Part shown: piece by piece, positions 1-64,000 of the stretch
Position numbering within the stretch: the first letter of the stretch is position 1
Layout of the letters: the number at the start of each line of letters is the position of its first letter
Assembly (NCBI GenBank): GCA_964617955.1
Contig: CAZTXB010000015.1
Span: 290-64,289 of the forward strand
Direction: 5' to 3'
Source of the DNA: an uncultured Chitinophaga sp.
Lineage (GTDB): Bacteria; Bacteroidota; Bacteroidia; NS11-12g; UBA9320
DNA: 64,000 bases
Program-made: the position numbers and the translations under genes
Notes under the pieces: model-generated
Databases searched by the model: none
What the model saw: only the letters and a program-made list of their open reading frames with translations
What the model was told of the DNA's origin: nothing

Positions 1-38
1 GCGTATTGGCGATTCAATACCTTAAACGATAATTTAGA

Positions 39-899
39 ATGAAAGGAATCATATTGGCCGGCGGTTCCGGCACGCGACTGCATCCACTCACTTTGGCCAT
101 GAGCAAGCAAATGATGCCTGTTTATGATAAGCCGATGATATACTATCCCCTTTCGGTTCTGATGAGTGCAGGTATACGTGAAATTCTCATCATCAGCACG
201 CCGCATGATCTTCCCCATTTTAAAAAATTATTGGGCGATGGAAAGGACCTGGGATGCGAGTTCAGTTATAAAATTCAAGAAATCCCGAATGGACTGGCGC
301 AGGCCTTTGTTATAGGCGAAGAATTTATTGGCAGCGATAAAGTGGCTTTAATTTTAGGAGACAATATATTTTTTGGCAGCAATTTACAGGATTTGTTGCT
401 GGAAAGCAGAAATCCCGATGGCGGCGTGGTCTTCGCCTACCATGTTTCAGATCCGGAGCGTTATGGGGTGGTGGAGTTCGATTCCTACATGAAGGTTTTG
501 AGCATTGAAGAAAAACCGGAGCACCCCAAATCGAATTATGCGGTACCGGGCCTTTATTTTTATGATAACTCGGTGGTGAAAATTGCAAAGGAACTCAAAC
601 CTTCGGCACGTGGGGAATACGAAATAACCGACGTGAACAAGCATTACCTCAACATGCAAAAACTAAGGGTTGGGGTGATGAGCAGAGGAACGGCCTGGCT
701 CGACACAGGTACCTTTTCTTCCTTGATGCAAGCAGGTCAGTTTGTTCAGGTAATAGAAGAGAGGCAAGGACTCAAAATTGGCTGCATTGAAGAGATAGCA
801 TATCAGATGGGCTTTATCACTGCAGAGCAACTGAGGGCCTTGGCCCTTCCACTCACCAAGAGCGGGTATGGCGATTATCTCTTACAAATAATCAAATAA
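39..899 (+). CDS. rfbA: Glucose-1-phosphate thymidylyltransferase
   Basis: N-terminal [39 protein letters not shown] and WLDTG motifs of RmlA/RfbA. Confidence 0.97.
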
Positions 900-906
900 T
901 CACAAA

Positions 907-2586
907 ATGGGGGCCCTATGGCAATTGTTAGCCCTTCTTTTCCGCCAAGGTAAATCAGCCTTTGTACTTGTTTTTTTGATTTCCCTTCTCTCGGTTTTGA
1001 TAGAAATTTGTGGTTTAACCCTGTTGTACCTCGTTATTTCTGGCATGCTCAACCAAAGCGGACAAATTCAGGTCCCCGTTTATCCTTTTGAATTTCCTTT
1101 GTCGGCAGGGGTATTTTTATTGGTGGGCGTTTACGCCTTTAAATTTTTATTTTCAATTTGGCAAAGCCGCTTCCTTCTTGCATACTGTAACCGCATTAAC
1201 TATAAAATTACGACCCAAATTATAGAATCGTACTATTCGGAGAGCACGGAGGTATTTAAAAATTCGGTGATATCCGACGCCTTGAATAAAGTATTTACCA
1301 TCGGTGGTTTTTTTTCAGAAACGGTTTTTCAAAGCATTCTTGTTCTCTTTGCCGAGTGCGTTCTCACGCTTATTCTCGTCACGACCCTATTTCTCTTTAA
1401 TTTTAAAATTCTTTTACTTCTGGCCCTCTTCCTGGTTCCTTTATGCGGCCTGTTAATCTATATGAGCCGAAGAAAACTCAAAAATATGAGTGCCATAATC
1501 ATGAACGGTAATATGGTTTTTCACCATTCCGTCATGACCTTGTTTTTTGGAATGCTCGACATCAAACTCTCCGGCAGGTATGCTCATTTCTTCAAGGAAT
1601 TTGAGGACAATATGTTGGCTTTACAAAAAACAAGAAGCACCATAAGCCTTGAAAACAGCTTTCCTTCTAAAGTATTAGAGTTCGCTGTGGTATTGGGCAT
1701 TGGCTTGTTTTTTTTTATAAGCTTTGAGGGTGAGGGTGCTTTTAACCAGGCACCAATGCTAGTGGCCATGGCCACAGCCGCTTTTAGGTTTGTGCCATCG
1801 GCAAACCGAATCATCGGATGCTTTCAAAACCTGAATATTTATGGAGAGTATATAAGGTTTATCTTAAAAACGGCAGGGAAAAAATTTGAGGTTCAAAAGA
1901 GAGATGCCGCGGATTTAAATAAGCTTCAAAGTCTTGAACTCAGAAACATACATTTCAGTTACAATCAGGCTGAAGTGCTGAACGGCGTTACGCTTAAGCT
2001 CGAGCCGGGTCGTATTCTCGGCCTCAGTGGCAAATCGGGAGCAGGTAAAACCACGCTTGTCAATATCATTAGCGGATTATTGCTTGCACATAAAGGGGAA
2101 ATATTACTCAACGGCGAGCCTATGACTCAGGAGGGTCGTGAAAATTTGCTGCACAAATCGGCGTATTTGATGCAGGATGCGTTCTTTATGAATGCCACCA
2201 TTAGAGAGAATGTGGTATTTGGCTTTGCCTATGATTCGCAAAAGATGGCGCATTGTTTGCGATTGGTTAATATGCAGCAATGGGTTTTGGCCCAGCCTCT
2301 GGGCATAGAAACCTCTATAGGCGAAAACGCCACCAAGCTCAGCGGGGGACAGAAACAGAGATTGGCCATTGCACGCGCATTGTACAGAGAATCAGCATTG
2401 CTCATTCTCGACGAACCATCGAATGCTCTGGACAGTGAGAATAAAGAGGACATCCTTTCGGTAGTAAAGAATTTAACCCTGGATCAAAAACTTATCACCA
2501 TTTTGGTGTCGCATGATGCATCGGTTTTAAAAGCGGCCGATGAAGTATATACCTTAGAGCATGGGATCTTAAAAATAAAAGAATGA
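907..2586 (+). CDS. ABC transporter, fused permease/ATPase (PglK/MsbA-like, possibly glycan export)
   Basis: N-terminal hydrophobic helices; Walker A GKSGAGKT, signature LSGGQKQR, Walker B LLILDE; directly follows rfbA. Confidence 0.85.
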   Translation: MGALWQLLALLFRQGKSAFVLVFLISLLSVLIEICGLTLLYLVISGMLNQSGQIQVPVYPFEFPLSAGVFLLVGVYAFKFLFSIWQSRFLLAYCNRINYKITTQIIESYYSESTEVFKNSVISDALNKVFTIGGFFSETVFQSILVLFAECVLTLILVTTLFLFNFKILLLLALFLVPLCGLLIYMSRRKLKNMSAIIMNGNMVFHHSVMTLFFGMLDIKLSGRYAHFFKEFEDNMLALQKTRSTISLENSFPSKVLEFAVVLGIGLFFFISFEGEGAFNQAPMLVAMATAAFRFVPSANRIIGCFQNLNIYGEYIRFILKTAGKKFEVQKRDAADLNKLQSLELRNIHFSYNQAEVLNGVTLKLEPGRILGLSGKSGAGKTTLVNIISGLLLAHKGEILLNGEPMTQEGRENLLHKSAYLMQDAFFMNATIRENVVFGFAYDSQKMAHCLRLVNMQQWVLAQPLGIETSIGENATKLSGGQKQRLAIARALYRESALLILDEPSNALDSENKEDILSVVKNLTLDQKLITILVSHDASVLKAADEVYTLEHGILKIKE

Positions 2587-3437
2587 AAACGCCTAAAAAG
2601 AAACATTTATTTTGGCTCATTCCCCTCGTCATCCTGGTAATGTTAAACTTTTCGGGATGTTTACAATTTAGAGAGAGCGACCGAAAAATTTCAAAGCGGC
2701 TGGTGAAAAAGGGTTTAAAACCCGAGTTTCACGATTTTAAGAGCGGGAATCAAACCATACACTATTGGGATATTCCCAATGAGGGCAAGCCCTTAATGAT
2801 GTTTATCCACGGTTCACCGGGCAGCAGTACCGCGTTAATGGGTATTGCCACCGACAGCGTCATTACCTCTAGGGCCCATGTCGTGATGGTGGACCGTCCT
2901 GGCTTTGGGTATTCAAATTTCGGAAAGGCCGAAAAAAGTTTAAGCAGGCAAAGTGAGCTTCTGGGAGGTGTCATGAATAACTATTTAAATGTAAAAAAAA
3001 TACTGGTTGGGCATTCCCTGGGAGGTCCTCTGGCAGCTAAAATGGCAATAGATTTTCCCAATGAAGTTTCGGCCATCGTGATACTGGCCGGCTCTATAGA
3101 TCCGGATTTGGAGCCTCATGAATGGCATCGCAAACCCATGGCAAGCAAATGGATACGTTGGATGATTCCCAAATCGTTTGCAGCCTCCAACGACGAAATC
3201 ATTCCTCTTAAAAACGAATTGACGAAAATGCTACCCGATTGGGAAAAAATAAACATTCCTGTGATTGTAATACAGGGAACCAAAGATGGGTTTGTGCCAA
3301 AGGAAAATGCAGAATTTGCAAAAAAAATGCTCACACATGCCTCTCTAAAAATTCGCTACCTAAAAGGAGAATCTCATTTTTTTCCCTTTACAAAACCTGA
3401 AATAGTCGTCACTGAACTTTTAGAGTTGCTCAAATAG
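2583..3437 (+). CDS. Alpha/beta hydrolase
   Basis: HGSPG oxyanion motif, DRPGFG, nucleophile elbow GHSLGG, C-terminal catalytic His (GESHF). Confidence 0.9.
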   Translation: MKTPKKKHLFWLIPLVILVMLNFSGCLQFRESDRKISKRLVKKGLKPEFHDFKSGNQTIHYWDIPNEGKPLMMFIHGSPGSSTALMGIATDSVITSRAHVVMVDRPGFGYSNFGKAEKSLSRQSELLGGVMNNYLNVKKILVGHSLGGPLAAKMAIDFPNEVSAIVILAGSIDPDLEPHEWHRKPMASKWIRWMIPKSFAASNDEIIPLKNELTKMLPDWEKINIPVIVIQGTKDGFVPKENAEFAKKMLTHASLKIRYLKGESHFFPFTKPEIVVTELLELLK

Positions 3438-3545
3438 GTTTGATGATGCTTTTTGGTTGTAGGGGTTCATGCATAGTATTTAAGAACCTAGGCTAAGACT
3501 GATGTAACTTCAAGCGCAGCATAAATTATTTCAATTGAGCTTAAA

Positions 3546-3787
3546 ATAGGGCCTGCTGAAAAAGTTCAGTGTGCGTGCAGGACGAGGCGGCAAAGCGCAG
3601 ATGTACTTTGACGTACTTCAAGCTGCAGCCGCTGAAGTAATGCATGTGCAATGAACTAACGACCTCATCAAGGCATTCGATGAACGCCATTTTGATACTT
3701 TACTGATTTTAACGTGTATTAAAAGAAATAGAAGCTAATGAGAGCCTAATCATATCAAGCTTTGAAGTGTTTTTCAGCAGGCCCTAT
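3546..3787. mobile_element. MITE-like non-autonomous element
   Basis: Perfect 18-bp terminal inverted repeats ATAGGGCCTGCTGAAAAA (3546-3563) / TTTTTCAGCAGGCCCTAT (3770-3787); no ORF inside; TA flanks may be a target duplication. Confidence 0.6.
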
Positions 3788-3792
3788 AATAG

Positions 3793-3831
3793 AAGAGCGA
3801 AGCACATCGGTTTTGTACTTCGCTCTTTTTT
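3793..3831. terminator. Intrinsic terminator hairpin downstream of the displaced tRNA 3' half and the rfbA operon
   Basis: AAGAGCGAAG (3793-3802) / CTTCGCTCTT (3818-3827) stem followed by a T-run on the + strand. Confidence 0.7.
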
Positions 3832-3832
3832 G

Positions 3833-3873
3833 TAGCCCCGACGGGAATCGAACCCATATCTAAAGTTTAGGAA
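3833..3873 (-). pseudogene. Displaced 3' half of host tRNA-Arg(CCT); left att junction
   Basis: Minus strand reads TTCCTAAACTTTAGATATGGGTTCGATTCCCGTCGGGGCTA (anticodon loop, T-arm, acceptor 3' strand); the sequence upstream only loosely resembles a 5' half and cannot form the acceptor stem. Confidence 0.85.
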
Positions 3874-3956
3874 GTCTTTATTTTATCCTTAATAACTTTT
3901 TCGTATCTATCTTAAAATCAATACAATTAAATTATTTTTAAAACACTCTAAAATTC

Positions 3957-4047
3957 AATTTGTGAGATATTTGTGAGACCAGAGTCATAATCTCGTTTTT
4001 TGTGAAGTTAATTTTCTATCCCAAAAATTGTGAGATTTTTTGTGAGG
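3957..4047. repeat. Putative integrase arm-type sites, left end
   Basis: AATTTGTGAGATATTTGTGAGAC at 3957-3979 is identical to 24019-24041; further TTGTGAG copies at 4028-4047. Confidence 0.7.
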
Positions 4048-4086
4048 TTTCTTAAAAAGAAAAATTAATAAATCCTTCTAAAATAC

Positions 4087-4161
4087 TGGTAGCCTCGGCG
4101 AGAATCGAACTCACATCAATTGTTTAGGAAACAACTATTCTATCCATTGAACTACGGGGCC
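4087..4161 (-). tRNA. tRNA-Arg(CCT), island-encoded, with encoded CCA
   Basis: GGCCCCGTAGTTCAATGGATAGAATAGTTGTTTCCTAAACAATTGATGTGAGTTCGATTCTCGCCGAGGCTACCA folds as a cloverleaf; anticodon CCT; one C-A mismatch in the acceptor stem. Confidence 0.92.
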
Positions 4162-4253
4162 GTTGATTTTCAGAGGTTTATATTCTGAAAATACTAAGTA
4201 CAAAGAAAGGGAAATTTAGGGAAATTATCTATCAAAGTTTTTGGGGATTTCCT

Positions 4254-4529
4254 TTAAAAATTTTGGTTTGCTTCACCTTTTAACCGTTCTATTTCGGAAG
4301 CATAAATTTGCCAGGAACATCCAGGGGCATCTTGCCTTGCTTTTAACTTCCCAATCAGGCACTTGTAGGCTATCGTTGAATATTTTATTCCGGTTATCTT
4401 GCCAAATTCTTTAGGAGAATAGAATTCTTTTGCATCCGATTTGCCATTAAGTATATCTTTTAACCTTGTAAAGATTCTTTTCTCCATTTCTGTTAGGTCA
4501 AATTTTGTAGCCAAATCTTCGAAATTCAT
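4254..4529 (-). CDS. Excisionase-like winged-HTH DNA-binding protein (HTH_17/MerR-like)
   Basis: 91 aa; FYSPKEFGKITGIKYSTI...GKLKA...W.I pattern typical of Xis/RDF proteins; lies at an island end. Confidence 0.7.
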   Translation of the reverse strand: MNFEDLATKFDLTEMEKRIFTRLKDILNGKSDAKEFYSPKEFGKITGIKYSTIAYKCLIGKLKARQDAPGCSWQIYASEIERLKGEANQNF

Positions 4530-4580
4530 TTCTTTTGTTGTTTGCTTTCAAAATTATCGCAAGTAATCCTTTTCCTAATA

Positions 4581-4622
4581 ACACCCCCCTGCCGTGAAAT
4601 AAAATCACGGCAGGACACCCCC
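4581..4622 (+). repeat. Palindromic site R1
   Basis: ACACCCCC-CTGCCGTGA(4589-4597)-AATAAAA-TCACGGCAG(4605-4613)-GACACCCCC. Confidence 0.9.
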
Positions 4623-4746
4623 GAATGGTATTATTGGAGTACACAGGTTTTACAGGGGTTTAGTTATCTCTCATTTTTTAAATTTATGGCAGGGGGGTGT
4701 GCGTTTATCTATTATTTGTAATTTGCACCCTATTCTTACCAAGGTT

Positions 4747-7158
4747 ATGCTGGATAAAAAAACCTTATCGGAACGAGATATTTGCACCAAATATATTACC
4801 CCGGCTATTCAATTGGCGGGGTGGGATATGCATACACAATTTTTGGAGGAAGTATCTTTTACGGATGGTAAAATATATGTTCGTGGCAGGCTGACATCCA
4901 GAGGTGAACGCAAGCGGGCTGATTACATTTTGTATTACAAACCCAACATTCCGATTGCCATTGTTGAAGCTAAGGATAATAATTATTCAGTAAGAGCTGG
5001 AATTCAACAAGCTTTGGATTATGCCAGGATTTTAGACATCCCTTGTGTTTTTAGCAGCAATGGGGATGGCTTTTTATTTCATGACAGAACAGCCACAGGT
5101 GAAAATATTGAAACTGAACTTGGAATTGATAAATTTCCAACACCGGAGCAGCTTTGGGAAAAGTATAAAAAGTATAAAGGTATCACTACACCTGAAGTTG
5201 AAAAAATAGCCGCACAGGATTATTATTTTGACGGCACAAGCCGCAAACCGAGATATTACCAGCAAATAGCGGTAAACCGGACAGTTGAAGCCATTGCCAA
5301 TGGCCAAAACAGGATTCTGTTAGTTATGGCAACAGGAACAGGAAAGACCTATACAGCTTTTCAAATAATTCACCGGCTATGGAAAAGTGGCGCAAAAAAA
5401 CGGATATTATTTTTAGCTGACCGAAACGCCTTGATTGACCAAACCCGGCGTAACGATTTTAAACATTTCAAGGATAAAATGACGGTTGTAAAAGACCGTC
5501 AGATTGATAAAAGCTATGAAATTTATTTGGCCTTGTATCAAGGTTTATCAGGCAATGACGAAGAGGCCAACGCTTACAAACAGTTTTCAAGAAACTTCTT
5601 TGATTTAATAGTAATTGATGAGTGCCATCGTGGAAGCGCAAAGGAAGATAGTAGTTGGCGGGAGATTTTAACTTATTTCCAAAATGCAACCCACATTTGT
5701 TTAACAGCCACGCCAAAAGAAACCGACACTGCCAGCAATACAGAATATTTTGGTGACCCTGTTTATACATATTCATTAAAGCAGGGAATTGATGATGGTT
5801 TCTTAGCTCCCTATCGTGTAGTAAGAATTGCCTTAAATATTGATGCCGAAGGCTGGCGACCGGAACAAGGCAAGACCGACAAAGATGGTAACGTAGTAGA
5901 AGACCGTATTTACAACCGTAAAGATTATGATAAAAGCCTTGTTATAGAGGAAAGAACCGATATTGTTGCCCAAAAACTGACCGAGTTTTTAAAAGGATAT
6001 GACCGATTTGCTAAAACCATTGTTTTTTGTGTTGACATTGACCACGCAGAAAGAATGAGAACCGCTTTAGCAAGGCACAATTCGGATTTAGTTGCCGGAA
6101 ATTATAAATACATCATGCAAATAACGGGGGATAATGATGAAGGAAAACGGGAGTTAGACAATTTTATAAACCCGGAAGAAAAATATCCGGTAATAGCAAC
6201 CACCTCCGAATTAATGACTACCGGAATTGACGCACAAACCTGCAAAGTAATTGTATTGGATGCCAATATCAATTCAATGACCAAGTTCAAACAAATTATA
6301 GGGCGTGGAACACGAATCAATGAAGAATACGACAAAATGTATTTTACAATTCTTGATTTCAGGAATGTAACGGATTTATTTGCCGATAAAGATTTTGATG
6401 GTGATCCAATTCGTGTAAAACCAATTTCGCAGGATGAAGATTTATCAATGCTTGTAATAGAAGAAGAAGAAAATACACTAACTGTTTTGGATGAAATAAG
6501 CGGTGAAGAAATTGTGTTTGAAAAAGCCAAAATTCGTTATCCGGATGGTTCGCAACCCTTTGGAAACTGGATTGCCAGAGAACCAAATAGTAACAGGGAA
6601 AAGGTAGTTGTAAATGGTGTAGATGTTTCTGTTTTGGTAAGCCGTGAATTGTATTTTGACCACCAGGGAAGACCCATCACGGTGAGTTTAAAAGACCATA
6701 CCAAAGAAATTATTACAGGCAAATATGCTTCTCTGGATGATTTTTTAACCCGGTGGAAAAATACGGAACGGAAAGAGGCCATCATCACGGAACTAATTGA
6801 ACAGGGTGTAATGGTGGAAGCCTTGTATGAAGCGGTGGACAAGCAGGTGGATTTATTCGACCTCATTTGTCATGTTGCTTATGACCAGCCACCTTTAACC
6901 CGAAAAGAAAGAGCCAACAATGTTAAGAAACGAAATTATTTTACAAAATATGGTGAAAAAGCCAAAAAGGTAATGGAAGCCTTGCTTGATAAATATGCGG
7001 ATGAAGGTATAACTAATATCGAAAACATTGAAGTATTGAGAGTAAACCCATTTGATGAGTTTGGTTCGCCAATAGAAATTATTAATGAGTTTGGTAGTAA
7101 AGAAAAATATTTGCAAGCGATCAAAGAATTAGAAACTGAGTTATATAAAACGGCATAA
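4747..7158 (+). CDS. hsdR: Type I restriction enzyme R subunit (EcoEI/EcoAI-like)
   Basis: SERDICTKYI N-terminus, AD...IVEAK nuclease motif, MATGTGKT, DECHRG and EcoEI-type C-terminus; ATG 4747 preferred over GTG 4699. Confidence 0.95.
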   Translation: MLDKKTLSERDICTKYITPAIQLAGWDMHTQFLEEVSFTDGKIYVRGRLTSRGERKRADYILYYKPNIPIAIVEAKDNNYSVRAGIQQALDYARILDIPCVFSSNGDGFLFHDRTATGENIETELGIDKFPTPEQLWEKYKKYKGITTPEVEKIAAQDYYFDGTSRKPRYYQQIAVNRTVEAIANGQNRILLVMATGTGKTYTAFQIIHRLWKSGAKKRILFLADRNALIDQTRRNDFKHFKDKMTVVKDRQIDKSYEIYLALYQGLSGNDEEANAYKQFSRNFFDLIVIDECHRGSAKEDSSWREILTYFQNATHICLTATPKETDTASNTEYFGDPVYTYSLKQGIDDGFLAPYRVVRIALNIDAEGWRPEQGKTDKDGNVVEDRIYNRKDYDKSLVIEERTDIVAQKLTEFLKGYDRFAKTIVFCVDIDHAERMRTALARHNSDLVAGNYKYIMQITGDNDEGKRELDNFINPEEKYPVIATTSELMTTGIDAQTCKVIVLDANINSMTKFKQIIGRGTRINEEYDKMYFTILDFRNVTDLFADKDFDGDPIRVKPISQDEDLSMLVIEEEENTLTVLDEISGEEIVFEKAKIRYPDGSQPFGNWIAREPNSNREKVVVNGVDVSVLVSRELYFDHQGRPITVSLKDHTKEIITGKYASLDDFLTRWKNTERKEAIITELIEQGVMVEALYEAVDKQVDLFDLICHVAYDQPPLTRKERANNVKKRNYFTKYGEKAKKVMEALLDKYADEGITNIENIEVLRVNPFDEFGSPIEIINEFGSKEKYLQAIKELETELYKTA

Positions 7159-7925
7159 TGGCTTTAATAGAAATTTCAGAAACACAACTTGCATTTGGCT
7201 ATTTACATTCCTACATCAATGTTTACAGACCAAGACGATTTATGCTTCCGTCCATTAGACAAGAAGGAGGAATGGTTCGTTTCCCTTACCCTGGGGCTGA
7301 CATAATTCTAAATTCCAACCATTTAATTCAATTTAAAAGACCATTCTATTTTACAACAAATGGAATTAAAGAGTTTTGGCATTTCTCAAAACCTACTGAC
7401 ATTGACCCACCATACTTTAGATTTTATATAAAAAACGATAATCCCACTAATCAACTTTCAAGTTTGGTTCGTGCAACTCAAAGCGGTTTATCTGCTGAAT
7501 ACATAAGTCCACTTTTTACAAACGAAACGGAATTTTTCAACTTAATGAGAAATGACCGAAGACATCTTGAAGCTTATGCTCATATTGACATTGCTCAATT
7601 TAGCGGAATGCTTAAAACAATCGGAAATAATAATGAACATACAATTATCTACAATCTACAATCAGTAGAAAACGATTTCTGTTACTGCTTTTCAGAACCA
7701 AAAAAAATAAAAGCGGAACAATATAAAGAGAATACAGTAATTAAATTTCAAGACCAAAATTTCAATGCTTCTGACATTGTAAAACTTATTCGTTCCATTT
7801 TCTTTCAGGAAGAAGATTTTTCATTTCAATCAGACAACACACTATATCAATGTCGTGTTTTACAGAACAGATTATTAGTTCAAAGAGACATTATTTGGCA
7901 TTTTAACTATATAATAAACAGATGA
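7158..7925 (+). CDS. Uncharacterised protein inserted between hsdR and hsdM; possible PD-(D/E)xK-like nuclease
   Basis: 255-aa ORF coupled by TAATG and ATGA overlaps; PSIRQEG..GADI...IQFKRP resembles an E..D..QxK nuclease core. Confidence 0.6.
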   Translation: MALIEISETQLAFGYLHSYINVYRPRRFMLPSIRQEGGMVRFPYPGADIILNSNHLIQFKRPFYFTTNGIKEFWHFSKPTDIDPPYFRFYIKNDNPTNQLSSLVRATQSGLSAEYISPLFTNETEFFNLMRNDRRHLEAYAHIDIAQFSGMLKTIGNNNEHTIIYNLQSVENDFCYCFSEPKKIKAEQYKENTVIKFQDQNFNASDIVKLIRSIFFQEEDFSFQSDNTLYQCRVLQNRLLVQRDIIWHFNYIINR

Positions 7926-9346
7926 GCAACTTATCAGGCATAATAAAATCTATCCGCAATGATATGCGTGAAGACCGTGGCGTAAGCGGTGACGGGCAAC
8001 GCATAGAGCAATTGGGCTGGATGCTATTCTTGAAAATATTTGACGACAAAGACAAGGAACTGGAATTGATGGACGAGAAATACAAATCGCCCATTCCCGA
8101 AAAATTTAAGTGGAGAAACTGGGCCGCCAACGATGAAGGCATGACAGGTGATGAACTTCTAACCTTTGTTGACCAGCAACTTTTCCCCACATTGAAAGAT
8201 CTTTCAGCCCTTGACCCACGGGCATACATGGTGCGTGAAGTGTTTGAAGGCAACAACAACTACATGAAAAGTGGCATCAACATTCGCAAGGTATTGAACA
8301 AGCTGAACGAAATTGATTTTAATAAAGCCAGCGAACGGCATTTGTTTGGGGAGATTTACGAAACCATTTTGCAGGAACTGCAAAGTGCGGGTGATTATGG
8401 TGAGTTTTACACACCACGAGCCGTTACACAATTTATTACCGACATCATCAATCCAAAATTAGATGAGAAAATTCTTGACCCGGCTTGCGGAACTGGCGGT
8501 TTCTTAACTTCTGCCATTGACCACTTAAAAAAGCAAACCAAGAACATTGACCAACGTAAAGCCATTCAAAAAAACATACAAGGTTGGGAATGGAAACCAT
8601 TGCCTTATGTATTGGCAACTACCAATTTGATTTTGCACGATATTGAATTACCTGACATTACTTATCGTGATGCTTTGGACAAACCTTTATCGGAATACAG
8701 AGAGAAAGACCGTGTCAATGTAATCATTGCCAATCCACCGTTTGGCGGCACGGTAGCCAACAACAACGAAAATAATTTTCCGCAAAACTATCGGGTAAAA
8801 GAAAGTGCCGACTTGTTTTTAATCTTGATGATACACTTGCTAAAGCAAGGAGGCAGAGCAGGAATTGTTTTGCCTGATGGAAGTTTGTCAGGTGATGGAG
8901 TTAAGCAACGTATTCGCCAAAAACTGTTGGAAGATTGCAACCTGCACACCATTATACGTTTGCCTAATTCTGTTTTCAAACCTTATGCAACCGTTGCAAC
9001 CAATCTTTTATTTTTTGACAAAGGGAAACCGACAAAAGACGTTTGGTATTATCAGCACAAATATCAGGAAGGGGTAAAATCCTATTCAAAAACCAATCCG
9101 CTTAAACTGGAAGAACTCGACCCAATTAAAACTTGGTGGAAGAAAAGAACTGAAAGCGAAGTGAGTTGGAAAGTTTCTATTGATACCATTATTGAACGGG
9201 GATATGACTTGGATATTAAAAATCCGAATGCTTTAGTAGAAGAAAGCGAGGAAACATCGAATGAAATACTTACAAGAATTGACACCGAGCAAAATAAAAT
9301 TCACGAAATAGTTGGCAAACTGAAAACACTTTTAGCAACTGAATGA
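7922..9346 (+). CDS. hsdM: Type I R-M methyltransferase
   Basis: GEFYTPR, motif I DPACGTGG, motif IV NPPF. Confidence 0.96.
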   Translation: MSNLSGIIKSIRNDMREDRGVSGDGQRIEQLGWMLFLKIFDDKDKELELMDEKYKSPIPEKFKWRNWAANDEGMTGDELLTFVDQQLFPTLKDLSALDPRAYMVREVFEGNNNYMKSGINIRKVLNKLNEIDFNKASERHLFGEIYETILQELQSAGDYGEFYTPRAVTQFITDIINPKLDEKILDPACGTGGFLTSAIDHLKKQTKNIDQRKAIQKNIQGWEWKPLPYVLATTNLILHDIELPDITYRDALDKPLSEYREKDRVNVIIANPPFGGTVANNNENNFPQNYRVKESADLFLILMIHLLKQGGRAGIVLPDGSLSGDGVKQRIRQKLLEDCNLHTIIRLPNSVFKPYATVATNLLFFDKGKPTKDVWYYQHKYQEGVKSYSKTNPLKLEELDPIKTWWKKRTESEVSWKVSIDTIIERGYDLDIKNPNALVEESEETSNEILTRIDTEQNKIHEIVGKLKTLLATE

Positions 9347-10635
9347 AATACCACCTGAAAAATATTTGCAGCATTACAAAAGGTGCTACGGGAATAATGA
9401 AAGCTGATGGGGGCAAATATCCTTTGGTGGCGCTGAGTGACGAACGTAGAAACCACAGCGAATATCAGTTTGACGTAAAGGCAGTGATTGTTCCGCTTAT
9501 CAGCAGCACAGGACACGGACATGCCAGTATGAAACGGGTTCATTATCAGGAAGGAAAATTTGCATTGGGGAATATTTTATGTGCTTTAATACCGAATGAT
9601 GAAACACAGCTGAATGCAAAATACCTGCACTTGTATTTGCAGCAATTTAAAGAAACTTTATTGGTGCCCTTGATGAAAGGCGCAGCCAATGTGAGTTTGC
9701 CAATGAACAAATTAGCTGAGGTAGAAATTGAAGTCCCAAGTTTAGAAAGACAGTTAGAAATAATTGAATTGGAAGAAGAAGCTGCCAAATACAAAAATGA
9801 ATTAGAAGAAAGATTGATTTTACAAGATGGTGACGTAGCAAAACTTCGTCAGGTATTGTTGAGAGAAGCCATGCAAGGCAAGTTGACAAAGCAAGATGCA
9901 AAAGATGAAAGTGCAAATGATTTGTTGGAGAACATAAGAGTTGAAAAGGATAAACTCATTGTAGCGAAAAAAATAAAACGAGAGAAAGAAATTGATGACA
10001 TTTCTGAGAGTGAAATTTCCTATTCAATCCCATCTAATTGGTGCTTGTGTCGTTTAGGTTCAATTGCTGAAACTGTAAATGATGGCGTTCACTATGCACC
10101 TAAATATTTGTCTTCGGGAATTCCTTCCTTATCTGCAAAGGATATTTTTAATAACAAAATAAATTTTGAAAAATGCAATTATGTAAGCATTGAAGAATAC
10201 AATTCTCAAAAAGAAAAATTCATGTTGAAAGTTGGAAGCGTTTTAGTGACGAAAAGTGGTAGCATTGGAAGAACCACAATTTATGATGGTTCAAGAGAAG
10301 TTTATTTAGTTGAGAGTGTTGGTGTAATAAATACAAATTCAAATTTCATAAATCCATCCTATGTTAAATATTTTATAGATAGCATTTTTGACAGCATCAC
10401 TTATGATGGCGAGCATGTTAAAGGAATGGGAGTAAAACATCTTACTTTGACACTAATAAAAAGAATGCAATTTCCACTTCCCCCATTTGCCGAGCAAAAC
10501 CGTATTGTAAAAAAGTTGGAGCAACTCATGCAACTCTGTAATGAATTGCAAAACAGCATACAGCAAAGCAAGATTGAAAATGAAAAATTATTGCTGGGGG
10601 CATTGAGGGACGCGTTGAAGAAAGAGGAAGTATAA
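9343..10635 (+). CDS. hsdS: Type I R-M specificity subunit
   Basis: Two TRDs with conserved P.LERQ / LPPFAEQNRIV spacers and LREAMQGKL..QD..DE region; coupled to hsdM. Confidence 0.93.
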   Translation: MKYHLKNICSITKGATGIMKADGGKYPLVALSDERRNHSEYQFDVKAVIVPLISSTGHGHASMKRVHYQEGKFALGNILCALIPNDETQLNAKYLHLYLQQFKETLLVPLMKGAANVSLPMNKLAEVEIEVPSLERQLEIIELEEEAAKYKNELEERLILQDGDVAKLRQVLLREAMQGKLTKQDAKDESANDLLENIRVEKDKLIVAKKIKREKEIDDISESEISYSIPSNWCLCRLGSIAETVNDGVHYAPKYLSSGIPSLSAKDIFNNKINFEKCNYVSIEEYNSQKEKFMLKVGSVLVTKSGSIGRTTIYDGSREVYLVESVGVINTNSNFINPSYVKYFIDSIFDSITYDGEHVKGMGVKHLTLTLIKRMQFPLPPFAEQNRIVKKLEQLMQLCNELQNSIQQSKIENEKLLLGALRDALKKEEV

Positions 10636-10644
10636 TTAAATATC

Positions 10645-12024
10645 ATGAGTATGACTATAGATACATCAAAAAACAATCTTTTCCTTGAAGGAGTTGATGA
10701 ATTAGCAAATTGGGAGATTGATAATAGGGGTATTCAGAAAATAAAAGTGCTTTTGAAAAGCTATCTGGAACTTGATAATGTGAGTTTTCTTTTCGGTGCA
10801 GGTTCTTCAATGAATATTGGTTCTGTTTCTATTGCAAATATTCCAACAAAAATTGAGGAGGCAATTAAAGCAACAAAAGTTGATATAGGTGGAAAACCAA
10901 CTCCTGGTTTATTATATGATGAATTTATTTCAATAATTAAAGATTTGCAATTAATAAAGGCTCCAGATATTGAAAAGAGAACTTCATCCAAAGAAATAGC
11001 ATACTCCCTCGAGAAATTATTGAACTATTTAGTTGCGCAAGAATATATACTTGACATTAATCCAAATGCGGCGCAGCATAAGCATCTTTTAGAGTTAGTA
11101 AGAATAATAAAACAAGGTCTATTTGAATTGTGTGATATTGAAAAATTGCCAAATGCAAGTTGGTTAGATGGTGATGAAAAAATAAATCTTGACAGAAATA
11201 AATCCTTCTACCACGAGAAGTTCACAAAGAAAATTTTGCAAAGACCTTTGAACTTGAAAAGAGCAAATGTCTTTACAACAAACTATGATTTATCATTTGA
11301 ATATGCTTTTGATAAGTTAGGAGTAAATTTTATTAGTGGCTTTTCAGGTTTTCAAAAAAGAACCTTTAAGCCCGAAGCATTTGAGTATGATTTATTTTTC
11401 CCAGGCTCAACAACACAAGGTAGAGTTCAAAGAATAGAGAAGGTTTTACGTTATTACAAAATTCACGGGTCGCTTACCTGGGTAAAAGAACAACCTTCTG
11501 AAAATAATGTTTATGGAATTTCAGAAGTACCAATAGAAATTGTCCGTGAGAAGAAAGATTATGAGAACATCATGATTTATCCAACCACTGCAAAAAAATC
11601 ATTCACTTTAGATTTTCCATATTCTGAATTATTCCGCCAATTTGCAGCCACAATTTCCCAACCTCAATCAGTTTTAATTACATTTGGTTACTCATTCAGC
11701 GATGAACACATAAATGATATTATTTATCAGGCGCTAACAATTCCTTCTTTTACATTAATTATAATTGACTTTAACGGGACAAATGAGAAAGACCCTTCCA
11801 ACATCAATAAGGAAATTAAGAAGCTGAAAGATTTGAAGGACCCACGGGTTGCAATTTTGCAGGGAGAACAACTTGGTAGTTTTTCATTTTTTGTCGAACA
11901 ACTTTTACCGGACCTGATTGAAGTAAATACTTATGAAAGAATTGCTGAAACATTGAAAAAGCTTTTCGGGAAAGATGATACTCCCCCGGCAACTATAAAA
12001 ACCACCTCCGCACCGGCACCATGA
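10645..12024 (+). CDS. SIR2-like (SIR2_2) NADase, Sir2-HerA antiphage effector
   Basis: FLFGAGSS, FTTNYD, YKIHGS, GYSFSDEHIN motifs; overlaps the HerA gene. Confidence 0.88.
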   Translation: MSMTIDTSKNNLFLEGVDELANWEIDNRGIQKIKVLLKSYLELDNVSFLFGAGSSMNIGSVSIANIPTKIEEAIKATKVDIGGKPTPGLLYDEFISIIKDLQLIKAPDIEKRTSSKEIAYSLEKLLNYLVAQEYILDINPNAAQHKHLLELVRIIKQGLFELCDIEKLPNASWLDGDEKINLDRNKSFYHEKFTKKILQRPLNLKRANVFTTNYDLSFEYAFDKLGVNFISGFSGFQKRTFKPEAFEYDLFFPGSTTQGRVQRIEKVLRYYKIHGSLTWVKEQPSENNVYGISEVPIEIVREKKDYENIMIYPTTAKKSFTLDFPYSELFRQFAATISQPQSVLITFGYSFSDEHINDIIYQALTIPSFTLIIIDFNGTNEKDPSNINKEIKKLKDLKDPRVAILQGEQLGSFSFFVEQLLPDLIEVNTYERIAETLKKLFGKDDTPPATIKTTSAPAP

Positions 12025-14153
12025 GCGAAAGAAAAATAGGCAAAGTAATTTCAGTAGATAGTTTTCGGGTTGTTGTTCAACTTGACGAGGAACTGAAAAG
12101 TTTATACAAAAGTGGTTTCAATGACATATATGAAATTGCAAGAATAAATTCGTACTTGATCATTCCAGTTGGTGCTGACAGAATTGTGGCGATTGTAACA
12201 CGAGTGAAAATTCAGGACGAAACTGAAATCGAAAAAACTACAGGTTTTATCACTTTGCCAAAGGCACAGCGTTATTTAGTTGCGACAATGATTGGAACTA
12301 TTGAGAACGGTACAGATTATTTGCAAGGAGTATACAATTATCCAATACTTGATAACCCTGTTTGGTATGTCATCAAAGAAGATTTAGATAAAATTTTTGA
12401 CACTGCACCAAAGGAGGGAATTGATTACGCCAAGGACTATTTTTTACCTATCGGAACTTCACCTGCATTTTCTGATTACCATATAAAAATAAATCCCGAC
12501 AAATTCTTTGGTAAACATGCTGCAATATTGGGAAACACTGGTTCAGGAAAATCCTGCACGGTTGCTTCAATTTTACAAAGTTTATTTGCTTATGAATACA
12601 AAGATGGTAAGCGATTGCAAAATGCTCACTTCATAATATTTGATACAAACGGAGAATATAAAAGAGCATTCATTGGAGATAAGGATACAAATGTATACAA
12701 AGACAAACCAATGGTAAATGCAATCTGTATTGACAAGGAAGGATTGAAAGTTCCATTTTGGTTTATGAATTATGATGATTTTGAATTTTTGTTTGAACCG
12801 AGTGCAAGCACACAATCCCCAATATTGAAAAGAGCAATTGGTTTAGCCAAAAACAATACTCAGTCAGTTAGTAATGACACCTTACCCCAATTTTGGCTTA
12901 ATAGGTTAACTGAAATTGTTACATTAACAACATCTGGTGAACAAAACAAGCTTAGACCAATAGTTCTTCATGATGTTCCTGGGATGGGTACATATTTAAA
13001 AAGCTTAAATATTGGTTTTGACTTTACACAAATTATCGAATTACTTAGGAAGTTATATGATAATAAAGGGGTTAGACTAAAGCTAAGTGACAAAGGGTAT
13101 ATAAACGAACATCTGCATCAAGACATGCTTTTTGAGGTTTCTACAAGTTTAGCAGAAGAATTGAGGAAATTAAATGTTTATGTCTCAACAAAAAAAGTTC
13201 TTCAAGATAAAAATATCGATTTACCAATTTGGTTCAACTATGATGAAATGATTTCAGGCTTTATCGATGAGGCAATAAATGAAAGCGAGACATCAAATAA
13301 TAGAATCAGGGAATTTGTCTCTACACTGCGTTTGAGATTACAGGCATATTTGAATGATGAAAGGATTTCAGAACCACTTTTGCTTAATCAAAATTCAAAT
13401 ATTAATGAAGCGTTGTCAAAGTTCTTAGCTTTTATTGTTGGTGATCTTTTCAAAAACTTCACAACTGACGACAGCGATATTTATTCCGATTATTTCATAC
13501 AACAGTTGGCAAAAGAAGAACCTGAAAAAGTTAATGATCAAAAACCAAATCAGATTACAATTATTGATATGTCGTTAATCCCTTTTGAGGTTTTGGAAAC
13601 AATTACCGGATTGATAGGAAGATTGGTACTTGAGTTCCTTTCAAGGTTTAATAATGAAAACAGAGGTGATTTTCCAGTGGTGATTGTCTTGGAAGAAGCA
13701 CAGAATTACATTCCCGAAAAAGACAGAGGTGAAAAGGTATCTATCTCAAAAAAAATTTTTGAGAGAGTTGCAAGAGAAGGAAGAAAATTTGGTTTGTCCT
13801 TAATGGTTTCAAGTCAGCGACCATCTGAATTATCAAAAACAGTTTTATCACAATGTAATTCTTTTATTATTCATCGATTGCAAAACCCCGATGATCAAAA
13901 GTATGTTAAACAATTAGTGTCAGCGGCAAACGAAGATATTTTACAGCAATTGCCGGTATTACCACAACAAGTTGCCATAATAATGGGAGATGGAGTAAGA
14001 ACTCCAATTCAAATGAGGGTTAATACTGCCAAACCCAAACCAAACAGCGACAATCCAAAATTCATTGAGAAATGGTTGAAAGATGTAGATAAAACATTTC
14101 CCGATTACAAAGGGGTAGCTAAGAATTGGGAGGAAGGGAAAAAGAGTTCATAA
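12021..14153 (+). CDS. herA: HerA/DUF87 helicase-ATPase
   Basis: N-terminal HAS barrel, Walker A GNTGSGKS, EEAQNY, REGRKFG, SQRPSELS motifs. Confidence 0.92.
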   Translation: MSERKIGKVISVDSFRVVVQLDEELKSLYKSGFNDIYEIARINSYLIIPVGADRIVAIVTRVKIQDETEIEKTTGFITLPKAQRYLVATMIGTIENGTDYLQGVYNYPILDNPVWYVIKEDLDKIFDTAPKEGIDYAKDYFLPIGTSPAFSDYHIKINPDKFFGKHAAILGNTGSGKSCTVASILQSLFAYEYKDGKRLQNAHFIIFDTNGEYKRAFIGDKDTNVYKDKPMVNAICIDKEGLKVPFWFMNYDDFEFLFEPSASTQSPILKRAIGLAKNNTQSVSNDTLPQFWLNRLTEIVTLTTSGEQNKLRPIVLHDVPGMGTYLKSLNIGFDFTQIIELLRKLYDNKGVRLKLSDKGYINEHLHQDMLFEVSTSLAEELRKLNVYVSTKKVLQDKNIDLPIWFNYDEMISGFIDEAINESETSNNRIREFVSTLRLRLQAYLNDERISEPLLLNQNSNINEALSKFLAFIVGDLFKNFTTDDSDIYSDYFIQQLAKEEPEKVNDQKPNQITIIDMSLIPFEVLETITGLIGRLVLEFLSRFNNENRGDFPVVIVLEEAQNYIPEKDRGEKVSISKKIFERVAREGRKFGLSLMVSSQRPSELSKTVLSQCNSFIIHRLQNPDDQKYVKQLVSAANEDILQQLPVLPQQVAIIMGDGVRTPIQMRVNTAKPKPNSDNPKFIEKWLKDVDKTFPDYKGVAKNWEEGKKSS

Positions 14154-14199
14154 GTTGATTAGTAACGGCTAATATTAAATTGAGAAATAGACAAATCAA

Positions 14200-14913
14200 A
14201 TGAATGATAAGTTAGATATAAAAATTATAGAAAAATATCTTTCTGGAATTACATCCGATGACTTCCACCGATATAAATCCTGGGATAATTGTCATCAAGC
14301 ATTTTCTGTTAGTCAAATAACCGAAAACCATGCTTTACAATTGGCTTTTTATCTTGCAAGTTGGGGTATGTATAGAGGTTCAAGCGGCCTACTCCAAAAG
14401 AATCATTTAATACATAAAGACGCAGTTGGCATTTTGTTTTCTAAAGAAAATCAACAATTAAAATGCAACCAAATTAATGAGGTAAGCAAAGCCAATATTA
14501 GTGCAATACTGGATTTAAAAAGTGAATTAACGAAGCATTATACAAACCATAAATTTAAAAGAGGAAATGAGAATGAAAAGCCGATTTCATCAACTGACAC
14601 GCTATTGAGTAAGATTATGCTCGGCACTTTTGGATGCGTTCCGGCCTACGACAGGTATTTTATTGTTGGTTTGAAAGAAATGAAAATGCGGTATCAAGGT
14701 TTCAACGAAGCTTCATTAAACGAATTGTTTAATTTCATTGATAACAACCGAAAAGAAATTGAAAATGCACAAAATCTTATAAAATCAAAAACTCAAAACC
14801 ATTATCCTGTAATGAAAATATTGGATATGTATTTTTGGCAAATTGGTTATGACAAAGAAATTAGAAGCAAAACCGAAATTATTGCTAAAATTAAGAAGGT
14901 TAAAAATTATTAA
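14200..14913 (+). CDS. Conserved hypothetical protein (LAFYLASWGMYRGSS motif)
   Basis: 237-aa ORF with SWDNC, LASWGMYRGS, GCVPAYDRYF and LDMYFWQIG motifs; function not assignable. Confidence 0.75.
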   Translation: MNDKLDIKIIEKYLSGITSDDFHRYKSWDNCHQAFSVSQITENHALQLAFYLASWGMYRGSSGLLQKNHLIHKDAVGILFSKENQQLKCNQINEVSKANISAILDLKSELTKHYTNHKFKRGNENEKPISSTDTLLSKIMLGTFGCVPAYDRYFIVGLKEMKMRYQGFNEASLNELFNFIDNNRKEIENAQNLIKSKTQNHYPVMKILDMYFWQIGYDKEIRSKTEIIAKIKKVKNY

Positions 14914-14937
14914 AAAGAAAGAAGATAAAACACTGAA

Positions 14938-15025
14938 GGGGGGTGTCCTGCCGTGAAATAAAATCACGGCAGGACACCCCCCTCTAATATGCCAAAAACA
15001 CCGGGGAATATGGCATTTTAACCTT
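14938..15025 (+). repeat. Palindromic site R2 plus tail
   Basis: Perfect 19-bp arms GGGGGGTGTCCTGCCGTGA / TCACGGCAGGACACCCCCC around AATAAAA (14957-14963); tail CCAAAAACACCGGGGAATATGGCATTTTAAC. Confidence 0.9.
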
Positions 15026-15134
15026 TTATATGGCAAAATTGTATTGAATTGTATTTGTATAATTTTATTTACATGCATTTATTAATGTTAAGATAAATCT
15101 ACGTTGCTTTTTTTTAAACATATATATTTGGACT

Positions 15135-15425
15135 TTGAATAAAACCAAAAATTATGCTTTGATACTTGCAAGTGGAGGAATAGATTCTACGGCTTGTATT
15201 AATTTCTTTAAAAAATTAAAGTTTGATGTTGAAGCTATTTTTGTAGACTATGGTCAATCGGCTGCTAAATATGAATATAAATCTATTGTAGCTATTACTA
15301 AATTTTATAAGATTGAATTAAGAAGAATAGTCGTTAAAAATAACAATAAATTTAAAGAAGGTTTTGTGCCGGGCAGAAATGCTTTTTTATATTTTATGGC
15401 TTTGATGAATTTTAATAAACCAAGC
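15135..15425 (+). pseudogene. 5' fragment of a QueC-like (7-cyano-7-deazaguanine synthase family) gene
   Basis: LILASGGIDST PP-loop, FVDYGQ and VPGRNA motifs; recognisable homology stops near 15425 and the remaining frame runs into the AbiE promoter; C-terminal motifs absent. Confidence 0.75.
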
Positions 15426-15484
15426 GGTCGTTTTTGGTGTTTTTACGGAATGATTGCATTGTATATTGTGGTCAAAACCAATTT

Positions 15485-15538
15485 CTATATTACGGCAGCA
15501 TTTTTTATTTGCTGCCGTAATATAGTTTATTATATTTG
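15485..15538 (+). promoter_or_regulatory. Operator palindrome overlapping a Bacteroidota sigma70-type promoter of the AbiE operon
   Basis: 16-bp inverted repeat CTATATTACGGCAGCA (15485-15500) / TGCTGCCGTAATATAG (15510-15525); TTTG at 15508-15511, 19 nt before TATATTTG (TAnnTTTG) at 15531-15538. Confidence 0.7.
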
Positions 15539-15553
15539 CCGATAAGCTTATAG

Positions 15554-16306
15554 ACAATCGCAACAGAAAAATTAAATATAGCCAAACTTCAAAAGCACTT
15601 CAAAGGCAAAAGCACTTTTGCTAATCGTGACATTGTTAATTTTTATCAGGAATTTGAACCATCCTTAAAAATTAGCACCGTCAATTGGAGAGTTTATGCA
15701 TTAATAAAATTAGGTATCCTTTCACGAATAGGCAGAGGAAAATTTACTTTGGGAAAAGAAAAAAACTTTGTTCCACAGGTTGAAGCAAAAATAAAAACCC
15801 TCTATAAAAAACTAAATAAACATTTTCCATATCTTCAAATCTGTATTTGGCATACTTCAATTCTTAATGAATTTATGCTTCATCAACCAGGTAGATTTTA
15901 TATCCTTGTTGAAGCAGAAAAGGATGCAATGGAAAATATTTTTTATTTTCTCAAGGAAAATAAAACCAATGTCTTTATTGACCCTACTTTTGGTATCCTT
16001 AGCCGCTATTCTTCAGATGAGAAAGAAACAATCATTGTAAAACCTTTGGTATCAGAAGCACCTATTCAGCGTTTGGAAGGAGTATGGACTATCACTATTG
16101 AAAAAATGCTGGTAGACATTTTTTCTGATGAAATAATTTTCGCAGCTCAACAAGGGGGAGAATTGCAACACATTTTTAATGAAGCTTTCATAAGATACAC
16201 TATAAACGAAAGCAGAATGCTTCGCTATGCAAACAGGAAAAGAAAAAAAGAAAGTTTTAATAATTATTTAAATAAAGTTTCAATATTTCGGCAGCAAACT
16301 AAATAA
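15554..16306 (+). CDS. AbiEi-like antitoxin / wHTH regulator (DUF6577-like)
   Basis: Frame is open from 15554 and includes TVNWRVYALIKLGILSRIGRGKF upstream of the tracked TTG at 15749; IEKMLVDIF motif; no in-frame ATG at the 5' end. Confidence 0.7.
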   Translation, partial: TIATEKLNIAKLQKHFKGKSTFANRDIVNFYQEFEPSLKISTVNWRVYALIKLGILSRIGRGKFTLGKEKNFVPQVEAKIKTLYKKLNKHFPYLQICIWHTSILNEFMLHQPGRFYILVEAEKDAMENIFYFLKENKTNVFIDPTFGILSRYSSDEKETIIVKPLVSEAPIQRLEGVWTITIEKMLVDIFSDEIIFAAQQGGELQHIFNEAFIRYTINESRMLRYANRKRKKESFNNYLNKVSIFRQQTK

Positions 16307-16327
16307 AATGCCGTTTTATAGTGCACT

Positions 16328-17389
16328 ATGATAGACAAAAATACACTCACGCATCAATGGATTGATAACGTTTCCAAAACAAACCGCAATGCTGATAAAA
16401 TTCTTGTAGAGAAAGTTATCCGAGCCTTATTGTTATTGGAAGGCTTAAGCAATATAGGTTTGTCATTTGTTTTTAAAGGTGGCACCGCATTAATGCTGCT
16501 AATGGATTCAGCAAAACGTTTGTCTATTGACATTGATATTATTATTTCTAAAACACCTGAAAATTTAGAAGAGATGATGCAGGAAGTTGGCAAAAATCAA
16601 GGTTTCAACAAAGTGGAACTACAACATCGCCATACTGCCTCTGAAATTGAAAAAGCACACTACAAATTTTTCTATACTCCAGTTCACCAAACTCACACAG
16701 GTGATGATTATGTCTTGCTTGACATTCTTTTTGAGGCAAATAATTATAGCAATGTTTCTTTGCATCCTCTCAAATCAATATTCGTCAGCAACACGGGTAC
16801 TCTGGCTCAAATACAAATGCCATCATTAGAAGATTTATTAGGCGATAAACTCACAGCCTTTGCCCCATACACCACCGGTATTCCTTATTTGCGAAATGAA
16901 AACAGCATGAGTATGGAAATCATCAAACAACTTTATGATATCGGAAACCTTTTTGATGCCGTAAATGATTTAAGTCTAATAAAAGAAACATACCATAAAA
17001 TTGTAAACGTAGAAATTAAATATCGCAAGCTTGCAGGAGTTTTGCCCTCCCAGGTTTTAGAAGATACTTACCAGACAGCCCTGTGCATTTCGCTTCGTGG
17101 CAGTGATGGTGTAGGAGATTTTAATGAATTACAAAAAGGCATACAGCGCATCAGAGGTTTTATATTTTCAGAAACTTATCATTTAGAAAAAGCGATTACT
17201 CACGCTGCTAAAGCAGCTTATCTGTCAAGGCTTATTTCAAGGGATCAAACCACATTTGAAAAATATGTTGACCCAAAACAAGTTGCTGATGCTACCATTT
17301 TAGCTCCTCATAATACCAGGCTACAAAGATTTAAAAGAACAAACACCGAAGCGTTTTTCTATTGGTGGAAAGCATCTCAACTATTTTAA
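16328..17389 (+). CDS. abiEii: AbiEii-family nucleotidyltransferase toxin (type IV TA)
   Basis: FKGGTALML..RLSIDIDI, DKLTAF and KQLYD motifs. Confidence 0.88.
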   Translation: MIDKNTLTHQWIDNVSKTNRNADKILVEKVIRALLLLEGLSNIGLSFVFKGGTALMLLMDSAKRLSIDIDIIISKTPENLEEMMQEVGKNQGFNKVELQHRHTASEIEKAHYKFFYTPVHQTHTGDDYVLLDILFEANNYSNVSLHPLKSIFVSNTGTLAQIQMPSLEDLLGDKLTAFAPYTTGIPYLRNENSMSMEIIKQLYDIGNLFDAVNDLSLIKETYHKIVNVEIKYRKLAGVLPSQVLEDTYQTALCISLRGSDGVGDFNELQKGIQRIRGFIFSETYHLEKAITHAAKAAYLSRLISRDQTTFEKYVDPKQVADATILAPHNTRLQRFKRTNTEAFFYWWKASQLF

Positions 17390-17467
17390 TTAACAGAACA
17401 ATTTGTAAATAAACTTCACGAATAGCGGATCGTGAATTGAAAATCCAATTGGTACTTATTTTAAAAA

Positions 17468-17575
17468 ACCACCCCGCTGCCGTATAATAAAATCACGGCA
17501 GGACACCCCCCTCCAAAACGCTGAAAACACTGGTGAATATGGCTTTATGACGATTTATGACACTAAAAATGTGAA
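17468..17575 (+). repeat. Palindromic site R3 plus tail
   Basis: ACCACCCCG-CTGCCGTAT-AATAAAA-TCACGGCAG-GACACCCCCC, then CCAAAACGCTGAAAACACTGGTGAATATGGCTTTATGACGATTTATGAC. Confidence 0.88.
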
Positions 17576-17761
17576 ATTTTATTGATTTTTAAGAAATATA
17601 AGCCTTACCTAAAACAAAGAAGTATTGCTTTAATGAAATCCGAAAACAAAAGCTTACTTACGCAGAAGAAGATTTTTTTGATTAAATCTTACAACTTTTT
17701 TTTATTGTAATTCTTTATGTGGTAAACAATTTGACGGAATAACAAGTTCGCATAATAATTA

Positions 17762-17867
17762 GGTGGTTCAATCGGTGGTTTAATAGGTGGTCTAATCGGT
17801 GCTAATCTGTGGTTCAATGGGTGGTTCAATGGTTGATGCAATAGGTGGTGCAATAGGTGGTGCAATG
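17762..17867 (+). repeat. Degenerate 12-bp tandem repeat (GGTGGTDYAATN; GGSI/GGAI peptide)
   Basis: About nine units such as GGTGGTTCAATC and GGTGGTGCAATA. Confidence 0.8.
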
Positions 17868-18048
17868 TCTCGTCCTAAGCAATTGTTTAATAATTGTGCA
17901 AGTGGTGCTTGCGCAATTACATTTTATTCTGAATTTTCTATTTCACCCTTGCTAAACGTATTCTTTAATTGGTCGAAAACTGCGGGGAATATTGGCGTTT
18001 TAACGTTTCATGACGTAAAAAATGTTAAATTTTAGTAATGAATTTGAA

Positions 18049-18119
18049 GGTGGTTCAATGGGTGGTCAAGTGGTGGTCAAGTAGGTGGTCAAGTAGGTGG
18101 TCAAGTAGGTGGTGTAATG
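18049..18119 (+). repeat. 12-bp tandem repeat GGTGGTCAAGTA (GGQV peptide), one unit 1 nt short
   Basis: Six units; the second unit is 11 bp and shifts the frame. Confidence 0.8.
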
Positions 18120-18182
18120 AAGTGCAATGGGTATTCAGGGCAAGACAGGATTCGTTAATTTTCAAAATCAATTAGTACTTAA

Positions 18183-18290
18183 ACCACTCCCCTGCCGTGA
18201 AATAAAATCACCGGCAGGACACCCCCCTGCAAAACGCCAAAAATACCGGTGAATATGGCTTTTTAAAGATTTATGACGTTAAAAATTAGA
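18183..18290 (+). repeat. Palindromic site R4 plus tail
   Basis: ACCACTCCC-CTGCCGTGA-AATAAAA-TCACCGGCAG (1-nt insertion)-GACACCCCCC, then the conserved tail. Confidence 0.88.
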
Positions 18291-18376
18291 AAAATTATGA
18301 GTTTTTACTACGTGATATAAAATTTAACCCTTAATTTGAAGGAGATATCTAATCCACGATAAAGGAGTATCTACAA

Positions 18377-19210
18377 ATGCTAAACGCCACTCCAACCTAC
18401 ATAAAACAGTTACTAATATTTTTCGGACTTGCATACATTATTTCCTGGATAATTTGGTTGCCATTATATGGACATATTTTCGGACTGACCAATTTGCCAG
18501 TAATACCTTTCAATCATGCCATTGGTGGGTTGGGGCCTTTAATCGCGTCCTTTTTAGCTACCTGGATTTTACTTAAAAAAGATGGAGTCAAAAAACTCTT
18601 AGTAAAGTGTTTTCAAATTAAACCGATTACATATTTAGCAATTGCATTGTTCAGTCCTTTTATTCTTGCTTTCATTGCATCTGTGATTAGTTATTTCATC
18701 AACAAGACTTCAATCAACATTTTGGGACTTCTTACAACAAAAGAATTTCCGCAATGGAACTTACTCACTTTTTTCTTTTACAATCTCATATTTTTTGGAT
18801 TTGGTGAAGAAGTTGGTTGGCGTGGGTTTGCATTACCACGACTGCTAAACAAATCAAACGCATTGATCGCAAGTATTCTGCTGACATTGTTTTGGGCTTT
18901 GTGGCATGTGCCGTTATTTTTTTACAGACCAAGTTACACGACAATGGACTGGATGGGTATTTTGGGTTGGGTTTTTAGTTTGCTGACAGGAAGTATTTTG
19001 TTGACATGGTTATATAACTCAGCGAAAGCAAGCATTTTAATTTGCGCTGTTTTCCATTCTACCATCGACATTGCATTTACTGCTGACATTGCCGACAAAA
19101 ATATTATGAACTACATGGGATTTTTAATAACCGTTTGGGGAATCTTGATAATAATTATTTTTAAACCAAAGTATTTATCACGGCAACAATCAACGACATT
19201 GATAAACTAA
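18377..19210 (+). CDS. CPBP (CAAX protease/Abi domain) intramembrane metalloprotease
   Basis: Multiple transmembrane segments; EEVGWRG, WALWH and FH motifs. Confidence 0.88.
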   Translation: MLNATPTYIKQLLIFFGLAYIISWIIWLPLYGHIFGLTNLPVIPFNHAIGGLGPLIASFLATWILLKKDGVKKLLVKCFQIKPITYLAIALFSPFILAFIASVISYFINKTSINILGLLTTKEFPQWNLLTFFFYNLIFFGFGEEVGWRGFALPRLLNKSNALIASILLTLFWALWHVPLFFYRPSYTTMDWMGILGWVFSLLTGSILLTWLYNSAKASILICAVFHSTIDIAFTADIADKNIMNYMGFLITVWGILIIIIFKPKYLSRQQSTTLIN

Positions 19211-19311
19211 TTATGAATAATCACTTCTAAAAACAATTTGTTTGGACTGATTAACTGCACATAACACACAGATTAAAAGAAATCTTTTTAAAAAGGGTTT
19301 TTGTTTGATTA

Positions 19312-19415
19312 ACCACTCCCCTGCCGTGAAATAAAAATCACGGCAGGACACCCTCCTGCAAAACTCTGAAAACACCGGGGAATATGGCTTTTTAACGATT
19401 TATGACTTTAAAAGT
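19312..19415 (+). repeat. Palindromic site R5 plus tail
   Basis: ACCACTCCC-CTGCCGTGA-AATAAAAA (8 nt)-TCACGGCAG-GACACCC, then CTGCAAAACTCTGAAAACACCGGGGAATATGGCTTTTTAACGATTTATGAC. Confidence 0.88.
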
Positions 19416-19479
19416 GATAATTTTTAGTCCCTAATGGAGAGGGAAGTTAAAAAAGTGTGATTACTCCTTTTAAAATAAT

Positions 19480-19824
19480 TTATTTTTTAAGTTCATACGC
19501 TTCTCTGAGCCAGGTGAGAAGTTCTTTATCAATATCTTTTTCACCTACAAGCTTAATGGTATGATGAAAGCGGTTTGCTGATGCTTGCTCCACTTTGCTA
19601 ACCCTTTCGCTTGTGAGCTTGTAGTTTAAATGTACTTCTAAGTTGATGTAGTCTTTGCGTGTATAAACTCCAGCGAAACCAAACCGATTACCTAAATGAA
19701 TGCTTGTCTTGTTCGGTTCGATTTTTAGTTGTCCCAACTTTTGCAATTCGGCGACGAGCTTTTCGTAAATATTTGTAACAACTTTTTCTTTTCCAGTTAG
19801 ATGGTCATGTTCTGTATAGTTCAT
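19480..19824 (-). CDS. DUF5655-like small protein
   Basis: 114 aa; KTSIHL...FAGV...N.FHH.I.L..EKDID.ELL.WL.EAY pattern. Confidence 0.7.
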   Translation of the reverse strand: MNYTEHDHLTGKEKVVTNIYEKLVAELQKLGQLKIEPNKTSIHLGNRFGFAGVYTRKDYINLEVHLNYKLTSERVSKVEQASANRFHHTIKLVGEKDIDKELLTWLREAYELKK

Positions 19825-19830
19825 TTTTCT

Positions 19831-20358
19831 TTATTTAGAGTTAGGTAGTAATTTTTTTAATGCTGCCTGATAAATCTTTTTGATTGCGTTGTCAGGGTCG
19901 CCCTTAATAATTGCTTCGATTGCCGGAACTAAATCTTTGTTGTGTTTGGTTTTTAGCTTTACAATTTCTCCTAATGCAAATGCGGCACTCCATCTTACCA
20001 CCGTGCCCGAATATTCTGTATTCGTTAAAAGGTTGCTTATTGCCTTGTCCAACTTGTTAGGATAAAGATGTGCAATGTTACCAATAACTTTTGCTGATTC
20101 CCATTTTACTCTTGGTGCTTCGTGAGTCAAAGTTTCTGTAACAAAGTCAAGACAAGCTGAAGATGCAATGTCGGGTTGGTTTCTTGTTGCAAATTCAAGG
20201 GCTTCAATGCAGGTTCCTTTCTCTTTGTCTTTGGAAACCTTGGCAACTTTCAGCAGCTCATCAATGCTGACTTTTTTGTCGAGCAACATTTTGCTGATTG
20301 CTTCAACTTTAGGTTTTGCTTTAAGCTGCTTGTCAGTAATAATTGTTTGTATGTCCAT
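19831..20358 (-). CDS. HEAT-repeat protein
   Basis: Helical repeats VKWESAKVIGNIA and VRWSAAFALGEI. Confidence 0.7.
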   Translation of the reverse strand: MDIQTIITDKQLKAKPKVEAISKMLLDKKVSIDELLKVAKVSKDKEKGTCIEALEFATRNQPDIASSACLDFVTETLTHEAPRVKWESAKVIGNIAHLYPNKLDKAISNLLTNTEYSGTVVRWSAAFALGEIVKLKTKHNKDLVPAIEAIIKGDPDNAIKKIYQAALKKLLPNSK

Positions 20359-20402
20359 GTCGCTGCGGGAATCTTAATTGCTTTTTTCGAGATGAATAAA
20401 TT

Positions 20403-21023
20403 TCAATTTTTTAATTCATTTCGTTTGAAGGAGCAAAATAAAAAATTCTGTGTTGTGTTGAACGGCGTTATATGATCTTCCGTTATACACTTTATTTTTT
20501 GAAAACCATTTTGCAACTGTTGTTGCAATTCCTCTTCGGTGTATTGATGAACATCAAGCATACTGCATTTCTTTGGCCCTTTGTCGGAGAAGGTTCCTAT
20601 TACCATAAAACCTTTTACCGCTTTTCTTGCAGTTGTTATATAACTATTCATATCACTTGAACCAGTGAGAAAATGAAAAGTAGCCCTATCGTGCCAACAG
20701 TCATAAGTTGAAGCAGGATTAAATTCCGTTACATCGCTTACAATCCAATTTACGTTTTTAGCCTTGTCGCCAAGTCTATACTTAGCTCTTTCAATTGCTT
20801 TCTCTGAAATATCAAGCACAGAAATATTTTCAAAACCCTCATCAAGTAAATAATCAACTAATTTGCTGTCGCCACCTCCAATATCAATAATACTTGCTGA
20901 TTTTGGAAGATTAAAACTATGTACAAAGTCCAAAGATGTTTTAGGTAGTTCTTGTGTCCAGCTTACTTTGTGGGGCAGTTTATTTTCATAAACTCTTTCC
21001 CAATGTTCTTTTCTTGTTTCCAT
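20403..21023 (-). CDS. Class I SAM-dependent methyltransferase
   Basis: IIDIGGGDS motif I, VLDIS, WHDRATFHF. Confidence 0.88.
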   Translation of the reverse strand: METRKEHWERVYENKLPHKVSWTQELPKTSLDFVHSFNLPKSASIIDIGGGDSKLVDYLLDEGFENISVLDISEKAIERAKYRLGDKAKNVNWIVSDVTEFNPASTYDCWHDRATFHFLTGSSDMNSYITTARKAVKGFMVIGTFSDKGPKKCSMLDVHQYTEEELQQQLQNGFQKIKCITEDHITPFNTTQNFLFCSFKRNELKN

Positions 21024-21026
21024 TAT

Positions 21027-22436
21027 TTATTGTGTTGGTAATTTATAATCAATACCGAAATATTTGGCATAGTCCTCAATAGGTTGGAGCCCTACTTTTT
21101 TTCGCCGGATGTTTACATTTTTTTCATCTTCTATTGGATAAAACTCCTGCCCTCCGGTTTTATTAAATACAACCTGCGAACCATAAATTTGTTTTTTTCC
21201 TTCTCGCATTAAAATTCGGTCTTGCATCATTGCCATATCGCTGGCTTTTGATTCACCTTCCTCAACTGATTGTTGAAACAAAGGAAAATATTTTTTCTGA
21301 GTAGCCAAGTCTGCATGTTGAATCACAAGAAAAAATGCCTGATTATATCCTTCTCCAACCAAACTTTTCCCCATCCAACCGTATTTTTCAATAAGGGTTG
21401 TTATCTGCACCTGGTTACAACTGTCGATGTAATGCATAAACTTAGCCGAATCGCCATGTGCCCTTGTTTTTTGGTCTCTTTCGTAAATTGCTTTTAATTC
21501 CTTTTTTATTGCCTTCAAATCAAAATTGTCTTTAACCATTTCAGAGGCAGTAACAGTTTTGGTATAATACATTGCTTTGTAAGGATATGTTGTTTTAGCA
21601 GACATAAGCATCACATATTTATCAAAATTTAAAGTAGTATCAAAATCATTAATCGGCCTGTCCAGTTTTCTTTCTTCAAGTCCATGTCCAAAATCCGCGC
21701 GGCAAGTACCTTTTAAATAGTAATTACCAATGGTGCAGATTTTAGCAGATAGATTTAATTCCTGATCCTTTTTTAGATATGATGCCATTTTCTTTTCAAA
21801 AGGAGAAATCAATGCATGAGCATTACCACTAAGCGTTACCTTTTTCCATTTCGGATGCAACTGAATTTGATTTTTTATTTTCAAATACATAATGCTATCT
21901 CTTTCATATATTTTCCCATCACCTTCATTCCTGTCAAAGAAAAAAAGTTGAACCTTCGGGTTGTTTTTCAAATGCGAAATAATACTTGCCCATGCAAAGG
22001 ATTGCCGTCCATCAAGAATTGGAAGATCATAAAAAAAATGACTTTGATAAATGCTGCTATCAGTATGTGATGAAATATAATTTGTCGTTTTCTCTGATGG
22101 TATTTCCAAACCAACAGAAACGCTGTCGCCTTTGCCGGTCAGAAGATTTGTTAAACCTATTACAAACTGTGCAGATTCATTTGTGCCATGCATTTCTCCT
22201 ATCATTAGGATTTGAAAAGGGGAAAGAAGATTATAAACTGAATCACTTAGCAAGTATGGGTTCTCAACTTTTACGGCATTTGCTTTAAGATATGCTGTAT
22301 TATTTTGTCCTCTCGTATTTATGAAAGTAAGTGATAAGAAAAACAGGGGTAAATATTTTTTGACAACAAATGAAGTTCGCCATTTGTCAAAAAGATTTAT
22401 AGATGTGAATGAGCTGTTTAAAGTTTGAATAACCAT
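21027..22436 (-). CDS. Secreted two-domain protein (N-terminal esterase/ChaN-like, C-terminal DUF6624-like)
   Basis: Signal-like segment; IGEMHGT motif; C-terminal FLVIQHAD, MMQDR...QIYGSQ and P.EDE.NVN.RR..VGL motifs. Confidence 0.6.
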   Translation of the reverse strand: MVIQTLNSSFTSINLFDKWRTSFVVKKYLPLFFLSLTFINTRGQNNTAYLKANAVKVENPYLLSDSVYNLLSPFQILMIGEMHGTNESAQFVIGLTNLLTGKGDSVSVGLEIPSEKTTNYISSHTDSSIYQSHFFYDLPILDGRQSFAWASIISHLKNNPKVQLFFFDRNEGDGKIYERDSIMYLKIKNQIQLHPKWKKVTLSGNAHALISPFEKKMASYLKKDQELNLSAKICTIGNYYLKGTCRADFGHGLEERKLDRPINDFDTTLNFDKYVMLMSAKTTYPYKAMYYTKTVTASEMVKDNFDLKAIKKELKAIYERDQKTRAHGDSAKFMHYIDSCNQVQITTLIEKYGWMGKSLVGEGYNQAFFLVIQHADLATQKKYFPLFQQSVEEGESKASDMAMMQDRILMREGKKQIYGSQVVFNKTGGQEFYPIEDEKNVNIRRKKVGLQPIEDYAKYFGIDYKLPTQ

Positions 22437-22511
22437 AATATCTATTTCACAAATCTATATTTTTTTTGAAAGTACTAAAGCAAGTTGCCTTTTCATCAAA
22501 TGATTAGAGAT

Positions 22512-22560
22512 ACCACCCCCCTGCCGTGCAATAAAATCACGGCAGGGCACCCCTCTGCCG
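22512..22560 (+). repeat. Palindromic site R6 (no tail), just downstream of the integrase stop codon
   Basis: ACCACCCCC-CTGCCGTGC-AATAAAA-TCACGGCAG-GGCACCCCTCTGCCG. Confidence 0.88.
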
Positions 22561-22600
22561 CAAAGTGACTCGTTCTGAAATACCTATCACAAATCAATAT

Positions 22601-23983
22601 TTATAAATTATATACAAAATTCGTTGAACAAAACGGGCATTCTATTGGAATTTTGTTCAACTTAATAATGTTCTTTTCAAATTTCATCACGGTATTTTCG
22701 CAAGAAGGACAGTTTACCTGAATTTCTTTTTCATTGGATTCTTCTTTAATTAACATATCCCACTTATCCATGTGTTTATCCCTTAATTCATCTACCACTT
22801 TGGCATAACGTTGGGTTGTTGTTAATTCAGAATGGCCCAAAATATCACTTACTACCTCTATTGGTACTCCCAACAATAGTGAACTTACTGCAAACGTGTG
22901 CCTGGAACAATGGAATGTAATATGCTTTTTAATATTTGTGTGATCTTGAATAATGGCTTTAAGATATTTATTTGTTTGAGCGTCCTCCATAACAGGATTA
23001 TCAAAAACCAAGCCGCCGGGGTTTGATAGGTCAAGCAGCAATAAAATCCTTTTTCTCAAGGGTATTCTCACCGTTTTTTTTCTGTCCAACCGGCCTTTCT
23101 GCATTTCTTTAACAATATAATTACCCTGAATATCTTTACTATTTAGGGTTTTTATATCTGAATGGCGGAGGCCGCAATAGCACGCCACCAAAAAATAGCG
23201 CAAGATTTCCTGGTATCTTTGGCCTACGGCAAATTCTTTGTATTTGGCATATTTACTTTCAGATTTTCTAACAATTTTCAATAATTTTTTACTGTCATAA
23301 AGTTTTTGCAGCTCATTAATTTCATCCGGTACTAAATGTTGAACTTCTGAAAAATGAGGCTGGCCAACGGTATAGTCCGAAAACGGGTATTTTGTTAATT
23401 TTCCCTGGTCAAATAGTTTTTTAGTGTATTTGCGAAGAAACACAAGGTCGTTATAAATGGTATTTTTTGATAGCTTTAATTCTTCACTCAAATACGTTTG
23501 AAACTTATCCAGAAATACCTTGTTTACTTCGTGAATTGAAAGTTTTGATCTAAAATCTTTAAGATGCTTTAATTTAGCTAAATATCCTTTTATGGTCGAC
23601 GGACTGATTTTGGTGAATTTTTTCTCATAGTCGATCGTCTGTTCAATAAAATCAAATAGGCTTATGGATTTTTCTTTCCCTGTTCGGGATATATAAACTT
23701 CTTTGACCCTGTTAGGAGTAATTATTTCCTGCTTTTTCTCAAAATCCTCGACAATAGTATCAATAATGCCTTTTTGTCTAACTATAAATGCATTGGTTGT
23801 ACCAAATCCCGTTATCCCAGCTTTAACACATTTATTTATTTCATCATAATGAATCCTTTTTATTCTTTTTCCAAGATTTATATAGTCATGTTCACCATTT
23901 ATAGAAACCCTTAAAAGCATAGGGATCATTCCATCTTTACCAACATGATGTGTTTTGCAATCAAAACTAACGGTATATCTCAT
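22601..23983 (-). CDS. int: Tyrosine integrase (Bacteroidota arm-binding type) with C-terminal Cys4 extension
   Basis: N-terminal arm-binding LLRVSING segment; catalytic R (GLRHSD), HxxR (FHCSRH), H (LGHS) and Y (QRYAK); tail CPSC-x21-CPFC. Confidence 0.93.
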   Translation of the reverse strand: MRYTVSFDCKTHHVGKDGMIPMLLRVSINGEHDYINLGKRIKRIHYDEINKCVKAGITGFGTTNAFIVRQKGIIDTIVEDFEKKQEIITPNRVKEVYISRTGKEKSISLFDFIEQTIDYEKKFTKISPSTIKGYLAKLKHLKDFRSKLSIHEVNKVFLDKFQTYLSEELKLSKNTIYNDLVFLRKYTKKLFDQGKLTKYPFSDYTVGQPHFSEVQHLVPDEINELQKLYDSKKLLKIVRKSESKYAKYKEFAVGQRYQEILRYFLVACYCGLRHSDIKTLNSKDIQGNYIVKEMQKGRLDRKKTVRIPLRKRILLLLDLSNPGGLVFDNPVMEDAQTNKYLKAIIQDHTNIKKHITFHCSRHTFAVSSLLLGVPIEVVSDILGHSELTTTQRYAKVVDELRDKHMDKWDMLIKEESNEKEIQVNCPSCENTVMKFEKNIIKLNKIPIECPFCSTNFVYNL

Positions 23984-24018
23984 TATTTTTCAAATTTGTT
24001 CAGCGAAGATACAAAATA

Positions 24019-24041
24019 AATTTGTGAGATATTTGTGAGAC
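24019..24041. repeat. Putative integrase arm-type site, right end
   Basis: 23-bp exact match to 3957-3979. Confidence 0.7.
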
Positions 24042-24152
24042 GAAATCGTAAATTCAAGAGATTTATCTCTAAAATATCCAAAAACGTAAAATAAAAACTA
24101 TTGATTTATAGATATTTACGGATTGTGTCTGGTTTGCAAAGTAGGGAGAAAT

Positions 24153-24192
24153 GTTTAGGAAACTTCTATTCTATCCATTGAACTACGGGGCC
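24153..24192 (-). pseudogene. 5' half of host tRNA-Arg(CCT); right att junction
   Basis: GGCCCCGTAGTTCAATGGATAGAATAGAAGTTTCCTAAAC followed by non-tRNA island sequence; joins 3833-3864 to give a fully paired 72-nt tRNA. Confidence 0.88.
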
Positions 24193-24312
24193 ATTGATAT
24201 TCAATTACTTATTTTTATGAATGGCAAAATGCAAATTAAGGCAAAAATTTGCTTGAAAAGAAGCCTTGCACAGTCATTATAGATTTCAAATCTTAATTAT
24301 ACATTTGAGGGT

Positions 24313-27300
24313 ATGATTAAAAAATGGATTCAATGTTTATTTTTTCTTTGGCTACCTGCCTTGGCCTTTTCTCAGTCCTTCGATCTGGGCCGTTTTTCCG
24401 ACCTCAAATTCAGAAGCATAGGCCCCTTTAGAGGAGGGCGCAGCCTGGCTGTGGCCGGGCATGCCTCCGAGCCCAACAGATTTTATTTTGGTGCTGTGGG
24501 TGGCGGGGTATGGAAAACAGAAGACGGAGGCAAGATTTGGTCGTGCATCTCTGATACTACTTTCAAGAGCAGTTCGGTTGGCGCCATTGCGGTAGCCCAA
24601 AGCGATCCCCGAATGGTGTATGTGGGTATGGGCGAAACGGATATCCGGGGCAACATAAGTTTTGGCGACGGAATGTATAAAAGCATTAATGGAGGCAAAA
24701 AATGGCAAAAGTTAGGGCTTGAAAAAACCTACGCCATTGCCAACATCGTAGTACATCCCAAAAATCCGGAAATTGTTTATATCTCAGCGCTTGGCAATCC
24801 ATTTAAGCCTAACCCCGAAAGGGGAGTTTACCGCTCGAAAAATGGTGGATTGAGCTGGCAGCGGGTGCTTTACAAATCCGACAGTGCCGGATGCATCAAT
24901 GTGGTGATGGACCCCAATAATTCGGAAGTGCTATACGCCAGTTTATGGCAATGTTATCGCACCCCCTGGAGCATGAGCAGCGGCGGCAGACATAGCGGAC
25001 TTTATAAGTCGGTCGACGGTGGCGATACCTGGCAATTGCTCTCTCAAAACGAGGGATTGCCAAAGGGCCTGCTTGGAAAAATTTGCATGGCCGTTTCGCC
25101 AGTGAATTCCGATCGGGTATTTGCCATGGTCGAAAACGCCAACGGGGGTCTCTTCAGAAGTGATGACGCAGGCGAAACCTGGAAAAAAATTACCGAAGAT
25201 AAAGTCATCCAACAGCGCCCCTGGTATTTTTCAGGCGTGTATTGTCATCCGAAAAATCAGGAAATAGTTTATGTATTGAATGTAGCAAACCACAAAAGCA
25301 CCGACGGTGGCAAAACCTTTAATTCATTTTGGGCCCAGCATGCCGACAATCACGACCTATGGATAAACCCGGAAAACCCGGAAATTATGATTATTGGCAA
25401 CGACGGAGGCGGGACAGTGAGTTATAATGGAGGTCTGAGTTGGAGCGAACAGGATTTCCCTACAGGCCAGTTTTATCATGTGAGCATCGATAACCAGTTT
25501 CCTTATCACATTTACGGGGCACAGCAGGACAATTCGAGCATCGGAATCAGCAGCAGGAGTTTTGGTTGGGAAATTAGCAAGGGAAATTGGTTTAACGCAG
25601 CCTGGGGAGAAAGTGGCTACGTTACTGCCCATCCTTTTAAAAACGAACTGACCTTTGGTGGCAACTACAGCGGCACCATTTACCGATATGACCGTGAATT
25701 GGGTTACACCACGTCAATCAATGTATATCCTGATGAAGCTTTGGGCGATGGGGTCGCCAAAATAAAATACAGGTTTCAATGGACCTTTCCAATCCTTTTT
25801 TCACCGCACAGTACCAAGGAAAAGAGCATATTGTATGCCACCTCTCAGCATGTGCATCGAAGCTTTGATGAAGGTTTGCATTGGGAAACTATAAGTCCTG
25901 ACCTCACTAGAAACGATAAGTCAAAACAAGTATCAAGTGGGGGACCTATTTCAAAAGACAATACGGGTGTGGAGGTATTCAACACTGTTTTTACCTTAGC
26001 CGAATCGGGAATAGAAAAAGGATTGCTTTGGGCGGGATCAGATGATGGTCTAGTGCATGTGAGCAAAAATGATGGAAAAAGCTGGGAAAATGTAACGCCG
26101 GGAATGTTATTGGAAAATACACAAATAAGCATCATCGAAGCCTCACATTTTAAAAAGGCCAAGGCTTACCTTGCCGGAAACCGTTTTAAGTTGGGTGAAC
26201 AAGGTCCCATGCTTCTAAAAACTGAGGATTTTGGAAAGACATGGAAGCGCATAGAAAATGGCTTGCCAAAAGGGAGTGTGACCCGGGTTGTACGCGAAGA
26301 TCCGTCATGCGAAGGACTGCTTTTTTGCGGCACTGAAACGGGTTTGTTTGTTTCATTTAACGATGGAGAGCTCTGGCAAGCCTTTAACCAAAACCTTCCG
26401 AATACGCCCATCCATGATTTGGCCATTCACCCTAGCGAGCACGACCTAGTGGTGGCTACCCATGGCAGAGGATTTTGGGTCATGGACAACCTCAATATTT
26501 TCTATAAAATTCTCAAAGAGAAAAAAGTAAATGAAACGATCCTCTTGATTTGCCGAAACACCTTTAATGCCAGAGGTGGGTTCTACAACGAGCCCGGCAT
26601 GCAGGCCGGAGTGAATGGACCGTGCGGAATGGTCATAGATTATCTTTTGCCCGGGGCTGAAAGCAAAGAATTGGTTATAAAAATAAGAAATCAAAACGGT
26701 GATTCACTATCGGCCTTTTCATCAACCCGCGACAAAAATTATATGCCAATATTAATCAGTCAGGAATACAACCAGGCTAAAACGGCAAAACCCCTTGGCT
26801 TGCTCACTGCCAATAAAGGATTTAACCGTTTTGTATGGGATATGAAAACAGCGGATTTAACCAAATTAGAGGGAGATGGACAGGTGATGTGGGGTGCTGA
26901 TTTAACAGGGCCCCTGGCGTTTCCGGGGTCCTATTCCGTGGAGCTTTTGTTGGCCGACAGTTTGATCTTGAAAACTGTTTGCTCAATTTTGCCCGATCCG
27001 CGTTTTGAAGATCAGAGTTTGGAATCGTATAATAAGAAAAAAGGCCTACTCGATTCCATCATCAAAAAGGTAAATGATACGCATGCAGCCATAAACAGCA
27101 TGAGGGGCATTAAAAAACAAATCCAGGCTTATGTGGGTAAACTAAATTCGGGAGCTGACAGGGATAGCGTGACAAAATTGGGAAAGCTCATCAGCGACAC
27201 CTTGACCCGAATTGAGAACGAACTTGTACAAAACAAGGCAAAAAACATTCAGGATTTGCTAAACTATCCCATGAAACTGAACAACAAAATGGCACAGCTC

Positions 27301-27480
27301 ATCGATAAGGTGGATGCTTTTAAAGGAGAGGTTCCGGCACAGTATTTCGAGGTTTATGAATCATTGGCTCGGCAAATTAATGCCGAATTGGAGAAATTTA
27401 ACATGGTAAAAAACATAATGGTGAAGGCCTTTAATGAGAAGGCTATGCAAATAAAAACAGAAGTTATTCAGGTGAAATAA
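24313..27480 (+). CDS. Secreted VPS10/sortilin-like BNR-repeat beta-propeller protein
   Basis: Signal peptide; GPFRGGRS N-terminus; many S.DGG.TW repeats. Confidence 0.85.
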   Translation: MIKKWIQCLFFLWLPALAFSQSFDLGRFSDLKFRSIGPFRGGRSLAVAGHASEPNRFYFGAVGGGVWKTEDGGKIWSCISDTTFKSSSVGAIAVAQSDPRMVYVGMGETDIRGNISFGDGMYKSINGGKKWQKLGLEKTYAIANIVVHPKNPEIVYISALGNPFKPNPERGVYRSKNGGLSWQRVLYKSDSAGCINVVMDPNNSEVLYASLWQCYRTPWSMSSGGRHSGLYKSVDGGDTWQLLSQNEGLPKGLLGKICMAVSPVNSDRVFAMVENANGGLFRSDDAGETWKKITEDKVIQQRPWYFSGVYCHPKNQEIVYVLNVANHKSTDGGKTFNSFWAQHADNHDLWINPENPEIMIIGNDGGGTVSYNGGLSWSEQDFPTGQFYHVSIDNQFPYHIYGAQQDNSSIGISSRSFGWEISKGNWFNAAWGESGYVTAHPFKNELTFGGNYSGTIYRYDRELGYTTSINVYPDEALGDGVAKIKYRFQWTFPILFSPHSTKEKSILYATSQHVHRSFDEGLHWETISPDLTRNDKSKQVSSGGPISKDNTGVEVFNTVFTLAESGIEKGLLWAGSDDGLVHVSKNDGKSWENVTPGMLLENTQISIIEASHFKKAKAYLAGNRFKLGEQGPMLLKTEDFGKTWKRIENGLPKGSVTRVVREDPSCEGLLFCGTETGLFVSFNDGELWQAFNQNLPNTPIHDLAIHPSEHDLVVATHGRGFWVMDNLNIFYKILKEKKVNETILLICRNTFNARGGFYNEPGMQAGVNGPCGMVIDYLLPGAESKELVIKIRNQNGDSLSAFSSTRDKNYMPILISQEYNQAKTAKPLGLLTANKGFNRFVWDMKTADLTKLEGDGQVMWGADLTGPLAFPGSYSVELLLADSLILKTVCSILPDPRFEDQSLESYNKKKGLLDSIIKKVNDTHAAINSMRGIKKQIQAYVGKLNSGADRDSVTKLGKLISDTLTRIENELVQNKAKNIQDLLNYPMKLNNKMAQLIDKVDAFKGEVPAQYFEVYESLARQINAELEKFNMVKNIMVKAFNEKAMQIKTEVIQVK

Positions 27481-27543
27481 ATGACGTTACACATTAAAAG
27501 TAATGGAAGCGCATTCCGGTTTAGAAATTGTGTTGTTCGCAAC

Positions 27544-29892
27544 TCAATAATCTACATACTTCACCAGAATGATGGCATCGGTATTACGCCCCCTGTCGTC
27601 GGTACATGAAATTTTTATTTTGCCTTCTTCAGGGCTAAAGAATTCATTGACTCCTGCCGGTATTTTTTTGTAGAAGCGGTTATTGATGTACCAATAAACA
27701 AATGAAACATCAGGACTTGTTTGACATCGCAATTGCAACGGTTCAGGGTTTTGGCTGCTAATTAAGTATTCGGTTCCATTTTTTGGGAAAACAATATCCG
27801 GATAATTCACCATCGATATTTTATCACAATTGGGGTTATGGGGCGGCAATTGGGCATAGCCGATGTTTTGTTCATTGTACCATGCTTGAATTTCAGGTTG
27901 AATAATTTTTAACCATTTCTTTTTATAACCGGAGACGGGTTGGCAATTTTTGCAATACATAAATTTTTCATCAGCCGTTACGGCAAATTCTTTCATGTGA
28001 TCGCAATCTTTGGATGGGGAGATAAGAGGAATAAAATACTCCATTCGCTGATTCACGCATTGGGGGCCGGGCAAATTTCCCGTTTCTGAACACACCATCC
28101 TCACACTTGCATCCTTCGGCATATGGAACCATTCGTTACTCGAGTTGTAATCGATGGTATTGAAAATTTGAAAAAGCAGGGGTGTGGCAATGGTAGCGCC
28201 ACTTAAGTCGGCGACCCCTTTATTTGAAAAATTGCCAACCCAAACACCCACTGTAAAATTCTGATTGTAACCTATGCTCCAGGCATCCCTTCTGCCATAA
28301 GAAGTCCCGGTTTTCCATGCTATTTTAGGCAATTTACTGCTGTTTTCATAGCCTTGTGGGAGGTCGGGCCTGGCCACTTTCGACAAGATATCGGTAATCA
28401 TAAAATTAGCTGCAGGGCTCAATATGCGAATCCCTTTTTGTTTTTTTTGAAAATCGCAATACCTGGGTTTGATGTAAACACCCTGGTGGGCATAAGCTGA
28501 AAACAGTCCTACCATTTCCTCCAGGGTCACGCCGCAACCTCCAAGAATTAATGAAAGGCCCAGTTTGTTTTTGTCCCTAGCAATTTGCTTAAAATCGCAG
28601 GCTACCAATTTGCTTAACATGGCATTCTTTCCCAAGGCATTGAGGGCGTTAACCGCAGGAATATTCAGTGAATTCTCAAGTGCATACGTAAGGGTCACCG
28701 GTCCCTTAAAAGTTTGGTCATAGTTTTCCGGAGCGTACCCTTTGATGTTGATAGGCACATCCGACACAACCGTTTGCGGCGCAAACAGTCCCTGATCGAA
28801 ACAAAGGCCGTAGAGCAAAGGCTTAAGCGCACTGCCCGGTTGTCGAATAGCATTTGCTCCATTCACCTGCCCGGCGTCGGCTCTGTTTTCAAAATCGGCC
28901 GAACCAATATAGGCCACGATCCTTTGGGTGCGGTTATCAATCACCACACAGGCAGCATTTTGAATATCTAAGGCATTGAGAGCTTTAACCTGATCCCCAA
29001 TTATTTTTTCGAGCTTCCATTGCATATTCATATTTAAAAAAGTGCGAATATTTTGCTCAGGAAAGCTGTGTTTGAGCCGAATGGAAAGATGGGGTGCGAA
29101 TTTGGGAGTTTCTCTTCGATGAGCAGTCAATGGTTCGCTCAGGGCGTCCTCAATTTCTTTTTTTGTAAAAAGCTTTTGGGATTGCCATTTTCTGAGCCAG
29201 CGATTTCGCTCTTTTAAAATATAGGCATTGGAAGGCCCTAAATGCAATGATGTTGGGCGATTGGGAATAATAGATAAAGCGGCAATTTCGGCCAGACTTA
29301 GATTCATCGGTTTTTTTTGAAAATAGATGATAGAGGCTGATTTTACGCCTTCCACATTGCTGCCATAGGGAAGCAAGTTGATGTACAGTTGAAAAATTTC
29401 AGCTTTGCTCAACTTCCATTCCAGCTGAAATGCCCTGAAAATTTCGATACATTTTCCCAAGTAAGTGCGCCTTTTGGGTTCGAGCAAACGGGCCACCTGC
29501 ATGGTAATGGTCGAAGCCCCACTCACTCTTTTGCGTTTAAAAATATTTTGAAAAAATGCTCTACATATGGAAACAGGGTTCACTCCTGGATGGCCATAAA
29601 AATGACGGTCCTCCTTAAAAATCAGGGTTTTTTTTAACAGCGGGGAGATTTCATTCAATTCGGTTTTCATTCGCCACTTATCCTGTTGATTCAAAAAGGC
29701 GTGGATCACATTTCCTCTTTCGTCTGTAATGCCGGTAGAGTAGCTCAATTTTAAAGAAATAGGGAATAAAAAATTAAGGAGAAGAAAACTTAGAAATAAA
29801 AATATAAAAAGGTAAAAAGCATAAAAGGCCCTTCTTACAGCCTTAGGCCTGGAGCGCATCCATTTTTTATAATCATTTTGCAGGTTCTGCAT
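27544..29892 (-). CDS. pbpC: Penicillin-binding protein 1C
   Basis: Transglycosylase EDRHFY.HPGVN and GASTITMQ; transpeptidase SALK and KTGT motifs; adjacent to alpha-2-macroglobulin. Confidence 0.93.
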   Translation of the reverse strand: MQNLQNDYKKWMRSRPKAVRRAFYAFYLFIFLFLSFLLLNFLFPISLKLSYSTGITDERGNVIHAFLNQQDKWRMKTELNEISPLLKKTLIFKEDRHFYGHPGVNPVSICRAFFQNIFKRKRVSGASTITMQVARLLEPKRRTYLGKCIEIFRAFQLEWKLSKAEIFQLYINLLPYGSNVEGVKSASIIYFQKKPMNLSLAEIAALSIIPNRPTSLHLGPSNAYILKERNRWLRKWQSQKLFTKKEIEDALSEPLTAHRRETPKFAPHLSIRLKHSFPEQNIRTFLNMNMQWKLEKIIGDQVKALNALDIQNAACVVIDNRTQRIVAYIGSADFENRADAGQVNGANAIRQPGSALKPLLYGLCFDQGLFAPQTVVSDVPINIKGYAPENYDQTFKGPVTLTYALENSLNIPAVNALNALGKNAMLSKLVACDFKQIARDKNKLGLSLILGGCGVTLEEMVGLFSAYAHQGVYIKPRYCDFQKKQKGIRILSPAANFMITDILSKVARPDLPQGYENSSKLPKIAWKTGTSYGRRDAWSIGYNQNFTVGVWVGNFSNKGVADLSGATIATPLLFQIFNTIDYNSSNEWFHMPKDASVRMVCSETGNLPGPQCVNQRMEYFIPLISPSKDCDHMKEFAVTADEKFMYCKNCQPVSGYKKKWLKIIQPEIQAWYNEQNIGYAQLPPHNPNCDKISMVNYPDIVFPKNGTEYLISSQNPEPLQLRCQTSPDVSFVYWYINNRFYKKIPAGVNEFFSPEEGKIKISCTDDRGRNTDAIILVKYVDY

Positions 29893-30017
29893 TTGGTCCC
29901 TTATCCGATATTAAAATTGGTTTCCAAATGTAAACCCGAAATATTTGGGTACCATTAAATGTGAAACAGTTTAAACAAATAATTATTGTTTTGTTAAAGC
30001 TTAAAATCAAAATCTAC

Positions 30018-30170
30018 CCACCCTGATAAGTTACCACACGAACCAGGGCGATGAAGTTAATGAAGGATAAGAGGTTTGGTTCCGATTCGTGAGGACACGA
30101 ATCAGGGCGAATAGGTTTAGTAAAATCATTTTGTTTTAGGATGTTACCGCCCTGATTCGTGTCCCCACTA
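30018..30170. repeat. REP-like repeat cluster
   Basis: CACACGAACCAGGGCG (30035-30050), GACACGAATCAGGGCG (30094-30109) and its perfect inverse CGCCCTGATTCGTGTC (30148-30163); hairpin GATTCGTG-AGGA-CACGAATC. Confidence 0.6.
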
Positions 30171-30437
30171 TTCGGGAGATGGTAAGAAAATAAAAGAACA
30201 CCTCGGTAACAATAAACGAAAAGAATCTAGTGTCATAAAGCCTATTTATTATCCGAATACATTAAAATTTAAGGTCTGAAAAATATTTTTCAAAAGCATA
30301 TATCAATTAGATGAAACCTTGCGTTTTATGCTTGTCCATGTCGGAATTAAATTCTTAATTGCAAAGCAGCCAATTAACCCGTTAAGCTTCACTTACCCAT
30401 GCAATTCCCGACATCTTATTACAAAAAATCATTTAGA

Positions 30438-33400
30438 ATGTCTTTTCATAAAGTTGCTCAGCTCTTCCTTTTCGTTTGTATTTTTTTTTCATGTTCAAAC
30501 AAAAATCAGGTACACCTGTCGGAGACCAATTGTCGTGACGAGGTTCCGGTGTTAGGGAATTTAACATTTTTGTTTGACAAAAACCTTGCTGCTGACAGTT
30601 TGCTCAACAAATGGTCGGACAAGGAATACATTCGGTTTACACCCTCGATAAAGGGAAAGTTTCAATGGAAAAATGCCAATGAGCTTATCTTTTCACCTGA
30701 AGAAGAATTGGCAGCTGCTACCCAATACAAAGCAGTTTTTAAAAAGGAAATCATTGCGAATACAAAGTATAAGATAGGCGCACTGAATGACCTTAGCTTT
30801 CACACGCCTTATTTAACCCTGAATTTTGCGAACGCCTCGTGGATTAAACCCGATGAAATGTCAAATCAAATTGTAGCAGATATAGGTCTTACCTTTAATT
30901 ATAAGATCAACCCAAATGATTTAACCGAATTACTCACCATTAAATCCGGATCGGATAATCTGGATTTTAAAGTGCTCTCAAGTGATAAAAGTGTCATGGT
31001 CAATATTCGCCTCACAAGCTTAAAAGCCGAGGACAAGGATGTGAGACTTAAGTTGGAACTCGCTTCCGGACTTAAACCCATTGGTGGGAATCAGGCAACA
31101 GAAAAAAGCATAGAGGCAGAGGTGTACTTGGCATCCCCCTATAGCCTGGTCATCTTAAACCAAGAAGCAGATCACGACGGCATCGGTGCCCATATTAAGC
31201 TCTATACCAGTCAAAAAATTTCCTCAGAAACCGCCCTTTCCGCATACATCTCTTTCGAACCGCAGGTGAAGTTTAAGGCACAAACAGCAGAAGATGGAAT
31301 AGTTATCACATCCGACGGCTTCGACCAGACTAAATCCTACCAAATCACCATTAAAAAAGGGTTGAAAGGAAGTATAGGAGGCACTTTAAAGGAGGACTAC
31401 AGCAATGCCGTTGTTTTTGGCAAACTCGAACCTACCATAAGCTTTATGGACTCTAAAGGCATTTACCTCGCCGGAAAGGGCCATAAAAATCTTGAAATAA
31501 AAATTAACAATGTAGAAAAGGTCAAGGTTATCATTTCCAAAATTTATGAAAACAATATTCTGAACGCAAGGCGCAATGGCTATTACCCTTCAGAAAGCAG
31601 CGAAGAAGACTATGACTATGAGGAAGAGAGCAACGAAGGCAACCATGGATATTATGGCAGCGATTACGATTACGAAGTTGGCGACGTGGTGTATGAAAAA
31701 GAGTATACCACCAAAAGTTTGCCTAAAAGAGGAAGCAGCCGATTGCTTCATTTTGATTTTCCGGATGCCCTTAAGGAGTTTAAAGGCATTTACCATATAA
31801 AGGTATCCTCAAATGATCATTATTATTTAAGAGACAGCAAATTCATTTCCTTGTCCGACCTTGGCCTTATAGCCCATATGGGCAAAAATCAGGTGTATGT
31901 ATTTGTCAACTCCCTTCAAAGCACAAATTCCTTAGCCGGAGTACAGCTGTCACTTTACGGCAATAACAATCAAAAAATAGGTTCAGGCACCACCAATATT
32001 AGCGGTTATGCCGAAATAAAACTCATCAATCAGAGCATGGCAGGATTTAAGCCGGCCATGGTGGTAGCCAAAAGTGGAAGTGACTTTAACTATATGCCAT
32101 TCAACAGCACCATGGTAGAAACTTCACGGTTTGATGTCGGTGGAATTCGCTCCAACTCGACCGGACTGAGGGCCTATGTTTATGGTGACAGAGACATTTA
32201 CCGCCCCGGAGAAAAAATTAATTTTTCGGCCATCATTCGCAATGAATTGTGGCAATCGCCCGGCACTATACCGGTAAAAATAAAAATTTTATTGCCCAAT
32301 GGCAAAGATTTAAAAACCTTTAAAAAATCGCTCAATGACCAAGGTTCCATGGAATCATCGGTTGAGCTATCGCCTTCGGCGGTGAGCGGCCATTATGTGA
32401 TTGAAATATACACGTCCAACGATGTGTTATTAAGTACCAAGGCCATTATGGTAGAAGAATTTATGCCCGACCGAATAAAAGTGAAAGTCGATTTAGACAA
32501 GCCCAATTATAAACCCGGTGATTCAATGCGCATGAAAATTTTGGCGGAGAATTACTTCGGACCGCCTGCGGCCAATCGCAATTATGAGTGCGCCATTCAA
32601 ATAAAATCAAAAAGCTTTGACTCTAAAAAATTTAAAAAATATAATTTCAGCTTAAGCAATGCCGACAACAACTATGAGAATACAACCCTCGAAGGCAAAA
32701 CCGATGCGAATGGCAGAGCGCAAACAAGTTACGGCATACCGGGCTATTTAGGCGACAGAGGACTTTTGCAGGCTAACTTTTATACCACGGTATTCGATGA
32801 AACAGGTCGACCTGTAAGTCGTATCGCCAGTACTGAAATTGTAACCCAGGATGTCTTTTATGGCGTTCAGAACCCGGGATATTACTATTGTCAGCTCAAC
32901 CAGCCAATTCGTTTCCATATGGTGGCCGTGAACAAGGACGACCAGCCTTTAAACAATGCCAGAACCAAAATAGTAGTGATAAAAAATGAATACAAAACCG
33001 TTTTAAGTCGGAGCGGCGAATACTTTCGCTATGAATCTCAATTGCACAAGAAAACCATGGAAGAGAAGACTGTGTTGTTGAATGGCGCCAGTTCTTACTA
33101 TCAGTACATTCCAAGAACCCCTGGTGATTATGAGATTAGAGTCGCTAGACCCGGTTCAAACACCTACGTCAGCACCTCATTTTACAGTTATGGCTGGTGG
33201 GGCGAGTATGGCAGTGGATTTGAAGTAAACCGCGAAGGAAACATAGATATAGAATGCGATAAAGAACATTATGAAACAGGCACATCGGCGAGGCTATTGT
33301 TTAAAACGCCATTTAATGGAAAACTTCTGGTGACTTTAGAGTCGGATGAGGTGCTCGAGCATCACTATGTCGACGTCAAAAACCGTTCAGCTTCTCTATC

Positions 33401-35855
33401 CATTAACCTTAATAAAAAATCTATACCCAATGTTTACGTTTCGGCGACTTTGATAAAGCCACATCAGGAAAGTGAAATGCCCCTTACAGTGGCTCATGGG
33501 TATAAGTCGATTCAGGTGGAAGAATCGGCCCGAAAAATTCCTGTGAAAATCATAGCATCCGCATCGGTTCGATCACGAACTAAGCAGAAGGTAGTGGTGA
33601 AGGCTAAACCGGGTTCAAAAATTACCTTATCGGCAGTAGATGAAGGCATATTGCAACTTACCGCCTATAAGAGCCCGGATCCTTATGCCTTTTTCTATGC
33701 AAAAAAGGCCTTACAGGTCAGTGCCTTCGATATTTACCCCTTGCTCTTGCCTGAGCTTAGAAGTAGCGTTAGCTTTACCGGAGGCGATGGATATGACTTA
33801 AAGAAAAGGGTCAATCCGTTGCCAAACAAAAGGGTGAAATTGGTATCGTCGTGGAGTGGAATAGCTGATGCCATGAGCGGAGAGCTGGCTTTTGAAATTG
33901 ACATACCGCAATTTTCAGGCGAAATCAGATTGATGGCTGTGGCTTACCAGGATGAAAATTTTGGTTTTGCTGAAGAAAAAATGAAAGTTGCCGACCCCTT
34001 GGTTATCAGTACTTCGTTGCCTAGGTTTTTAAGTCCGGGCGACACCGTGTTGGTTCCCATTACCATAAGCAACACTACAGCAAAGAACGGAACAGGTAAA
34101 GTAAAAATAGTGAGCCGCGGTCCTCTCAAGGTATTTGGGGTTCAAAATCAAGGAATCGAGCTGGCAGCAAACAATGAGACCAGAGTCATCTATAAAATTG
34201 TAGCAGACCCAAAATTGAGTGCTTGTAAACTGAGCGTGGAAGTAAAAGCCTTTGGCGAAACCTTTACCGAAGATCTCGACATCACCATACGGCCGAGCAC
34301 CTCCTTGCAAAAAAGAACGGAATCAGGGATTATACAGGCAGGACAATCCAAAATAATCAATCTAGCCCTTTCCGGTTTTATGGAGTCGAGTGTAAACAGA
34401 AATCTCATTCTCAGCAAATCGCCAATGGTTGAATTTGCTGATCAGCTCAGGTATTTGTTACAGTATCCATATGGGTGCACGGAACAAACCGTAAGCGCTG
34501 CATTCCCGCAATTGTATTTGAGCGATTTGGCCGACTTAATGAATCTTAAGGATAACAATAAGGCCACCGCCAATTACAACGTGAATGAAGCCATACGAAA
34601 AATAAAAATGAGGCAATTGTATAACGGTGCTCTCACCTTATGGGACGATGAAGGATCAGAAAACTGGTGGGCCACTGCCTATGCTGCACATTTTTTATTG
34701 GAGGCCAGTAAAGCCGGGTATGAGTGTGAAGAGGCCTTGTTGAATAAAATTCTGGAATATTTAAAAAATAAAGTGAAGACGCGCGAGTTCACCACATTTT
34801 ATTACAACCGAAATGAAAACAAGCGCATTGCACCAAAGGAACTTTCGTATAGCTTATTCGTGCTGGCCCTGGCAGGCAAGCCTGATATTGGAACCATGAA
34901 TTATTACAAGCAAAACAAGGCGTTATTGGCCCTCGACAGTCGGTATTTATTATCGGCGGCTTACGCCATGGCAGGAGATAAGTCAAAATCAAGGGATTTG
35001 TTGCCACAATCCTTTTCGGGCGAAATTGCCCTTAAGGAAAGTGGAGGAAGTTTCAGTTCAGATTTGAGAGACGAAGGAGTGGCCTTGTACTCACTTCTTC
35101 AAATAGATGCCACAAATCCACAGATAGGCATCATGGCCTCACATGTGAGTCAGGCTTTAAAAAACCGATTGTATTTAAGCACGCAGGAAAGGGCCTTCGG
35201 CCTTTTGGCCTTAGGTAAAATCGCAAGGGAAAATAAGGGTGCCAAGATCAATTTCACCGTTAAACTGGATGGCAAGGAAATAGGAAACAGCAGCGGGCAA
35301 ACCCTTGTGCTATCGGGTAACAGTTTGGCAGGAAAAGCAATAACCATTGCAGGCACCGGTCAGGGAAAACTCTATTACACCCTGGTAAGCGAAGGCATCA
35401 GCAGTAGAGGAGATTACAAAGAAGAAGACAGTTACATTAAAGTAAGAAAACAATTTTTCGACCGTTACGGCAAGCAAATTGTGAACAACACCTTCAAATT
35501 AAACGATTTGGTGGTGGTTGGAATAAGCATTGAAAGTGCCTATACTTCAAATATTGAAAATATTGTAATCACCGATATGTTGCCGGCAGGGTTTGAAATT
35601 GAAAATCCGCGAATTAAAGAGATACCTGGCATGCAATGGATTATGAATGAAAATTATCCAACCCATAGGGATATACGCGACGACAGAATTAATTTATTTA
35701 TAAACCTTACCGGACAGCGCCAAACCTACTTTTATGCTGTAAGAGCCGTTACGGCCGGCAATTACAACATGGGACCGGTGATGGCTGATGCCATGTATCA
35801 AGGCGAAATACACTCCTATCATGGCGCAGGAAAAATAAAAATATTGGGAAGATAA
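30438..35855 (+). CDS. Bacterial alpha-2-macroglobulin lipoprotein
   Basis: Lipobox FFSC after ATG 30438; DRDIYRPGE MG2 motif; thioester motif YPYGCTEQ. Confidence 0.93.
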   Translation: MSFHKVAQLFLFVCIFFSCSNKNQVHLSETNCRDEVPVLGNLTFLFDKNLAADSLLNKWSDKEYIRFTPSIKGKFQWKNANELIFSPEEELAAATQYKAVFKKEIIANTKYKIGALNDLSFHTPYLTLNFANASWIKPDEMSNQIVADIGLTFNYKINPNDLTELLTIKSGSDNLDFKVLSSDKSVMVNIRLTSLKAEDKDVRLKLELASGLKPIGGNQATEKSIEAEVYLASPYSLVILNQEADHDGIGAHIKLYTSQKISSETALSAYISFEPQVKFKAQTAEDGIVITSDGFDQTKSYQITIKKGLKGSIGGTLKEDYSNAVVFGKLEPTISFMDSKGIYLAGKGHKNLEIKINNVEKVKVIISKIYENNILNARRNGYYPSESSEEDYDYEEESNEGNHGYYGSDYDYEVGDVVYEKEYTTKSLPKRGSSRLLHFDFPDALKEFKGIYHIKVSSNDHYYLRDSKFISLSDLGLIAHMGKNQVYVFVNSLQSTNSLAGVQLSLYGNNNQKIGSGTTNISGYAEIKLINQSMAGFKPAMVVAKSGSDFNYMPFNSTMVETSRFDVGGIRSNSTGLRAYVYGDRDIYRPGEKINFSAIIRNELWQSPGTIPVKIKILLPNGKDLKTFKKSLNDQGSMESSVELSPSAVSGHYVIEIYTSNDVLLSTKAIMVEEFMPDRIKVKVDLDKPNYKPGDSMRMKILAENYFGPPAANRNYECAIQIKSKSFDSKKFKKYNFSLSNADNNYENTTLEGKTDANGRAQTSYGIPGYLGDRGLLQANFYTTVFDETGRPVSRIASTEIVTQDVFYGVQNPGYYYCQLNQPIRFHMVAVNKDDQPLNNARTKIVVIKNEYKTVLSRSGEYFRYESQLHKKTMEEKTVLLNGASSYYQYIPRTPGDYEIRVARPGSNTYVSTSFYSYGWWGEYGSGFEVNREGNIDIECDKEHYETGTSARLLFKTPFNGKLLVTLESDEVLEHHYVDVKNRSASLSINLNKKSIPNVYVSATLIKPHQESEMPLTVAHGYKSIQVEESARKIPVKIIASASVRSRTKQKVVVKAKPGSKITLSAVDEGILQLTAYKSPDPYAFFYAKKALQVSAFDIYPLLLPELRSSVSFTGGDGYDLKKRVNPLPNKRVKLVSSWSGIADAMSGELAFEIDIPQFSGEIRLMAVAYQDENFGFAEEKMKVADPLVISTSLPRFLSPGDTVLVPITISNTTAKNGTGKVKIVSRGPLKVFGVQNQGIELAANNETRVIYKIVADPKLSACKLSVEVKAFGETFTEDLDITIRPSTSLQKRTESGIIQAGQSKIINLALSGFMESSVNRNLILSKSPMVEFADQLRYLLQYPYGCTEQTVSAAFPQLYLSDLADLMNLKDNNKATANYNVNEAIRKIKMRQLYNGALTLWDDEGSENWWATAYAAHFLLEASKAGYECEEALLNKILEYLKNKVKTREFTTFYYNRNENKRIAPKELSYSLFVLALAGKPDIGTMNYYKQNKALLALDSRYLLSAAYAMAGDKSKSRDLLPQSFSGEIALKESGGSFSSDLRDEGVALYSLLQIDATNPQIGIMASHVSQALKNRLYLSTQERAFGLLALGKIARENKGAKINFTVKLDGKEIGNSSGQTLVLSGNSLAGKAITIAGTGQGKLYYTLVSEGISSRGDYKEEDSYIKVRKQFFDRYGKQIVNNTFKLNDLVVVGISIESAYTSNIENIVITDMLPAGFEIENPRIKEIPGMQWIMNENYPTHRDIRDDRINLFINLTGQRQTYFYAVRAVTAGNYNMGPVMADAMYQGEIHSYHGAGKIKILGR

Positions 35856-35861
35856 GAGGCC

Positions 35862-36860
35862 CTAGGATAGAATAAGATTATTCTGAACCAAATATTCGGC
35901 AATTTGTACCGCGTTGGTGGCCGCTCCTTTTCGTAAATTATCCGAAACTACCCACATGTTGAGCGTTTTGGGCTGTGTTTCGTCCCTCCTAATTCTACCT
36001 ACAAAAACATCATCCTTGCCTTCGGCGGTCATTGGCATAGGGTACACCTTGTTGTCGGTGTCGTCCTGCAGGGTAATTCCCGGAAAATCTGAGAGTAATT
36101 TTCTAATTTGGGTTAATTCAAACTCATTTTCAAACTCAACGTTTACCGATTCGGAGTGACCCCCCATAACCGGAATACGTACAGTCGTAGCAGTTACTCT
36201 GATGGAGTCGTCCCCCATTATTTTTTTAGTTTCGTTCACCATTTTCATCTCTTCCTTGGTGTAGCCGTTGGCGGTGAACACATCTATCTGTGGGATGACA
36301 TTTTTATCAATCTTGTATGGATACGCCATGGGACCATTGATTCCTTCGCGTTCGTTCATCATTTGGGTCACTGCGTTAATGCCGGTTCCTGTTACCGATT
36401 GGTAAGTAGACACTACCACCCTTTTTACTTTAAACACGTCGTGAAGTGGTTTGAGTGCTACCACCATTTGAATGGTACTGCAATTTGGGTTGGCAATAAT
36501 TTTATCGCTTGTTTCGAGAATGTTGGCGTTTACTTCGGGTACCACTAATTTTTTGGTAGGGTCCATTCGCCATGCCGAGGAGTTATCGATAACTGTAATT
36601 CCTGCCTCTGCAAATAATGGTGCCCATTGTTCGGAAACTTTCCCACCTGCCGAAAAAATGGCAATATGAGGACGTTTTAAAATAGCTGTTTGAAGACCAA
36701 CGATTTCAATGGCCTGGTTTTTAAACATAATTTTCTTTCCAACCGAGTTTTCACTTGCCACGGCAATTAATTCGGAAACAGGAAAATTCCTTTCTTCCAA
36801 TACTTTTAACATGGTGCTGCCCACCAATCCAGTGGCGCCTACCACCGCTACTTTATACAT
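35862..36860 (-). CDS. asd: Aspartate-semialdehyde dehydrogenase
   Basis: VAVVGATGLVG, ANPNCSTIQ, GHSESV and DNLRKGAA motifs. Confidence 0.97.
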   Translation of the reverse strand: MYKVAVVGATGLVGSTMLKVLEERNFPVSELIAVASENSVGKKIMFKNQAIEIVGLQTAILKRPHIAIFSAGGKVSEQWAPLFAEAGITVIDNSSAWRMDPTKKLVVPEVNANILETSDKIIANPNCSTIQMVVALKPLHDVFKVKRVVVSTYQSVTGTGINAVTQMMNEREGINGPMAYPYKIDKNVIPQIDVFTANGYTKEEMKMVNETKKIMGDDSIRVTATTVRIPVMGGHSESVNVEFENEFELTQIRKLLSDFPGITLQDDTDNKVYPMPMTAEGKDDVFVGRIRRDETQPKTLNMWVVSDNLRKGAATNAVQIAEYLVQNNLILS

Positions 36861-36863
36861 AAA

Positions 36864-37721
36864 TTAAATAAATTGAGTTTTAAATTTTTTTTCAGGTACT
36901 TCTTTGCCATTCAGCTTGCCAAGCAATTTTACCTTGTTAAGCAAATCAGAGAACTGTTCAAATCTGAGCGACTGAGGTCCGTCACTTAGGGCTTTTTCGG
37001 GGTTATTATGAACCTCTACCATCAATCCGTCAGCGCCTGCTGCCACGGCAGCCAAAGACAGGGGTGAAACAAGGTCGCGGTTACCGGTAGCCTGGCTTGG
37101 ATCAGCCATTACAGGAAGGTGCGACAATTGTTTAATGAGGGCAATGGAGGCTATATCCATGGTGTTTCGGGTGGTATGGTCAAAAGTTCTTATTCCTCTT
37201 TCGCATAGAATAACCTTTTGATTTCCCCCCATCAAGATGTATTCGGCAGCCAGCAACCATTCATCCAGCGTTGCATCCATACCTCTTTTAAGCATTATAG
37301 GTTTATCGGTCTTACCAAGTTCTTTTAAAAAGTGGTAATTTTTCATATTTCGAGCCCCAATTTGAAGTATGTCGGTATGGGGGTAAACAACATCTAAAAG
37401 GCTTAAATCCAATACCTCTGTAATCACCGCCATATCGAATTTTTGGGAAACGGCCTTCAGATATTTCAATCCATTGAGTCCAAGTCCTTGAAAAGAATAT
37501 GGGGAAGTACGCGGTTTATAGGCCCCACCTCGCATAATCCGTATGCCTTTGGTGCTTAAAAACTCACCAATGGTAAAGAGTTGTTCTTCGGACTCAACAG
37601 CACAAGGGCCGGCAATAATGGCTAGGTCATCGCCACCAATGCGTATGCCATTTACCTCAATCACTGTTTGGGGATTTTCGAGGGTTTTTTTAACTAGTGG
37701 ATATGCATCCTTAAAAGCCAT
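36864..37721 (-). CDS. aroF: DAHP synthase, type I-beta
   Basis: IAGPCAVES, RGGAYKPRTSPYSFQG, KRG and CERGIR motifs. Confidence 0.92.
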   Translation of the reverse strand: MAFKDAYPLVKKTLENPQTVIEVNGIRIGGDDLAIIAGPCAVESEEQLFTIGEFLSTKGIRIMRGGAYKPRTSPYSFQGLGLNGLKYLKAVSQKFDMAVITEVLDLSLLDVVYPHTDILQIGARNMKNYHFLKELGKTDKPIMLKRGMDATLDEWLLAAEYILMGGNQKVILCERGIRTFDHTTRNTMDIASIALIKQLSHLPVMADPSQATGNRDLVSPLSLAAVAAGADGLMVEVHNNPEKALSDGPQSLRFEQFSDLLNKVKLLGKLNGKEVPEKKFKTQFI

Positions 37722-37731
37722 ATTTAAGCGG

Positions 37732-39129
37732 TTATATTTTTACTTTAGAGTAGGATATTCTGAACTTTAACGCTTTGTAATTGGCTTGTCGGGTATTGTC
37801 AAGAATCAATCGCGATGGCGTAATAGGTCTGTCACTGGGAATAGTAACAAACAAACCCCTGTTAAGGTTTTCACCGCTAATCAAATAAGTATCGAGCACA
37901 TTCTGCAAATGTCGTGTAAATCGAATGGTGTAGCTACCGGTTAAACTGTTATAGCTCCCTCCATAGAGGGCATATCCTCCATAAACAGGATCGAGGTAAT
38001 CGAGCAGATCAATTATCAATTTATTTTGATTGGTATTCAGTTCGGGTTGAAATAAATTCAAGCGCACAGGGAGGCCGTAATGGCTGTTTACACTCCCATT
38101 GTAAGGAGTGAGAACCAGTGCAGCTTCGTTGATGATAATGCGTTCACCGCTGATATTTTTAACAAGATTCAGTAGGTGGGGAATTTCAATTTTGGTTTTG
38201 CATCCCCCCAGGGATTGAATATAGGACTTGTTGTAATGTTGCTTGGGCTTGCTCAACTGATTGGCAAGGTCGGCATTGGAATGTTTGACGCTGTAGGTAT
38301 TAAAATTTTCGCAAGAGGTGTTAAAAAAGAACTGCCTGTTGAGGGTGTCGTTGTAATAAACCACAATTTGAGAAGCCCCTGTAAAAAAGTCTGCAGCGAT
38401 AATACTGCCTTCTCCTGGTAATAAACCGGCTTCCTGAGGCAGGAAGGCAATCCCTTTTAAAAATTCCTTAAACTTTTCGACCGAGCCGTAAGCATCAGCC
38501 ATAGCCATAGATTCACCAAACGATTTATTAAGTTTAATGAGCAAGCCGGGTCCTTTTTTAGAAAGGGTTTTACCGGTTTTTAAGGATACGCTGTCGTTTA
38601 AATTATAAGTACCGGTCCAATTTCCTATTTCAGTACCTAAGGCTACTTTATAGTTTGAGTAATAAGATTTGGCATCTTCAATTTTCTCATTCACGGTATA
38701 GAGTTTGAGGCTTTGCTTTGACTTGGTGTTGCCGTACTGGTATGACTTGTCCCAGCGCATGTAGAGCAACACTGAATCAACTTTAGGCGAAACGCCAAAG
38801 TCTAATCCTGATTGGGTAATGGTTATTTCAGAGGCAATACCCGAAAGGCTTAGGCCGAATTCTGGGTCATGCATAGCCCCAAGCAAATTGGTGCTTAGGG
38901 AGTCTGTTTTTATTGAATCTTCTGCTACGGTATAAGCAAGAACCGTGAAGGTATCGCTTTCTGCAGAATAAAATTCTCCTTTATCCGGGCGCAGGTTTAA
39001 GCCTAAATCGGTTTCAGAGTTGCGACATGAATACGCAACCATGCAAATAACAACCGGAAAAAGGAAATGATAACAGTGCGACCTAAAAAGAAATCGGTGT
39101 TTAATTGCCGGCGGCCAGCACTGAATCAT
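37732..39129 (-). CDS. DUF4270-family lipoprotein
   Basis: Lipobox-like AYSC; LLG...DPEFG motif; usual neighbour of the glgA-like gene; start uncertain. Confidence 0.7.
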   Translation of the reverse strand: MIQCWPPAIKHRFLFRSHCYHFLFPVVICMVAYSCRNSETDLGLNLRPDKGEFYSAESDTFTVLAYTVAEDSIKTDSLSTNLLGAMHDPEFGLSLSGIASEITITQSGLDFGVSPKVDSVLLYMRWDKSYQYGNTKSKQSLKLYTVNEKIEDAKSYYSNYKVALGTEIGNWTGTYNLNDSVSLKTGKTLSKKGPGLLIKLNKSFGESMAMADAYGSVEKFKEFLKGIAFLPQEAGLLPGEGSIIAADFFTGASQIVVYYNDTLNRQFFFNTSCENFNTYSVKHSNADLANQLSKPKQHYNKSYIQSLGGCKTKIEIPHLLNLVKNISGERIIINEAALVLTPYNGSVNSHYGLPVRLNLFQPELNTNQNKLIIDLLDYLDPVYGGYALYGGSYNSLTGSYTIRFTRHLQNVLDTYLISGENLNRGLFVTIPSDRPITPSRLILDNTRQANYKALKFRISYSKVKI

Positions 39130-39922
39130 AAAAATTTAAATACTTACTGGCAAGTTCGTCTTCTTCATGCATTAAAACAGGCTTTCCGGGAGTTTCACTC
39201 AAATGTTTTTCAATATTAGGGTGAAGCGCTTCTCCGCACTTAACTACCGCGTCGGCATGCTTCATGGCACTGATATGTAAATTGGTAAGTTCACCAACCC
39301 CAAATGTCTCAAGTTCTGCATCAGAAATTGAATTAAGGCTTGCCTTTCTGGTAAAATCCTGACCAAGATCACCATGAATTTCATTGTTAAAAACCGAGTA
39401 AATAACCCTGGTATTTCTAAACACAGGCTCATCTTTGTAAATGGTTTTTAGATAAAGTGGAATTAAGCTTGTCATCCAACCTTTGCAGTGGATAATATCG
39501 GGATACCATCCCAATTTTTTAACGGTTTCAATAGCACCTTTGCAAAAGAAGATGGTTCTTTCATCATTGTCGGCAAAGTATTCATTGTTTTCGTCGGTGA
39601 ATACATGCTTGCGATGGAAATAATCCTCATTGTCTAAGAAATAAACTTGCATTTTGGTTCCTGGAATCGAGGCCACCTTAATAATTAAGGGGTTGTCATT
39701 GTCATCAATGGAAATATTCATTCCCGATAAGCGCACTACTTCATGTAATCTGTTTCTGCGCTCATTAATTACACCAAACCTTGGAACCATGATTCTAACT
39801 TCATTGTCATTCTCCTGAATTGCCTGAGGAACCATTCTGGCGATATCGGAAATGTTAGAAGTATTTAGAAACGGATTCATCTCGGAACACACAAACAAGA
39901 CTTTTTTACGAGTATTTTCCAT
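39101..39922 (-). CDS. Glycogen/starch synthase N-terminal-domain protein (Bacteroidota type)
   Basis: PRFGVINERRNRLHEVVRLSGMN and PDIIHC motifs. Confidence 0.85.
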   Translation of the reverse strand: MENTRKKVLFVCSEMNPFLNTSNISDIARMVPQAIQENDNEVRIMVPRFGVINERRNRLHEVVRLSGMNISIDDNDNPLIIKVASIPGTKMQVYFLDNEDYFHRKHVFTDENNEYFADNDERTIFFCKGAIETVKKLGWYPDIIHCKGWMTSLIPLYLKTIYKDEPVFRNTRVIYSVFNNEIHGDLGQDFTRKASLNSISDAELETFGVGELTNLHISAMKHADAVVKCGEALHPNIEKHLSETPGKPVLMHEEDELASKYLNFYDSVLAAGN

Positions 39923-40020
39923 ATTTAAATAATAAATTTAATAACGAGTTACAAAATTATAGCATATTTTCGACAACATTTCTAAAAAAACCACTTGTAT
40001 TTGTCCTATTTTTTTATATC

Positions 40021-40860
40021 ATGATTGTAATAAAATCCGTTGCTGATCTTGAAAAAACCTTACGTCCCTCTAGAAATATTTTAAAAATAGGATTTGTACC
40101 GACCATGGGTGCCTTGCATGAAGGCCATCTGTCATTGATTCGGCAAAGTAAATTGGAATGCGACTTGACGGTTTGCAGTATATTTATTAACCCAAAACAA
40201 TTTAATCAGGCCAGCGATTTAAATTTATATCCTAAGCCGGTCGAAAACGACATTTGCATGCTGGCCGAATCAGGAGCCGATGTACTCTTTTTACCTGACG
40301 TTTCCGAAATATATCCCGACACCTATGTAGAACCGAACATCACATTGGGGTATATAGAAACTGTGTTTGAAGGAAAACAGCGTCCAGGCCATTTTAAAGG
40401 AGTGGCTTTGGTGGTAAAAAGGCTATTTGATTGTGTGCAGCCAGATAGGGCGTATTTTGGTCAGAAAGACTACCAACAGACCTTAATCATCAAAAGCATT
40501 GTTAAAGCGTTTAATTTAGGCATTGGAATAAAGGTTTGCGACATCATCAGAGAGCCAAATGGTTTGGCCATGAGCTCGCGAAACATACGATTAAAGCCGG
40601 AGCACAGGGAAAAAGCAGGTTTTATCTTTGAATTGTTAAGCAACTTAGAAAACAGGGTTGTGGAATTAGGAATTGAGGCGGCCTTGAATTTTGTTAAAAT
40701 TGAAATCGGGAAAATACCAAACGCAGTTTTGGAATATTTAGAGATAGTTGATGAACATTCGCTTGAACCCATCGCAATTGAAAAGCGAAGAGGTGTAGCC
40801 TTAATAGCCGTAAACTATCATGGAGTAAGATTGTTGGACAATAAGCTTTTAAACTGGTAA
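40021..40860 (+). CDS. panC: Pantoate--beta-alanine ligase
   Basis: VPTMGALHEGH, RPGHFKGV, FGQKDYQQ and GLAMSSRN motifs. Confidence 0.97.
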   Translation: MIVIKSVADLEKTLRPSRNILKIGFVPTMGALHEGHLSLIRQSKLECDLTVCSIFINPKQFNQASDLNLYPKPVENDICMLAESGADVLFLPDVSEIYPDTYVEPNITLGYIETVFEGKQRPGHFKGVALVVKRLFDCVQPDRAYFGQKDYQQTLIIKSIVKAFNLGIGIKVCDIIREPNGLAMSSRNIRLKPEHREKAGFIFELLSNLENRVVELGIEAALNFVKIEIGKIPNAVLEYLEIVDEHSLEPIAIEKRRGVALIAVNYHGVRLLDNKLLNW

Positions 40861-40950
40861 AGCAAGGAGACTAGAGTTTGTGAGGTTAAAAGTTCTAGGA
40901 AATTTTGTCAAAGGACAGGAACTCCATACCCAAGCCATTCATTTAGCATT

Positions 40951-40991
40951 AATAAAAAAACCGATTTGAAAGACAAATCGGTTTTTTTATT
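40951..40991. terminator. Bidirectional intrinsic terminator between panC and the OmpA gene
   Basis: 18-bp arms AATAAAAAAACCGATTTG / CAAATCGGTTTTTTTATT with a 5-nt loop. Confidence 0.85.
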
Positions 40992-41008
40992 TTAATATTA
41001 TTTTAAAA

Positions 41009-42076
41009 CTATTTGCGAATATAAGCCTTAACCACGCAGCGGCGATTTTGGGCACGGCCTTCAGGAGTTTTGTTAGAGGCTATGGGTTGAGTTTCTCCGA
41101 AACCTTGAGCAGTTAAACGCGAAGGGTCCACATTTTTAGAGGTTAAATACTGCATAACCGCGTCGGCCCTTTGTTGAGAAAGCAGTAAGTTATCGTCAGG
41201 ATCACCCACATTGTCGGTATGGCCAGCAACCAAAGCATTCACAGTTGGGTACATGAGCATTAAATTAACCATGGAATCCAAGGCAGGATAGGATTCAGGA
41301 ACGATGATTGCCTTGGCGGTTTCAAATTGTATTTGCTTCGAAAACAAATCCAATTTGGTTTTAAGTTCTTCCGGAACATCATCCTCTCCAGCTGATGGTC
41401 TGTAGGCCGAGCCTCTGCCAATATTAATGGCAAACCCAACTCTTTGAGAAATGTAAGCATCCATTAATTTATTGCGGGTATGAACCCATGGATCGTATGG
41501 CAAACCATCAAGGTTGTCGTCATATACATAGTTATATAAAATTTGAGCCATCACGTCGATGTTATTGGTTACGGCAAACTTTACACCTCCCCCAACGCCC
41601 CATTGAACGGCAAAGCGACTAAAGCTTCTCTGCGGTCTGGCCGGGGTTGGAGAATTTCTGATGTGGGTTACATAATTCATAAGTCCCCAACTGGCTTGTA
41701 AGTAAGGCTTTACTCTAGATTGTTCACTTAAAAATTTATTGTTGGCGAATTTGTATCTCACTCCAGGCATCACGCTCCAAAGACTGGCTTTGAAACCTTC
41801 CTTCTCGAAAGATTCATCTATATGGCCAATATCTCCGGCATCCATACTCAAAAGTCCATCAAAGGATGGGGTTAAATAATACCCCAAAGACACGCCTGCT
41901 CCTTGATAAGTAGGCTTTGAAGCGAAAAAGTATCGGGTTCCTCGGTCTCCGCCATATTCATTTATGCCACCGTATGCCTCAATTCCCAATCGATGGGCGT
42001 AATTTTGCGCCATACTCTGGTTCGTGTAAACCAATAATGACAATGTGAAAATGGGTAGAAGTAACTTTTTATACAT
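41009..42076 (-). CDS. OmpA-family outer membrane protein
   Basis: Signal peptide from ATG 42076; beta-barrel region; GHTD, NLLLSQQRA and GRAQNRR motifs. Confidence 0.9.
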   Translation of the reverse strand: MYKKLLLPIFTLSLLVYTNQSMAQNYAHRLGIEAYGGINEYGGDRGTRYFFASKPTYQGAGVSLGYYLTPSFDGLLSMDAGDIGHIDESFEKEGFKASLWSVMPGVRYKFANNKFLSEQSRVKPYLQASWGLMNYVTHIRNSPTPARPQRSFSRFAVQWGVGGGVKFAVTNNIDVMAQILYNYVYDDNLDGLPYDPWVHTRNKLMDAYISQRVGFAINIGRGSAYRPSAGEDDVPEELKTKLDLFSKQIQFETAKAIIVPESYPALDSMVNLMLMYPTVNALVAGHTDNVGDPDDNLLLSQQRADAVMQYLTSKNVDPSRLTAQGFGETQPIASNKTPEGRAQNRRCVVKAYIRK

Positions 42077-42196
42077 AACTCTTATTTTGTCTATTTTGAA
42101 TAGCAATAATAGTTCTAATTTTAATAAAAAGAAATTTTTAAAGATTTTTTTTAAAATAGTAAGATAACAATTTATTTACCTGAATATGAGAGTAAT

Positions 42197-43279
42197 ATGA
42201 TAATTGAGTTTCAGAATTTAAAATATGATTTAAAAGAATTTTTGTTTCAAAAGATAGATTTGGCGCAAGATTATGTCATTATTGAGTCTGCTTTTGAATT
42301 TTTAACCAAATGGATTTCAGGGGGGAAAGTTTTTGAATTGAATACATCGGGTTCAAGCGGAAAAGAGAAAACGATTCGACTTGAAAGAAAGTGGTTGGAG
42401 GTAAGTGCTTTGCAAACCATTGAGAGGTTGAAACTCTGGGACGAAAAGGTAATCTGCTGTCTCTCAACTCAGAAAATCGGGGGTTTAATGATGCTGGTCC
42501 GATCATTGGCAGGCGGTTTTGATCTCCGAATCCAAATTCCATCCGCCGATCCCATGCAAGAATTAAAAGAGGATCACCCCTATACCTTTATTTCTCTGGT
42601 TCCTTATCAACTTCAAAATGTTTTGGAAAACAGGAATAGTCTGAGGAAGTTGAGCCGTTTTAGAACTTTACTCGTAGGTGGTTCTGCTCTGTCAGGCACG
42701 ATATTAAGTGAAGTACAAAAACTCAAGCCTGATGTGTACCATACTTATGGAATGACGGAAACCTGCAGCCATATAGCACTCAAGCGATTAAACAAGGAAC
42801 CTTGGCCCTATTTTAAGCTCAATCCCTATATTCAAACGCGAACCAATGAGGAAGGCTTGCTTTCAGTGAGTGGATTTCAAACCGGGGGACGCTGGATTGA
42901 CACCCATGACATTGTAAAAATGTATTCCGACACGGAGTTTGAATTTATAGGCAGAGCGGATCAGGTGGTTAATACCGGATCATATAAAGTATTTCCAGAA
43001 TCTCTCGAAAATGAGATTAACAATGTATTTGTCAGCAACACATGGAAAAGCGAGGTGGCCATTTCATCGGTACCCGACCCTAAATGGGGAGAAGCTCTGG
43101 TGTTGATTGTACAGCCCTCTTTAGCTGAATCGGATGAAAATATTTTAAATGAATTAAAAAATAAGTTGAAATTTTACGAAGTACCAAAGCGCATTCTTCG
43201 CCTGCCAGAAATACCAAAATTAGCGTCGGGAAAAACCGATAGGGTGGGGCTACGAAATGCTGTGTTTGGCATTGGATGA
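42197..43279 (+). CDS. menE: O-succinylbenzoate--CoA ligase-like AMP-binding enzyme
   Basis: TSGSSG loop, YGMTET, GRAD and SGK motifs; short Bacteroidota form. Confidence 0.75.
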   Translation: MIIEFQNLKYDLKEFLFQKIDLAQDYVIIESAFEFLTKWISGGKVFELNTSGSSGKEKTIRLERKWLEVSALQTIERLKLWDEKVICCLSTQKIGGLMMLVRSLAGGFDLRIQIPSADPMQELKEDHPYTFISLVPYQLQNVLENRNSLRKLSRFRTLLVGGSALSGTILSEVQKLKPDVYHTYGMTETCSHIALKRLNKEPWPYFKLNPYIQTRTNEEGLLSVSGFQTGGRWIDTHDIVKMYSDTEFEFIGRADQVVNTGSYKVFPESLENEINNVFVSNTWKSEVAISSVPDPKWGEALVLIVQPSLAESDENILNELKNKLKFYEVPKRILRLPEIPKLASGKTDRVGLRNAVFGIG

Positions 43280-44230
43280 GATATTCTCAATGGTCCAATT
43301 TAATTTTTCAGTGAATTCGCTTTTCCGAACCTTACAATCTTCTACAGAACAAATGGGGCATGAAAAATACACGCAGGCATCGGTATGTACGAACAGTTCA
43401 AGGCTTTGCCCGAAATTATTCTTCACAAGTGTTTCAAGTGACTCCACCTGCTTATGTGCTTCTACGACATTAAAATACCAGGGTACCGTAAGATGACAAT
43501 CCAGGTGAAGCACACTTCCGTATTTAATGATTCTGAGATTGTGTAGATCAATCCACTGGGTTTGTCTTTTTTGATTGAGTAAGCCTACTAAATTGCCCAA
43601 AAGAGCGATGTCAGCTTCGTCCATAATTCCGGCAATGGATTGTCTGAGAAGTTTATAGCCTGTGAAGAGAATAATACAGGAAAAGAGGATGGCCACTGCT
43701 GAATCTATCCAAGGGAATTTTAACCAATACATTAAGCCCAGACCCAGCACAATACCGGCGGTGGTGTATACATCCGAAAGCAGGTGGCGTCCGCTGGCCT
43801 GTAAAGCCAGGGAATTGTTTTTTTTACCGGTTCGAATAGCATAGCGGCCTAAAAAAAAATTAAAGGCCGCAGAAACCGACAGAAAGCCAATTCCTTGCGG
43901 TAAGTTTAAGATTGAATGTGGACTTTGAAGTTTATCGACAGAGTGATAAATGATGGCAAGTCCGGCCAAAAAAATCAAAGTTCCCTCTATGGCAGCCGAA
44001 ACAAATTCAATTTTGCCATGCCCATAGGGATGGTTTCTGTCCTTTGGTAAAGAAGACAAGTAAAGGCTGTACAAACCAAAAAATCCGGCAGCAATATTGA
44101 TTAAACTTTCCAAGGCATCGGTGAGGATGGCTACGGAGTTTGTAATATACCAGGCCCATATTTTAATGGCAAACAAGGCAATGGCTATGACAACCACCAA
44201 TTTTTGAGTGTTAATATTTTGCCTGTACAT
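43250..44230 (-). CDS. Cation diffusion facilitator transporter
   Basis: SVAILTDALES, HPYGHGKIE and HLLSDV motifs. Confidence 0.92.
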   Translation of the reverse strand: MYRQNINTQKLVVVIAIALFAIKIWAWYITNSVAILTDALESLINIAAGFFGLYSLYLSSLPKDRNHPYGHGKIEFVSAAIEGTLIFLAGLAIIYHSVDKLQSPHSILNLPQGIGFLSVSAAFNFFLGRYAIRTGKKNNSLALQASGRHLLSDVYTTAGIVLGLGLMYWLKFPWIDSAVAILFSCIILFTGYKLLRQSIAGIMDEADIALLGNLVGLLNQKRQTQWIDLHNLRIIKYGSVLHLDCHLTVPWYFNVVEAHKQVESLETLVKNNFGQSLELFVHTDACVYFSCPICSVEDCKVRKSEFTEKLNWTIENISSNAKHSIS

Positions 44231-44258
44231 TAAGGGTTTTTAAAGTTATGTGGGAATA

Positions 44259-44657
44259 CTAAGAACCTATCCTTAATTTAATTGGATTCCAATAATATTC
44301 GACCCAACCTTTTTTAAGGTCTTCGACTTTATGTTCGGGTATTTCGGTTTGCAAAAAATGGAGTAGGCAGCCTTCAGGGACCTCCTCAAAGGTGAAGGTA
44401 CATATAGAGTAATGGTCATCAGGCCAACCCTCCTCTGCAAAGTTCCAGGATTGCACTATTTTTTTTCCTCTTTCGAGCTCAAGATTCACACCAGAACAAT
44501 ACCCATCGAAAACCGAGAAAGCTTCTCCCGTCTTATCGAGCATGCTTACTTCAGAATTGGTAAAGGCCGAGTGTTTTTCAGCATCCATAAAAAAATCATA
44601 AAGAGCCGAAGCGCTGGTATTAAAAAGTACCGATTGTTCAATGGATCCGGTTTTCAA
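44259..44657 (-). CDS. SRPBCC/AHSA1-domain protein
   Basis: KIVQSW and GWVEYYW motifs. Confidence 0.8.
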   Translation of the reverse strand: MKTGSIEQSVLFNTSASALYDFFMDAEKHSAFTNSEVSMLDKTGEAFSVFDGYCSGVNLELERGKKIVQSWNFAEEGWPDDHYSICTFTFEEVPEGCLLHFLQTEIPEHKVEDLKKGWVEYYWNPIKLRIGS

Positions 44658-47155
44658 TTTTTAATGATTTTAAAGTACTTGCTTTTGCCGTTGTATATAT
44701 AGGTGCTTAGGAAATATATACCACTTGAAAATTGTGACAGGTTTATTTCTCTTGCCGCTCCGCTGAGAATGGGTTTACCCAAGGCATCGAACAATTCATA
44801 GTTGGCAATTTCGTCTGAAAGATACAAAACATCCCGGGTTGGATTTGGAAATACGAATTGGCCGGATGGATCTATAGTTAGGGTACTTGCCGGGTGAAAA
44901 GGATTGACAATGAGGCTGAGAGATGATGTTCGGCATTTGTTAATGGCCTTGAGATTAGCGTTATAGGCTTTGCCAATCGGGTAGGTGTGAACCGGGTTCG
45001 TTAAACTACTGCTGTCGCCATCTCCGAAATACCATTTATAAGCACTTGCGAACTGACTCGCATTGGTAAAACTAACGGTCCTCCCGTTTTCAACCTTGGT
45101 AAAAGCGGCGATGGGATTGTTGAGTACAACCGATTGTCCGGCAACAGAGTCGCTTGAGCCACAAAAATTTACTGCTTTTACAGAGAATGGGTAAGGGCCA
45201 CCAGCCTTTTTCCAGAGGAGGGTCAAACTGTTTTTGTTGCTAAAAGTGGCGGAGGCTTCAGTCGGCAGTTTCCATACCAGGCTTCCGTCTCCCCTAAGCG
45301 TATCAACGGTCCAAACGGCAGCTCCTAAACAGGCAGTATCGTCATAGGTGAGATTTACAGGCGCACTCGGTTTGTCGGGCATCACCTGTACAAGGTTTTT
45401 AGCCAGAGTGGTATCTTGTCCAAAATCATTGCTTATAATGAGTGAAACATCAACCCAACCCGATTGGCTGTAGGTCACGGTATGTGGTCCTTTGCTAGTG
45501 GCTGTGGAAGGACTGGCACCGGTCCCGAAACTCCATGTATAGCTTTTAATTAAACCCGAGCTTGTATCGGTATAAACCACCTGATTGCCGGGGCAAATTT
45601 TAACTTTGCTTGTGCTAAATCCCGATTGAGGTTTGGTATAACCGCAAAGCGACTGGGTTAAGGCCTTCATTTCAGTCCCCGAGCAGTTATTTTTAACGAT
45701 GCTTTTATTTTTCACATAAAGTCCGCCCGACAAGTCGTTGCTGCTTAAGGATGATTTCTTTTGGCCGGCGCCAATGGAATAGTGCATCATCTCATTGCTT
45801 GAAATGACGTGCCCAAGTTGATGTCCGTGTCCCAGTTCATGGGCCAAAACCGATTGAAAATCGTATTGAGAAACGCTTGGGTTTCCGCTGCCGTAATACC
45901 AATTTCGAGAACTGTCAGCCTCAATATCCATTTCGTTTACAAACCATTCCATGTTTGAGCCACTCACATAGCAGCCCTGCCAAAAACTGTAACAAACCGC
46001 GAGTTTATTATCGGTAAACTTTGTCAACTTCACAATATTTACACCATCACCATTCACCACCTTGATGCTGGTGTCTCTGCCAATTTCCCAATTCACCAAA
46101 GTTCCACATCGCCAGGTTTCCATGGCTTTTAAAAAGGCGTTAACCATGTTGGTATTGGCTTTAAAGCGGGTATTAAATTGCAGCGTGTAACCCCCTTTGC
46201 CGTTATCACTAATGAGATCGGTGGTATAGTAGGCCGAATCTGTGGCGCTGGTTTTAAAGCCGACATTTAAATGAGAAAAATGGATGTTAAATGAACTTGA
46301 TGAAGTAGTTGACGTGCTGTCGTTGGTTGCAATTTTAACCGTTCCGGTGCCTGCTCTTGTGGGAATCCTTACCGAAACCATGGTATCCGACCATAAAGTG
46401 TAGTCTTTGGGATAAGGCGTTTTAACCCGACGTCCGTCTCCAAAATTGGCGTCCAAAAACTCAACCCTCCCATTTCCACGCACGGCCCCAAAGTTACTCC
46501 CTTTAATAGTAAGGATATAGCCTGTTCCGGCCGAGGTGGCCGAAGCGCCAACGAAACTATTGATAACCGGACCGGCTGTAGGTTTTAATTTTGAAGGTGA
46601 ATGAAAACCTGTTTTCTTAATTTCTAAAAATTTATTGCCGGTTAAGGCTTCCATTTTAGTGTAAAATACATTGCTAATACCAATGAGGTATTCCCCTAAA
46701 TCATAAACCTTGTCCTCCCCATAATCGTAACTTAAAAATGACAAGGTGCTGGCGGTTCCCTGAAATTTCTGGATGCCGTTATTTTGAAGGCTTTCAGGCA
46801 GATTGACGCGGTTATCATTGAGCAGAAAAAGTCCAACATCGCCTGTTTGTAGCTCAAGTTCGGGATTGGCTTGATGTTTTTCCAGGCCTATCTGGCCACC
46901 AAAAGTTATGATTTCTACCTTATAAGGATTGTAGGTTTTACCCTTAAACAGCTTGTATACCTCAATTACAGAGGCGGTGTAAATGGTATTTCGTCCGCTT
47001 TCACGAAAGGCGTATTGGTCGATTACCTTGCCTTCCACAATAAGAGAAGCCAGTTGTGTGCGTTTTTCAAGAGACCAATTTTCGACGGCGCATTGACCGT
47101 AACTCAGCCTTGAAAACAGAACAATACATAGAATAGTCAGTAAATTTTTAAACAT
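44654..47155 (-). CDS. T9SS-secreted metzincin-like protease with IPT/TIG and PKD domains
   Basis: Signal peptide from ATG 47155; HELGHGHQLGH followed by a Met-turn; PKD motifs WSFG/WYFGDG; CTD FPNPT...SGIYF. Confidence 0.8.
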   Translation of the reverse strand: MFKNLLTILCIVLFSRLSYGQCAVENWSLEKRTQLASLIVEGKVIDQYAFRESGRNTIYTASVIEVYKLFKGKTYNPYKVEIITFGGQIGLEKHQANPELELQTGDVGLFLLNDNRVNLPESLQNNGIQKFQGTASTLSFLSYDYGEDKVYDLGEYLIGISNVFYTKMEALTGNKFLEIKKTGFHSPSKLKPTAGPVINSFVGASATSAGTGYILTIKGSNFGAVRGNGRVEFLDANFGDGRRVKTPYPKDYTLWSDTMVSVRIPTRAGTGTVKIATNDSTSTTSSSSFNIHFSHLNVGFKTSATDSAYYTTDLISDNGKGGYTLQFNTRFKANTNMVNAFLKAMETWRCGTLVNWEIGRDTSIKVVNGDGVNIVKLTKFTDNKLAVCYSFWQGCYVSGSNMEWFVNEMDIEADSSRNWYYGSGNPSVSQYDFQSVLAHELGHGHQLGHVISSNEMMHYSIGAGQKKSSLSSNDLSGGLYVKNKSIVKNNCSGTEMKALTQSLCGYTKPQSGFSTSKVKICPGNQVVYTDTSSGLIKSYTWSFGTGASPSTATSKGPHTVTYSQSGWVDVSLIISNDFGQDTTLAKNLVQVMPDKPSAPVNLTYDDTACLGAAVWTVDTLRGDGSLVWKLPTEASATFSNKNSLTLLWKKAGGPYPFSVKAVNFCGSSDSVAGQSVVLNNPIAAFTKVENGRTVSFTNASQFASAYKWYFGDGDSSSLTNPVHTYPIGKAYNANLKAINKCRTSSLSLIVNPFHPASTLTIDPSGQFVFPNPTRDVLYLSDEIANYELFDALGKPILSGAAREINLSQFSSGIYFLSTYIYNGKSKYFKIIKN

Positions 47156-47218
47156 GAATAAAGAAGATATATTGGTCAAATTACGACAAATATTCAAACA
47201 TAAACAACCTGCAAAAGC

Positions 47219-48262
47219 TTAGGGCGTGTTCCCTTTGATTTCAGACGAGCCTCTCACCTTTGGAGCCACCAATTCTCCTATCAATTGAATAGCCTCTAAG
47301 TGTTTTTTCTGGCTAAGATGGGCGGTATCCATTTGGAAAGTAAGCCTGTCAATGCCACCCAGGGCCTTGCTGTGCCTTATTATTTTATCAGCTACTTCCT
47401 CTGGTCCGCCAACAATGAGAGCACCGGCTTCGTCAATCTGGCTTTCGAAATGCGCCTTGGTCACAGGTGGCCATCCTCTTTCCTTTCCAATTTTTGTAAA
47501 CGTTTCGGCATAGCCGGGATAAAAATCATCGACCGCCTGATTCAAGGAGTTTGCAACATAGCCGATAGAGTGCAAGCCTACCTTGAGTTTTTCAGGAGCG
47601 TGACCAGCCTTGCGCCCTGCCTCCCTGTAGAGGTCAACCAAGGGCCTGAATCTATGGGTTTGACCGCCAATAACAGCCACCATGAGGGGTAGGCCAAGTG
47701 TGCCTGCTCTTACAAATGAAAGTGGGGTACCTCCAACTCCCAACCAAATCGGTATAGGGTTTTGCAAAGGACGAGGATAGATAGCCTGATGGTACAAGGG
47801 AGGTCGAAATTGACCTGACCAGCTAACAAATTCGTGATCTCTGATGGTTAAAAGCAGTTGAAGTTTTTCGGCAAATAATTCGTCATAATTTTGAAAATCC
47901 AAACCAAACAGCGGAAAGGCTTCTGTAAAAGAGCCTCGACCTACCACCATTTCTGCCCTTCCATTGGAGATGAGGTCGAGGGTTGCGAAATTTTGAAAAA
48001 CTCTCACGGGATCCGCTGCACTGAGTACAGTTACTGCACTGGTTAATCGGATATTTTGAGTTTTTGAAGCGGCAGCAGATAAAATCACAACCGGTGCCGA
48101 ATCAAGAAACTCCTTGCGGTGGTGCTCACCTACACCAAAAACATCCAGTCCTGATTTATCGGCCGTTTCGATGCGTTCAAGCAATGATTTTAGTGCAAGC
48201 TGTGGAGAGCTCTGCTCTTCAGAAGTGTTGATGGCAGCAAAGCTGTCGATCCCAATTTCCAT
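47219..48262 (-). CDS. LLM-class flavin-dependent oxidoreductase
   Basis: MEIGIDSF start, GEHHR, TSAVTVLS and GRGSF motifs. Confidence 0.9.
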   Translation of the reverse strand: MEIGIDSFAAINTSEEQSSPQLALKSLLERIETADKSGLDVFGVGEHHRKEFLDSAPVVILSAAASKTQNIRLTSAVTVLSAADPVRVFQNFATLDLISNGRAEMVVGRGSFTEAFPLFGLDFQNYDELFAEKLQLLLTIRDHEFVSWSGQFRPPLYHQAIYPRPLQNPIPIWLGVGGTPLSFVRAGTLGLPLMVAVIGGQTHRFRPLVDLYREAGRKAGHAPEKLKVGLHSIGYVANSLNQAVDDFYPGYAETFTKIGKERGWPPVTKAHFESQIDEAGALIVGGPEEVADKIIRHSKALGGIDRLTFQMDTAHLSQKKHLEAIQLIGELVAPKVRGSSEIKGNTP

Positions 48263-48410
48263 GTTGTTTTGATTTGTGGTTACAGTACAAACCACCAAAC
48301 TTGTCAGAAGGTTTTAGGCCTAGTCCAAAACTGTAATTATTCTGTTTAAAAAAAACCAATTCAGCACCGATTGTGTTATGATTGTAATAAAATTTATTGA
48401 CTTCAAATAA

Positions 48411-49544
48411 ATGAACATAGGAATTGTTTGTTACCCCACCTTTGGGGGCAGTGGTGTTGTTGCAACGGAACTGGGCAAGATTTTGGCTTCAGAGGGTCAT
48501 AGAGTTCACTTTATTTCTTATGATCAGCCGGCCCGCCTCGATTACTTCAACCAAAATTTATTTTATCACGAAGTTACGGTTTCAACCTATCCCTTATTTC
48601 AATATCCTCCTTATGAGTTGGCCCTTACCGGTAAAATTGTAGAGGTAGTTCAAAGCGCAAAGCTCGATGTGCTGCATGTACACTATGCCATTCCTCATGC
48701 GGCAGCAGCCATCATGGCAAAAAAAATATTAAAGGACATTAAAGGAATTCATATCCCAATTATTACCACCTTACATGGTACGGATATTACCCTGGTTGGT
48801 AAAGATCCCAATTACGAGGATGTGGTTTCCTATTCGCTCAATCAAAGCGATGCAGTTACAGCAGTTTCTGAAAGTCTGAAGGAGGATACCTATAAGTTTT
48901 TTATGGTAAACAAACCGATTCAGGTTATACCTAATTTTATTGATCTGGACAAGTACAAGCGAAACGAAAACGAACAGTTTAGAAAGGCTTTTGCCGCTCC
49001 CGAAGAATTTGTGCTCATGCACACCTCCAATTTTAGAAAAGTCAAGCGTATTGATAATGTCATCACCATTTTCAATAATGTTTTGAAAGTTAAGCCTTCG
49101 AAACTCATTCTGGCTGGCGATGGTCCTGAAAGAACTGCAATTGAAAAAATGTGTGCAGATCTTGGTATTTCGAAGCATGTTTTCTTCCTGGGCAAGCACG
49201 ATTTTATTGAAAAGCTACTTTCTATAGCCGATGTGTTTCTTATGCCCTCAGAGACAGAGAGTTTCGGTTTGGCTGCCTTAGAAGCTATGGCTTGCGGAGT
49301 TCCGGTTATTTGCAGCAACACCGGTGGTATGCCTGAATTAAACCAACATGGCTTCTCCGGTTTTATTGCCAATGTAGGGGATACCGAAACCATGACCGAC
49401 TATACCCTTGAAATTTTAAAAACCAAGGAAAGTTTGGATATGTTTCGCAAAAATGCACGCGAACATGCAAGTAAATTCAGTACCTTGAACGTTGTGCCAC
49501 AATATGAAAATCTATATGCATCCTTAGTCGATGGTGGCTTATGA
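48411..49544 (+). CDS. bshA: N-acetyl-alpha-D-glucosaminyl L-malate synthase
   Basis: CYPTFGGSGVVATELG, HVHYAIPHA, TTLHGTD and ESFGLAALEA motifs. Confidence 0.95.
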   Translation: MNIGIVCYPTFGGSGVVATELGKILASEGHRVHFISYDQPARLDYFNQNLFYHEVTVSTYPLFQYPPYELALTGKIVEVVQSAKLDVLHVHYAIPHAAAAIMAKKILKDIKGIHIPIITTLHGTDITLVGKDPNYEDVVSYSLNQSDAVTAVSESLKEDTYKFFMVNKPIQVIPNFIDLDKYKRNENEQFRKAFAAPEEFVLMHTSNFRKVKRIDNVITIFNNVLKVKPSKLILAGDGPERTAIEKMCADLGISKHVFFLGKHDFIEKLLSIADVFLMPSETESFGLAALEAMACGVPVICSNTGGMPELNQHGFSGFIANVGDTETMTDYTLEILKTKESLDMFRKNAREHASKFSTLNVVPQYENLYASLVDGGL

Positions 49545-49806
49545 ATTTTTAATTTCAGGAAAGGTTCAAGGGGTATTTTACCGGGCTTCCTGTCTTAAAA
49601 AAGCAGAAGCATTGGGCTTGAAAGGCGAGGTAAAAAACACAGCCGATGGTTCGGTATATGTGCACTGCGAAGGCGACGAAAAAGTAATTCCGGAATTTGC
49701 CGAATGGTGCAAAAGAGGCCCCATGAGCGCCGTAGTTAAAAACTTTAACATGCAGGAGGTTGAGCCCAAAGGTTACACACATTTTAAAATAACCTACCGG
49801 GATTAA
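49531..49806 (+). CDS. acyP: Acylphosphatase
   Basis: GKVQGVFYR and G.VKN..DGSV motifs. Confidence 0.93.
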   Translation: MVAYEFLISGKVQGVFYRASCLKKAEALGLKGEVKNTADGSVYVHCEGDEKVIPEFAEWCKRGPMSAVVKNFNMQEVEPKGYTHFKITYRD

Positions 49807-50555
49807 AACCCTGGAATGAGCATACCGCTTCCTTTTTTTACTACCAGCTCCTTAACTTTTGTGGGTTCTTGCCTGTAGTAAACATTTCCTTTATAAAAAA
49901 TTTTAGCAAACAGTTGGTTTCTGGCATTCACGCGGCAATCCAATGGGGTATGGGTATCGATGTAAACATCGTCACAAAGAAGCTTCTCAGCATTGAAAGA
50001 CGTGGCTTCTTCAACGCTACATGATAGTATGTAGGATCTCCCCTCGAGAGTCACATTGCCCGAATTGATGGTTCTTACGGTGAGAAAACCTTGAAGAAGT
50101 TTCAAATGGATATCGCCCAGCCCGTAATTTTTCAACTCCAAAAAATCCGTTTTTAAAAAATTGAGCGTATCGTCACTTCTTAAATTGGAAGCAGCGTAAA
50201 TTTCGATGTCATCTAAGAACCTGACCCTGATTTCAATGGAAATTTTTCGGTTATAACTTCTCACAAAGTTGCAGGTATTTTTATTTTCAATGCTCAGGGT
50301 ATTGTTTTTAACCTTGGTAATTATTTGACCTACAATATTACTTCCACCGGTAATTTTTACTTGCTCGTCCAAGGCTGTATCCTGCACCAAAAGAATATCG
50401 AAATTTTCTCCAATTTTTATTTTAGAAAAATGCCCTACTGCTCTTACGGAGGTGATGTCGCGCCCGGTTTTTTGAAAGCAGTCGTTCAACTGATCTTTTC
50501 GACAAGCCGAAAGCATCAAGGAGAACACAAAAAAACAGGCTACCTTAGTTCTCAT
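49803..50555 (-). CDS. GIN/DUF2807-type lipoprotein
   Basis: Lipobox LSAC after ATG 50555; beta-helix-like repeats. Confidence 0.75.
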   Translation of the reverse strand: MRTKVACFFVFSLMLSACRKDQLNDCFQKTGRDITSVRAVGHFSKIKIGENFDILLVQDTALDEQVKITGGSNIVGQIITKVKNNTLSIENKNTCNFVRSYNRKISIEIRVRFLDDIEIYAASNLRSDDTLNFLKTDFLELKNYGLGDIHLKLLQGFLTVRTINSGNVTLEGRSYILSCSVEEATSFNAEKLLCDDVYIDTHTPLDCRVNARNQLFAKIFYKGNVYYRQEPTKVKELVVKKGSGMLIPGF

Positions 50556-51660
50556 GTTTATTTTTTTTAGACCCAAATTTATAGCCCAATCCCCATTCAA
50601 AATAATCCGCAGTTCCAAAATGCACTTTAAGGGTGCCATTGAGAAAAAGCTGTTCGCTGAGTTCATACCTAAAGCCGATTCTTTGATAAGAAAAATACTT
50701 TATTTGATAAGGGTTTAAGAGATAAAAGCCAATATCGGTGAGCATGGCAAAGCGACCTATATCGTATCTATGGCCGATAACCAGTCCCAGTTCTGTACTG
50801 TTGTCGATGGCTACCCTTGGATTATCTTCATTCAGAAAATGGCTGTAAGGATGAGTAGGGTCCCAAACCAGGTCAGCACCCCAATACCACCTTCTTACGG
50901 CTGAAATCACTTTGTTTCGCCTGTAGCCTGCGCTAATAATTGAGAATTGCTTAGGCTTGGCGGTAAATTTTTCCTTGAAAGCATAGTTTAGCAAGAGTTC
51001 ATTTTTCGAGGCCGTCGTTTTGTAAGATTTTACAGTATCTGCCAGTTTTGCCACCGGTTTTCCATAGCCAACATCCATACCCACAAAAAGGGAGGGCATG
51101 TTCACTCCTAAATTAGGTACCCTCATTGCGCCATTCGAGTAGTGGGTAAATCCCAGGCCGGTTTTCAAATTTATTTTATGATTTATGGCCGTATTATAGA
51201 TGAGGCTCATCTGAATACAACCATTCACATTGCTGCCAATAGCCATATTATTTCGGTTCTTGTTGATATCGAACTTTTCGGTGAGATAACCCAATCCTGT
51301 TCCAAGGCGCCATGACAGATAATTTTTTCCGGTACCTGCAATTCTGAACTGAAAACTGGCACCTAAACCAAACGATTTTCCCGTAATGTGAGGTTTGCCT
51401 AAGTCGAAATAGGTAAAATTATATCCCACTTGTGCATTTTTATAAAATCGATTCCAATATTTGTCTGCGTTGTTTATTCTCGCCACCGAAATTTCAAATC
51501 CTTTAACGTGGGCTTCCAAATTTTTTGCGTCATCGGTATGGGCATACAAAAATCCCGGAAGGTACATTCCTCCAGCAGCCCACTGATTTTGAGCGAAGAG
51601 AGGTCCTATGACCGCAGTACAAATAATCCAGGCAATTGCGAAGCGCATCGGCGATTGCAA
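50545..51660 (-). CDS. Outer-membrane beta-barrel (acyloxyacyl hydrolase/PagL-like)
   Basis: Signal peptide; GFTHYSNG...PNLGVN motif; YQRIG..Y C-terminal strands. Confidence 0.72.
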   Translation of the reverse strand: MQSPMRFAIAWIICTAVIGPLFAQNQWAAGGMYLPGFLYAHTDDAKNLEAHVKGFEISVARINNADKYWNRFYKNAQVGYNFTYFDLGKPHITGKSFGLGASFQFRIAGTGKNYLSWRLGTGLGYLTEKFDINKNRNNMAIGSNVNGCIQMSLIYNTAINHKINLKTGLGFTHYSNGAMRVPNLGVNMPSLFVGMDVGYGKPVAKLADTVKSYKTTASKNELLLNYAFKEKFTAKPKQFSIISAGYRRNKVISAVRRWYWGADLVWDPTHPYSHFLNEDNPRVAIDNSTELGLVIGHRYDIGRFAMLTDIGFYLLNPYQIKYFSYQRIGFRYELSEQLFLNGTLKVHFGTADYFEWGLGYKFGSKKNKHEN

Positions 51661-51891
51661 AAAAAGTAAAAAACCTTGAACTTATTGGAGTGTGGAAGTA
51701 AATTTAACAGGAATAAGTCATTGCCGTGGCTTAGTAAAAATTTTAAATACTAATACAATGGTTTGATTTTTATAAAGAGATTGTTATTAAGAATACCCTT
51801 CTGCATCAACAGAGCACATATTTTTAAAAATTTCATTTAAAAAGTTTCCAGAACGAGTTTATCCCCTTAAATTCGAGGCCTTGAATTACAG

Positions 51892-52554
51892 ATGAAGTTA
51901 TTCGTATATGCCTTATTATCTCTCTGTTTAACTTCTTGTTTTGAGATTGTTGAAGACATTTCTATCAACAAAAATGGCAGTGGAAATTTTAAAATAATTC
52001 TCAATTTAAGTCAAAGCAAAAGCGAGCTTAACACCCTGATGAAATTGGATTCCTCGGCCGGATATAATATACCAACCTACACCGAACTCAACCAGTATTT
52101 GGATAAAACAGCCGAAAAGCTGAAAATGACCAAGGGGTTAAGCAACGTGGTGCTTCATCGAAACTTTAAAAATTGGGTTTTCGACGTATCGGCCACTTTC
52201 AGCTCATTGGAGAGCATGCACGACGGTTTCACCAATGTGCAATCTGAATTTTCGGGTGCGGAAACGATTTTGTTTAAAAGTTTTTGGCAATTCAATGGAA
52301 AAAATTTCACCCGTGAAACTCAAAATCCGGAGGAGAAATTGAAAAAAAATTTAAACCGCCCGACCGAGAGAAATATTTTATCAAAAGCGAAATATACCTG
52401 TATTTACAGGTTTGATAGAAGCATTGCCTCGAGCAGTAACCGACGTGCTAAAATTTCGCCAAGTAAAAAAGCCATCATGCTTCAAAGTAACATACTCAAT
52501 TTAATCAACGGAACGGAAACCCTTAAAAACCAAATCAAATTAAATGAAATTTAG
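51892..52554 (+). CDS. Hypothetical lipoprotein
   Basis: LTSC lipobox; CFEIVED...NGSG motif. Confidence 0.7.
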   Translation: MKLFVYALLSLCLTSCFEIVEDISINKNGSGNFKIILNLSQSKSELNTLMKLDSSAGYNIPTYTELNQYLDKTAEKLKMTKGLSNVVLHRNFKNWVFDVSATFSSLESMHDGFTNVQSEFSGAETILFKSFWQFNGKNFTRETQNPEEKLKKNLNRPTERNILSKAKYTCIYRFDRSIASSSNRRAKISPSKKAIMLQSNILNLINGTETLKNQIKLNEI

Positions 52555-54616
52555 AACATGCATAATTTTCAGTTTTTTAGCTGTTTATGCTCAGGCACAA
52601 TCAGAGTTAGTAAGCCGAATACCGGCCCAGGTAGGATTTGTATTGAGTTTTAATTTAAACTCCCTTTCAGGTAAAATTAATTTTAATGATCTTGGCGAAT
52701 ACGCCTTTTTGAAAAAAACCGACGATAATTCTCCCCTAAAGTCGGCTACCGTTTTAAAGGAATTGTTTCGTTTACCTGAAAAAGGCGGAATTGATCGCAA
52801 GGGGAAAATGTTTCTTTTTTCGGAGAATCACGACAGTATCCATAATTTTTCTTATCTCATTCCGCTGAGCGATGCAAATGCTTTTGAATCGAGGATAGAA
52901 GAAATATTAAAAAATAAAAAAACGGCACAAAAATTTAAAAAAGACGGGAAGAGAAAGCTTCTAATGTATGAGCATACCCTGAGCATTAGTTTGCTCAAGA
53001 ATTATGCCTTGATATCTATTTGGGATTTGCCTTACTACTCCCAAAATGATTATGTTGAATACGATGCGGAAAGGTTGAAAGTGATAGGCACCCTCGACAG
53101 TATTCGGTATGCCCGAGAATCGGAATATTCAGACAGTGTATCGGCAGTTGAAGAGGTTGTTGAAGCCCCGGACTCTGCATCCGAAACTGAAGAGGAGGAA
53201 TCAGATACAGCCGTTGTAAGTGAAGAGGAGGAATTGGCCGTGGAGGCAGAAGATGAAGTTGCAGCCCCTGAGGTGGAATATTACGAAGGTGAAGAGACAG
53301 ACTATAGCAATGACTCACTCATGGTGCAATTCGAAAGGCGTTGGGCACTGAAAAGAAAGTTGGAAGAAGAAAAATTTTATGTGATTCACGATCAAAAAAT
53401 GAGCAAAAGACAGAAACAGATCAGTGAACTGAAGGCGTCGGAGAGTATTATAAACAGCAAGCAGTTTAATGAGGTCATTTCAAAATCCGACGATATCATT
53501 TATTGGTTTCAATATGAAAGTTATTCGAAGCAACTCATTGATATGATGAGCGACAAACACCGCTATTTATATCAATATGACACGGCATTGCTCCGACGTA
53601 AATTGGAAAATAAACCTGCGAATACCTTAGCCGAACTCATCGACAACAACTCCTTGTATGGATTGGGAAATTTTAACAAAGGCGAAGTAAAAATGAATTT
53701 TTACAGCACGTTCAATAGCAAACTTAAACCCTATATCGAAAAGATATACTCTACCAATATCAATCCTGAATTTTTCAATTACGTAAAAAAGGAAAATTTG
53801 ATGGCCTTGGCCGGAGCCAGCGCCAATACTGAGGCAGCGGCCGAAATGTATTATGATATTTTTAGAAGGGCCTATGAGAGTTCTGCCATACCAAGAAAAG
53901 AACTCATCGCCATGTTGGAACTCAGCGATTTATTTTTAGATAAAAAAACATTGCATCATACGCTTAAAGGCGACATGGCTATCGCATTCACAGGAATTAA
54001 ATCGTACTTAAAAACCAGTTCTGAGTACCTTTACGATTCCATAACCTTTAATTACAAGACGGTTGAGAAAACCAAAACTAAATATTTTCCTGAAATTCTT
54101 GCCATGGCCACCATCGAAAATGAAAGCAATGTGAGAAGAATATTAAAACTGATTCAAAACATGGATGGATTAAAAAAAGTATCTGACAATAAATATGTTT
54201 TTAATTCGAGATACATGGATACTGCTAATCCATTTTATGCCATCATAAAGGGGAATCTCCTTTTTATTACCAATGATCAATTGATGGCTAACGGCCAGAT
54301 TGAAAATGGGCTAAGCCCTGATTTAAGTGTAGGGGCTAATTATAAAGAGTACTTAAATTACACTTCCTTCGGATTTTGGGAAGCTTCAAAAATGTTTAAA
54401 CTCATGCAAGGCAATGAAGAGGCTTATGGCAAGGCGGATGAGTTGGAAAAATGGAGAGATAAAATTAACCGTGGTTTCTTCGTGTGCAAACCCATGCAAA
54501 ACAATACCTCAAGTATAGAGGTATCGCTCGAAATGAAAAACAGGGAAAATAGCAGTTTGTTGGAATTGCTTAAGTTGTTTAACGATATCGCGTTTTTTAA
54601 CAATGGAAAGTTATAA
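52544..54616 (+). CDS. Secreted hypothetical protein (DUF4836-like) with acidic insertion
   Basis: Signal peptide; long E/D/A-rich tract around residues 190-255. Confidence 0.6.
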   Translation: MKFRTCIIFSFLAVYAQAQSELVSRIPAQVGFVLSFNLNSLSGKINFNDLGEYAFLKKTDDNSPLKSATVLKELFRLPEKGGIDRKGKMFLFSENHDSIHNFSYLIPLSDANAFESRIEEILKNKKTAQKFKKDGKRKLLMYEHTLSISLLKNYALISIWDLPYYSQNDYVEYDAERLKVIGTLDSIRYARESEYSDSVSAVEEVVEAPDSASETEEEESDTAVVSEEEELAVEAEDEVAAPEVEYYEGEETDYSNDSLMVQFERRWALKRKLEEEKFYVIHDQKMSKRQKQISELKASESIINSKQFNEVISKSDDIIYWFQYESYSKQLIDMMSDKHRYLYQYDTALLRRKLENKPANTLAELIDNNSLYGLGNFNKGEVKMNFYSTFNSKLKPYIEKIYSTNINPEFFNYVKKENLMALAGASANTEAAAEMYYDIFRRAYESSAIPRKELIAMLELSDLFLDKKTLHHTLKGDMAIAFTGIKSYLKTSSEYLYDSITFNYKTVEKTKTKYFPEILAMATIENESNVRRILKLIQNMDGLKKVSDNKYVFNSRYMDTANPFYAIIKGNLLFITNDQLMANGQIENGLSPDLSVGANYKEYLNYTSFGFWEASKMFKLMQGNEEAYGKADELEKWRDKINRGFFVCKPMQNNTSSIEVSLEMKNRENSSLLELLKLFNDIAFFNNGKL

Positions 54617-54648
54617 GTCTGATTGGTAGTCAAGCTTAAATGTGAATT

Positions 54649-55914
54649 ATGAAGAGATATTTAAAATATGGCGTGGTTTTGGTCAGCATTATGATGCTGG
54701 GAGCTGCCGTATTTTATTTTATTTATCGTCAGAAAGATTCTCTGGTTAAGCAGGTGCCGGCAGATGTGCTCTTTTGTTTTACGATGGATAAGAGGCAACT
54801 TTACAAGGACGGTTTTTCAAAAGAAGAACTCTACAAAGACTCTTTTTTTCAAAATTTAAAACATAAAATACCTGCAAAAAGTTTAGAGATTTTCAATCAG
54901 CTTGGCATGAACTTAATGGGCGATATGGTGTTTTTTGGTACAGGTTCGGGCGATATTAATCTGGCCTGGTTTGCTTCCAATAAGGATAATTTGGTAAGGT
55001 TAACTAAAAGGTATAAGGCCATAGAAACCACCTATTCAACTCATACCCAGCTTAAGTTTGGAGAAAAAATATACCTCAACTATAAATGGCCGGTTGTGGT
55101 ACTAAGCAGTAAACAAAGCGGGAAGGATTTCGATTTTTTTAACCCGAAAGTTAAGAAATTGTTGGAGAAAGATCTTAAAGATCCTGCCTTGACCAAATGT
55201 TCATTGTACGGTTTTTATACTGCCAACCGAAACATTATTCTTACTTATTCTTTTCTTCCTATCGATGGAAGAGCCTTCATAGGCTTGTCAAAAACTAAAA
55301 AGGGCATGGAGTTAAAACTGGTGCAACGCAAGGTAAAGCTCGAAGGTAAATTGGGTTTGCCAAAAACCAAACCCAAAGTGGCCGGTCTTGTCAGTTGGCC
55401 AATAACTCCCTTGTCGGAATTGAGCATGGAACCCATTCCTACTGTCGTTACCGGTCGCATAGATTCTTTGCTGAGAAAGCCGGTTAAGCATTTTTACGGT
55501 GAGGTTCTGGACACCATATCGACTTATCAGGAAATTGTTAAATATTTGCTGGATGCCGAGTTCAGACTAACCCAAAAAATTATTTACCATTTCAAATCCT
55601 ATCCCGGTCTAAGGCTACAGTTTTTGAAGAAAACCAAGGATGAAAGCGACAAATCCTTCGCCACAAACCTTGGACTTGACATTTTAAAATTACAATTTTC
55701 CGAAACGGGGGAATCTTATATCATTTCTTCTGAAAACACGCTTCCCCTTCCTTCGTATGGCGGATGGCCGGACTATTACGTCTATTCAAATATTGAAATG
55801 TTGCGGGCCGATCCTTTTTGGGAGCCTTATATTAAAACCAATTTTAGCCAATTGGAATTGTATGCTCAAAATCTTGACAAGGGGTCGATGTTTACCTTAG
55901 CCTTAACAAAATAA
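54649..55914 (+). CDS. Hypothetical membrane-anchored protein
   Basis: 421-aa ORF with an N-terminal transmembrane helix; co-oriented with upstream genes. Confidence 0.65.
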   Translation: MKRYLKYGVVLVSIMMLGAAVFYFIYRQKDSLVKQVPADVLFCFTMDKRQLYKDGFSKEELYKDSFFQNLKHKIPAKSLEIFNQLGMNLMGDMVFFGTGSGDINLAWFASNKDNLVRLTKRYKAIETTYSTHTQLKFGEKIYLNYKWPVVVLSSKQSGKDFDFFNPKVKKLLEKDLKDPALTKCSLYGFYTANRNIILTYSFLPIDGRAFIGLSKTKKGMELKLVQRKVKLEGKLGLPKTKPKVAGLVSWPITPLSELSMEPIPTVVTGRIDSLLRKPVKHFYGEVLDTISTYQEIVKYLLDAEFRLTQKIIYHFKSYPGLRLQFLKKTKDESDKSFATNLGLDILKLQFSETGESYIISSENTLPLPSYGGWPDYYVYSNIEMLRADPFWEPYIKTNFSQLELYAQNLDKGSMFTLALTK

Positions 55915-55918
55915 AGAC

Positions 55919-57508
55919 TTAAAACTTGCTCAATTTATCTGCCATTTTCACGGCTTTGTAAGCGTTGATTACCCCACCTGAAACCGAAATTTTTCTAAGT
56001 TTTGTGATTTTTTTGTCACCGGGTATATAAACCTTTCCTTTTACTTTAGTGGTTGACTTCATTAAAATCGTCCGAACCTGTGATGCGGTTAAATCGGGAA
56101 AGTAGGAGCGGATTAGGGCGGCAACACCTGCCGTACAGGGAGAAGCCATGCTCGTTCCGTCAAAAGAGGCATATTTTGAACCGGGTATCGTAGAATAAAT
56201 ACTCACCCCTGGAGCAAATACGTCTACATTCTTTTTGCCATAATTTGAAAATACAGCCAAACGTTCTTTGTGGGTTTTCCAGGATGAAGCCCCAACTTCT
56301 ACCCAATTGCTTGCCCTGCTTTGGTCGGCGGCAATATTCGGATTGGGGTAATTGATGTTCACATCGATATCTTTTGAATCATTTCCGGCACCATGAACCA
56401 AAAGGACGTCTTTTGACTCTGCATATTTCACGGCATCGTCTACAATGGTTTTGTTCCACGGAAAGGCCTTGCCAAAACTCATGTTTATAACCTTTGCTCC
56501 GTTATCTACGGCATATCTGATGGCATTGGCCACATCCTTATCCCTCTCGTCTCCATCCGGAACACATCTCACCGACATTATTCTTGCGTTGTTTGCCACC
56601 CCTTTCATACCCAAACTGTTGTCTCTTTGGGCAGCAATAATACCAGCCACATGGGTTCCGTGGGAAGCATCGGGTCCTGTTACGTCGTTGTTTCCGTAAT
56701 TCTTTTCGGTTTGATTGTCGTAATCGTCTCCAATGATTGTTCTGGAGTCGAAGTCAACATTGTAAGCATAATTAGCCTGGTTGTCGTAATGCTCGTATGT
56801 CTTCTTCAAACTTTCTTTAATCATGGCATAAGTTCCCCCTTGCTCTATATGGTCTACCATTTTCTTAATCATTTCGGCTTCCTTAGAGGAACCTGGCTTG
56901 TAATTTTTTAAATCTTCCAGGGTGATATTCTCTCCTTTACCAATATTTTTTTCGAGTTCTTCATAGCGTTTAACCACCTTTGAAAGAAGTTCAAACATGG
57001 TTTTGGCCTGAATGCTTTTTTGCAAAAAATCGACCTTAATTTTTAGGTATTCCTCATAGCCTTTCTTTTCTTCAGGCGTCATGGAAGCCTCAGGTATGGC
57101 ATCATACTTATCTCTTAATTTTTTATAGACTCTGGTCAATTCATAGGAATCGATACTCACGTTTTTTCCGTCTTTGCCTCCTATGAAGTTCCAGCCGTAG
57201 ATGTCGTCGATATAGCCATTATTGTCATCATCAACCCCATTGTTGGCTACTTCCTTAGTATTGACCCACATTACCGCTTTCAAATCCTCATGATCTTCAT
57301 CCACGCCGCTGTCCAGTACGCCTACTATAACTACCTGCGAGGTTTTACCAGCCAGATACTGATGCGCCTTTTCGGTACTCATCCCAAATATTTTATCTTT
57401 TTTTCGGTCTAAATTAAACCAGTTTTCAGGTGCAGCCTTTTGAGCATAGCTCAATACACTCAAAGTTACCAGAAGCAGTAACCCTATTAATTTTTTAGTG
57501 AACATCAT
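55919..57508 (-). CDS. S8 subtilisin-family serine peptidase
   Basis: Catalytic D (VLDSG), H (HGTHVAG) and S (GTSMA). Confidence 0.95.
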   Translation of the reverse strand: MMFTKKLIGLLLLVTLSVLSYAQKAAPENWFNLDRKKDKIFGMSTEKAHQYLAGKTSQVVIVGVLDSGVDEDHEDLKAVMWVNTKEVANNGVDDDNNGYIDDIYGWNFIGGKDGKNVSIDSYELTRVYKKLRDKYDAIPEASMTPEEKKGYEEYLKIKVDFLQKSIQAKTMFELLSKVVKRYEELEKNIGKGENITLEDLKNYKPGSSKEAEMIKKMVDHIEQGGTYAMIKESLKKTYEHYDNQANYAYNVDFDSRTIIGDDYDNQTEKNYGNNDVTGPDASHGTHVAGIIAAQRDNSLGMKGVANNARIMSVRCVPDGDERDKDVANAIRYAVDNGAKVINMSFGKAFPWNKTIVDDAVKYAESKDVLLVHGAGNDSKDIDVNINYPNPNIAADQSRASNWVEVGASSWKTHKERLAVFSNYGKKNVDVFAPGVSIYSTIPGSKYASFDGTSMASPCTAGVAALIRSYFPDLTASQVRTILMKSTTKVKGKVYIPGDKKITKLRKISVSGGVINAYKAVKMADKLSKF

Positions 57509-57613
57509 TTTTTATTAAAGTTTTCAAAAATCTAATTTATTTAGTTGTTGCTTAGATATATTTAGACAAAGCAGGCATATTTGACTATCAAATCCGACTC
57601 ATTAAAGTTCGGA

Positions 57614-57684
57614 ATGTGCTGTTTGCCGAGATAATAGCTAAGTGTTCAGGTTGCCCTCACCTCAATTTTATCCGGACAGCATAT
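57614..57684. ncRNA. Candidate structured RNA (long hairpin), family unassigned
   Basis: ATGTGCTGTT pairs with GACAGCATAT, then CCG-A-GATAA with TTATC-CGG, with a terminal AGG-TTGC-CCT loop; intergenic. Confidence 0.35.
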
Positions 57685-57783
57685 CCACATTGTGAAATAA
57701 CGACGAACCAAGTATTTTATGATGGCGCCACTTTTCTTCTATTTTACTAAAGTGCGCTTAAGTCTTGTGAAGGTTTGGCAGCC

Positions 57784-60700
57784 TTATTTTTTGATAAGGG
57801 CAATCTTAAACTTATCTAAATCAAGCAATTCTAGATAATCCTTTTTAAAACTTTCAAATTCCTCAATTTCAATTATATTTTTAAGGGTTTGATGCTTTCT
57901 TATGATTTGGAGTCCGTTGCCAATGGCCTTAAACTGAACTTCATAATTTGCAAAATTTGAATGGTGAGAGAGGTTCTGTGGCATTTCAGCCAATGTGTAA
58001 CCAGCCGGTATTTTGAGGTTAATAACCTGTTTGCTGGGGTAAATGTTAAGAATTTTTTCGAGGTCAACGCGATTGGTCCGGTTGTTTTCGATAATGGCCT
58101 GACTTTTTCTAATGGCCTCCAGATAAGGCATTCTCAGGATATAAAGGCCGGAAACCTTATCTGCAAATCCTTTGCCGGTGAGCGAATACTCAACCTTAAA
58201 TGGGTTAGAAAAATCTTCAGAGTTTATGAAATCAACTTTATCAAATACACTGTTTTCAAAAATATCTTGTCCGAAATACTGTGAGGCGAAATCAGGGTAT
58301 TTGTTTTTTGCGGTGCGGAAAATTTGCTCGCGAAGGTTACCGCCTGCCGTTCCGGTGTATTCTGCTTTAACCTGAAGTTTCATATCCCGGTTATTGGTAA
58401 GCTCCGCGTCAATCTCGTAAGTGGCGTAGGTCTTTACAGGATCAATCAAATCGTTGGGCAGGTGAAAAGTAGAGTTGGTATTTGGCTTAATCAGCAGGGC
58501 TGTTGCATCATTGTCCATTTCGGGCAGAACATACAAGGGGTAAAAATTGGTGGTAAGGTCGCAATATTTTTTTTCGTTATTGATGATATAACAAACCACA
58601 ACATGGTCGAAGGCAAGGGAAGGGACCGGTTCCAGTCTATTAAACTGGCTGGTTTTTACCAGGGTATAATACGACTCAATGCCTTGAGCCCTCAGCATGG
58701 TTATCATTAAGGTAGCTACATCTTTGCAATCTCCTATTCCAGCCGAAACGGTATTGCCGGGCCATTTTGGAACAAAGGCGGTATTGAGAAAGGGAACATA
58801 ACTGTAGCGTATTTTGGTAGTCACAAAATTGTATATTTTTTGCACCTTCTCCAGAGCCGACATGTCAGGGCGAATTAAGGTATCCAAGATTTCCTTCACT
58901 TCGTAGGTGAAGTCGGTTTTTTGATAAGTGGTTTGTTCATACCAATCGTTGATGGGTTCCCAATTTTTTATGGTGCTTACCGAAACGCTGCGGTACAAAT
59001 CGTAATAATCCGGGAAAGCCGATTCTTCTTGAATTTTTTCCAGGTTTTTGTCTAACCATACGTAGTGATCATAATTAAAACTGTCGGTAAATTTATCCGG
59101 TTCTCTTTTCATTTTATGTACCTTATATCCAAGGTATCGGTTATGAGGTACCGCAAAATCAAATTTAGAATAGTATACAGGGTCAGGGAAAAAAATGAAA
59201 TGCTGATGATAGAACTCCGGGCCAAAAAGCGTTTCGGCGCTTAAAACTGCCTGACCTTCAACCTGAATAATATCTCCGGCTTCCAAATTTTTAATCACCA
59301 CATAGCTCCCCGATTTCTCCGGCGTCGATTCTGTACCGTCTAATTTTATGACCTTGGCACTGGTAATGTTTCCAATGAAACCCATGTCGATTTGGTTGTA
59401 TCGCTCAATGCCTGATTCTTTGACAATTTTTATCATCAGGCTCTGATAAACAGTAACTTGTAAAAGCGTATCTAATACGCAATCTTTGGTGTATTGCAGA
59501 ACAATGGCATCTTCATTTTCATAAAGGCTTTCCCATTCCGGGTCTTCAAGGATTTGATCAAAGCGATCGGTCTTAAATATCTTTTTTAAATTTTCGGTGC
59601 CAATAATTTGTTGAATCTTTTCTTCCAAATCGTTCCCATATCCAAAGGTCGAACCCACGTCTCCCAAAGCTTTTCCGGTTTGATAATAGGAAAGAGCCTT
59701 GCTCATATCGCCTTGAAGTTTGGCGATATCTCCCATCAATTCATAAACTGAGGCTTGATAGGGGTCTATTTTTAACGAGGATTTTAGAATCTCCTCGGCC
59801 TCCTCATAGTGTTCAATTTCCTTTAAATAGTCAGCGAAGTCATTATAATTAGAGGTGATATGGGGGGTAAAATAGATTTTGTCCTTATAAAGATCGATGA
59901 CTTTTTGTTTCTTTTTCCGATCCTTATAGTATTCGATGGCCATATCCATGTCCCCCTCGTCCGATCCGGTTTTTAACGACTTAATGGCTTTTTTCTGCGA
60001 CTTGAGCATTTCGGCAGGGCCGTAGCGTTCTTCCTTTTCCTTGTAATTGCTCAAACTCACTTCCAAATCTTCTTTGTATTCGGGGTATTTTCTAATACTT
60101 CGGTTAATGAAGCTATCCTTTTCTACGAGTTTTCCGGTTTTGTTATAATATTCGATATAACAATTGAGTAAATTCGGGTTTGATGGACTGATGTCTGACA
60201 GTTTTTCAATAGCTTTATAATACTTCTCCGGTTCAGTATCTAAATTGACGTCTTGTAATTTTTCAAACAGTAGTCCAAAAAACGGGGTTTTTGAATCGTC
60301 TAACTTTGACAACAATTCATACACTTTTTCCGATTTTCCATTGAATTGGCAGATTTTTGCAAATAAAAAATTGTAGAATACCGATTTGGAATTGAGTTTA
60401 TTTTTATGGTAAAAATATTCCTCGGCCACTTTTCCAAAATTTTCGCTTATGTAGGATTTGATGAGGCAATAATCAAACCACATGCTCGATTTTCTCTCGG
60501 CCTGTTCCTTAAAATGGTTGACAAGACTATTGGAACTTATTGAGGCTGTAACAGAATTTTGTGAAGAGGAAGCCAGAAAAGCAGTATTTAAATTTTCGAT
60601 GGGTTTTGAGCTGGCATCTGTAAATCTTAAGGCAAGCATATCGTGTTCATAGCTGTTTCCGTCCCAAAACGAAAGGCTCCCCGAATTTTCATCCGTGGTT

Positions 60701-61551
60701 TTTTGGGTTGCATTTTTAACCAGAATACGGTGCACGCCTTTGCTTAATTTCAATTCAAGAGTTTCGATATCAAAAAAGAAGGGTACGGTATGGTTGTTTG
60801 AAAACACGAGGCTGTCGTTAACCCATATTTTTAGGGCAGCAGATCTTCCGATATGTATTTGCAATGTTCTGTCCGATTCGCAGGTAAGAAAGGTATTGGC
60901 ATAATAAACTGCATCATCGCTATAACCTGCATCAGGCAAGTGCTGTGAAAACACGATGCGTCCGGTAGCCGCCGAATACATGGGAGCTACCCAATTTAAT
61001 CTGACATTTTTATGGTTCACATAGGTTTTGTTCATATTGAAGGACTCCAATTCAATAGGCGTAGTGGTAATAAAACCGCTGCCATTAATATTTTTGAAAG
61101 GGCCTATCAGGCTCCAGTTAACCTTAGGGATAATGGCACCGTATTTTTCCCATTGCTTGGCCCTGTCTCTTGACTTTGAGCCCCAATCGATGGCTTCACT
61201 CAATTGGTATTTTATGGTAACCCAATCGGGGTAATTGAGTTTCTCAATACTTTTATAATCTCCGTCGTAGAGATAATTGAAAAGGGAAAACACATAGGGG
61301 TCCTTGTGGTTTCTGAGCAAGGTGTTCATGTACTTGTCGTAGGCGAGGTATTCCTGCGATATTTCCGACATGATGATCATGCCGGTTAGGCCGTCAAAAT
61401 CGATGGAATCTTTTTCCAAGGCAGCGTTAAAAAGTCTTTTGGCCTCAAAAAAATCGTTATTCTTCAGTGCTTCAAATCCTGATTGTGCCTGAATGAAGGA
61501 GTGCAGAAAAAGCAATAAGGTTAGTAAAAGCGAAGGCTTAATAAGTTTCAT
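57784..61551 (-). CDS. TPR + DUF3857 + transglutaminase-like domain protein
   Basis: Signal peptide; TPR-like helices; GDCKD and FDHVVV catalytic-type motifs. Confidence 0.82.
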   Translation of the reverse strand: MKLIKPSLLLTLLLFLHSFIQAQSGFEALKNNDFFEAKRLFNAALEKDSIDFDGLTGMIIMSEISQEYLAYDKYMNTLLRNHKDPYVFSLFNYLYDGDYKSIEKLNYPDWVTIKYQLSEAIDWGSKSRDRAKQWEKYGAIIPKVNWSLIGPFKNINGSGFITTTPIELESFNMNKTYVNHKNVRLNWVAPMYSAATGRIVFSQHLPDAGYSDDAVYYANTFLTCESDRTLQIHIGRSAALKIWVNDSLVFSNNHTVPFFFDIETLELKLSKGVHRILVKNATQKTTDENSGSLSFWDGNSYEHDMLALRFTDASSKPIENLNTAFLASSSQNSVTASISSNSLVNHFKEQAERKSSMWFDYCLIKSYISENFGKVAEEYFYHKNKLNSKSVFYNFLFAKICQFNGKSEKVYELLSKLDDSKTPFFGLLFEKLQDVNLDTEPEKYYKAIEKLSDISPSNPNLLNCYIEYYNKTGKLVEKDSFINRSIRKYPEYKEDLEVSLSNYKEKEERYGPAEMLKSQKKAIKSLKTGSDEGDMDMAIEYYKDRKKKQKVIDLYKDKIYFTPHITSNYNDFADYLKEIEHYEEAEEILKSSLKIDPYQASVYELMGDIAKLQGDMSKALSYYQTGKALGDVGSTFGYGNDLEEKIQQIIGTENLKKIFKTDRFDQILEDPEWESLYENEDAIVLQYTKDCVLDTLLQVTVYQSLMIKIVKESGIERYNQIDMGFIGNITSAKVIKLDGTESTPEKSGSYVVIKNLEAGDIIQVEGQAVLSAETLFGPEFYHQHFIFFPDPVYYSKFDFAVPHNRYLGYKVHKMKREPDKFTDSFNYDHYVWLDKNLEKIQEESAFPDYYDLYRSVSVSTIKNWEPINDWYEQTTYQKTDFTYEVKEILDTLIRPDMSALEKVQKIYNFVTTKIRYSYVPFLNTAFVPKWPGNTVSAGIGDCKDVATLMITMLRAQGIESYYTLVKTSQFNRLEPVPSLAFDHVVVCYIINNEKKYCDLTTNFYPLYVLPEMDNDATALLIKPNTNSTFHLPNDLIDPVKTYATYEIDAELTNNRDMKLQVKAEYTGTAGGNLREQIFRTAKNKYPDFASQYFGQDIFENSVFDKVDFINSEDFSNPFKVEYSLTGKGFADKVSGLYILRMPYLEAIRKSQAIIENNRTNRVDLEKILNIYPSKQVINLKIPAGYTLAEMPQNLSHHSNFANYEVQFKAIGNGLQIIRKHQTLKNIIEIEEFESFKKDYLELLDLDKFKIALIKK

Positions 61552-61774
61552 AAATGTATAAGAGAGTGCGAAAGTAATTAAATCTCCTTATACTATTTAA
61601 ACTGCAAAACAGAAGGTCGAATATTTAAGGTGTCCTTTTGACGATGATGCTAAGTTCGGAGTTAAAATCGATTAACTGACTTTGGGATAAGCAATTACCC
61701 ATTTGAATAATATTGTATTGATTTTTAATCATAATCATTAATATTTGTGGCAATAATTCAATGCCCCCACCTTA

Positions 61775-62788
61775 ATGCGTATTTTACGAATCTTATTTAT
61801 TTTTATTTTTGTTTTGGTTGGCCTTTACTTGTTGGCGTCTCTCTTTATTCCGGCGAAATTTAAGGTTGAAAGATCCGAAAACTTTAATGCACCGGTGGAT
61901 TTGGTGTTCGAACAAATTTCTACCTTTAAGAAATGGGAAAAATGGAATCCTTGGAAAAAACAGGATTCTGAAGTCAAGTCATTGTTTGGCCCCAATCAGG
62001 GAAAAGTAGGTTCCTACTGGCTTTGGAAAGGCGACAAGGTAGGTGAAGGACGCATGACGTTGATGAGTATAACGGATCAAAAGGAAATCAGATACCTTTA
62101 TGAATTCAATAAGCCCTACCAAGCGGAGGCAGAAGGGTATATTAAGCTGGAGGCCAATGGCAATCAAACCACTGCTACTTGGTATATAGAAGGAAGCAAC
62201 CCGTTTTACCTCAGGGTTCTTAACTTGATCATGGACCGGCAAATTGGGCCAAATTTTGAAACCGGACTATCGGCCTTAAAGCGCAATTCCGAAAAAGAAT
62301 ACCGGGTGTTAAAAGAGGAGTACTATGGATACAGAATAAAACAGAGCACATTTAGCGCACGAAAAGTAGGCATGGTAAGAAAGGCTATACTTATTCCCGA
62401 ATTGGATGATTTTTTTGCTAAGAATTATGAAAAAGTAAAACGGGAAGCATTGGATTGCGGATTTAAAATTAGTGGGAAGGCCTTGGGTTTATATTACCGA
62501 TGGGATTATGTTAATGGGGTGGCGACGGTAGCGGCGGCTTTGCCTCTCGAAGGGGATTCCACTCTTGGGCACGACGTAAGTCTTATTAAACTTGGTCCGC
62601 AGAAGGCGCTGCTTCTCAATTATTATGGGGGTTACAAAAGCAATCAGGATGCTTATAAGGCTTTGGATAATTATATTAGGAATAAAAATCTTATTCGCAG
62701 GTCTCCGGTAATTGAAGAGTATATCATTGGACCTGCTCAAGTCGCCGACTCGAGCAAATGGTACACTAAAATTTGGTACTTGCTTTAA
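61775..62788 (+). CDS. SRPBCC + GyrI-like effector-binding protein
   Basis: W.KWNPW and FETGLSALK (SRPBCC); C-terminal YYGGY...AY...VIEEY (GyrI-like). Confidence 0.8.
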   Translation: MRILRILFIFIFVLVGLYLLASLFIPAKFKVERSENFNAPVDLVFEQISTFKKWEKWNPWKKQDSEVKSLFGPNQGKVGSYWLWKGDKVGEGRMTLMSITDQKEIRYLYEFNKPYQAEAEGYIKLEANGNQTTATWYIEGSNPFYLRVLNLIMDRQIGPNFETGLSALKRNSEKEYRVLKEEYYGYRIKQSTFSARKVGMVRKAILIPELDDFFAKNYEKVKREALDCGFKISGKALGLYYRWDYVNGVATVAAALPLEGDSTLGHDVSLIKLGPQKALLLNYYGGYKSNQDAYKALDNYIRNKNLIRRSPVIEEYIIGPAQVADSSKWYTKIWYLL

Positions 62789-62853
62789 ATATTCACATTA
62801 TCCTTAAACAAGCCAATCGTACATTTTAGTTTATTCATAAATTGAAGTCAAAA

Positions 62854-62884
62854 AAAAAGCTGTTTCTCCATGAAACAGCTTTTT
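62854..62884. terminator. Bidirectional intrinsic terminator
   Basis: AAAAAGCTGTTTC-TCCAT-GAAACAGCTTTTT between convergent genes. Confidence 0.8.
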
Positions 62885-62888
62885 AGTG

Positions 62889-63779
62889 TCACCTTTTACC
62901 CATTTGGGTTATATAGTCCTGCAATTCGGATTTACTACTGCTAAATTGGAAAGCTTCCTGAACCATAACGTAATTCCTTTTATCGCTCGTATGTGAATAG
63001 GCAAATTTGGCAAATTCAAGTCGGGTCGATTCAAAAGAAAACAGTTTTGTGATGAGCAGGATTTCTTCGCTTAACATGCTTTCTGAAGAGACGATATTTT
63101 TCGCCATTTTGAGACGCTCGCTATCAAAAGATTGCTTTTTTATGGCATTCAGTGTGTTCGCAAAGGCAGTCTCTCTTTGGCCTTCCCTGTCGTAGGTGTC
63201 GTTTCCACGGTTTGCGTCAGAGCGGTCGGACCTTTGTGATGACCTGTCCCTATAGTACCAATCTTCATCCTCCTCCTCACGGTTATTTTGGTTATTTCCA
63301 TATTGGTTTCTGTCATAATCATAATCGTCATCTCGGCGGCGATTCTCTCGTGATCCATTGCCTTGATTTCTACCGTTACCATTTCCTTGAATATCGTCGA
63401 AGCTGAGGCTGCGTTCAATTCTAAGCATACCACGGTGGTTTATGCTGGCCCAAATTTTGGTATTTCTTGGGAAAAAGAGCATACCATTGTAAATCACAAT
63501 TCTGTCAATCACATAACCTCTTCGGTTTAGAATTGGTTTTGTAATTTTTAGGCGGTGATTGCCGGGTCTGAGGTTGTCGATTTTAAATCGGTCATACACC
63601 CCATAATAGGGTACGTTGTCGAAAATGACAATATACTCGGATGCCGGAGGCAAGAATAAGCGAAGCGAAGAACCCGCTTGATGCGTTTGCCTGGCCATTG
63701 CCAAATTTGTTAAAGAGATGAGCACGAACAAAGCCATAAATTTTGCTTTGTTAATTTTGTTTTGAGTCAAGATTTTCAT
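62889..63779 (-). CDS. DUF4476-domain secreted protein
   Basis: Signal peptide; low-complexity R/D/N linker; C-terminal FDSERL...FSFESTRLEFAKFAY...D..NY motif. Confidence 0.78.
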   Translation of the reverse strand: MKILTQNKINKAKFMALFVLISLTNLAMARQTHQAGSSLRLFLPPASEYIVIFDNVPYYGVYDRFKIDNLRPGNHRLKITKPILNRRGYVIDRIVIYNGMLFFPRNTKIWASINHRGMLRIERSLSFDDIQGNGNGRNQGNGSRENRRRDDDYDYDRNQYGNNQNNREEEDEDWYYRDRSSQRSDRSDANRGNDTYDREGQRETAFANTLNAIKKQSFDSERLKMAKNIVSSESMLSEEILLITKLFSFESTRLEFAKFAYSHTSDKRNYVMVQEAFQFSSSKSELQDYITQMGKR

Positions 63780-63961
63780 AATTAATTTCCTCCTGACTTT
63801 AAAGTCTCAAATCATTAACCTAAAGCAATATTCTTTAATAAAGTCTTAAAAATGAATTTATTAAAAAATAAGGTCATGGATTTAATACAACAAAACGTCT
63901 AATTATAACGACAGTTTTTATGCGATAAAAAATACAATGAGAAGGCCAAAGGTATTAGTAC

Positions 63962-64000
63962 TTACTCTACCGTAACCGACTTGGCTAGGTTTCGGGGTTG
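63962..64000 (-). CDS. glmS: 3' end of glutamine--fructose-6-phosphate aminotransferase (partial)
   Basis: Minus strand encodes QPRNLAKSVTVE-stop, the invariant GlmS C-terminus. Confidence 0.9.
   Translation of the reverse strand, partial: QPRNLAKSVTVE

Follow-up and report, generated by a model that had tools for sequence, protein, structure and literature searches.

The locus described here raises the question of what becomes of a tRNA gene when the element that integrates into it does not repair it. In the window (the whole stretch of DNA that was analysed, 64 kb in length), an island of 20.3 kb at positions 3874–24152 interrupts the host tRNA-Arg(CCT) gene at its anticodon loop, and the island itself carries a complete gene for a tRNA with the same anticodon. 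We ask how the host gene was split, what the island copy might do in its place, and how general the arrangement is.

The split host tRNA gene

The following features belong to the host gene and its promoter:

3833–3864, minus strand: displaced 3' half of the host tRNA-Arg(CCT) gene, read from the sequence, containing the anticodon-stem 3' strand, variable loop, T arm, acceptor 3' strand and discriminator
3865–3873, minus strand: attR copy of the 9-bp common core, an exact repeat that reads TTCCTAAAC on the tRNA strand
24153–24192, minus strand: host tRNA-Arg(CCT) 5' half, ending in the attL core copy at 24153–24161 (sequence, ARAGORN)
24232–24239, minus strand: promoter-like motif TTAATTTG of the split host gene, read from the sequence

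A host terminator hairpin follows the displaced 3' half, and the 5' half is co-oriented with the integrase gene, whose start is 170 nt downstream. The core consists of the 7-nt anticodon loop plus 2 nt, and identity between attL and attR stops on either side of it. There are exactly three copies of GTTTAGGAA in the window, at 3865–3873, at 4122–4130 (the anticodon loop of the island tRNA) and at 24153–24161. When the host flanks are joined across one core (24153–24192 plus 3833–3864) they give a fully paired 73-nt tRNA-Arg(CCT). The earlier note had described a split host gene with neither junction a tRNA, a reconstituted tRNA and an intact island copy, and ARAGORN, Rfam and the sequence agree with it on each of these points: ARAGORN calls no tRNA at the attL junction and only the island copy in the attR region, and an Rfam search of positions 3500–24500 at E ≤ 1 gives no tRNA-like match besides the island copy. 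An Rfam ohsC_RNA match at 11236–11297 (E = 0.46) was set aside as chance. The G+C content is about 34% within the island and 42% outside it.

The split is not an artefact of assembly, a possibility to which the earlier note had itself pointed; the independent Logan contig L071 spans attL, and the attR structure is also present in five other assemblies (L073–L076 and L078). A search for the empty site by way of two flanking host proteins returned only contigs that carry the island or break at it. In sample SRR7369912 the last position of the island contig is 24182, 29 nt beyond the first core base (24153), and the host contig starts at 24160; this is an indirect sign, consistent with a branching of the graph at the core and hence with a mixed population. 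The host promoter-like motif is now directed into the island, towards the integrase gene, and transcription from the host tRNA promoter may read through into that gene.

The island-borne tRNA gene

4087–4161, minus strand: intact island tRNA-Arg(CCT) with an encoded CCA and a C5.A68 acceptor-stem mismatch (ARAGORN, Rfam)
4201–4208, minus strand: promoter-like motif TTTCTTTG, a 7/8 match to the Bacteroidota -7 element TAnnTTTG

This is the sole tRNA that ARAGORN finds in the window, and it scores 60.1 bits in Rfam against a gathering score of 29, C5.A68 being its one non-standard pair. Its likenesses to and differences from the host gene are those reported in the earlier note: the first 27 nt of the two genes are identical and their leaders are similar (GAATATCAAT in the host gene and GAAAATCAAC in the island copy), the anticodon stems are GAAGT/ACTTT in the host and GTTGT/ACAAT in the island, the T stems likewise differ (ATGGG/CCCGT in the host and GTGAG/CTCGC in the island), and CCA is encoded in the island copy only. 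The motif at 4201–4208 ends 39 nt upstream of the island tRNA, the same spacing as that of its host counterpart, and over the 60 nt upstream of the two genes 34 positions are identical, where shuffled sequences give 18.4 ± 3.4. The promoter-and-leader region of the island tRNA is homologous to that of the host gene, and 4201–4208 may well act as a promoter. The aligned copies of the module of the window, which represent at least three host contexts, have 34 variable columns, none of which falls in the tRNA (about 3.5 would be expected there).

The codon AGG occurs 7.2 times per 1000 codons in host genes and 5.5 times in island genes, and with 19% of the arginine codons it is not rare in the host. 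Since it is commoner in host genes than in island genes, the copy would serve host demand and not an island codon bias.

Integrase, attachment site and cargo

The remaining features of the island are as follows:

3874–4086, minus strand: integrase-distal attP arm (P arm), with two CTCACAAW repeat pairs at 3959–3977 and 4027–4046
4254–4529, minus strand: 91-aa helix-turn-helix protein, a possible excisionase or directionality factor (weak PHROG matches)
4699–10635, plus strand: type I restriction-modification cargo, with hsdR at 4699–7158, an unknown ORF at 7158–7925, hsdM at 7922–9346 and hsdS at 9343–10635 (Pfam, PADLOC)
10645–14153, plus strand: SIR2-HerA defence pair, with SIR2 at 10645–12024 and HerA at 12021–14153 (Pfam, PADLOC)
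15749–17389, plus strand: AbiE toxin-antitoxin/abortive-infection pair, with the AbiEi-like DUF6577 protein at 15749–16306 and AbiEii at 16328–17389 (Pfam, PADLOC)
18377–22436, no strand assigned: other cargo of unknown role, namely a Rce1-like protease, DUF5655, a HEAT-repeat protein, a SAM methyltransferase and DUF6624 (Pfam)
22601–23983, minus strand: tyrosine integrase (Pfam, PHROG integrase, alignment of relatives)
23984–24152, minus strand: integrase-proximal attP arm (P' arm), with one arm-type repeat pair at 24020–24039

The integrase has the three-domain architecture of Bacteroidota-type tyrosine integrases in Pfam (Arm-DNA-bind_5, Phage_int_SAM_5 and the catalytic Phage_integrase domain) and a conserved C-terminal CxxC...CxxC tail. 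In the phage and plasmid collections its identity to annotated integrases of Bacteroides, Phocaeicola, Flavobacterium and Cellulophaga is just 22–32%, and an IMG/VR search gave no integrase relatives and no far-end pattern. Both island ends carry the 20-mer CTCACAAATATCTCACAAAT, identical at 3958–3977 and 24020–24039, and six of the eight matches to CTCACAAW in the window lie at these two ends, all six on the minus strand. The P' arm contains no tRNA 3'-half sequence. The far arm of attP was considered as a decayed tRNA 5' half, to which there had been two hints (an Rfam score of 31.9 bits at the attR junction of locus L050 and an ARAGORN call at that of L052); the idea was dropped because 16 distinct far arms gave z ≤ 2 in a shuffle test and because such arms have just 3–6 nt next to the loop in common with the tRNA 5' half.

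The PHROG matches of the 91-aa protein are to a DNA-binding protein and a Cox-like excisionase, at E values of about 5e-4 to 8e-4, and one homologue has a PF12728 HTH_17 domain; a role as excisionase or directionality factor is possible. Homologues of this Xis-like protein were tried as far-end markers and found unreliable, as the homologue in L062 and L060 instead stands at the head of a primase module. The PADLOC E values of the defence pair are 1.7e-100 for SIR2 and 1.2e-184 for HerA. Among those island ORFs that were searched, a part of the whole set, there were no capsid, portal, terminase or tail matches, and "defence island" is a name given from the predicted cargo. Some related elements look phage- or satellite-like; L060, for example, has an S24 repressor and a VapE-type primase.

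Recurrence across the integrase family

Twenty-one of 22 related integrases from genome contigs (46–94% identity) adjoin an unrepaired tRNA-Arg(CCT) 5' half that ends in TTCCTAA, which excludes a chance origin of the split seen in the window. Three of the relatives come from cultured isolates, namely Fulvivirga imtechensis AK7, Fulvivirga sp. M361 and Marivirga lumbricoides (CGMCC 1.10832), and the family is also present on the closed MAG chromosomes OZ271834.1 and OZ253939.1. At the 20 loci matched by script the 5' half stands 148–205 nt upstream of the integrase gene; none of the 20 related loci tested by script has a T-loop motif after the core, and all 22 relatives lack a tRNA-Arg call at the junction. 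The stretch over which attL and attR are identical comprises TTCCTAA and 2–9 flanking bp, and in some relatives it ends directly after the loop (for example TTCCTAAT in L006, L007, L010 and L017). The crossover lies in the 7-nt anticodon loop and is flanked by the symmetric anticodon stem, which places these sites in the anticodon-loop sublocation class that Williams reportedly distinguished among tRNA integration sites in 2002. Further islands with both host halves and an internal tRNA-Arg(CCT) can be followed from end to end in L022+L060 (about 29 kb, with a 16-bp core) and in L068 (about 11.6 kb, with a 10-bp core).

About 11 distinct elements, including that of the window, have a tRNA-Arg(CCT) gene of their own; every tRNA found inside the elements is Arg(CCT), and it mostly lies beside attP, not among the cargo. 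In a metagenome search for far ends in which a tRNA was not required, 6 of 13 distinct ends had an internal tRNA-Arg(CCT) and the other seven had no tRNA within the available sequence (up to 14 kb). Near-identical far ends occur with the tRNA (L050) and without it (L055 and L048/L054). Eleven of 12 island copies score 59–71 bits in Rfam, and the twelfth, from L049, scores 34.9 over a partial match. In nine island tRNAs 98.9% of the pair cells are paired, and 13 of the 21 pairs are changed on both sides; this is strong covariation, and the cloverleaf has been kept by compensatory changes. The earlier note had taken such changes as a sign of selection for function; the covariation itself is clear, but it implies a functional tRNA lineage and not necessarily selection on the island. 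No intact tRNA-Arg(CCT) other than the island copy was found at the L063, L009/L062 and L010 loci, and for these "locked" derivatives (L063/L066, L009/L062 and L010) neither the far attachment arm nor the host 3' half was found.

Probable complementation in trans

The central reading of the earlier note, non-restoring integration with a same-anticodon replacement on the island, is borne out by the window and by the integrase family as a whole. The insertion does not restore its target, and we consider it quite probable that the island copy supplies tRNA-Arg(CCU) in trans, helpful but not essential to the host, according to the logic of tRNA-dependent lysogeny (see below). On this reading the tyrosine integrase places the ~20.3-kb island in the anticodon loop of the host gene; the host gene is left as two dead halves 20 kb apart, and the island brings in an entire tRNA-Arg(CCT) gene that has a promoter-like region of its own. 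Once the island is excised as a circle, its tRNA, attP and integrase gene would lie together in one compact module of ~2.1 kb, because the tRNA is only 214 bp from the core (and about 220 bp from the displaced 3' half in the integrated state). The island copy, expressed and aminoacylated, would then supply tRNA-Arg(CCU) in trans and offset the cost of the lost host gene.

The copy would improve fitness without being essential, and some family members have none. Where AGG is also read by tRNA-Arg(UCU), the cell can probably do without tRNA-Arg(CCU), and the copy would then be beneficial and not indispensable; argW is dispensable in E. coli (PMC4652775), which is a result for E. coli and not for Bacteroidota. 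Since seven of the 13 distinct far ends are without a tRNA, complementation is not obligatory for carriage. The C5.A68 acceptor-stem mismatch counts against the function of the window's own copy.

We put forward more tentatively a wider proposal, that a Bacteroidota integrase lineage is committed to splitting tRNA-Arg(CCU) without repair, that the replacement tRNA is an optional and exchangeable accessory, and that the orphaned host promoter could drive the integrase. In the family this promoter is always directed into the integrase gene, 148–205 nt off. If the proposal is true, the orphaned promoter could provide integrase expression in the integrated state, and the "locked" derivatives would be a route by which a core translation gene is horizontally replaced by a foreign copy.

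Alternative explanations

It is unlikely, in our judgement, that the split is effectively neutral because tRNA-Arg(UCU) reads AGG, and that the island tRNA is a relic captured from a former host, which hitch-hikes with the element and is of no present benefit. Such a relic is difficult to reconcile with some 11 distinct elements that have this anticodon and no other, with a cloverleaf preserved through 13 pairs with double changes, or with the absence of variable sites in the tRNA when there are 34 in its flanks. It would account for the seven tRNA-less far ends among 13, for the near-identical far ends with the tRNA (L050) and without it (L055, L048/L054), for the dispensability of argW in E. 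coli (PMC4652775) and for the acceptor-stem mismatch in the window's copy. Against this, AGG makes up 19% of the host arginine codons and is not rare, and at L063, L009/L062 and L010 no other intact tRNA-Arg(CCT) was found at the locus.

The earlier note also suggested that the stem changes could shield the copy from use as a target. This gains no support, as the copy keeps the whole core and the flanks of attP and attB differ from each other more than the copy does from attB. It is equally improbable that the anticodon stem of the island tRNA was recoded under selection so that the integrase avoids the copy, although use of the copy as a target would delete an attP arm or allow self-insertion, and recombination between the copy and the nearby core would harm the element. 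The island tRNA stem is unlike that of the host in all 11 elements in which both can be read, and GAAGT, the stem of about 60% of the targeted hosts, is present in none of those 11 island tRNAs; random pairing of island and host stems predicts only about 0.9 matches where none was seen, a difference that is not significant (rough P of no match about 0.27). The 11-bp match of the copy to attB (GTTTCCTAAAC) is longer than the 9-bp core common to attP and attB. On the 5' side of the loop attP (AAGAC) matches the host (GAAGT) at one of five positions and the island tRNA (GTTGT) matches it at three of five, and within single elements the differences between the attP and attB flanks exceed those between copy and attB, as also in L068 (GCAGT versus AGCGT). 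Stems such as AGCGT, present in island tRNAs, are moreover those of the host genes into which other family members insert. The stem differences are explained more simply if the gene was captured from another, related host.

Less probable still is that the tRNA is cargo with some other purpose, either the codon usage of the island or the replacement of tRNA cut by anticodon nucleases in phage-host conflict. The island is full of defence genes, and phage tRNAs have been proposed to counter tRNA-cleaving defences (in the discussion of PMC10865867); however, AGG is rarer in island genes than in host genes, the isotype is always that of the gene destroyed by the element, and the tRNA mostly adjoins attP and not the cargo. 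It is scarcely credible that an older or tandem element left the intact tRNA as its restored junction, or that the split is an artefact of assembly: the copy is indeed only 220 bp from the displaced 3' half, like a very short remnant island, but both strands of its anticodon stem are unlike the host's, which rules out a hybrid that arose at the loop, the spacer of 220 bp has the same arm-type 20-mer as the integrase side, a tandem element would leave the 5' half at 24153–24192 unexplained, and the same junctions are seen again in independent assemblies and three host contexts.

Comparison with known systems

In canonical islands of the Islander type, attP holds the portion of the gene that insertion displaces, and an intact tRNA is rebuilt at one of the two junctions (PMC4383910, PMC9897764). 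The present island is like them in that a tyrosine integrase inserts it site-specifically into a tRNA gene and in that the integrase gene is at the tRNA end and the displaced fragment at the far end; it is unlike them in that both junctions hold fragments and neither is a tRNA. The enterobacterial prophages Sf6 and KpLE1/CPS-53, which reportedly integrate in argW (tRNA-Arg CCU), have the same target tRNA species as the present island; such argW-integrating prophages are reported to restore the gene and to have integrases of families other than the present one.

Complementation had been presented in the earlier note as a new alternative to restoration, and this is not the case, as it matches the "tRNA-dependent lysogeny" that was demonstrated experimentally in actinobacteriophages (Guerrero-Bustamante and Hatfull, mBio 2024, PMC10865867). 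Their examples are Fionnbharth/K4, cluster L, Cain, Gaia, BrutonGaster, OneUp and Mollymur; Fionnbharth plasmids need the phage tRNA, and in the actinophage tree the restoring phages are interspersed with the non-restoring ones (PMC10865867). The two systems are alike in having a tyrosine integrase, arm-type sites that flank attP and an attB in a host tRNA gene (here as predicted from sequence), a short common core (8–17 bp there; 9, 10 and 16 bp here) at which neither junction rebuilds the tRNA, a tRNA carried by the element itself (here at 4087–4161 of the window and in about ten further distinct elements), and relatives without the tRNA (Daredevil there, seven far ends here). They differ in phylum, here Bacteroidota, and in an integrase family that is unrelated at the level of these searches (<32% identity). 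The actinobacterial elements are temperate phages, whereas this one has defence cargo and no recognisable phage genes in the ORFs searched; the target is an essential single-copy tRNA-Lys, Ile2 or Leu there and the probably dispensable tRNA-Arg(CCU) here. In the present family 21 of the 22 sampled relatives are non-restoring and none has a rebuilt tRNA, the tRNA is usually directly beside attP, and the system is known from sequence alone. The seven tRNA-less far ends among 13 and the dispensability of argW argue, indirectly, against a strict need for the element's tRNA after integration such as that found in the actinobacteriophages (PMC10865867). The Lactobacillus johnsonii prophage Lj965, as it is cited in PMC10865867, differs from the present elements in coming from Firmicutes and in standing as one isolated case.

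How widespread tRNA-dependent lysogeny might be beyond the actinobacteriophages was a question posed in the 2024 mycobacteriophage study by its authors (PMC10865867). The present locus appears to extend a known principle to another phylum and to an element without recognisable phage genes: a whole Bacteroidota integrase family, represented by cultured Fulvivirga and Marivirga strains and by many genomes from the environment, follows the same non-restoring strategy, and at least one of its elements does so without recognisable phage genes. Island finders that need a regenerated tRNA and a displaced fragment are expected to mis-map such elements, and tRNA gene counts in carrier genomes mix dead halves with foreign copies. 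The compact tRNA-attP-integrase module would be a ready design for Bacteroidota integration vectors, comparable to the Fionnbharth plasmids. We note that the natural variants of the family with and without the tRNA make the cost of losing a "dispensable" tRNA directly testable.

The split tRNA-Arg gene and the attachment core

The sole tRNA called by ARAGORN in the 64-kb window is a tRNA-Arg(CCT), and its anticodon loop contains one of exactly three copies of the 9-mer core GTTTAGGAA. The relevant features are:

3865-3873: core copy 1, adjoining a tRNA 3' half at 3833-3864
4087-4161, minus strand: intact tRNA-Arg(CCT)
4122-4130: core copy 3, in the anticodon loop of the intact tRNA
24153-24161: core copy 2, terminating a tRNA 5' half that extends to 24192
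22601-23983, minus strand: tyrosine integrase gene at the end adjoining the 5' half, with Arm-DNA-bind_5, SAM_5 and catalytic domains

When the host flanks are joined over one core they form a 73-nt tRNA-Arg(CCT) with all stems paired. ARAGORN finds no tRNA at the integrase-side junction (attL) and only the island copy, with no junction tRNA, in the region of the far-side junction (attR); an Rfam search of 3500-24500 gives no tRNA-like match at E<=1 besides the intact copy, which scores 60.1 bits and has a single non-standard pair, C5.A68. The element site (attP) and the host target (attB) overlap in TTCCTAAAC alone, made up of the 7 nt of the anticodon loop and two further bases, and both T arm and acceptor sequence are absent from the integrase-side attP arm. 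Because attL is spanned by an independent Logan contig and the identical attR structure is found in five other assemblies, the split is not an assembly artefact, a possibility raised in the earlier note. That note's description of the two genes is also borne out: their first 27 nt are the same and their leaders are alike, the anticodon-stem differences are doubly compensated, and the island copy has a T stem unlike the host's and encodes CCA.

In the Logan sample SRR7369912 (contigs L003 and L072; window 24153-24182), the island-side contig stops after exactly 30 nt of shared sequence, with the first core base as nucleotide 1, and the host-side contig begins at 24160, not 24153. These ends suggest an assembly-graph branch at the crossover site, and the sample is for that reason possibly a mixture of occupied and empty sites.

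The integrase and its putative arm-type sites

The integrase C-terminus has a conserved CxxC...CxxC tail, which looks like a zinc ribbon; in the family alignment A1 its cysteines C425, C428, C449 and C452 (window 22601-22740) are nearly invariant. At the far end of the island, distal to this gene, the order is a helix-turn-helix protein of 91 aa, whose weak matches are excisionase-like, the tRNA, and two pairs of CTCACAAW repeats, and a third repeat pair adjoins the integrase gene. The 20-mer CTCACAAATATCTCACAAAT is the same at 3958-3977 and 24020-24039. We read the repeats as putative arm-type sites for the integrase on either side of attP.

When genomes, one per species, were scanned with the integrase homologue alignment, 22 loci with a full-length relative (46-94% identity) came up, among them Fulvivirga imtechensis AK7, Fulvivirga sp. 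M361 and Marivirga lumbricoides, as well as one cut short by the end of its contig. Of the 22, 21 have a tRNA-Arg(CCT) 5' half upstream of the integrase gene, running in the same direction and ending at TTCCTAA. The 20 loci matched by script have a gap of 148-205 nt between the two and no T loop after the core, and ARAGORN calls no tRNA-Arg at the integrase-side junction of the related loci. Some have host tRNA-Asn or tRNA-Lys genes immediately upstream of the 5' half, showing that this half is host DNA. The exception, L011 (~7700-7968), is a contig labelled Candidatus Saccharibacteria, whose integrase is 55% identical; it has an arm-type repeat and, at about the expected core position, TTTTGCCTAAAC, but no tRNA half at the expected place, which may reflect use of a secondary site or wrong binning of the contig.

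Far ends and whole islands

Metagenome contigs were searched for far ends by an arm-type repeat followed 65-95 nt on by TTCCTAA and then a T loop, with no island tRNA required. Fifteen contigs were found, 13 of them distinct, and an intact tRNA-Arg(CCT) lies 50-330 bp inside the arm in six of the 13; the other seven have no island tRNA in the available sequence (up to 14 kb). Homologues of the small helix-turn-helix protein served as starting points for walks to further islands:

L022+L060: island of ~29 kb, end to end, phage- or satellite-like, 16-bp core
L068/L069: island of ~11.6 kb, end to end, 10-bp core
L063 6221-6293: tRNA-Arg(CCT) of "locked" form L063/L066
L062 8782-8854 (= L009 20886-20958): tRNA-Arg(CCT) of "locked" form L009/L062
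L010 10254-10326: tRNA-Arg(CCT) of "locked" form L010

Each of the two complete islands has the 5' half, integrase gene, internal tRNA-Arg(CCT), arm and 3' half. In the three "locked" forms a divergent intact tRNA-Arg(CCT) follows the integrase gene; the far arm-type site and host 3' half were looked for and not found, and the foreign copy appears to be the sole intact gene at the locus. The tRNAs inside the elements are Arg(CCT) without exception (~11 distinct elements). The split tRNA with an island copy is real and recurs across the family.

The far ends of L050, L055, L048 and L054 have almost identical arms, and the tRNA is present in L050 and missing from the other three. L055 diverges from L050 exactly at the tRNA 3' end, and in L048 and L054 the arm borders directly on a truncated ORF that resembles a transposase. 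The hairpin 3' of the L050 island tRNA resembles that 3' of the host tRNA in L054. Contig L008 ends in a partial tRNA-Arg(CCT) (15549-15577), located downstream of the integrase gene at a distance of 4.2 kb. This partial copy is reversed relative to the host 5' half; island copies in the other elements run in the direction of the host gene.

Integrity and origin of the island tRNAs

Eleven of the 12 island copies tested score 59-71 bits against Rfam. The other, on contig L049 (1443-1517), gives a partial match of 34.9 bits; it looks defective, with an A31.C39 mismatch and a badly paired acceptor stem, and may be a decaying copy. Standard pairs make up 98.9% of the pair cells when nine distinct island tRNAs are taken together, with two-sided changes at 13 of the 21 pairs, and slid controls for pairing all fell far below them. 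Copies of the window's Xis-tRNA-arm-core module, 96-97% identical, occur in three or more different host contexts, and none of the 34 variable columns of its alignment lies in the 75-nt tRNA (~3.5 expected). In the 60 nt upstream, the island copy and the split host gene are identical at 34 positions (shuffles, 18.4 +/- 3.4), and both have a T-T-n-n-TTTG motif that ends 39 nt before the tRNA; this upstream similarity suggests capture of the island gene, along with its promoter, from a chromosome akin to that of the present host.

Integration without restoration of the target

Islands as a rule regenerate their target tRNA from sequence of their own (PMC4383910, PMC9897764). Guerrero-Bustamante and Hatfull defined an exception experimentally: the core that Fionnbharth and other actinobacteriophages have in common with attB is only 8-17 bp long, the tRNA is not rebuilt, and phages of this type need their own cognate tRNA for viable integration; relatives without a tRNA exist, prophage Lj965 of Lactobacillus johnsonii is also cited, and prevalence beyond actinobacteriophages was stated to be unknown (PMC10865867). 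The window element agrees with that system in all three of its sequence-level criteria. It differs in its phylum (Bacteroidota), in its integrase family, in having no recognisable phage genes and in targeting a probably dispensable tRNA, and here the non-restoring mode is seen in every sampled relative that sits in a tRNA. The earlier note's proposal of complementation in trans instead of restoration is retained as the best reading, one that recurs in the family, but it is not a new principle; the central idea is already published (PMC10865867) and function here is read from sequence. The island copy would offset a cost rather than rescue from lethality. In E. coli tRNA-Arg(CCU) is dispensable, since AGG is also read by tRNA-Arg(UCU) (PMC4652775), and members without a tRNA fit for this reason. 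AGG makes up 19% of Arg codons in host genes (7.2 per 1000 codons) and is less frequent in island genes (5.5 per 1000 codons).

That note had also suggested that the stem changes in the island tRNA could keep the copy from serving as a self-target, and this finds no support. The anticodon stem is indeed unlike the host's in all 11 elements, but this is expected if the copies derive from other hosts, island stems are the same as host stems used by other family members, and random pairing is roughly estimated to leave no match ~27% of the time. The island copy retains the full core and an 11-bp match to attB, and beside the loop it is attP that departs further from attB (AAGAC versus GAAGT in the window, GCAGT versus AGCGT in L068).

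For the window, a recent insertion fits both the perfect reconstructed tRNA and the assembly-graph break at the core in one sample. The host tRNAs rebuilt from L022 (~9795)/L060 (~8830-8866) and from L068 (~19030, 7410-7440) are fully paired except at acceptor pair 4:69 (G.G and A.A, respectively), where the mismatch would fit decay of split halves no longer under selection. These observations widen the range of a mechanism described only recently, adding Bacteroidota and an element in which no phage genes are recognisable. They bear on island mapping and tRNA annotation, and suggest a compact module for integration vectors.

Cargo and flanking features

G+C is ~34% within 3874-24152 and ~42% outside. 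The cargo combines a type I restriction-modification system with SIR2-HerA, AbiE and several genes that have no assigned role; no phage structural, replication or transfer genes were found among the subset of island ORFs searched. A 136-aa ORF (15135-15545) matches only the first 64 of the 210 positions of the QueC (PP-loop ATPase) profile and looks like a truncated gene. In the window (24192-24239) and in loci L004-L026 alike, the orphaned promoter region of the host tRNA and the 5' half are always co-oriented with the integrase gene. The 148-205 nt that separate them from it contain neither a tRNA 3' end nor a terminator, and read-through from the host tRNA promoter could express the integrase.

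Follow-up and report, generated by a model that had tools for sequence, protein, structure and literature searches.

An intergenic hairpin repeat borders the cargo modules of a tRNA-Arg island in an uncultured Bacteroidota bacterium and may anchor their exchange

Results

The window, by which we mean the whole 64-kb stretch of DNA that was analysed, contains a low-GC island (3832-24193) of an uncultured Bacteroidota bacterium, which is inserted at a tRNA-Arg gene and carries an integrase gene (int) and an xis-like gene. The left end of the island is an att remnant on the minus strand (3832..3888), a tRNA 3' fragment which has 75% similarity to the 3' region of tRNA-Arg and gave a weak tRNA match, and the homology of relatives L014-L017 to the window stops at 3826-3832. 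It is followed by direct TTGTGAGA repeats (3951..4049), which are kept in L014-L017, have a twin copy at 24013-24041, and are putative arm sites of the integrase. The xis end also contains a complete tRNA-Arg(CCT) gene (4087..4161, minus strand), detected by ARAGORN and by Rfam with 60 bits, and a gene for a small xis-like HTH protein of 91 amino acids (4254..4529, minus strand); this xis-tRNA order is common to L014-L017, and a 96%-identical homologue of the xis-like gene adjoins tRNA-Arg on seven contigs. A Pfam search of the xis-like gene product gave no match, and its distant homologues are found in integrative elements, where they adjoin primase genes. A Bacteroidetes -7 box of this gene, TAATTTTG, was predicted by motif at 4549-4556. 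At the other end, the tyrosine integrase (22601..23983, minus strand) has Arm-DNA-bind_5, SAM_5 (Phage_int_SAM_5) and catalytic domains and a C-terminal CxxC...CxxC tail. The right island end (24013..24193) consists of the arm-type repeats and a displaced tRNA 5' half (24149-24192), and the homology of L026 to the window stops at 24193. No recombinase gene besides int was found within the island or the window, and the window contained neither an xer gene nor a Y1 (RAYT) transposase gene.

Six co-oriented copies of CTGCCGT-N9-11-ACGGCAG, designated R1 to R6, are located on the plus strand at 4589, 14948, 17477, 18192, 19321, and 22521, as an earlier sequence-only reading of this DNA had reported. 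A pattern search detected the exact or near-exact palindromes at 4589, 14948, 17477, and 22521, for which 0 were expected (100 shuffles), and an indel-tolerant scan added those at 18192 (an extra C in the right arm) and 19321 (an extra A in the loop). Other claims of that reading were also borne out: no R-like copy is present in the ~44 kb outside the island, all six copies fall within the non-coding fraction of the island, only 13.5% of its length, R1 is ~49-60 bp from the xis-like gene, and R6 is ~40-55 bp from the integrase stop codon. The ~45-bp C-rich core that it described corresponds to 44 nt common to all six copies, but the repeat unit is longer, at ~110-135 nt in R2-R5. Similarly, removal of the DNA from R1 to R6 had been proposed to leave a ~2 kb backbone; R does stand at both junctions between backbone and cargo, but homology with relatives gives a backbone of ~2.4 kb, which has its own complete tRNA-Arg aboard.

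The R unit consists of a core of ~45-68 nt with direct C-rich flanks, usually accompanied by one of several 40-100-nt tails, of which tails A, B, and C are interchangeable. In the core, two copies of CACCCCCC in direct orientation flank a GC-rich hairpin, in which CCTGCCGT and ACGGCAGG enclose an A-rich loop of 7-11 nt. Over their lengths of 45-170 nt, the repeats are 80-95% identical. In an alignment of 13 sequences, the arms are identical inverted 8-10-mers around an asymmetric loop of 7-11 nt; the right arm is invariant and the inner left arm variable, and the six outer pairs of the stem are invariant and the inner pairs break with no compensatory change. Arm mismatches are present in R3 and R6. 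The loop differs among R1-R6 and is far more variable than the adjacent non-coding DNA. A search of R against the Rfam covariance models gave no match, the stem showed no covariation, and R is thus not one of the structured RNAs in Rfam. Together with a related hairpin, R*, the R family comprises every perfect GC-rich hairpin with a stem of at least 8 bp in the 64 kb.

The R1 core (4578..4621), composed of a left half U, the loop, and a right half V, is followed by tail C (4622..4699), which ends in an inverted half-site, GGCAGGGGGGTGT (4686-4699), and which is ~85% kept in L016 and L019, whose homology ends there. Module 1 (4749..14913, plus strand) encodes a type I restriction-modification system (hsdR, orf255, hsdM, hsdS), SIR2-HerA, and orf237, as identified by Pfam and NCBIfam matches, with the start of hsdR at 4749 inferred from its N-terminal sequence. 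R2 with tail A (14937..15060) contains a perfect palindrome with 20-bp arms (14937-14983; fold -32.6 kcal/mol, z = -7.4), and R2 is the only copy of R with such an extended palindrome in its fold; Logan contigs L010 and L011 begin within R2, at 14952. Next is a truncated QueC-like gene fragment (15135..15545, plus strand), which matches only positions 2-64 of the 210 of Pfam QueC, and R* (15485..15525, plus strand), whose 16-bp stem shares the CGGCAG/CTGCCG duplex of R but is closed by a loop at the opposite end. R* is followed by a T-rich run and then -33/-7 promoter motifs, and it is kept in L008 with one compensatory and one wobble change. Between R* and R3 is an AbiE-type toxin-antitoxin pair (DUF6577 and AbiEii; 15749..17389, plus strand). 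The R3 core and its tail A (17466..17601) are 85% identical to L008 over 136 nt. The interval from R3 to R4 holds debris (17763..18120, plus strand), made up of 12-nt GGTGGTTCAATG tandem repeats and a copy of tail A alone (~17971-18035). The only gene between R4 (18181..18305) and R5 (19310..19426), each a core with tail A, encodes a CPBP/CAAX intramembrane protease (18377..19210, plus strand), an 86%-identical homologue of which occurs elsewhere without R. Module 5 (19480..22436, minus strand) encodes a DUF5655 protein, a HEAT-repeat protein, a methyltransferase, and a DUF6624 protein. R6 (22510..22600), with a core, a second direct half-site (22548-22561), and tail B, adjoins the integrase stop codon and is kept in L001, L026, and L027. 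Pfam and NCBIfam searches thus gave the gene content previously described for the five intervals; the modules have 1-8 genes each, on both strands, with promoter motifs inside.

R was carried by only one other genome among 185,579 species representatives and had two real matches among 241 million metagenome records, and it had no resemblance to the plasmid and phage sequences searched. R is therefore rare and, as had been proposed, specific to the island; with one other genome and no copies in the 44 kb of flanking chromosome, a genome-wide REP was rejected. In local alignments of R1-R6 with the att region (tRNA-Arg core), scores were no better than those of shuffled sequences, and R as a scar of the integrase's own att site, left by tandem accretion, was rejected due to the lack of similarity to the attL/attR core.

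Among the relatives, six loci that have a 96%-identical xis-like gene next to tRNA-Arg can be aligned with the window at the xis end up to and including the left arm of R1. Four extend beyond R1 and show three different continuations, which have no match to the cargo of the window, and the other two contigs stop inside R1. L016 and L019 agree with each other and share tail C with the window up to the inverted half-site, and in L017 the R1 left arm is joined directly to 10 nt and a second complete R. At the int end, L001, L026, and L027, with 93%-identical integrases, keep R beside the stop codon; their homology to the window reaches no further than the outer edge of R, where unrelated cargo begins. 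R is present at both backbone ends in all relatives examined. Different cargo thus starts at or inside R on homologous backbones, as the sequence-only reading had predicted, but the breaks lie for the most part at the outer boundary of R or of its tail and not demonstrably in the 7-nt spacer. A module is also replaced inside the array, where R*-AbiE-R3 with tail A in the window corresponds to R*-HigBA-R with tail A in L008. In L006, two direct copies of R flank a single T9SS beta-propeller gene. The homology of L006, L008, and L009 to the window is limited to the R+tail unit, with different DNA on either side. Furthermore, L021, a tRNA-Arg island with a 68%-identical integrase, has its own unrelated intergenic repeat of 105-150 nt in three co-oriented copies between cargo genes, and repeat-punctuated cargo thus recurs with different repeats.

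Discussion

The sequence comparisons indicate that R marks the places where the modules of the island are exchanged, with different cargo joined there to the same backbone. How the exchange takes place can only be proposed tentatively. We favour, with a probability of roughly 45%, repeat-anchored shuffling of modules, by homologous recombination or template switching, at R as a portable junction repeat that is also a probable transcriptional boundary. R would delimit the cargo in a family of minimal int/xis/tRNA-Arg(CCT) islands of uncultured Bacteroidota, and modules would be gained, lost, and swapped through recombination between copies of R and R*. Most likely no dedicated recombinase would be needed, short repeats would provide the portable homology, and the hairpin may promote breakage or template switching, in a manner like the gene shuffling at PeSLs of T4-like phages. 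The exchange of AbiE for HigBA is flanked by two repeats, R* and R, and therefore fits an exchange by flanking homology better than a single-site recombinase, and repeats of the length and identity of R are long enough to anchor recombination. In R2, furthermore, the left flank is now the exact complement of the right flank, a conversion that gave the palindrome with 20-bp arms. As read from the sequence, this conversion is a signature of hairpin-templated strand switching, which suggests that the hairpin forms in vivo.

Several observations count against repeat-anchored shuffling. The identical stretches of R extend over just ~15-20 nt to either side of the loop, a marginal length for RecA-dependent recombination, and the co-oriented copies (6/6 in the window and 2/2 in L006), the asymmetric loop, and the invariant right arm would suit a site-specific system. 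In addition, divergence at R1 in the three continuations and the window is always at the same position, just after CCTGCCG(T).

Recombination at R, its dependence on homology or replication, and a terminator function of R are inferred, the hairpin being a probable transcriptional boundary at operon ends. By our count, ~8 of 12 R contexts are immediately downstream of a gene or operon. The role of terminator and the analogy to PeSLs are incomplete, because no U-tract follows R on the plus strand. On the minus strand, only a weak alternative hairpin of 5-7 bp precedes the T-rich loop. The genes on either side of R1, L006a, and L009 are divergent and would need no terminator. No Bacteroidetes promoter motif was conserved in tail A, and a sigma-70 scan of R gave background levels.

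Dedicated site-specific capture at R is a live minority reading, clearly less probable than repeat-anchored shuffling. R would be the core site for the island's Int/Xis, a host Xer-type enzyme, or a hairpin-recognising enzyme, and circular R-bearing modules would be inserted and excised, giving an integron-like array without IntI or attC. The anatomy of R fits such a site, with inverted arms of 8-10 bp, an asymmetric A-rich spacer of 7-11 nt, an invariant right arm, a variable inner left arm, and a loop much more variable than adjoining non-coding DNA, as do the strictly direct orientation in the window and L006, the shared point of divergence at R1, and the joining of the R1 left arm to a second complete R in L017. 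R also brackets the int-att-xis backbone, and recombination of R1 with R6 would release the whole cargo. However, the only recombinase of the island or window is Int, R is dissimilar to the att/tRNA core that Int uses, and integrases with 68-72% identity lack R, so that R is not coupled to the Int family. The differing spacers of R1-R6 and the indels of R4 and R5 would be poorly tolerated by conventional tyrosine recombinases. R* rather than R is on one side of the AbiE/HigBA swap, no internal R was found in the first 10 kb of the cargo of L026, a 93%-identical island, and R is absent between the two defence systems of the R1-R2 interval. The gene-capture platform proposed by the sequence-only reading is thus partly supported, in that R is at the backbone/cargo junctions and R-flanked units of a single gene or operon exist, but no recombinase could be linked to R; an integron-analogous site-specific platform can be put forward as a hypothesis.

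It is rather unlikely that R with its tail is a small non-autonomous MITE/REP-like element that inserts itself into AT-rich intergenic DNA of mobile islands. Its position at module borders would then be a by-product, because only intergenic insertions survive. This would explain why unrelated loci (L006, L008, and L009 compared with the window) share R+tail alone, and the arrangement in L017 looks as though one R unit were nested within the loop of a second. The hairpin lies between 9-nt direct repeats resembling a target duplication, but these are identical at every copy and hence part of the element, and R has no terminal inverted repeats. In IS200/IS605 and REP/RAYT systems, hairpin-dependent single-strand transposition has an orientation bias relative to replication; the bias of R would fit such transposition, since the GC skew points to a single replichore arm throughout the window. 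Nevertheless, the copy number of R is extremely low everywhere, no pair of filled and empty sites was found among the few comparable loci, R is kept at both backbone ends in all relatives examined, and the sole Y1 transposase gene (Y1_Tnp) seen, in L026, is flanked not by R but by a different hairpin, CCCCGAAGGGG.

Least probable, and in our view improbable, is that R is an operator whose palindrome and direct C-rich flanks bind an island regulator such as the xis-like HTH protein to coordinate or silence xis and cargo, since the location of R1 ~25-70 nt upstream of the predicted xis -7 box, the conservation of the stem at the sequence level with no compensatory changes, as expected of a protein-binding site, and the direct, inverted, and everted arrangements of half-sites are outweighed by the location of most copies at gene 3' ends or between convergent genes (R5) rather than at promoters, by their variable position relative to downstream starts, by the copies in L006, where the 8 kb seen contains no xis-like gene, and by the replacement of cargo at R, which an operator leaves unexplained.

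Repeat-anchored shuffling has a documented precedent in the PeSLs of T4-like phages, whose copies recombine, shuffle modules, and yield mini-circles (PMC2839356, PMC4122927). PeSLs and R are both short, conserved, composite intergenic stem-loop motifs in one orientation, PeSLs being found through the hyperplastic region, and both border the segments that are inserted, deleted, or replaced when close relatives are compared, R being, like a PeSL, a stem-loop at gene ends. R* resembles PeSLs further in that a terminator-like hairpin is followed by promoter motifs. PeSLs belong to phages, whereas R belongs to a bacterial integrative island. R differs from PeSLs further in lacking a recognisable promoter and a plus-strand U-tract and in having C-rich flanks in direct orientation and a loop that is both asymmetric and variable.

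The pdif sites are 28-bp sites of the form XerC-6 bp-XerD, which alternate in orientation and resemble chromosomal dif. R differs from these in that all copies are direct, with identical arms of 8-10 bp, a loop of 7-11 nt, and long conserved flanks; judged by the dif consensus, the six direct copies with their spacers of 7-11 nt do not have the form of Xer/pdif sites, and we know of no link between R and Xer. The pdif modules of Acinetobacter plasmids and the modules described here are alike in being non-integron arrangements with short palindromic sites that have a central spacer, and in carrying accessory genes, including toxin-antitoxin pairs, as discrete modules in varied combinations on related backbones (PMC6449649, PMC13141974, PMC9947245).

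Sedentary chromosomal integrons with homogeneous attC sites also have co-oriented hairpin repeats between cargo, highly similar within one array, and an adjoining tyrosine recombinase gene (PMC8876359, PMC9024848). The island is not an integron, however, as its integrase is not IntI but an arm-binding (Arm-DNA-bind_5/SAM_5) enzyme of the phage/CTn type with a tRNA-Arg att site. R is not attC, since the 13-sequence alignment contains no RYYYAAC/GTTRRRY boxes and the stem is 8-10 bp rather than a long imperfect stem with extrahelical bases. Integron cassettes are co-oriented, mostly promoterless single genes, whereas the modules of the island have up to eight genes on both strands and their own promoters. 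REP/BIME sequences with RAYTs and hairpin MITEs share with R GC-rich extragenic palindromes, fixed orientation, and nested copies, but REPs have tens to hundreds of copies per chromosome, and R was missing from the chromosome on either side of the island and from almost all of the genomes searched.

The island is also similar to P2/P4 elements, which have a compact integrase-bearing backbone and a defined slot of rapidly swapped defence systems. Conserved core genes delimit the slot of P2/P4, for which the mechanism of swapping was stated as unresolved (PMC13586616). In the island described here, by contrast, the boundaries of both the slot and its sub-slots are formed by a specific non-coding hairpin repeat.

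Copies and anatomy of R

When the window was searched for CTGCCGTGA-N7-TCACGGCAG with up to three mismatches, matches were found at 4589, 14948, 17477 and 22521, all on the plus strand, and the same pattern had no match across 100 dinucleotide-preserving shuffles. Copies at 18192, with an extra C in the right arm, and at 19321, with an extra A in the loop, were added by a repeat finder and an indel-tolerant scan, and no more copies or half-copies were detected outside 4.5-22.6 kb by indel-tolerant and half-site scans of the 64-kb window. The six co-oriented intergenic sites of the sequence-only reading (R1 to R6) were thus borne out by these scans and shuffles; all six are non-coding, though non-coding DNA makes up only 13.5% of the island. 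The cargo of the five intervals was also as that reading had listed it, namely type I restriction-modification (R-M) genes with SIR2-HerA; a QueC fragment with DUF6577/AbiEii; debris; a CPBP protease; and DUF5655, a HEAT-repeat protein, a methyltransferase and DUF6624.

The repeat exceeds the 25-bp palindrome. An alignment of 13 copies from seven loci gave a consensus consisting, in order, of (A)ACCACCCCCC, CTGCCGT-nn, an A-rich loop, TCACGGCAG and GACACCCCCC-TGC... Immediately after the right arm comes a direct repeat of the left flank together with the beginning of the left arm (CACCCCCCTGCCG), and therefore the right arm is able to pair with either neighbour; this direct repeat is present in full in R6 (22548-22561) and L018, a contig related at the xis end, and is cut to CACCCCCCTGC elsewhere. 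The right arm and AAATC are almost invariant, and the loop and two inner left-arm bases are variable. The six outer base pairs of the stem show no variation and the inner pairs are disrupted without compensation, which argues that conservation acts on the sequence; the alignment gave no covariation support for an RNA stem. In R2, the left flank has been swapped for the exact complement of the right flank, so that the palindrome is perfect and its arms reach 20 bp (-32.6 kcal/mol, z = -7.4). An inverted half-site, GGCAGGGGGGTGT, is located at 4686-4699, 90 nt downstream of R1.

About 15 nt (CCCCCCTnCAAAAnnCTGA) are common to the R copies and are followed by one of three tails: tail A (~80-100 nt) at R2-R5, L008, L009 and one copy in L006 (L006b), with a tail-only copy at ~17971-18035; tail B at R6, the other L006 copy (L006a) and L026; and tail C at R1, L016 and L019. 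By motif, tail A resembles neither a Bacteroidetes nor a sigma-70 promoter. A long attC/VCR-like imperfect palindrome in R plus tail was rejected, folding being stable for the core hairpin alone. A seventh, related hairpin, R* (15485-15525), has a 16-bp stem with the same CGGCAG/CTGCCG duplex as R, but its loop closes the opposite end; it is kept in L008, where one change is compensatory and another is a wobble. Only R1, R2, R5, R6 and R* form perfect GC-rich hairpins of at least 8 bp in the whole 64 kb. The QueC-like gene (15135-15545), with ~64 of 210 profile positions left, runs into the R* hairpin and is probably the leftover of a deleted 7-deazaguanine- or Qat-type defence module.

Distribution of R

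The strict R pattern had no match in 185,579 species-representative genomes or in IMG/VR. The relaxed pattern had three matches in genomes, one real (L006, contig CAMDGU010000005.1 of a Chitinophaga-labelled MAG) and two by chance in high-GC actinobacteria, and three in metagenomes, two on real contigs from one JGI metagenome (L008 and L009) and one by chance. R with its tail matched nothing among plasmids and phages or in IMG/VR, where the single match to the tail-A motif, within a coding region, was discarded as chance, and R matched nothing in Rfam, where scans at gathering and E-value thresholds gave tRNA alone. This rarity indicates that R is not a REP-like genome-wide repeat. The main scenario by which the earlier interpretation could have been refuted, R scattered genome-wide as a REP, is thereby removed.

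Limits and backbone of the island

GC content is 0.31-0.39 across 4-24 kb and 0.37-0.44 (mostly ~0.40-0.44) in the flanks, and the island limits were defined by homology with relatives. The left limit comes from L014-L017, which are ~96% identical to the window between R1 and 3826-3832, a stretch with xis, the TTGTGAGA arm-type repeats and two tRNA sequences, one a complete tRNA-Arg(CCT) and the other a 3' fragment. The right limit comes from L026 (contig CANJTE010000002.1), whose 92.5% match runs from 24193 to 22512 and takes in int with tail B and R6 as well as arm repeats and the displaced 5' half of the tRNA. Host DNA outside these limits is not alike between the window, L014 and L026, which indicates that the element moves. 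The backbone is ~2.4 kb in total, the cargo occupies ~4590-22510, and the rest of the 64-kb window is ordinary chromosome in which no recombinase was found.

The island carries its own complete tRNA-Arg(CCT) and arm-type TTGTGAGA repeats (3832-4161 and 24013-24193), and two pieces of the interrupted host tRNA are left, its 3' fragment at 3832-3888 and its 5' half at 24149-24192. A single mismatch seems to be present in the acceptor stem of the resident tRNA. The integrase C-terminus (22601-22740) has a CxxC...CxxC zinc-ribbon tail of ~40 aa after the catalytic domain, and one database relative is annotated 'XerD/phage Mu Com'. Immediately outside the island on the left, 206 nt are enclosed by a perfect 18-bp inverted repeat (ATAGGGCCTGCTGAAAAA; 3546-3563 and 3770-3787), and the whole could be a MITE or an invertible segment.

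Differences between related islands

A 96%-identical xis was found on seven contigs, and in each of them conservation extends from xis to CACACCCCCCTGCCG(T/G) and so includes the left arm of R1; beyond it the sequences differ. The window continues with the loop GAAATAAAA, the right half of the core, tail C and the half-site, after which comes hsdR. In L016 and L019 the loop is GGGGAAAAAGT, and the right half, tail C (~85% identity) and the half-site precede an unrelated gene for a secreted protein. In L018 the loop GGAAAAAAAGT and the right half are succeeded by a second half-site and part of tail A, with unrelated DNA thereafter. L017 has 10 nt followed by a second complete R, and L014 (k141_1654729) and L015, both k141 contigs, terminate within R1. 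Independent assemblies are interrupted inside R, L010/L011 at window position 14952 and L014/L015 at R1; the former, Logan assemblies, break because R1 and R2 share a 34-nt identity, and the k141 breaks may reflect strain-level cargo heterogeneity within one sample. L010-L012 and L027 were rejected as new variants, being the window's genome and the island of L026, respectively, and xis relatives at 56-70% (L023-L025) were dismissed as ordinary integrative elements with no R.

At the other end, R is retained beside the int stop codon in islands with a 93%-identical integrase (L001, L026 and L027), and their homology to the window ends at the outer edge of R. Past R, the cargo consists of large unknown proteins and a two-component system, none of it related to that of the window, and no further R was found there in 10 kb. 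L026 (6403-6949 and 11673-14340) has a Y1 (IS200/RAYT-like) transposase gene with two CCCCGAAGGGG hairpins just beyond one end, and a 60-nt repeat with the palindrome ATAGTAGTTTACTACTAT upstream of two cargo operons, beside a LuxR-type two-component system; this repeat is likely an operator.

An exchange of one module was found within the cargo: the window has R*, DUF6577/AbiEii and R3 with tail A, whereas L008 has R*, HigB/HigA and R with tail A, the flanks being 89% and 85% identical and the genes within unrelated. Single genes are also enclosed by R, as for CPBP between R4 and R5 and a T9SS beta-propeller gene between two direct copies in L006, and a CPBP homologue of 86% identity occurs elsewhere without R.

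Homologues of the CPBP protease (18377-19210) at 71-86% amino-acid identity occur in Saprospiraceae, Chitinophagaceae, Ferruginibacter and one flavobacterium, an unusually high conservation for a cargo gene. The 12-nt tandem repeats (GGTGGTTCAATG) at 17763-17869 and 18050-18120 code for Gly-rich peptide fragments, one of which has an MLNFSNEFEGG-like leader and is encoded immediately before the CPBP/CAAX protease. They may be what is left of bacteriocin-like peptide genes, for which the protease would have been the immunity protein. Two genes inside defence operons, orf255 (7158-7925, between hsdR and hsdM) and orf237 (14200-14913, after HerA), have no family match and are candidate accessory defence components.

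No R was found with integrases that are 68-72% identical (L002, L003, L020 and L021), and R is not tied to the integrase family. L002, L003 and L020 (69-72%) were set aside as ordinary integrative elements with no R. L021 is a separate tRNA-Arg defence island (ApaLI R-M, DarTG) with its own intergenic repeat of 105-150 nt, unrelated to R and without a match in Rfam, in three co-oriented copies (12921-13025, 16156-16260 and 17055-17159), each of which stops just upstream of a cargo gene start and holds small UUCG-type hairpins.

How R may act

It is established, on the evidence of a few short metagenomic contigs, that differences in cargo between nearly identical backbones coincide with R, and that R also marks at least one place of exchange of a toxin-antitoxin module. 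The explanation that we favour, with a probability of roughly 0.45, is repeat-anchored exchange by homology or template switching, in which portable homology of 45-170 nt would come from the R repeats, with breakage or template switching promoted by the hairpin, as for the promoter-early stem-loop cassettes (PeSLs) of T4-like phages, which have a documented recombination mechanism, lie at indel borders and yield mini-circles (PMC2839356, PMC4122927). In its favour, two different repeats flank the AbiE/HigBA swap, homology breaks are mostly located at repeat edges, R2 bears a footprint of template switching in its perfect palindrome, and another island, L021, uses a different repeat likewise. 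Furthermore, most R copies are located just past operon 3' ends and R* has terminator-plus-promoter features, which suggests that the primary role is that of a transcriptional boundary.

The sequence-only reading took R to be the recombination site of a dedicated site-specific system, which we consider rather unlikely. The strictly direct orientation of R, its asymmetric layout resembling a recombinase core site, the divergence that begins at one position in relatives reading past R1, the nested junction in L017 and the shortness of the identical stretches flanking the loop (15-20 nt) would all be expected of such a site. However, a candidate enzyme is lacking, the att site of Int shows no relation to R, spacers are heterogeneous within the array, R* partners in the swap, and L026 has no internal R. 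It is slightly less likely again that R is the crossover site of such a system, possibly one specific for hairpins or ssDNA, by which R-bearing modules would be inserted and excised in a minimal int-xis-tRNA backbone; this would be a Bacteroidota gene-capture platform of an origin independent of integrons and Xer/pdif. A self-mobile, MITE-like R would account for the isolated R-plus-tail homologies, but it is improbable, failing to account for the very low copy number and for the constant presence of R at both ends of the backbone. An operator function, which suits R1, 25-70 nt upstream of the xis -7 box, but misfits the copies at 3' ends, is more improbable still. Decayed att scars of tandem integrations were rejected for both R and the L021 repeats, whose alignment scores equal those of shuffled sequences; R has no similarity to the att/tRNA core and therefore is not a scar of tandem integration by the island's own integrase.

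Significance and comparison with known systems

How whole systems change places so fast in satellite hotspots and defence islands is recognised as an unanswered question. In a 2026 study of P2/P4 hotspots, swaps could be attributed neither to transposons nor to ordinary homologous recombination and the swapping mechanism was stated as unresolved (PMC13586616), so that real interest attaches to a concrete junction element. A 45-170-nt non-coding repeat at the points of cargo difference makes the question testable, as such repeats would be either portable recombination anchors or true recombination sites. If they are homology anchors, the PeSL principle is extended from phages to bacterial integrative islands; if they are site-specific, R would represent a third, independent gene-capture platform, and the integron-analogue reading, unlikely as it is, would be of high interest if true. 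R is also a practical marker that delimits modules of unknown function (orf255, orf237 and DUF6624) as candidate defence genes.

Among known systems, integrons differ from the R system in integrase type, attC boxes and cassette structure. The pdif modules are alike in outcome but differ in site structure and in their alternating orientation. R fails as a REP/RAYT element on copy number and cognate transposase, and it fails the defining features of att scars. PeSLs are the closest to R in their way of working, and we class R as modular shuffling punctuated by repeats, in this case within a minimal defence island that integrates at a tRNA gene in an uncultured member of the Bacteroidota.
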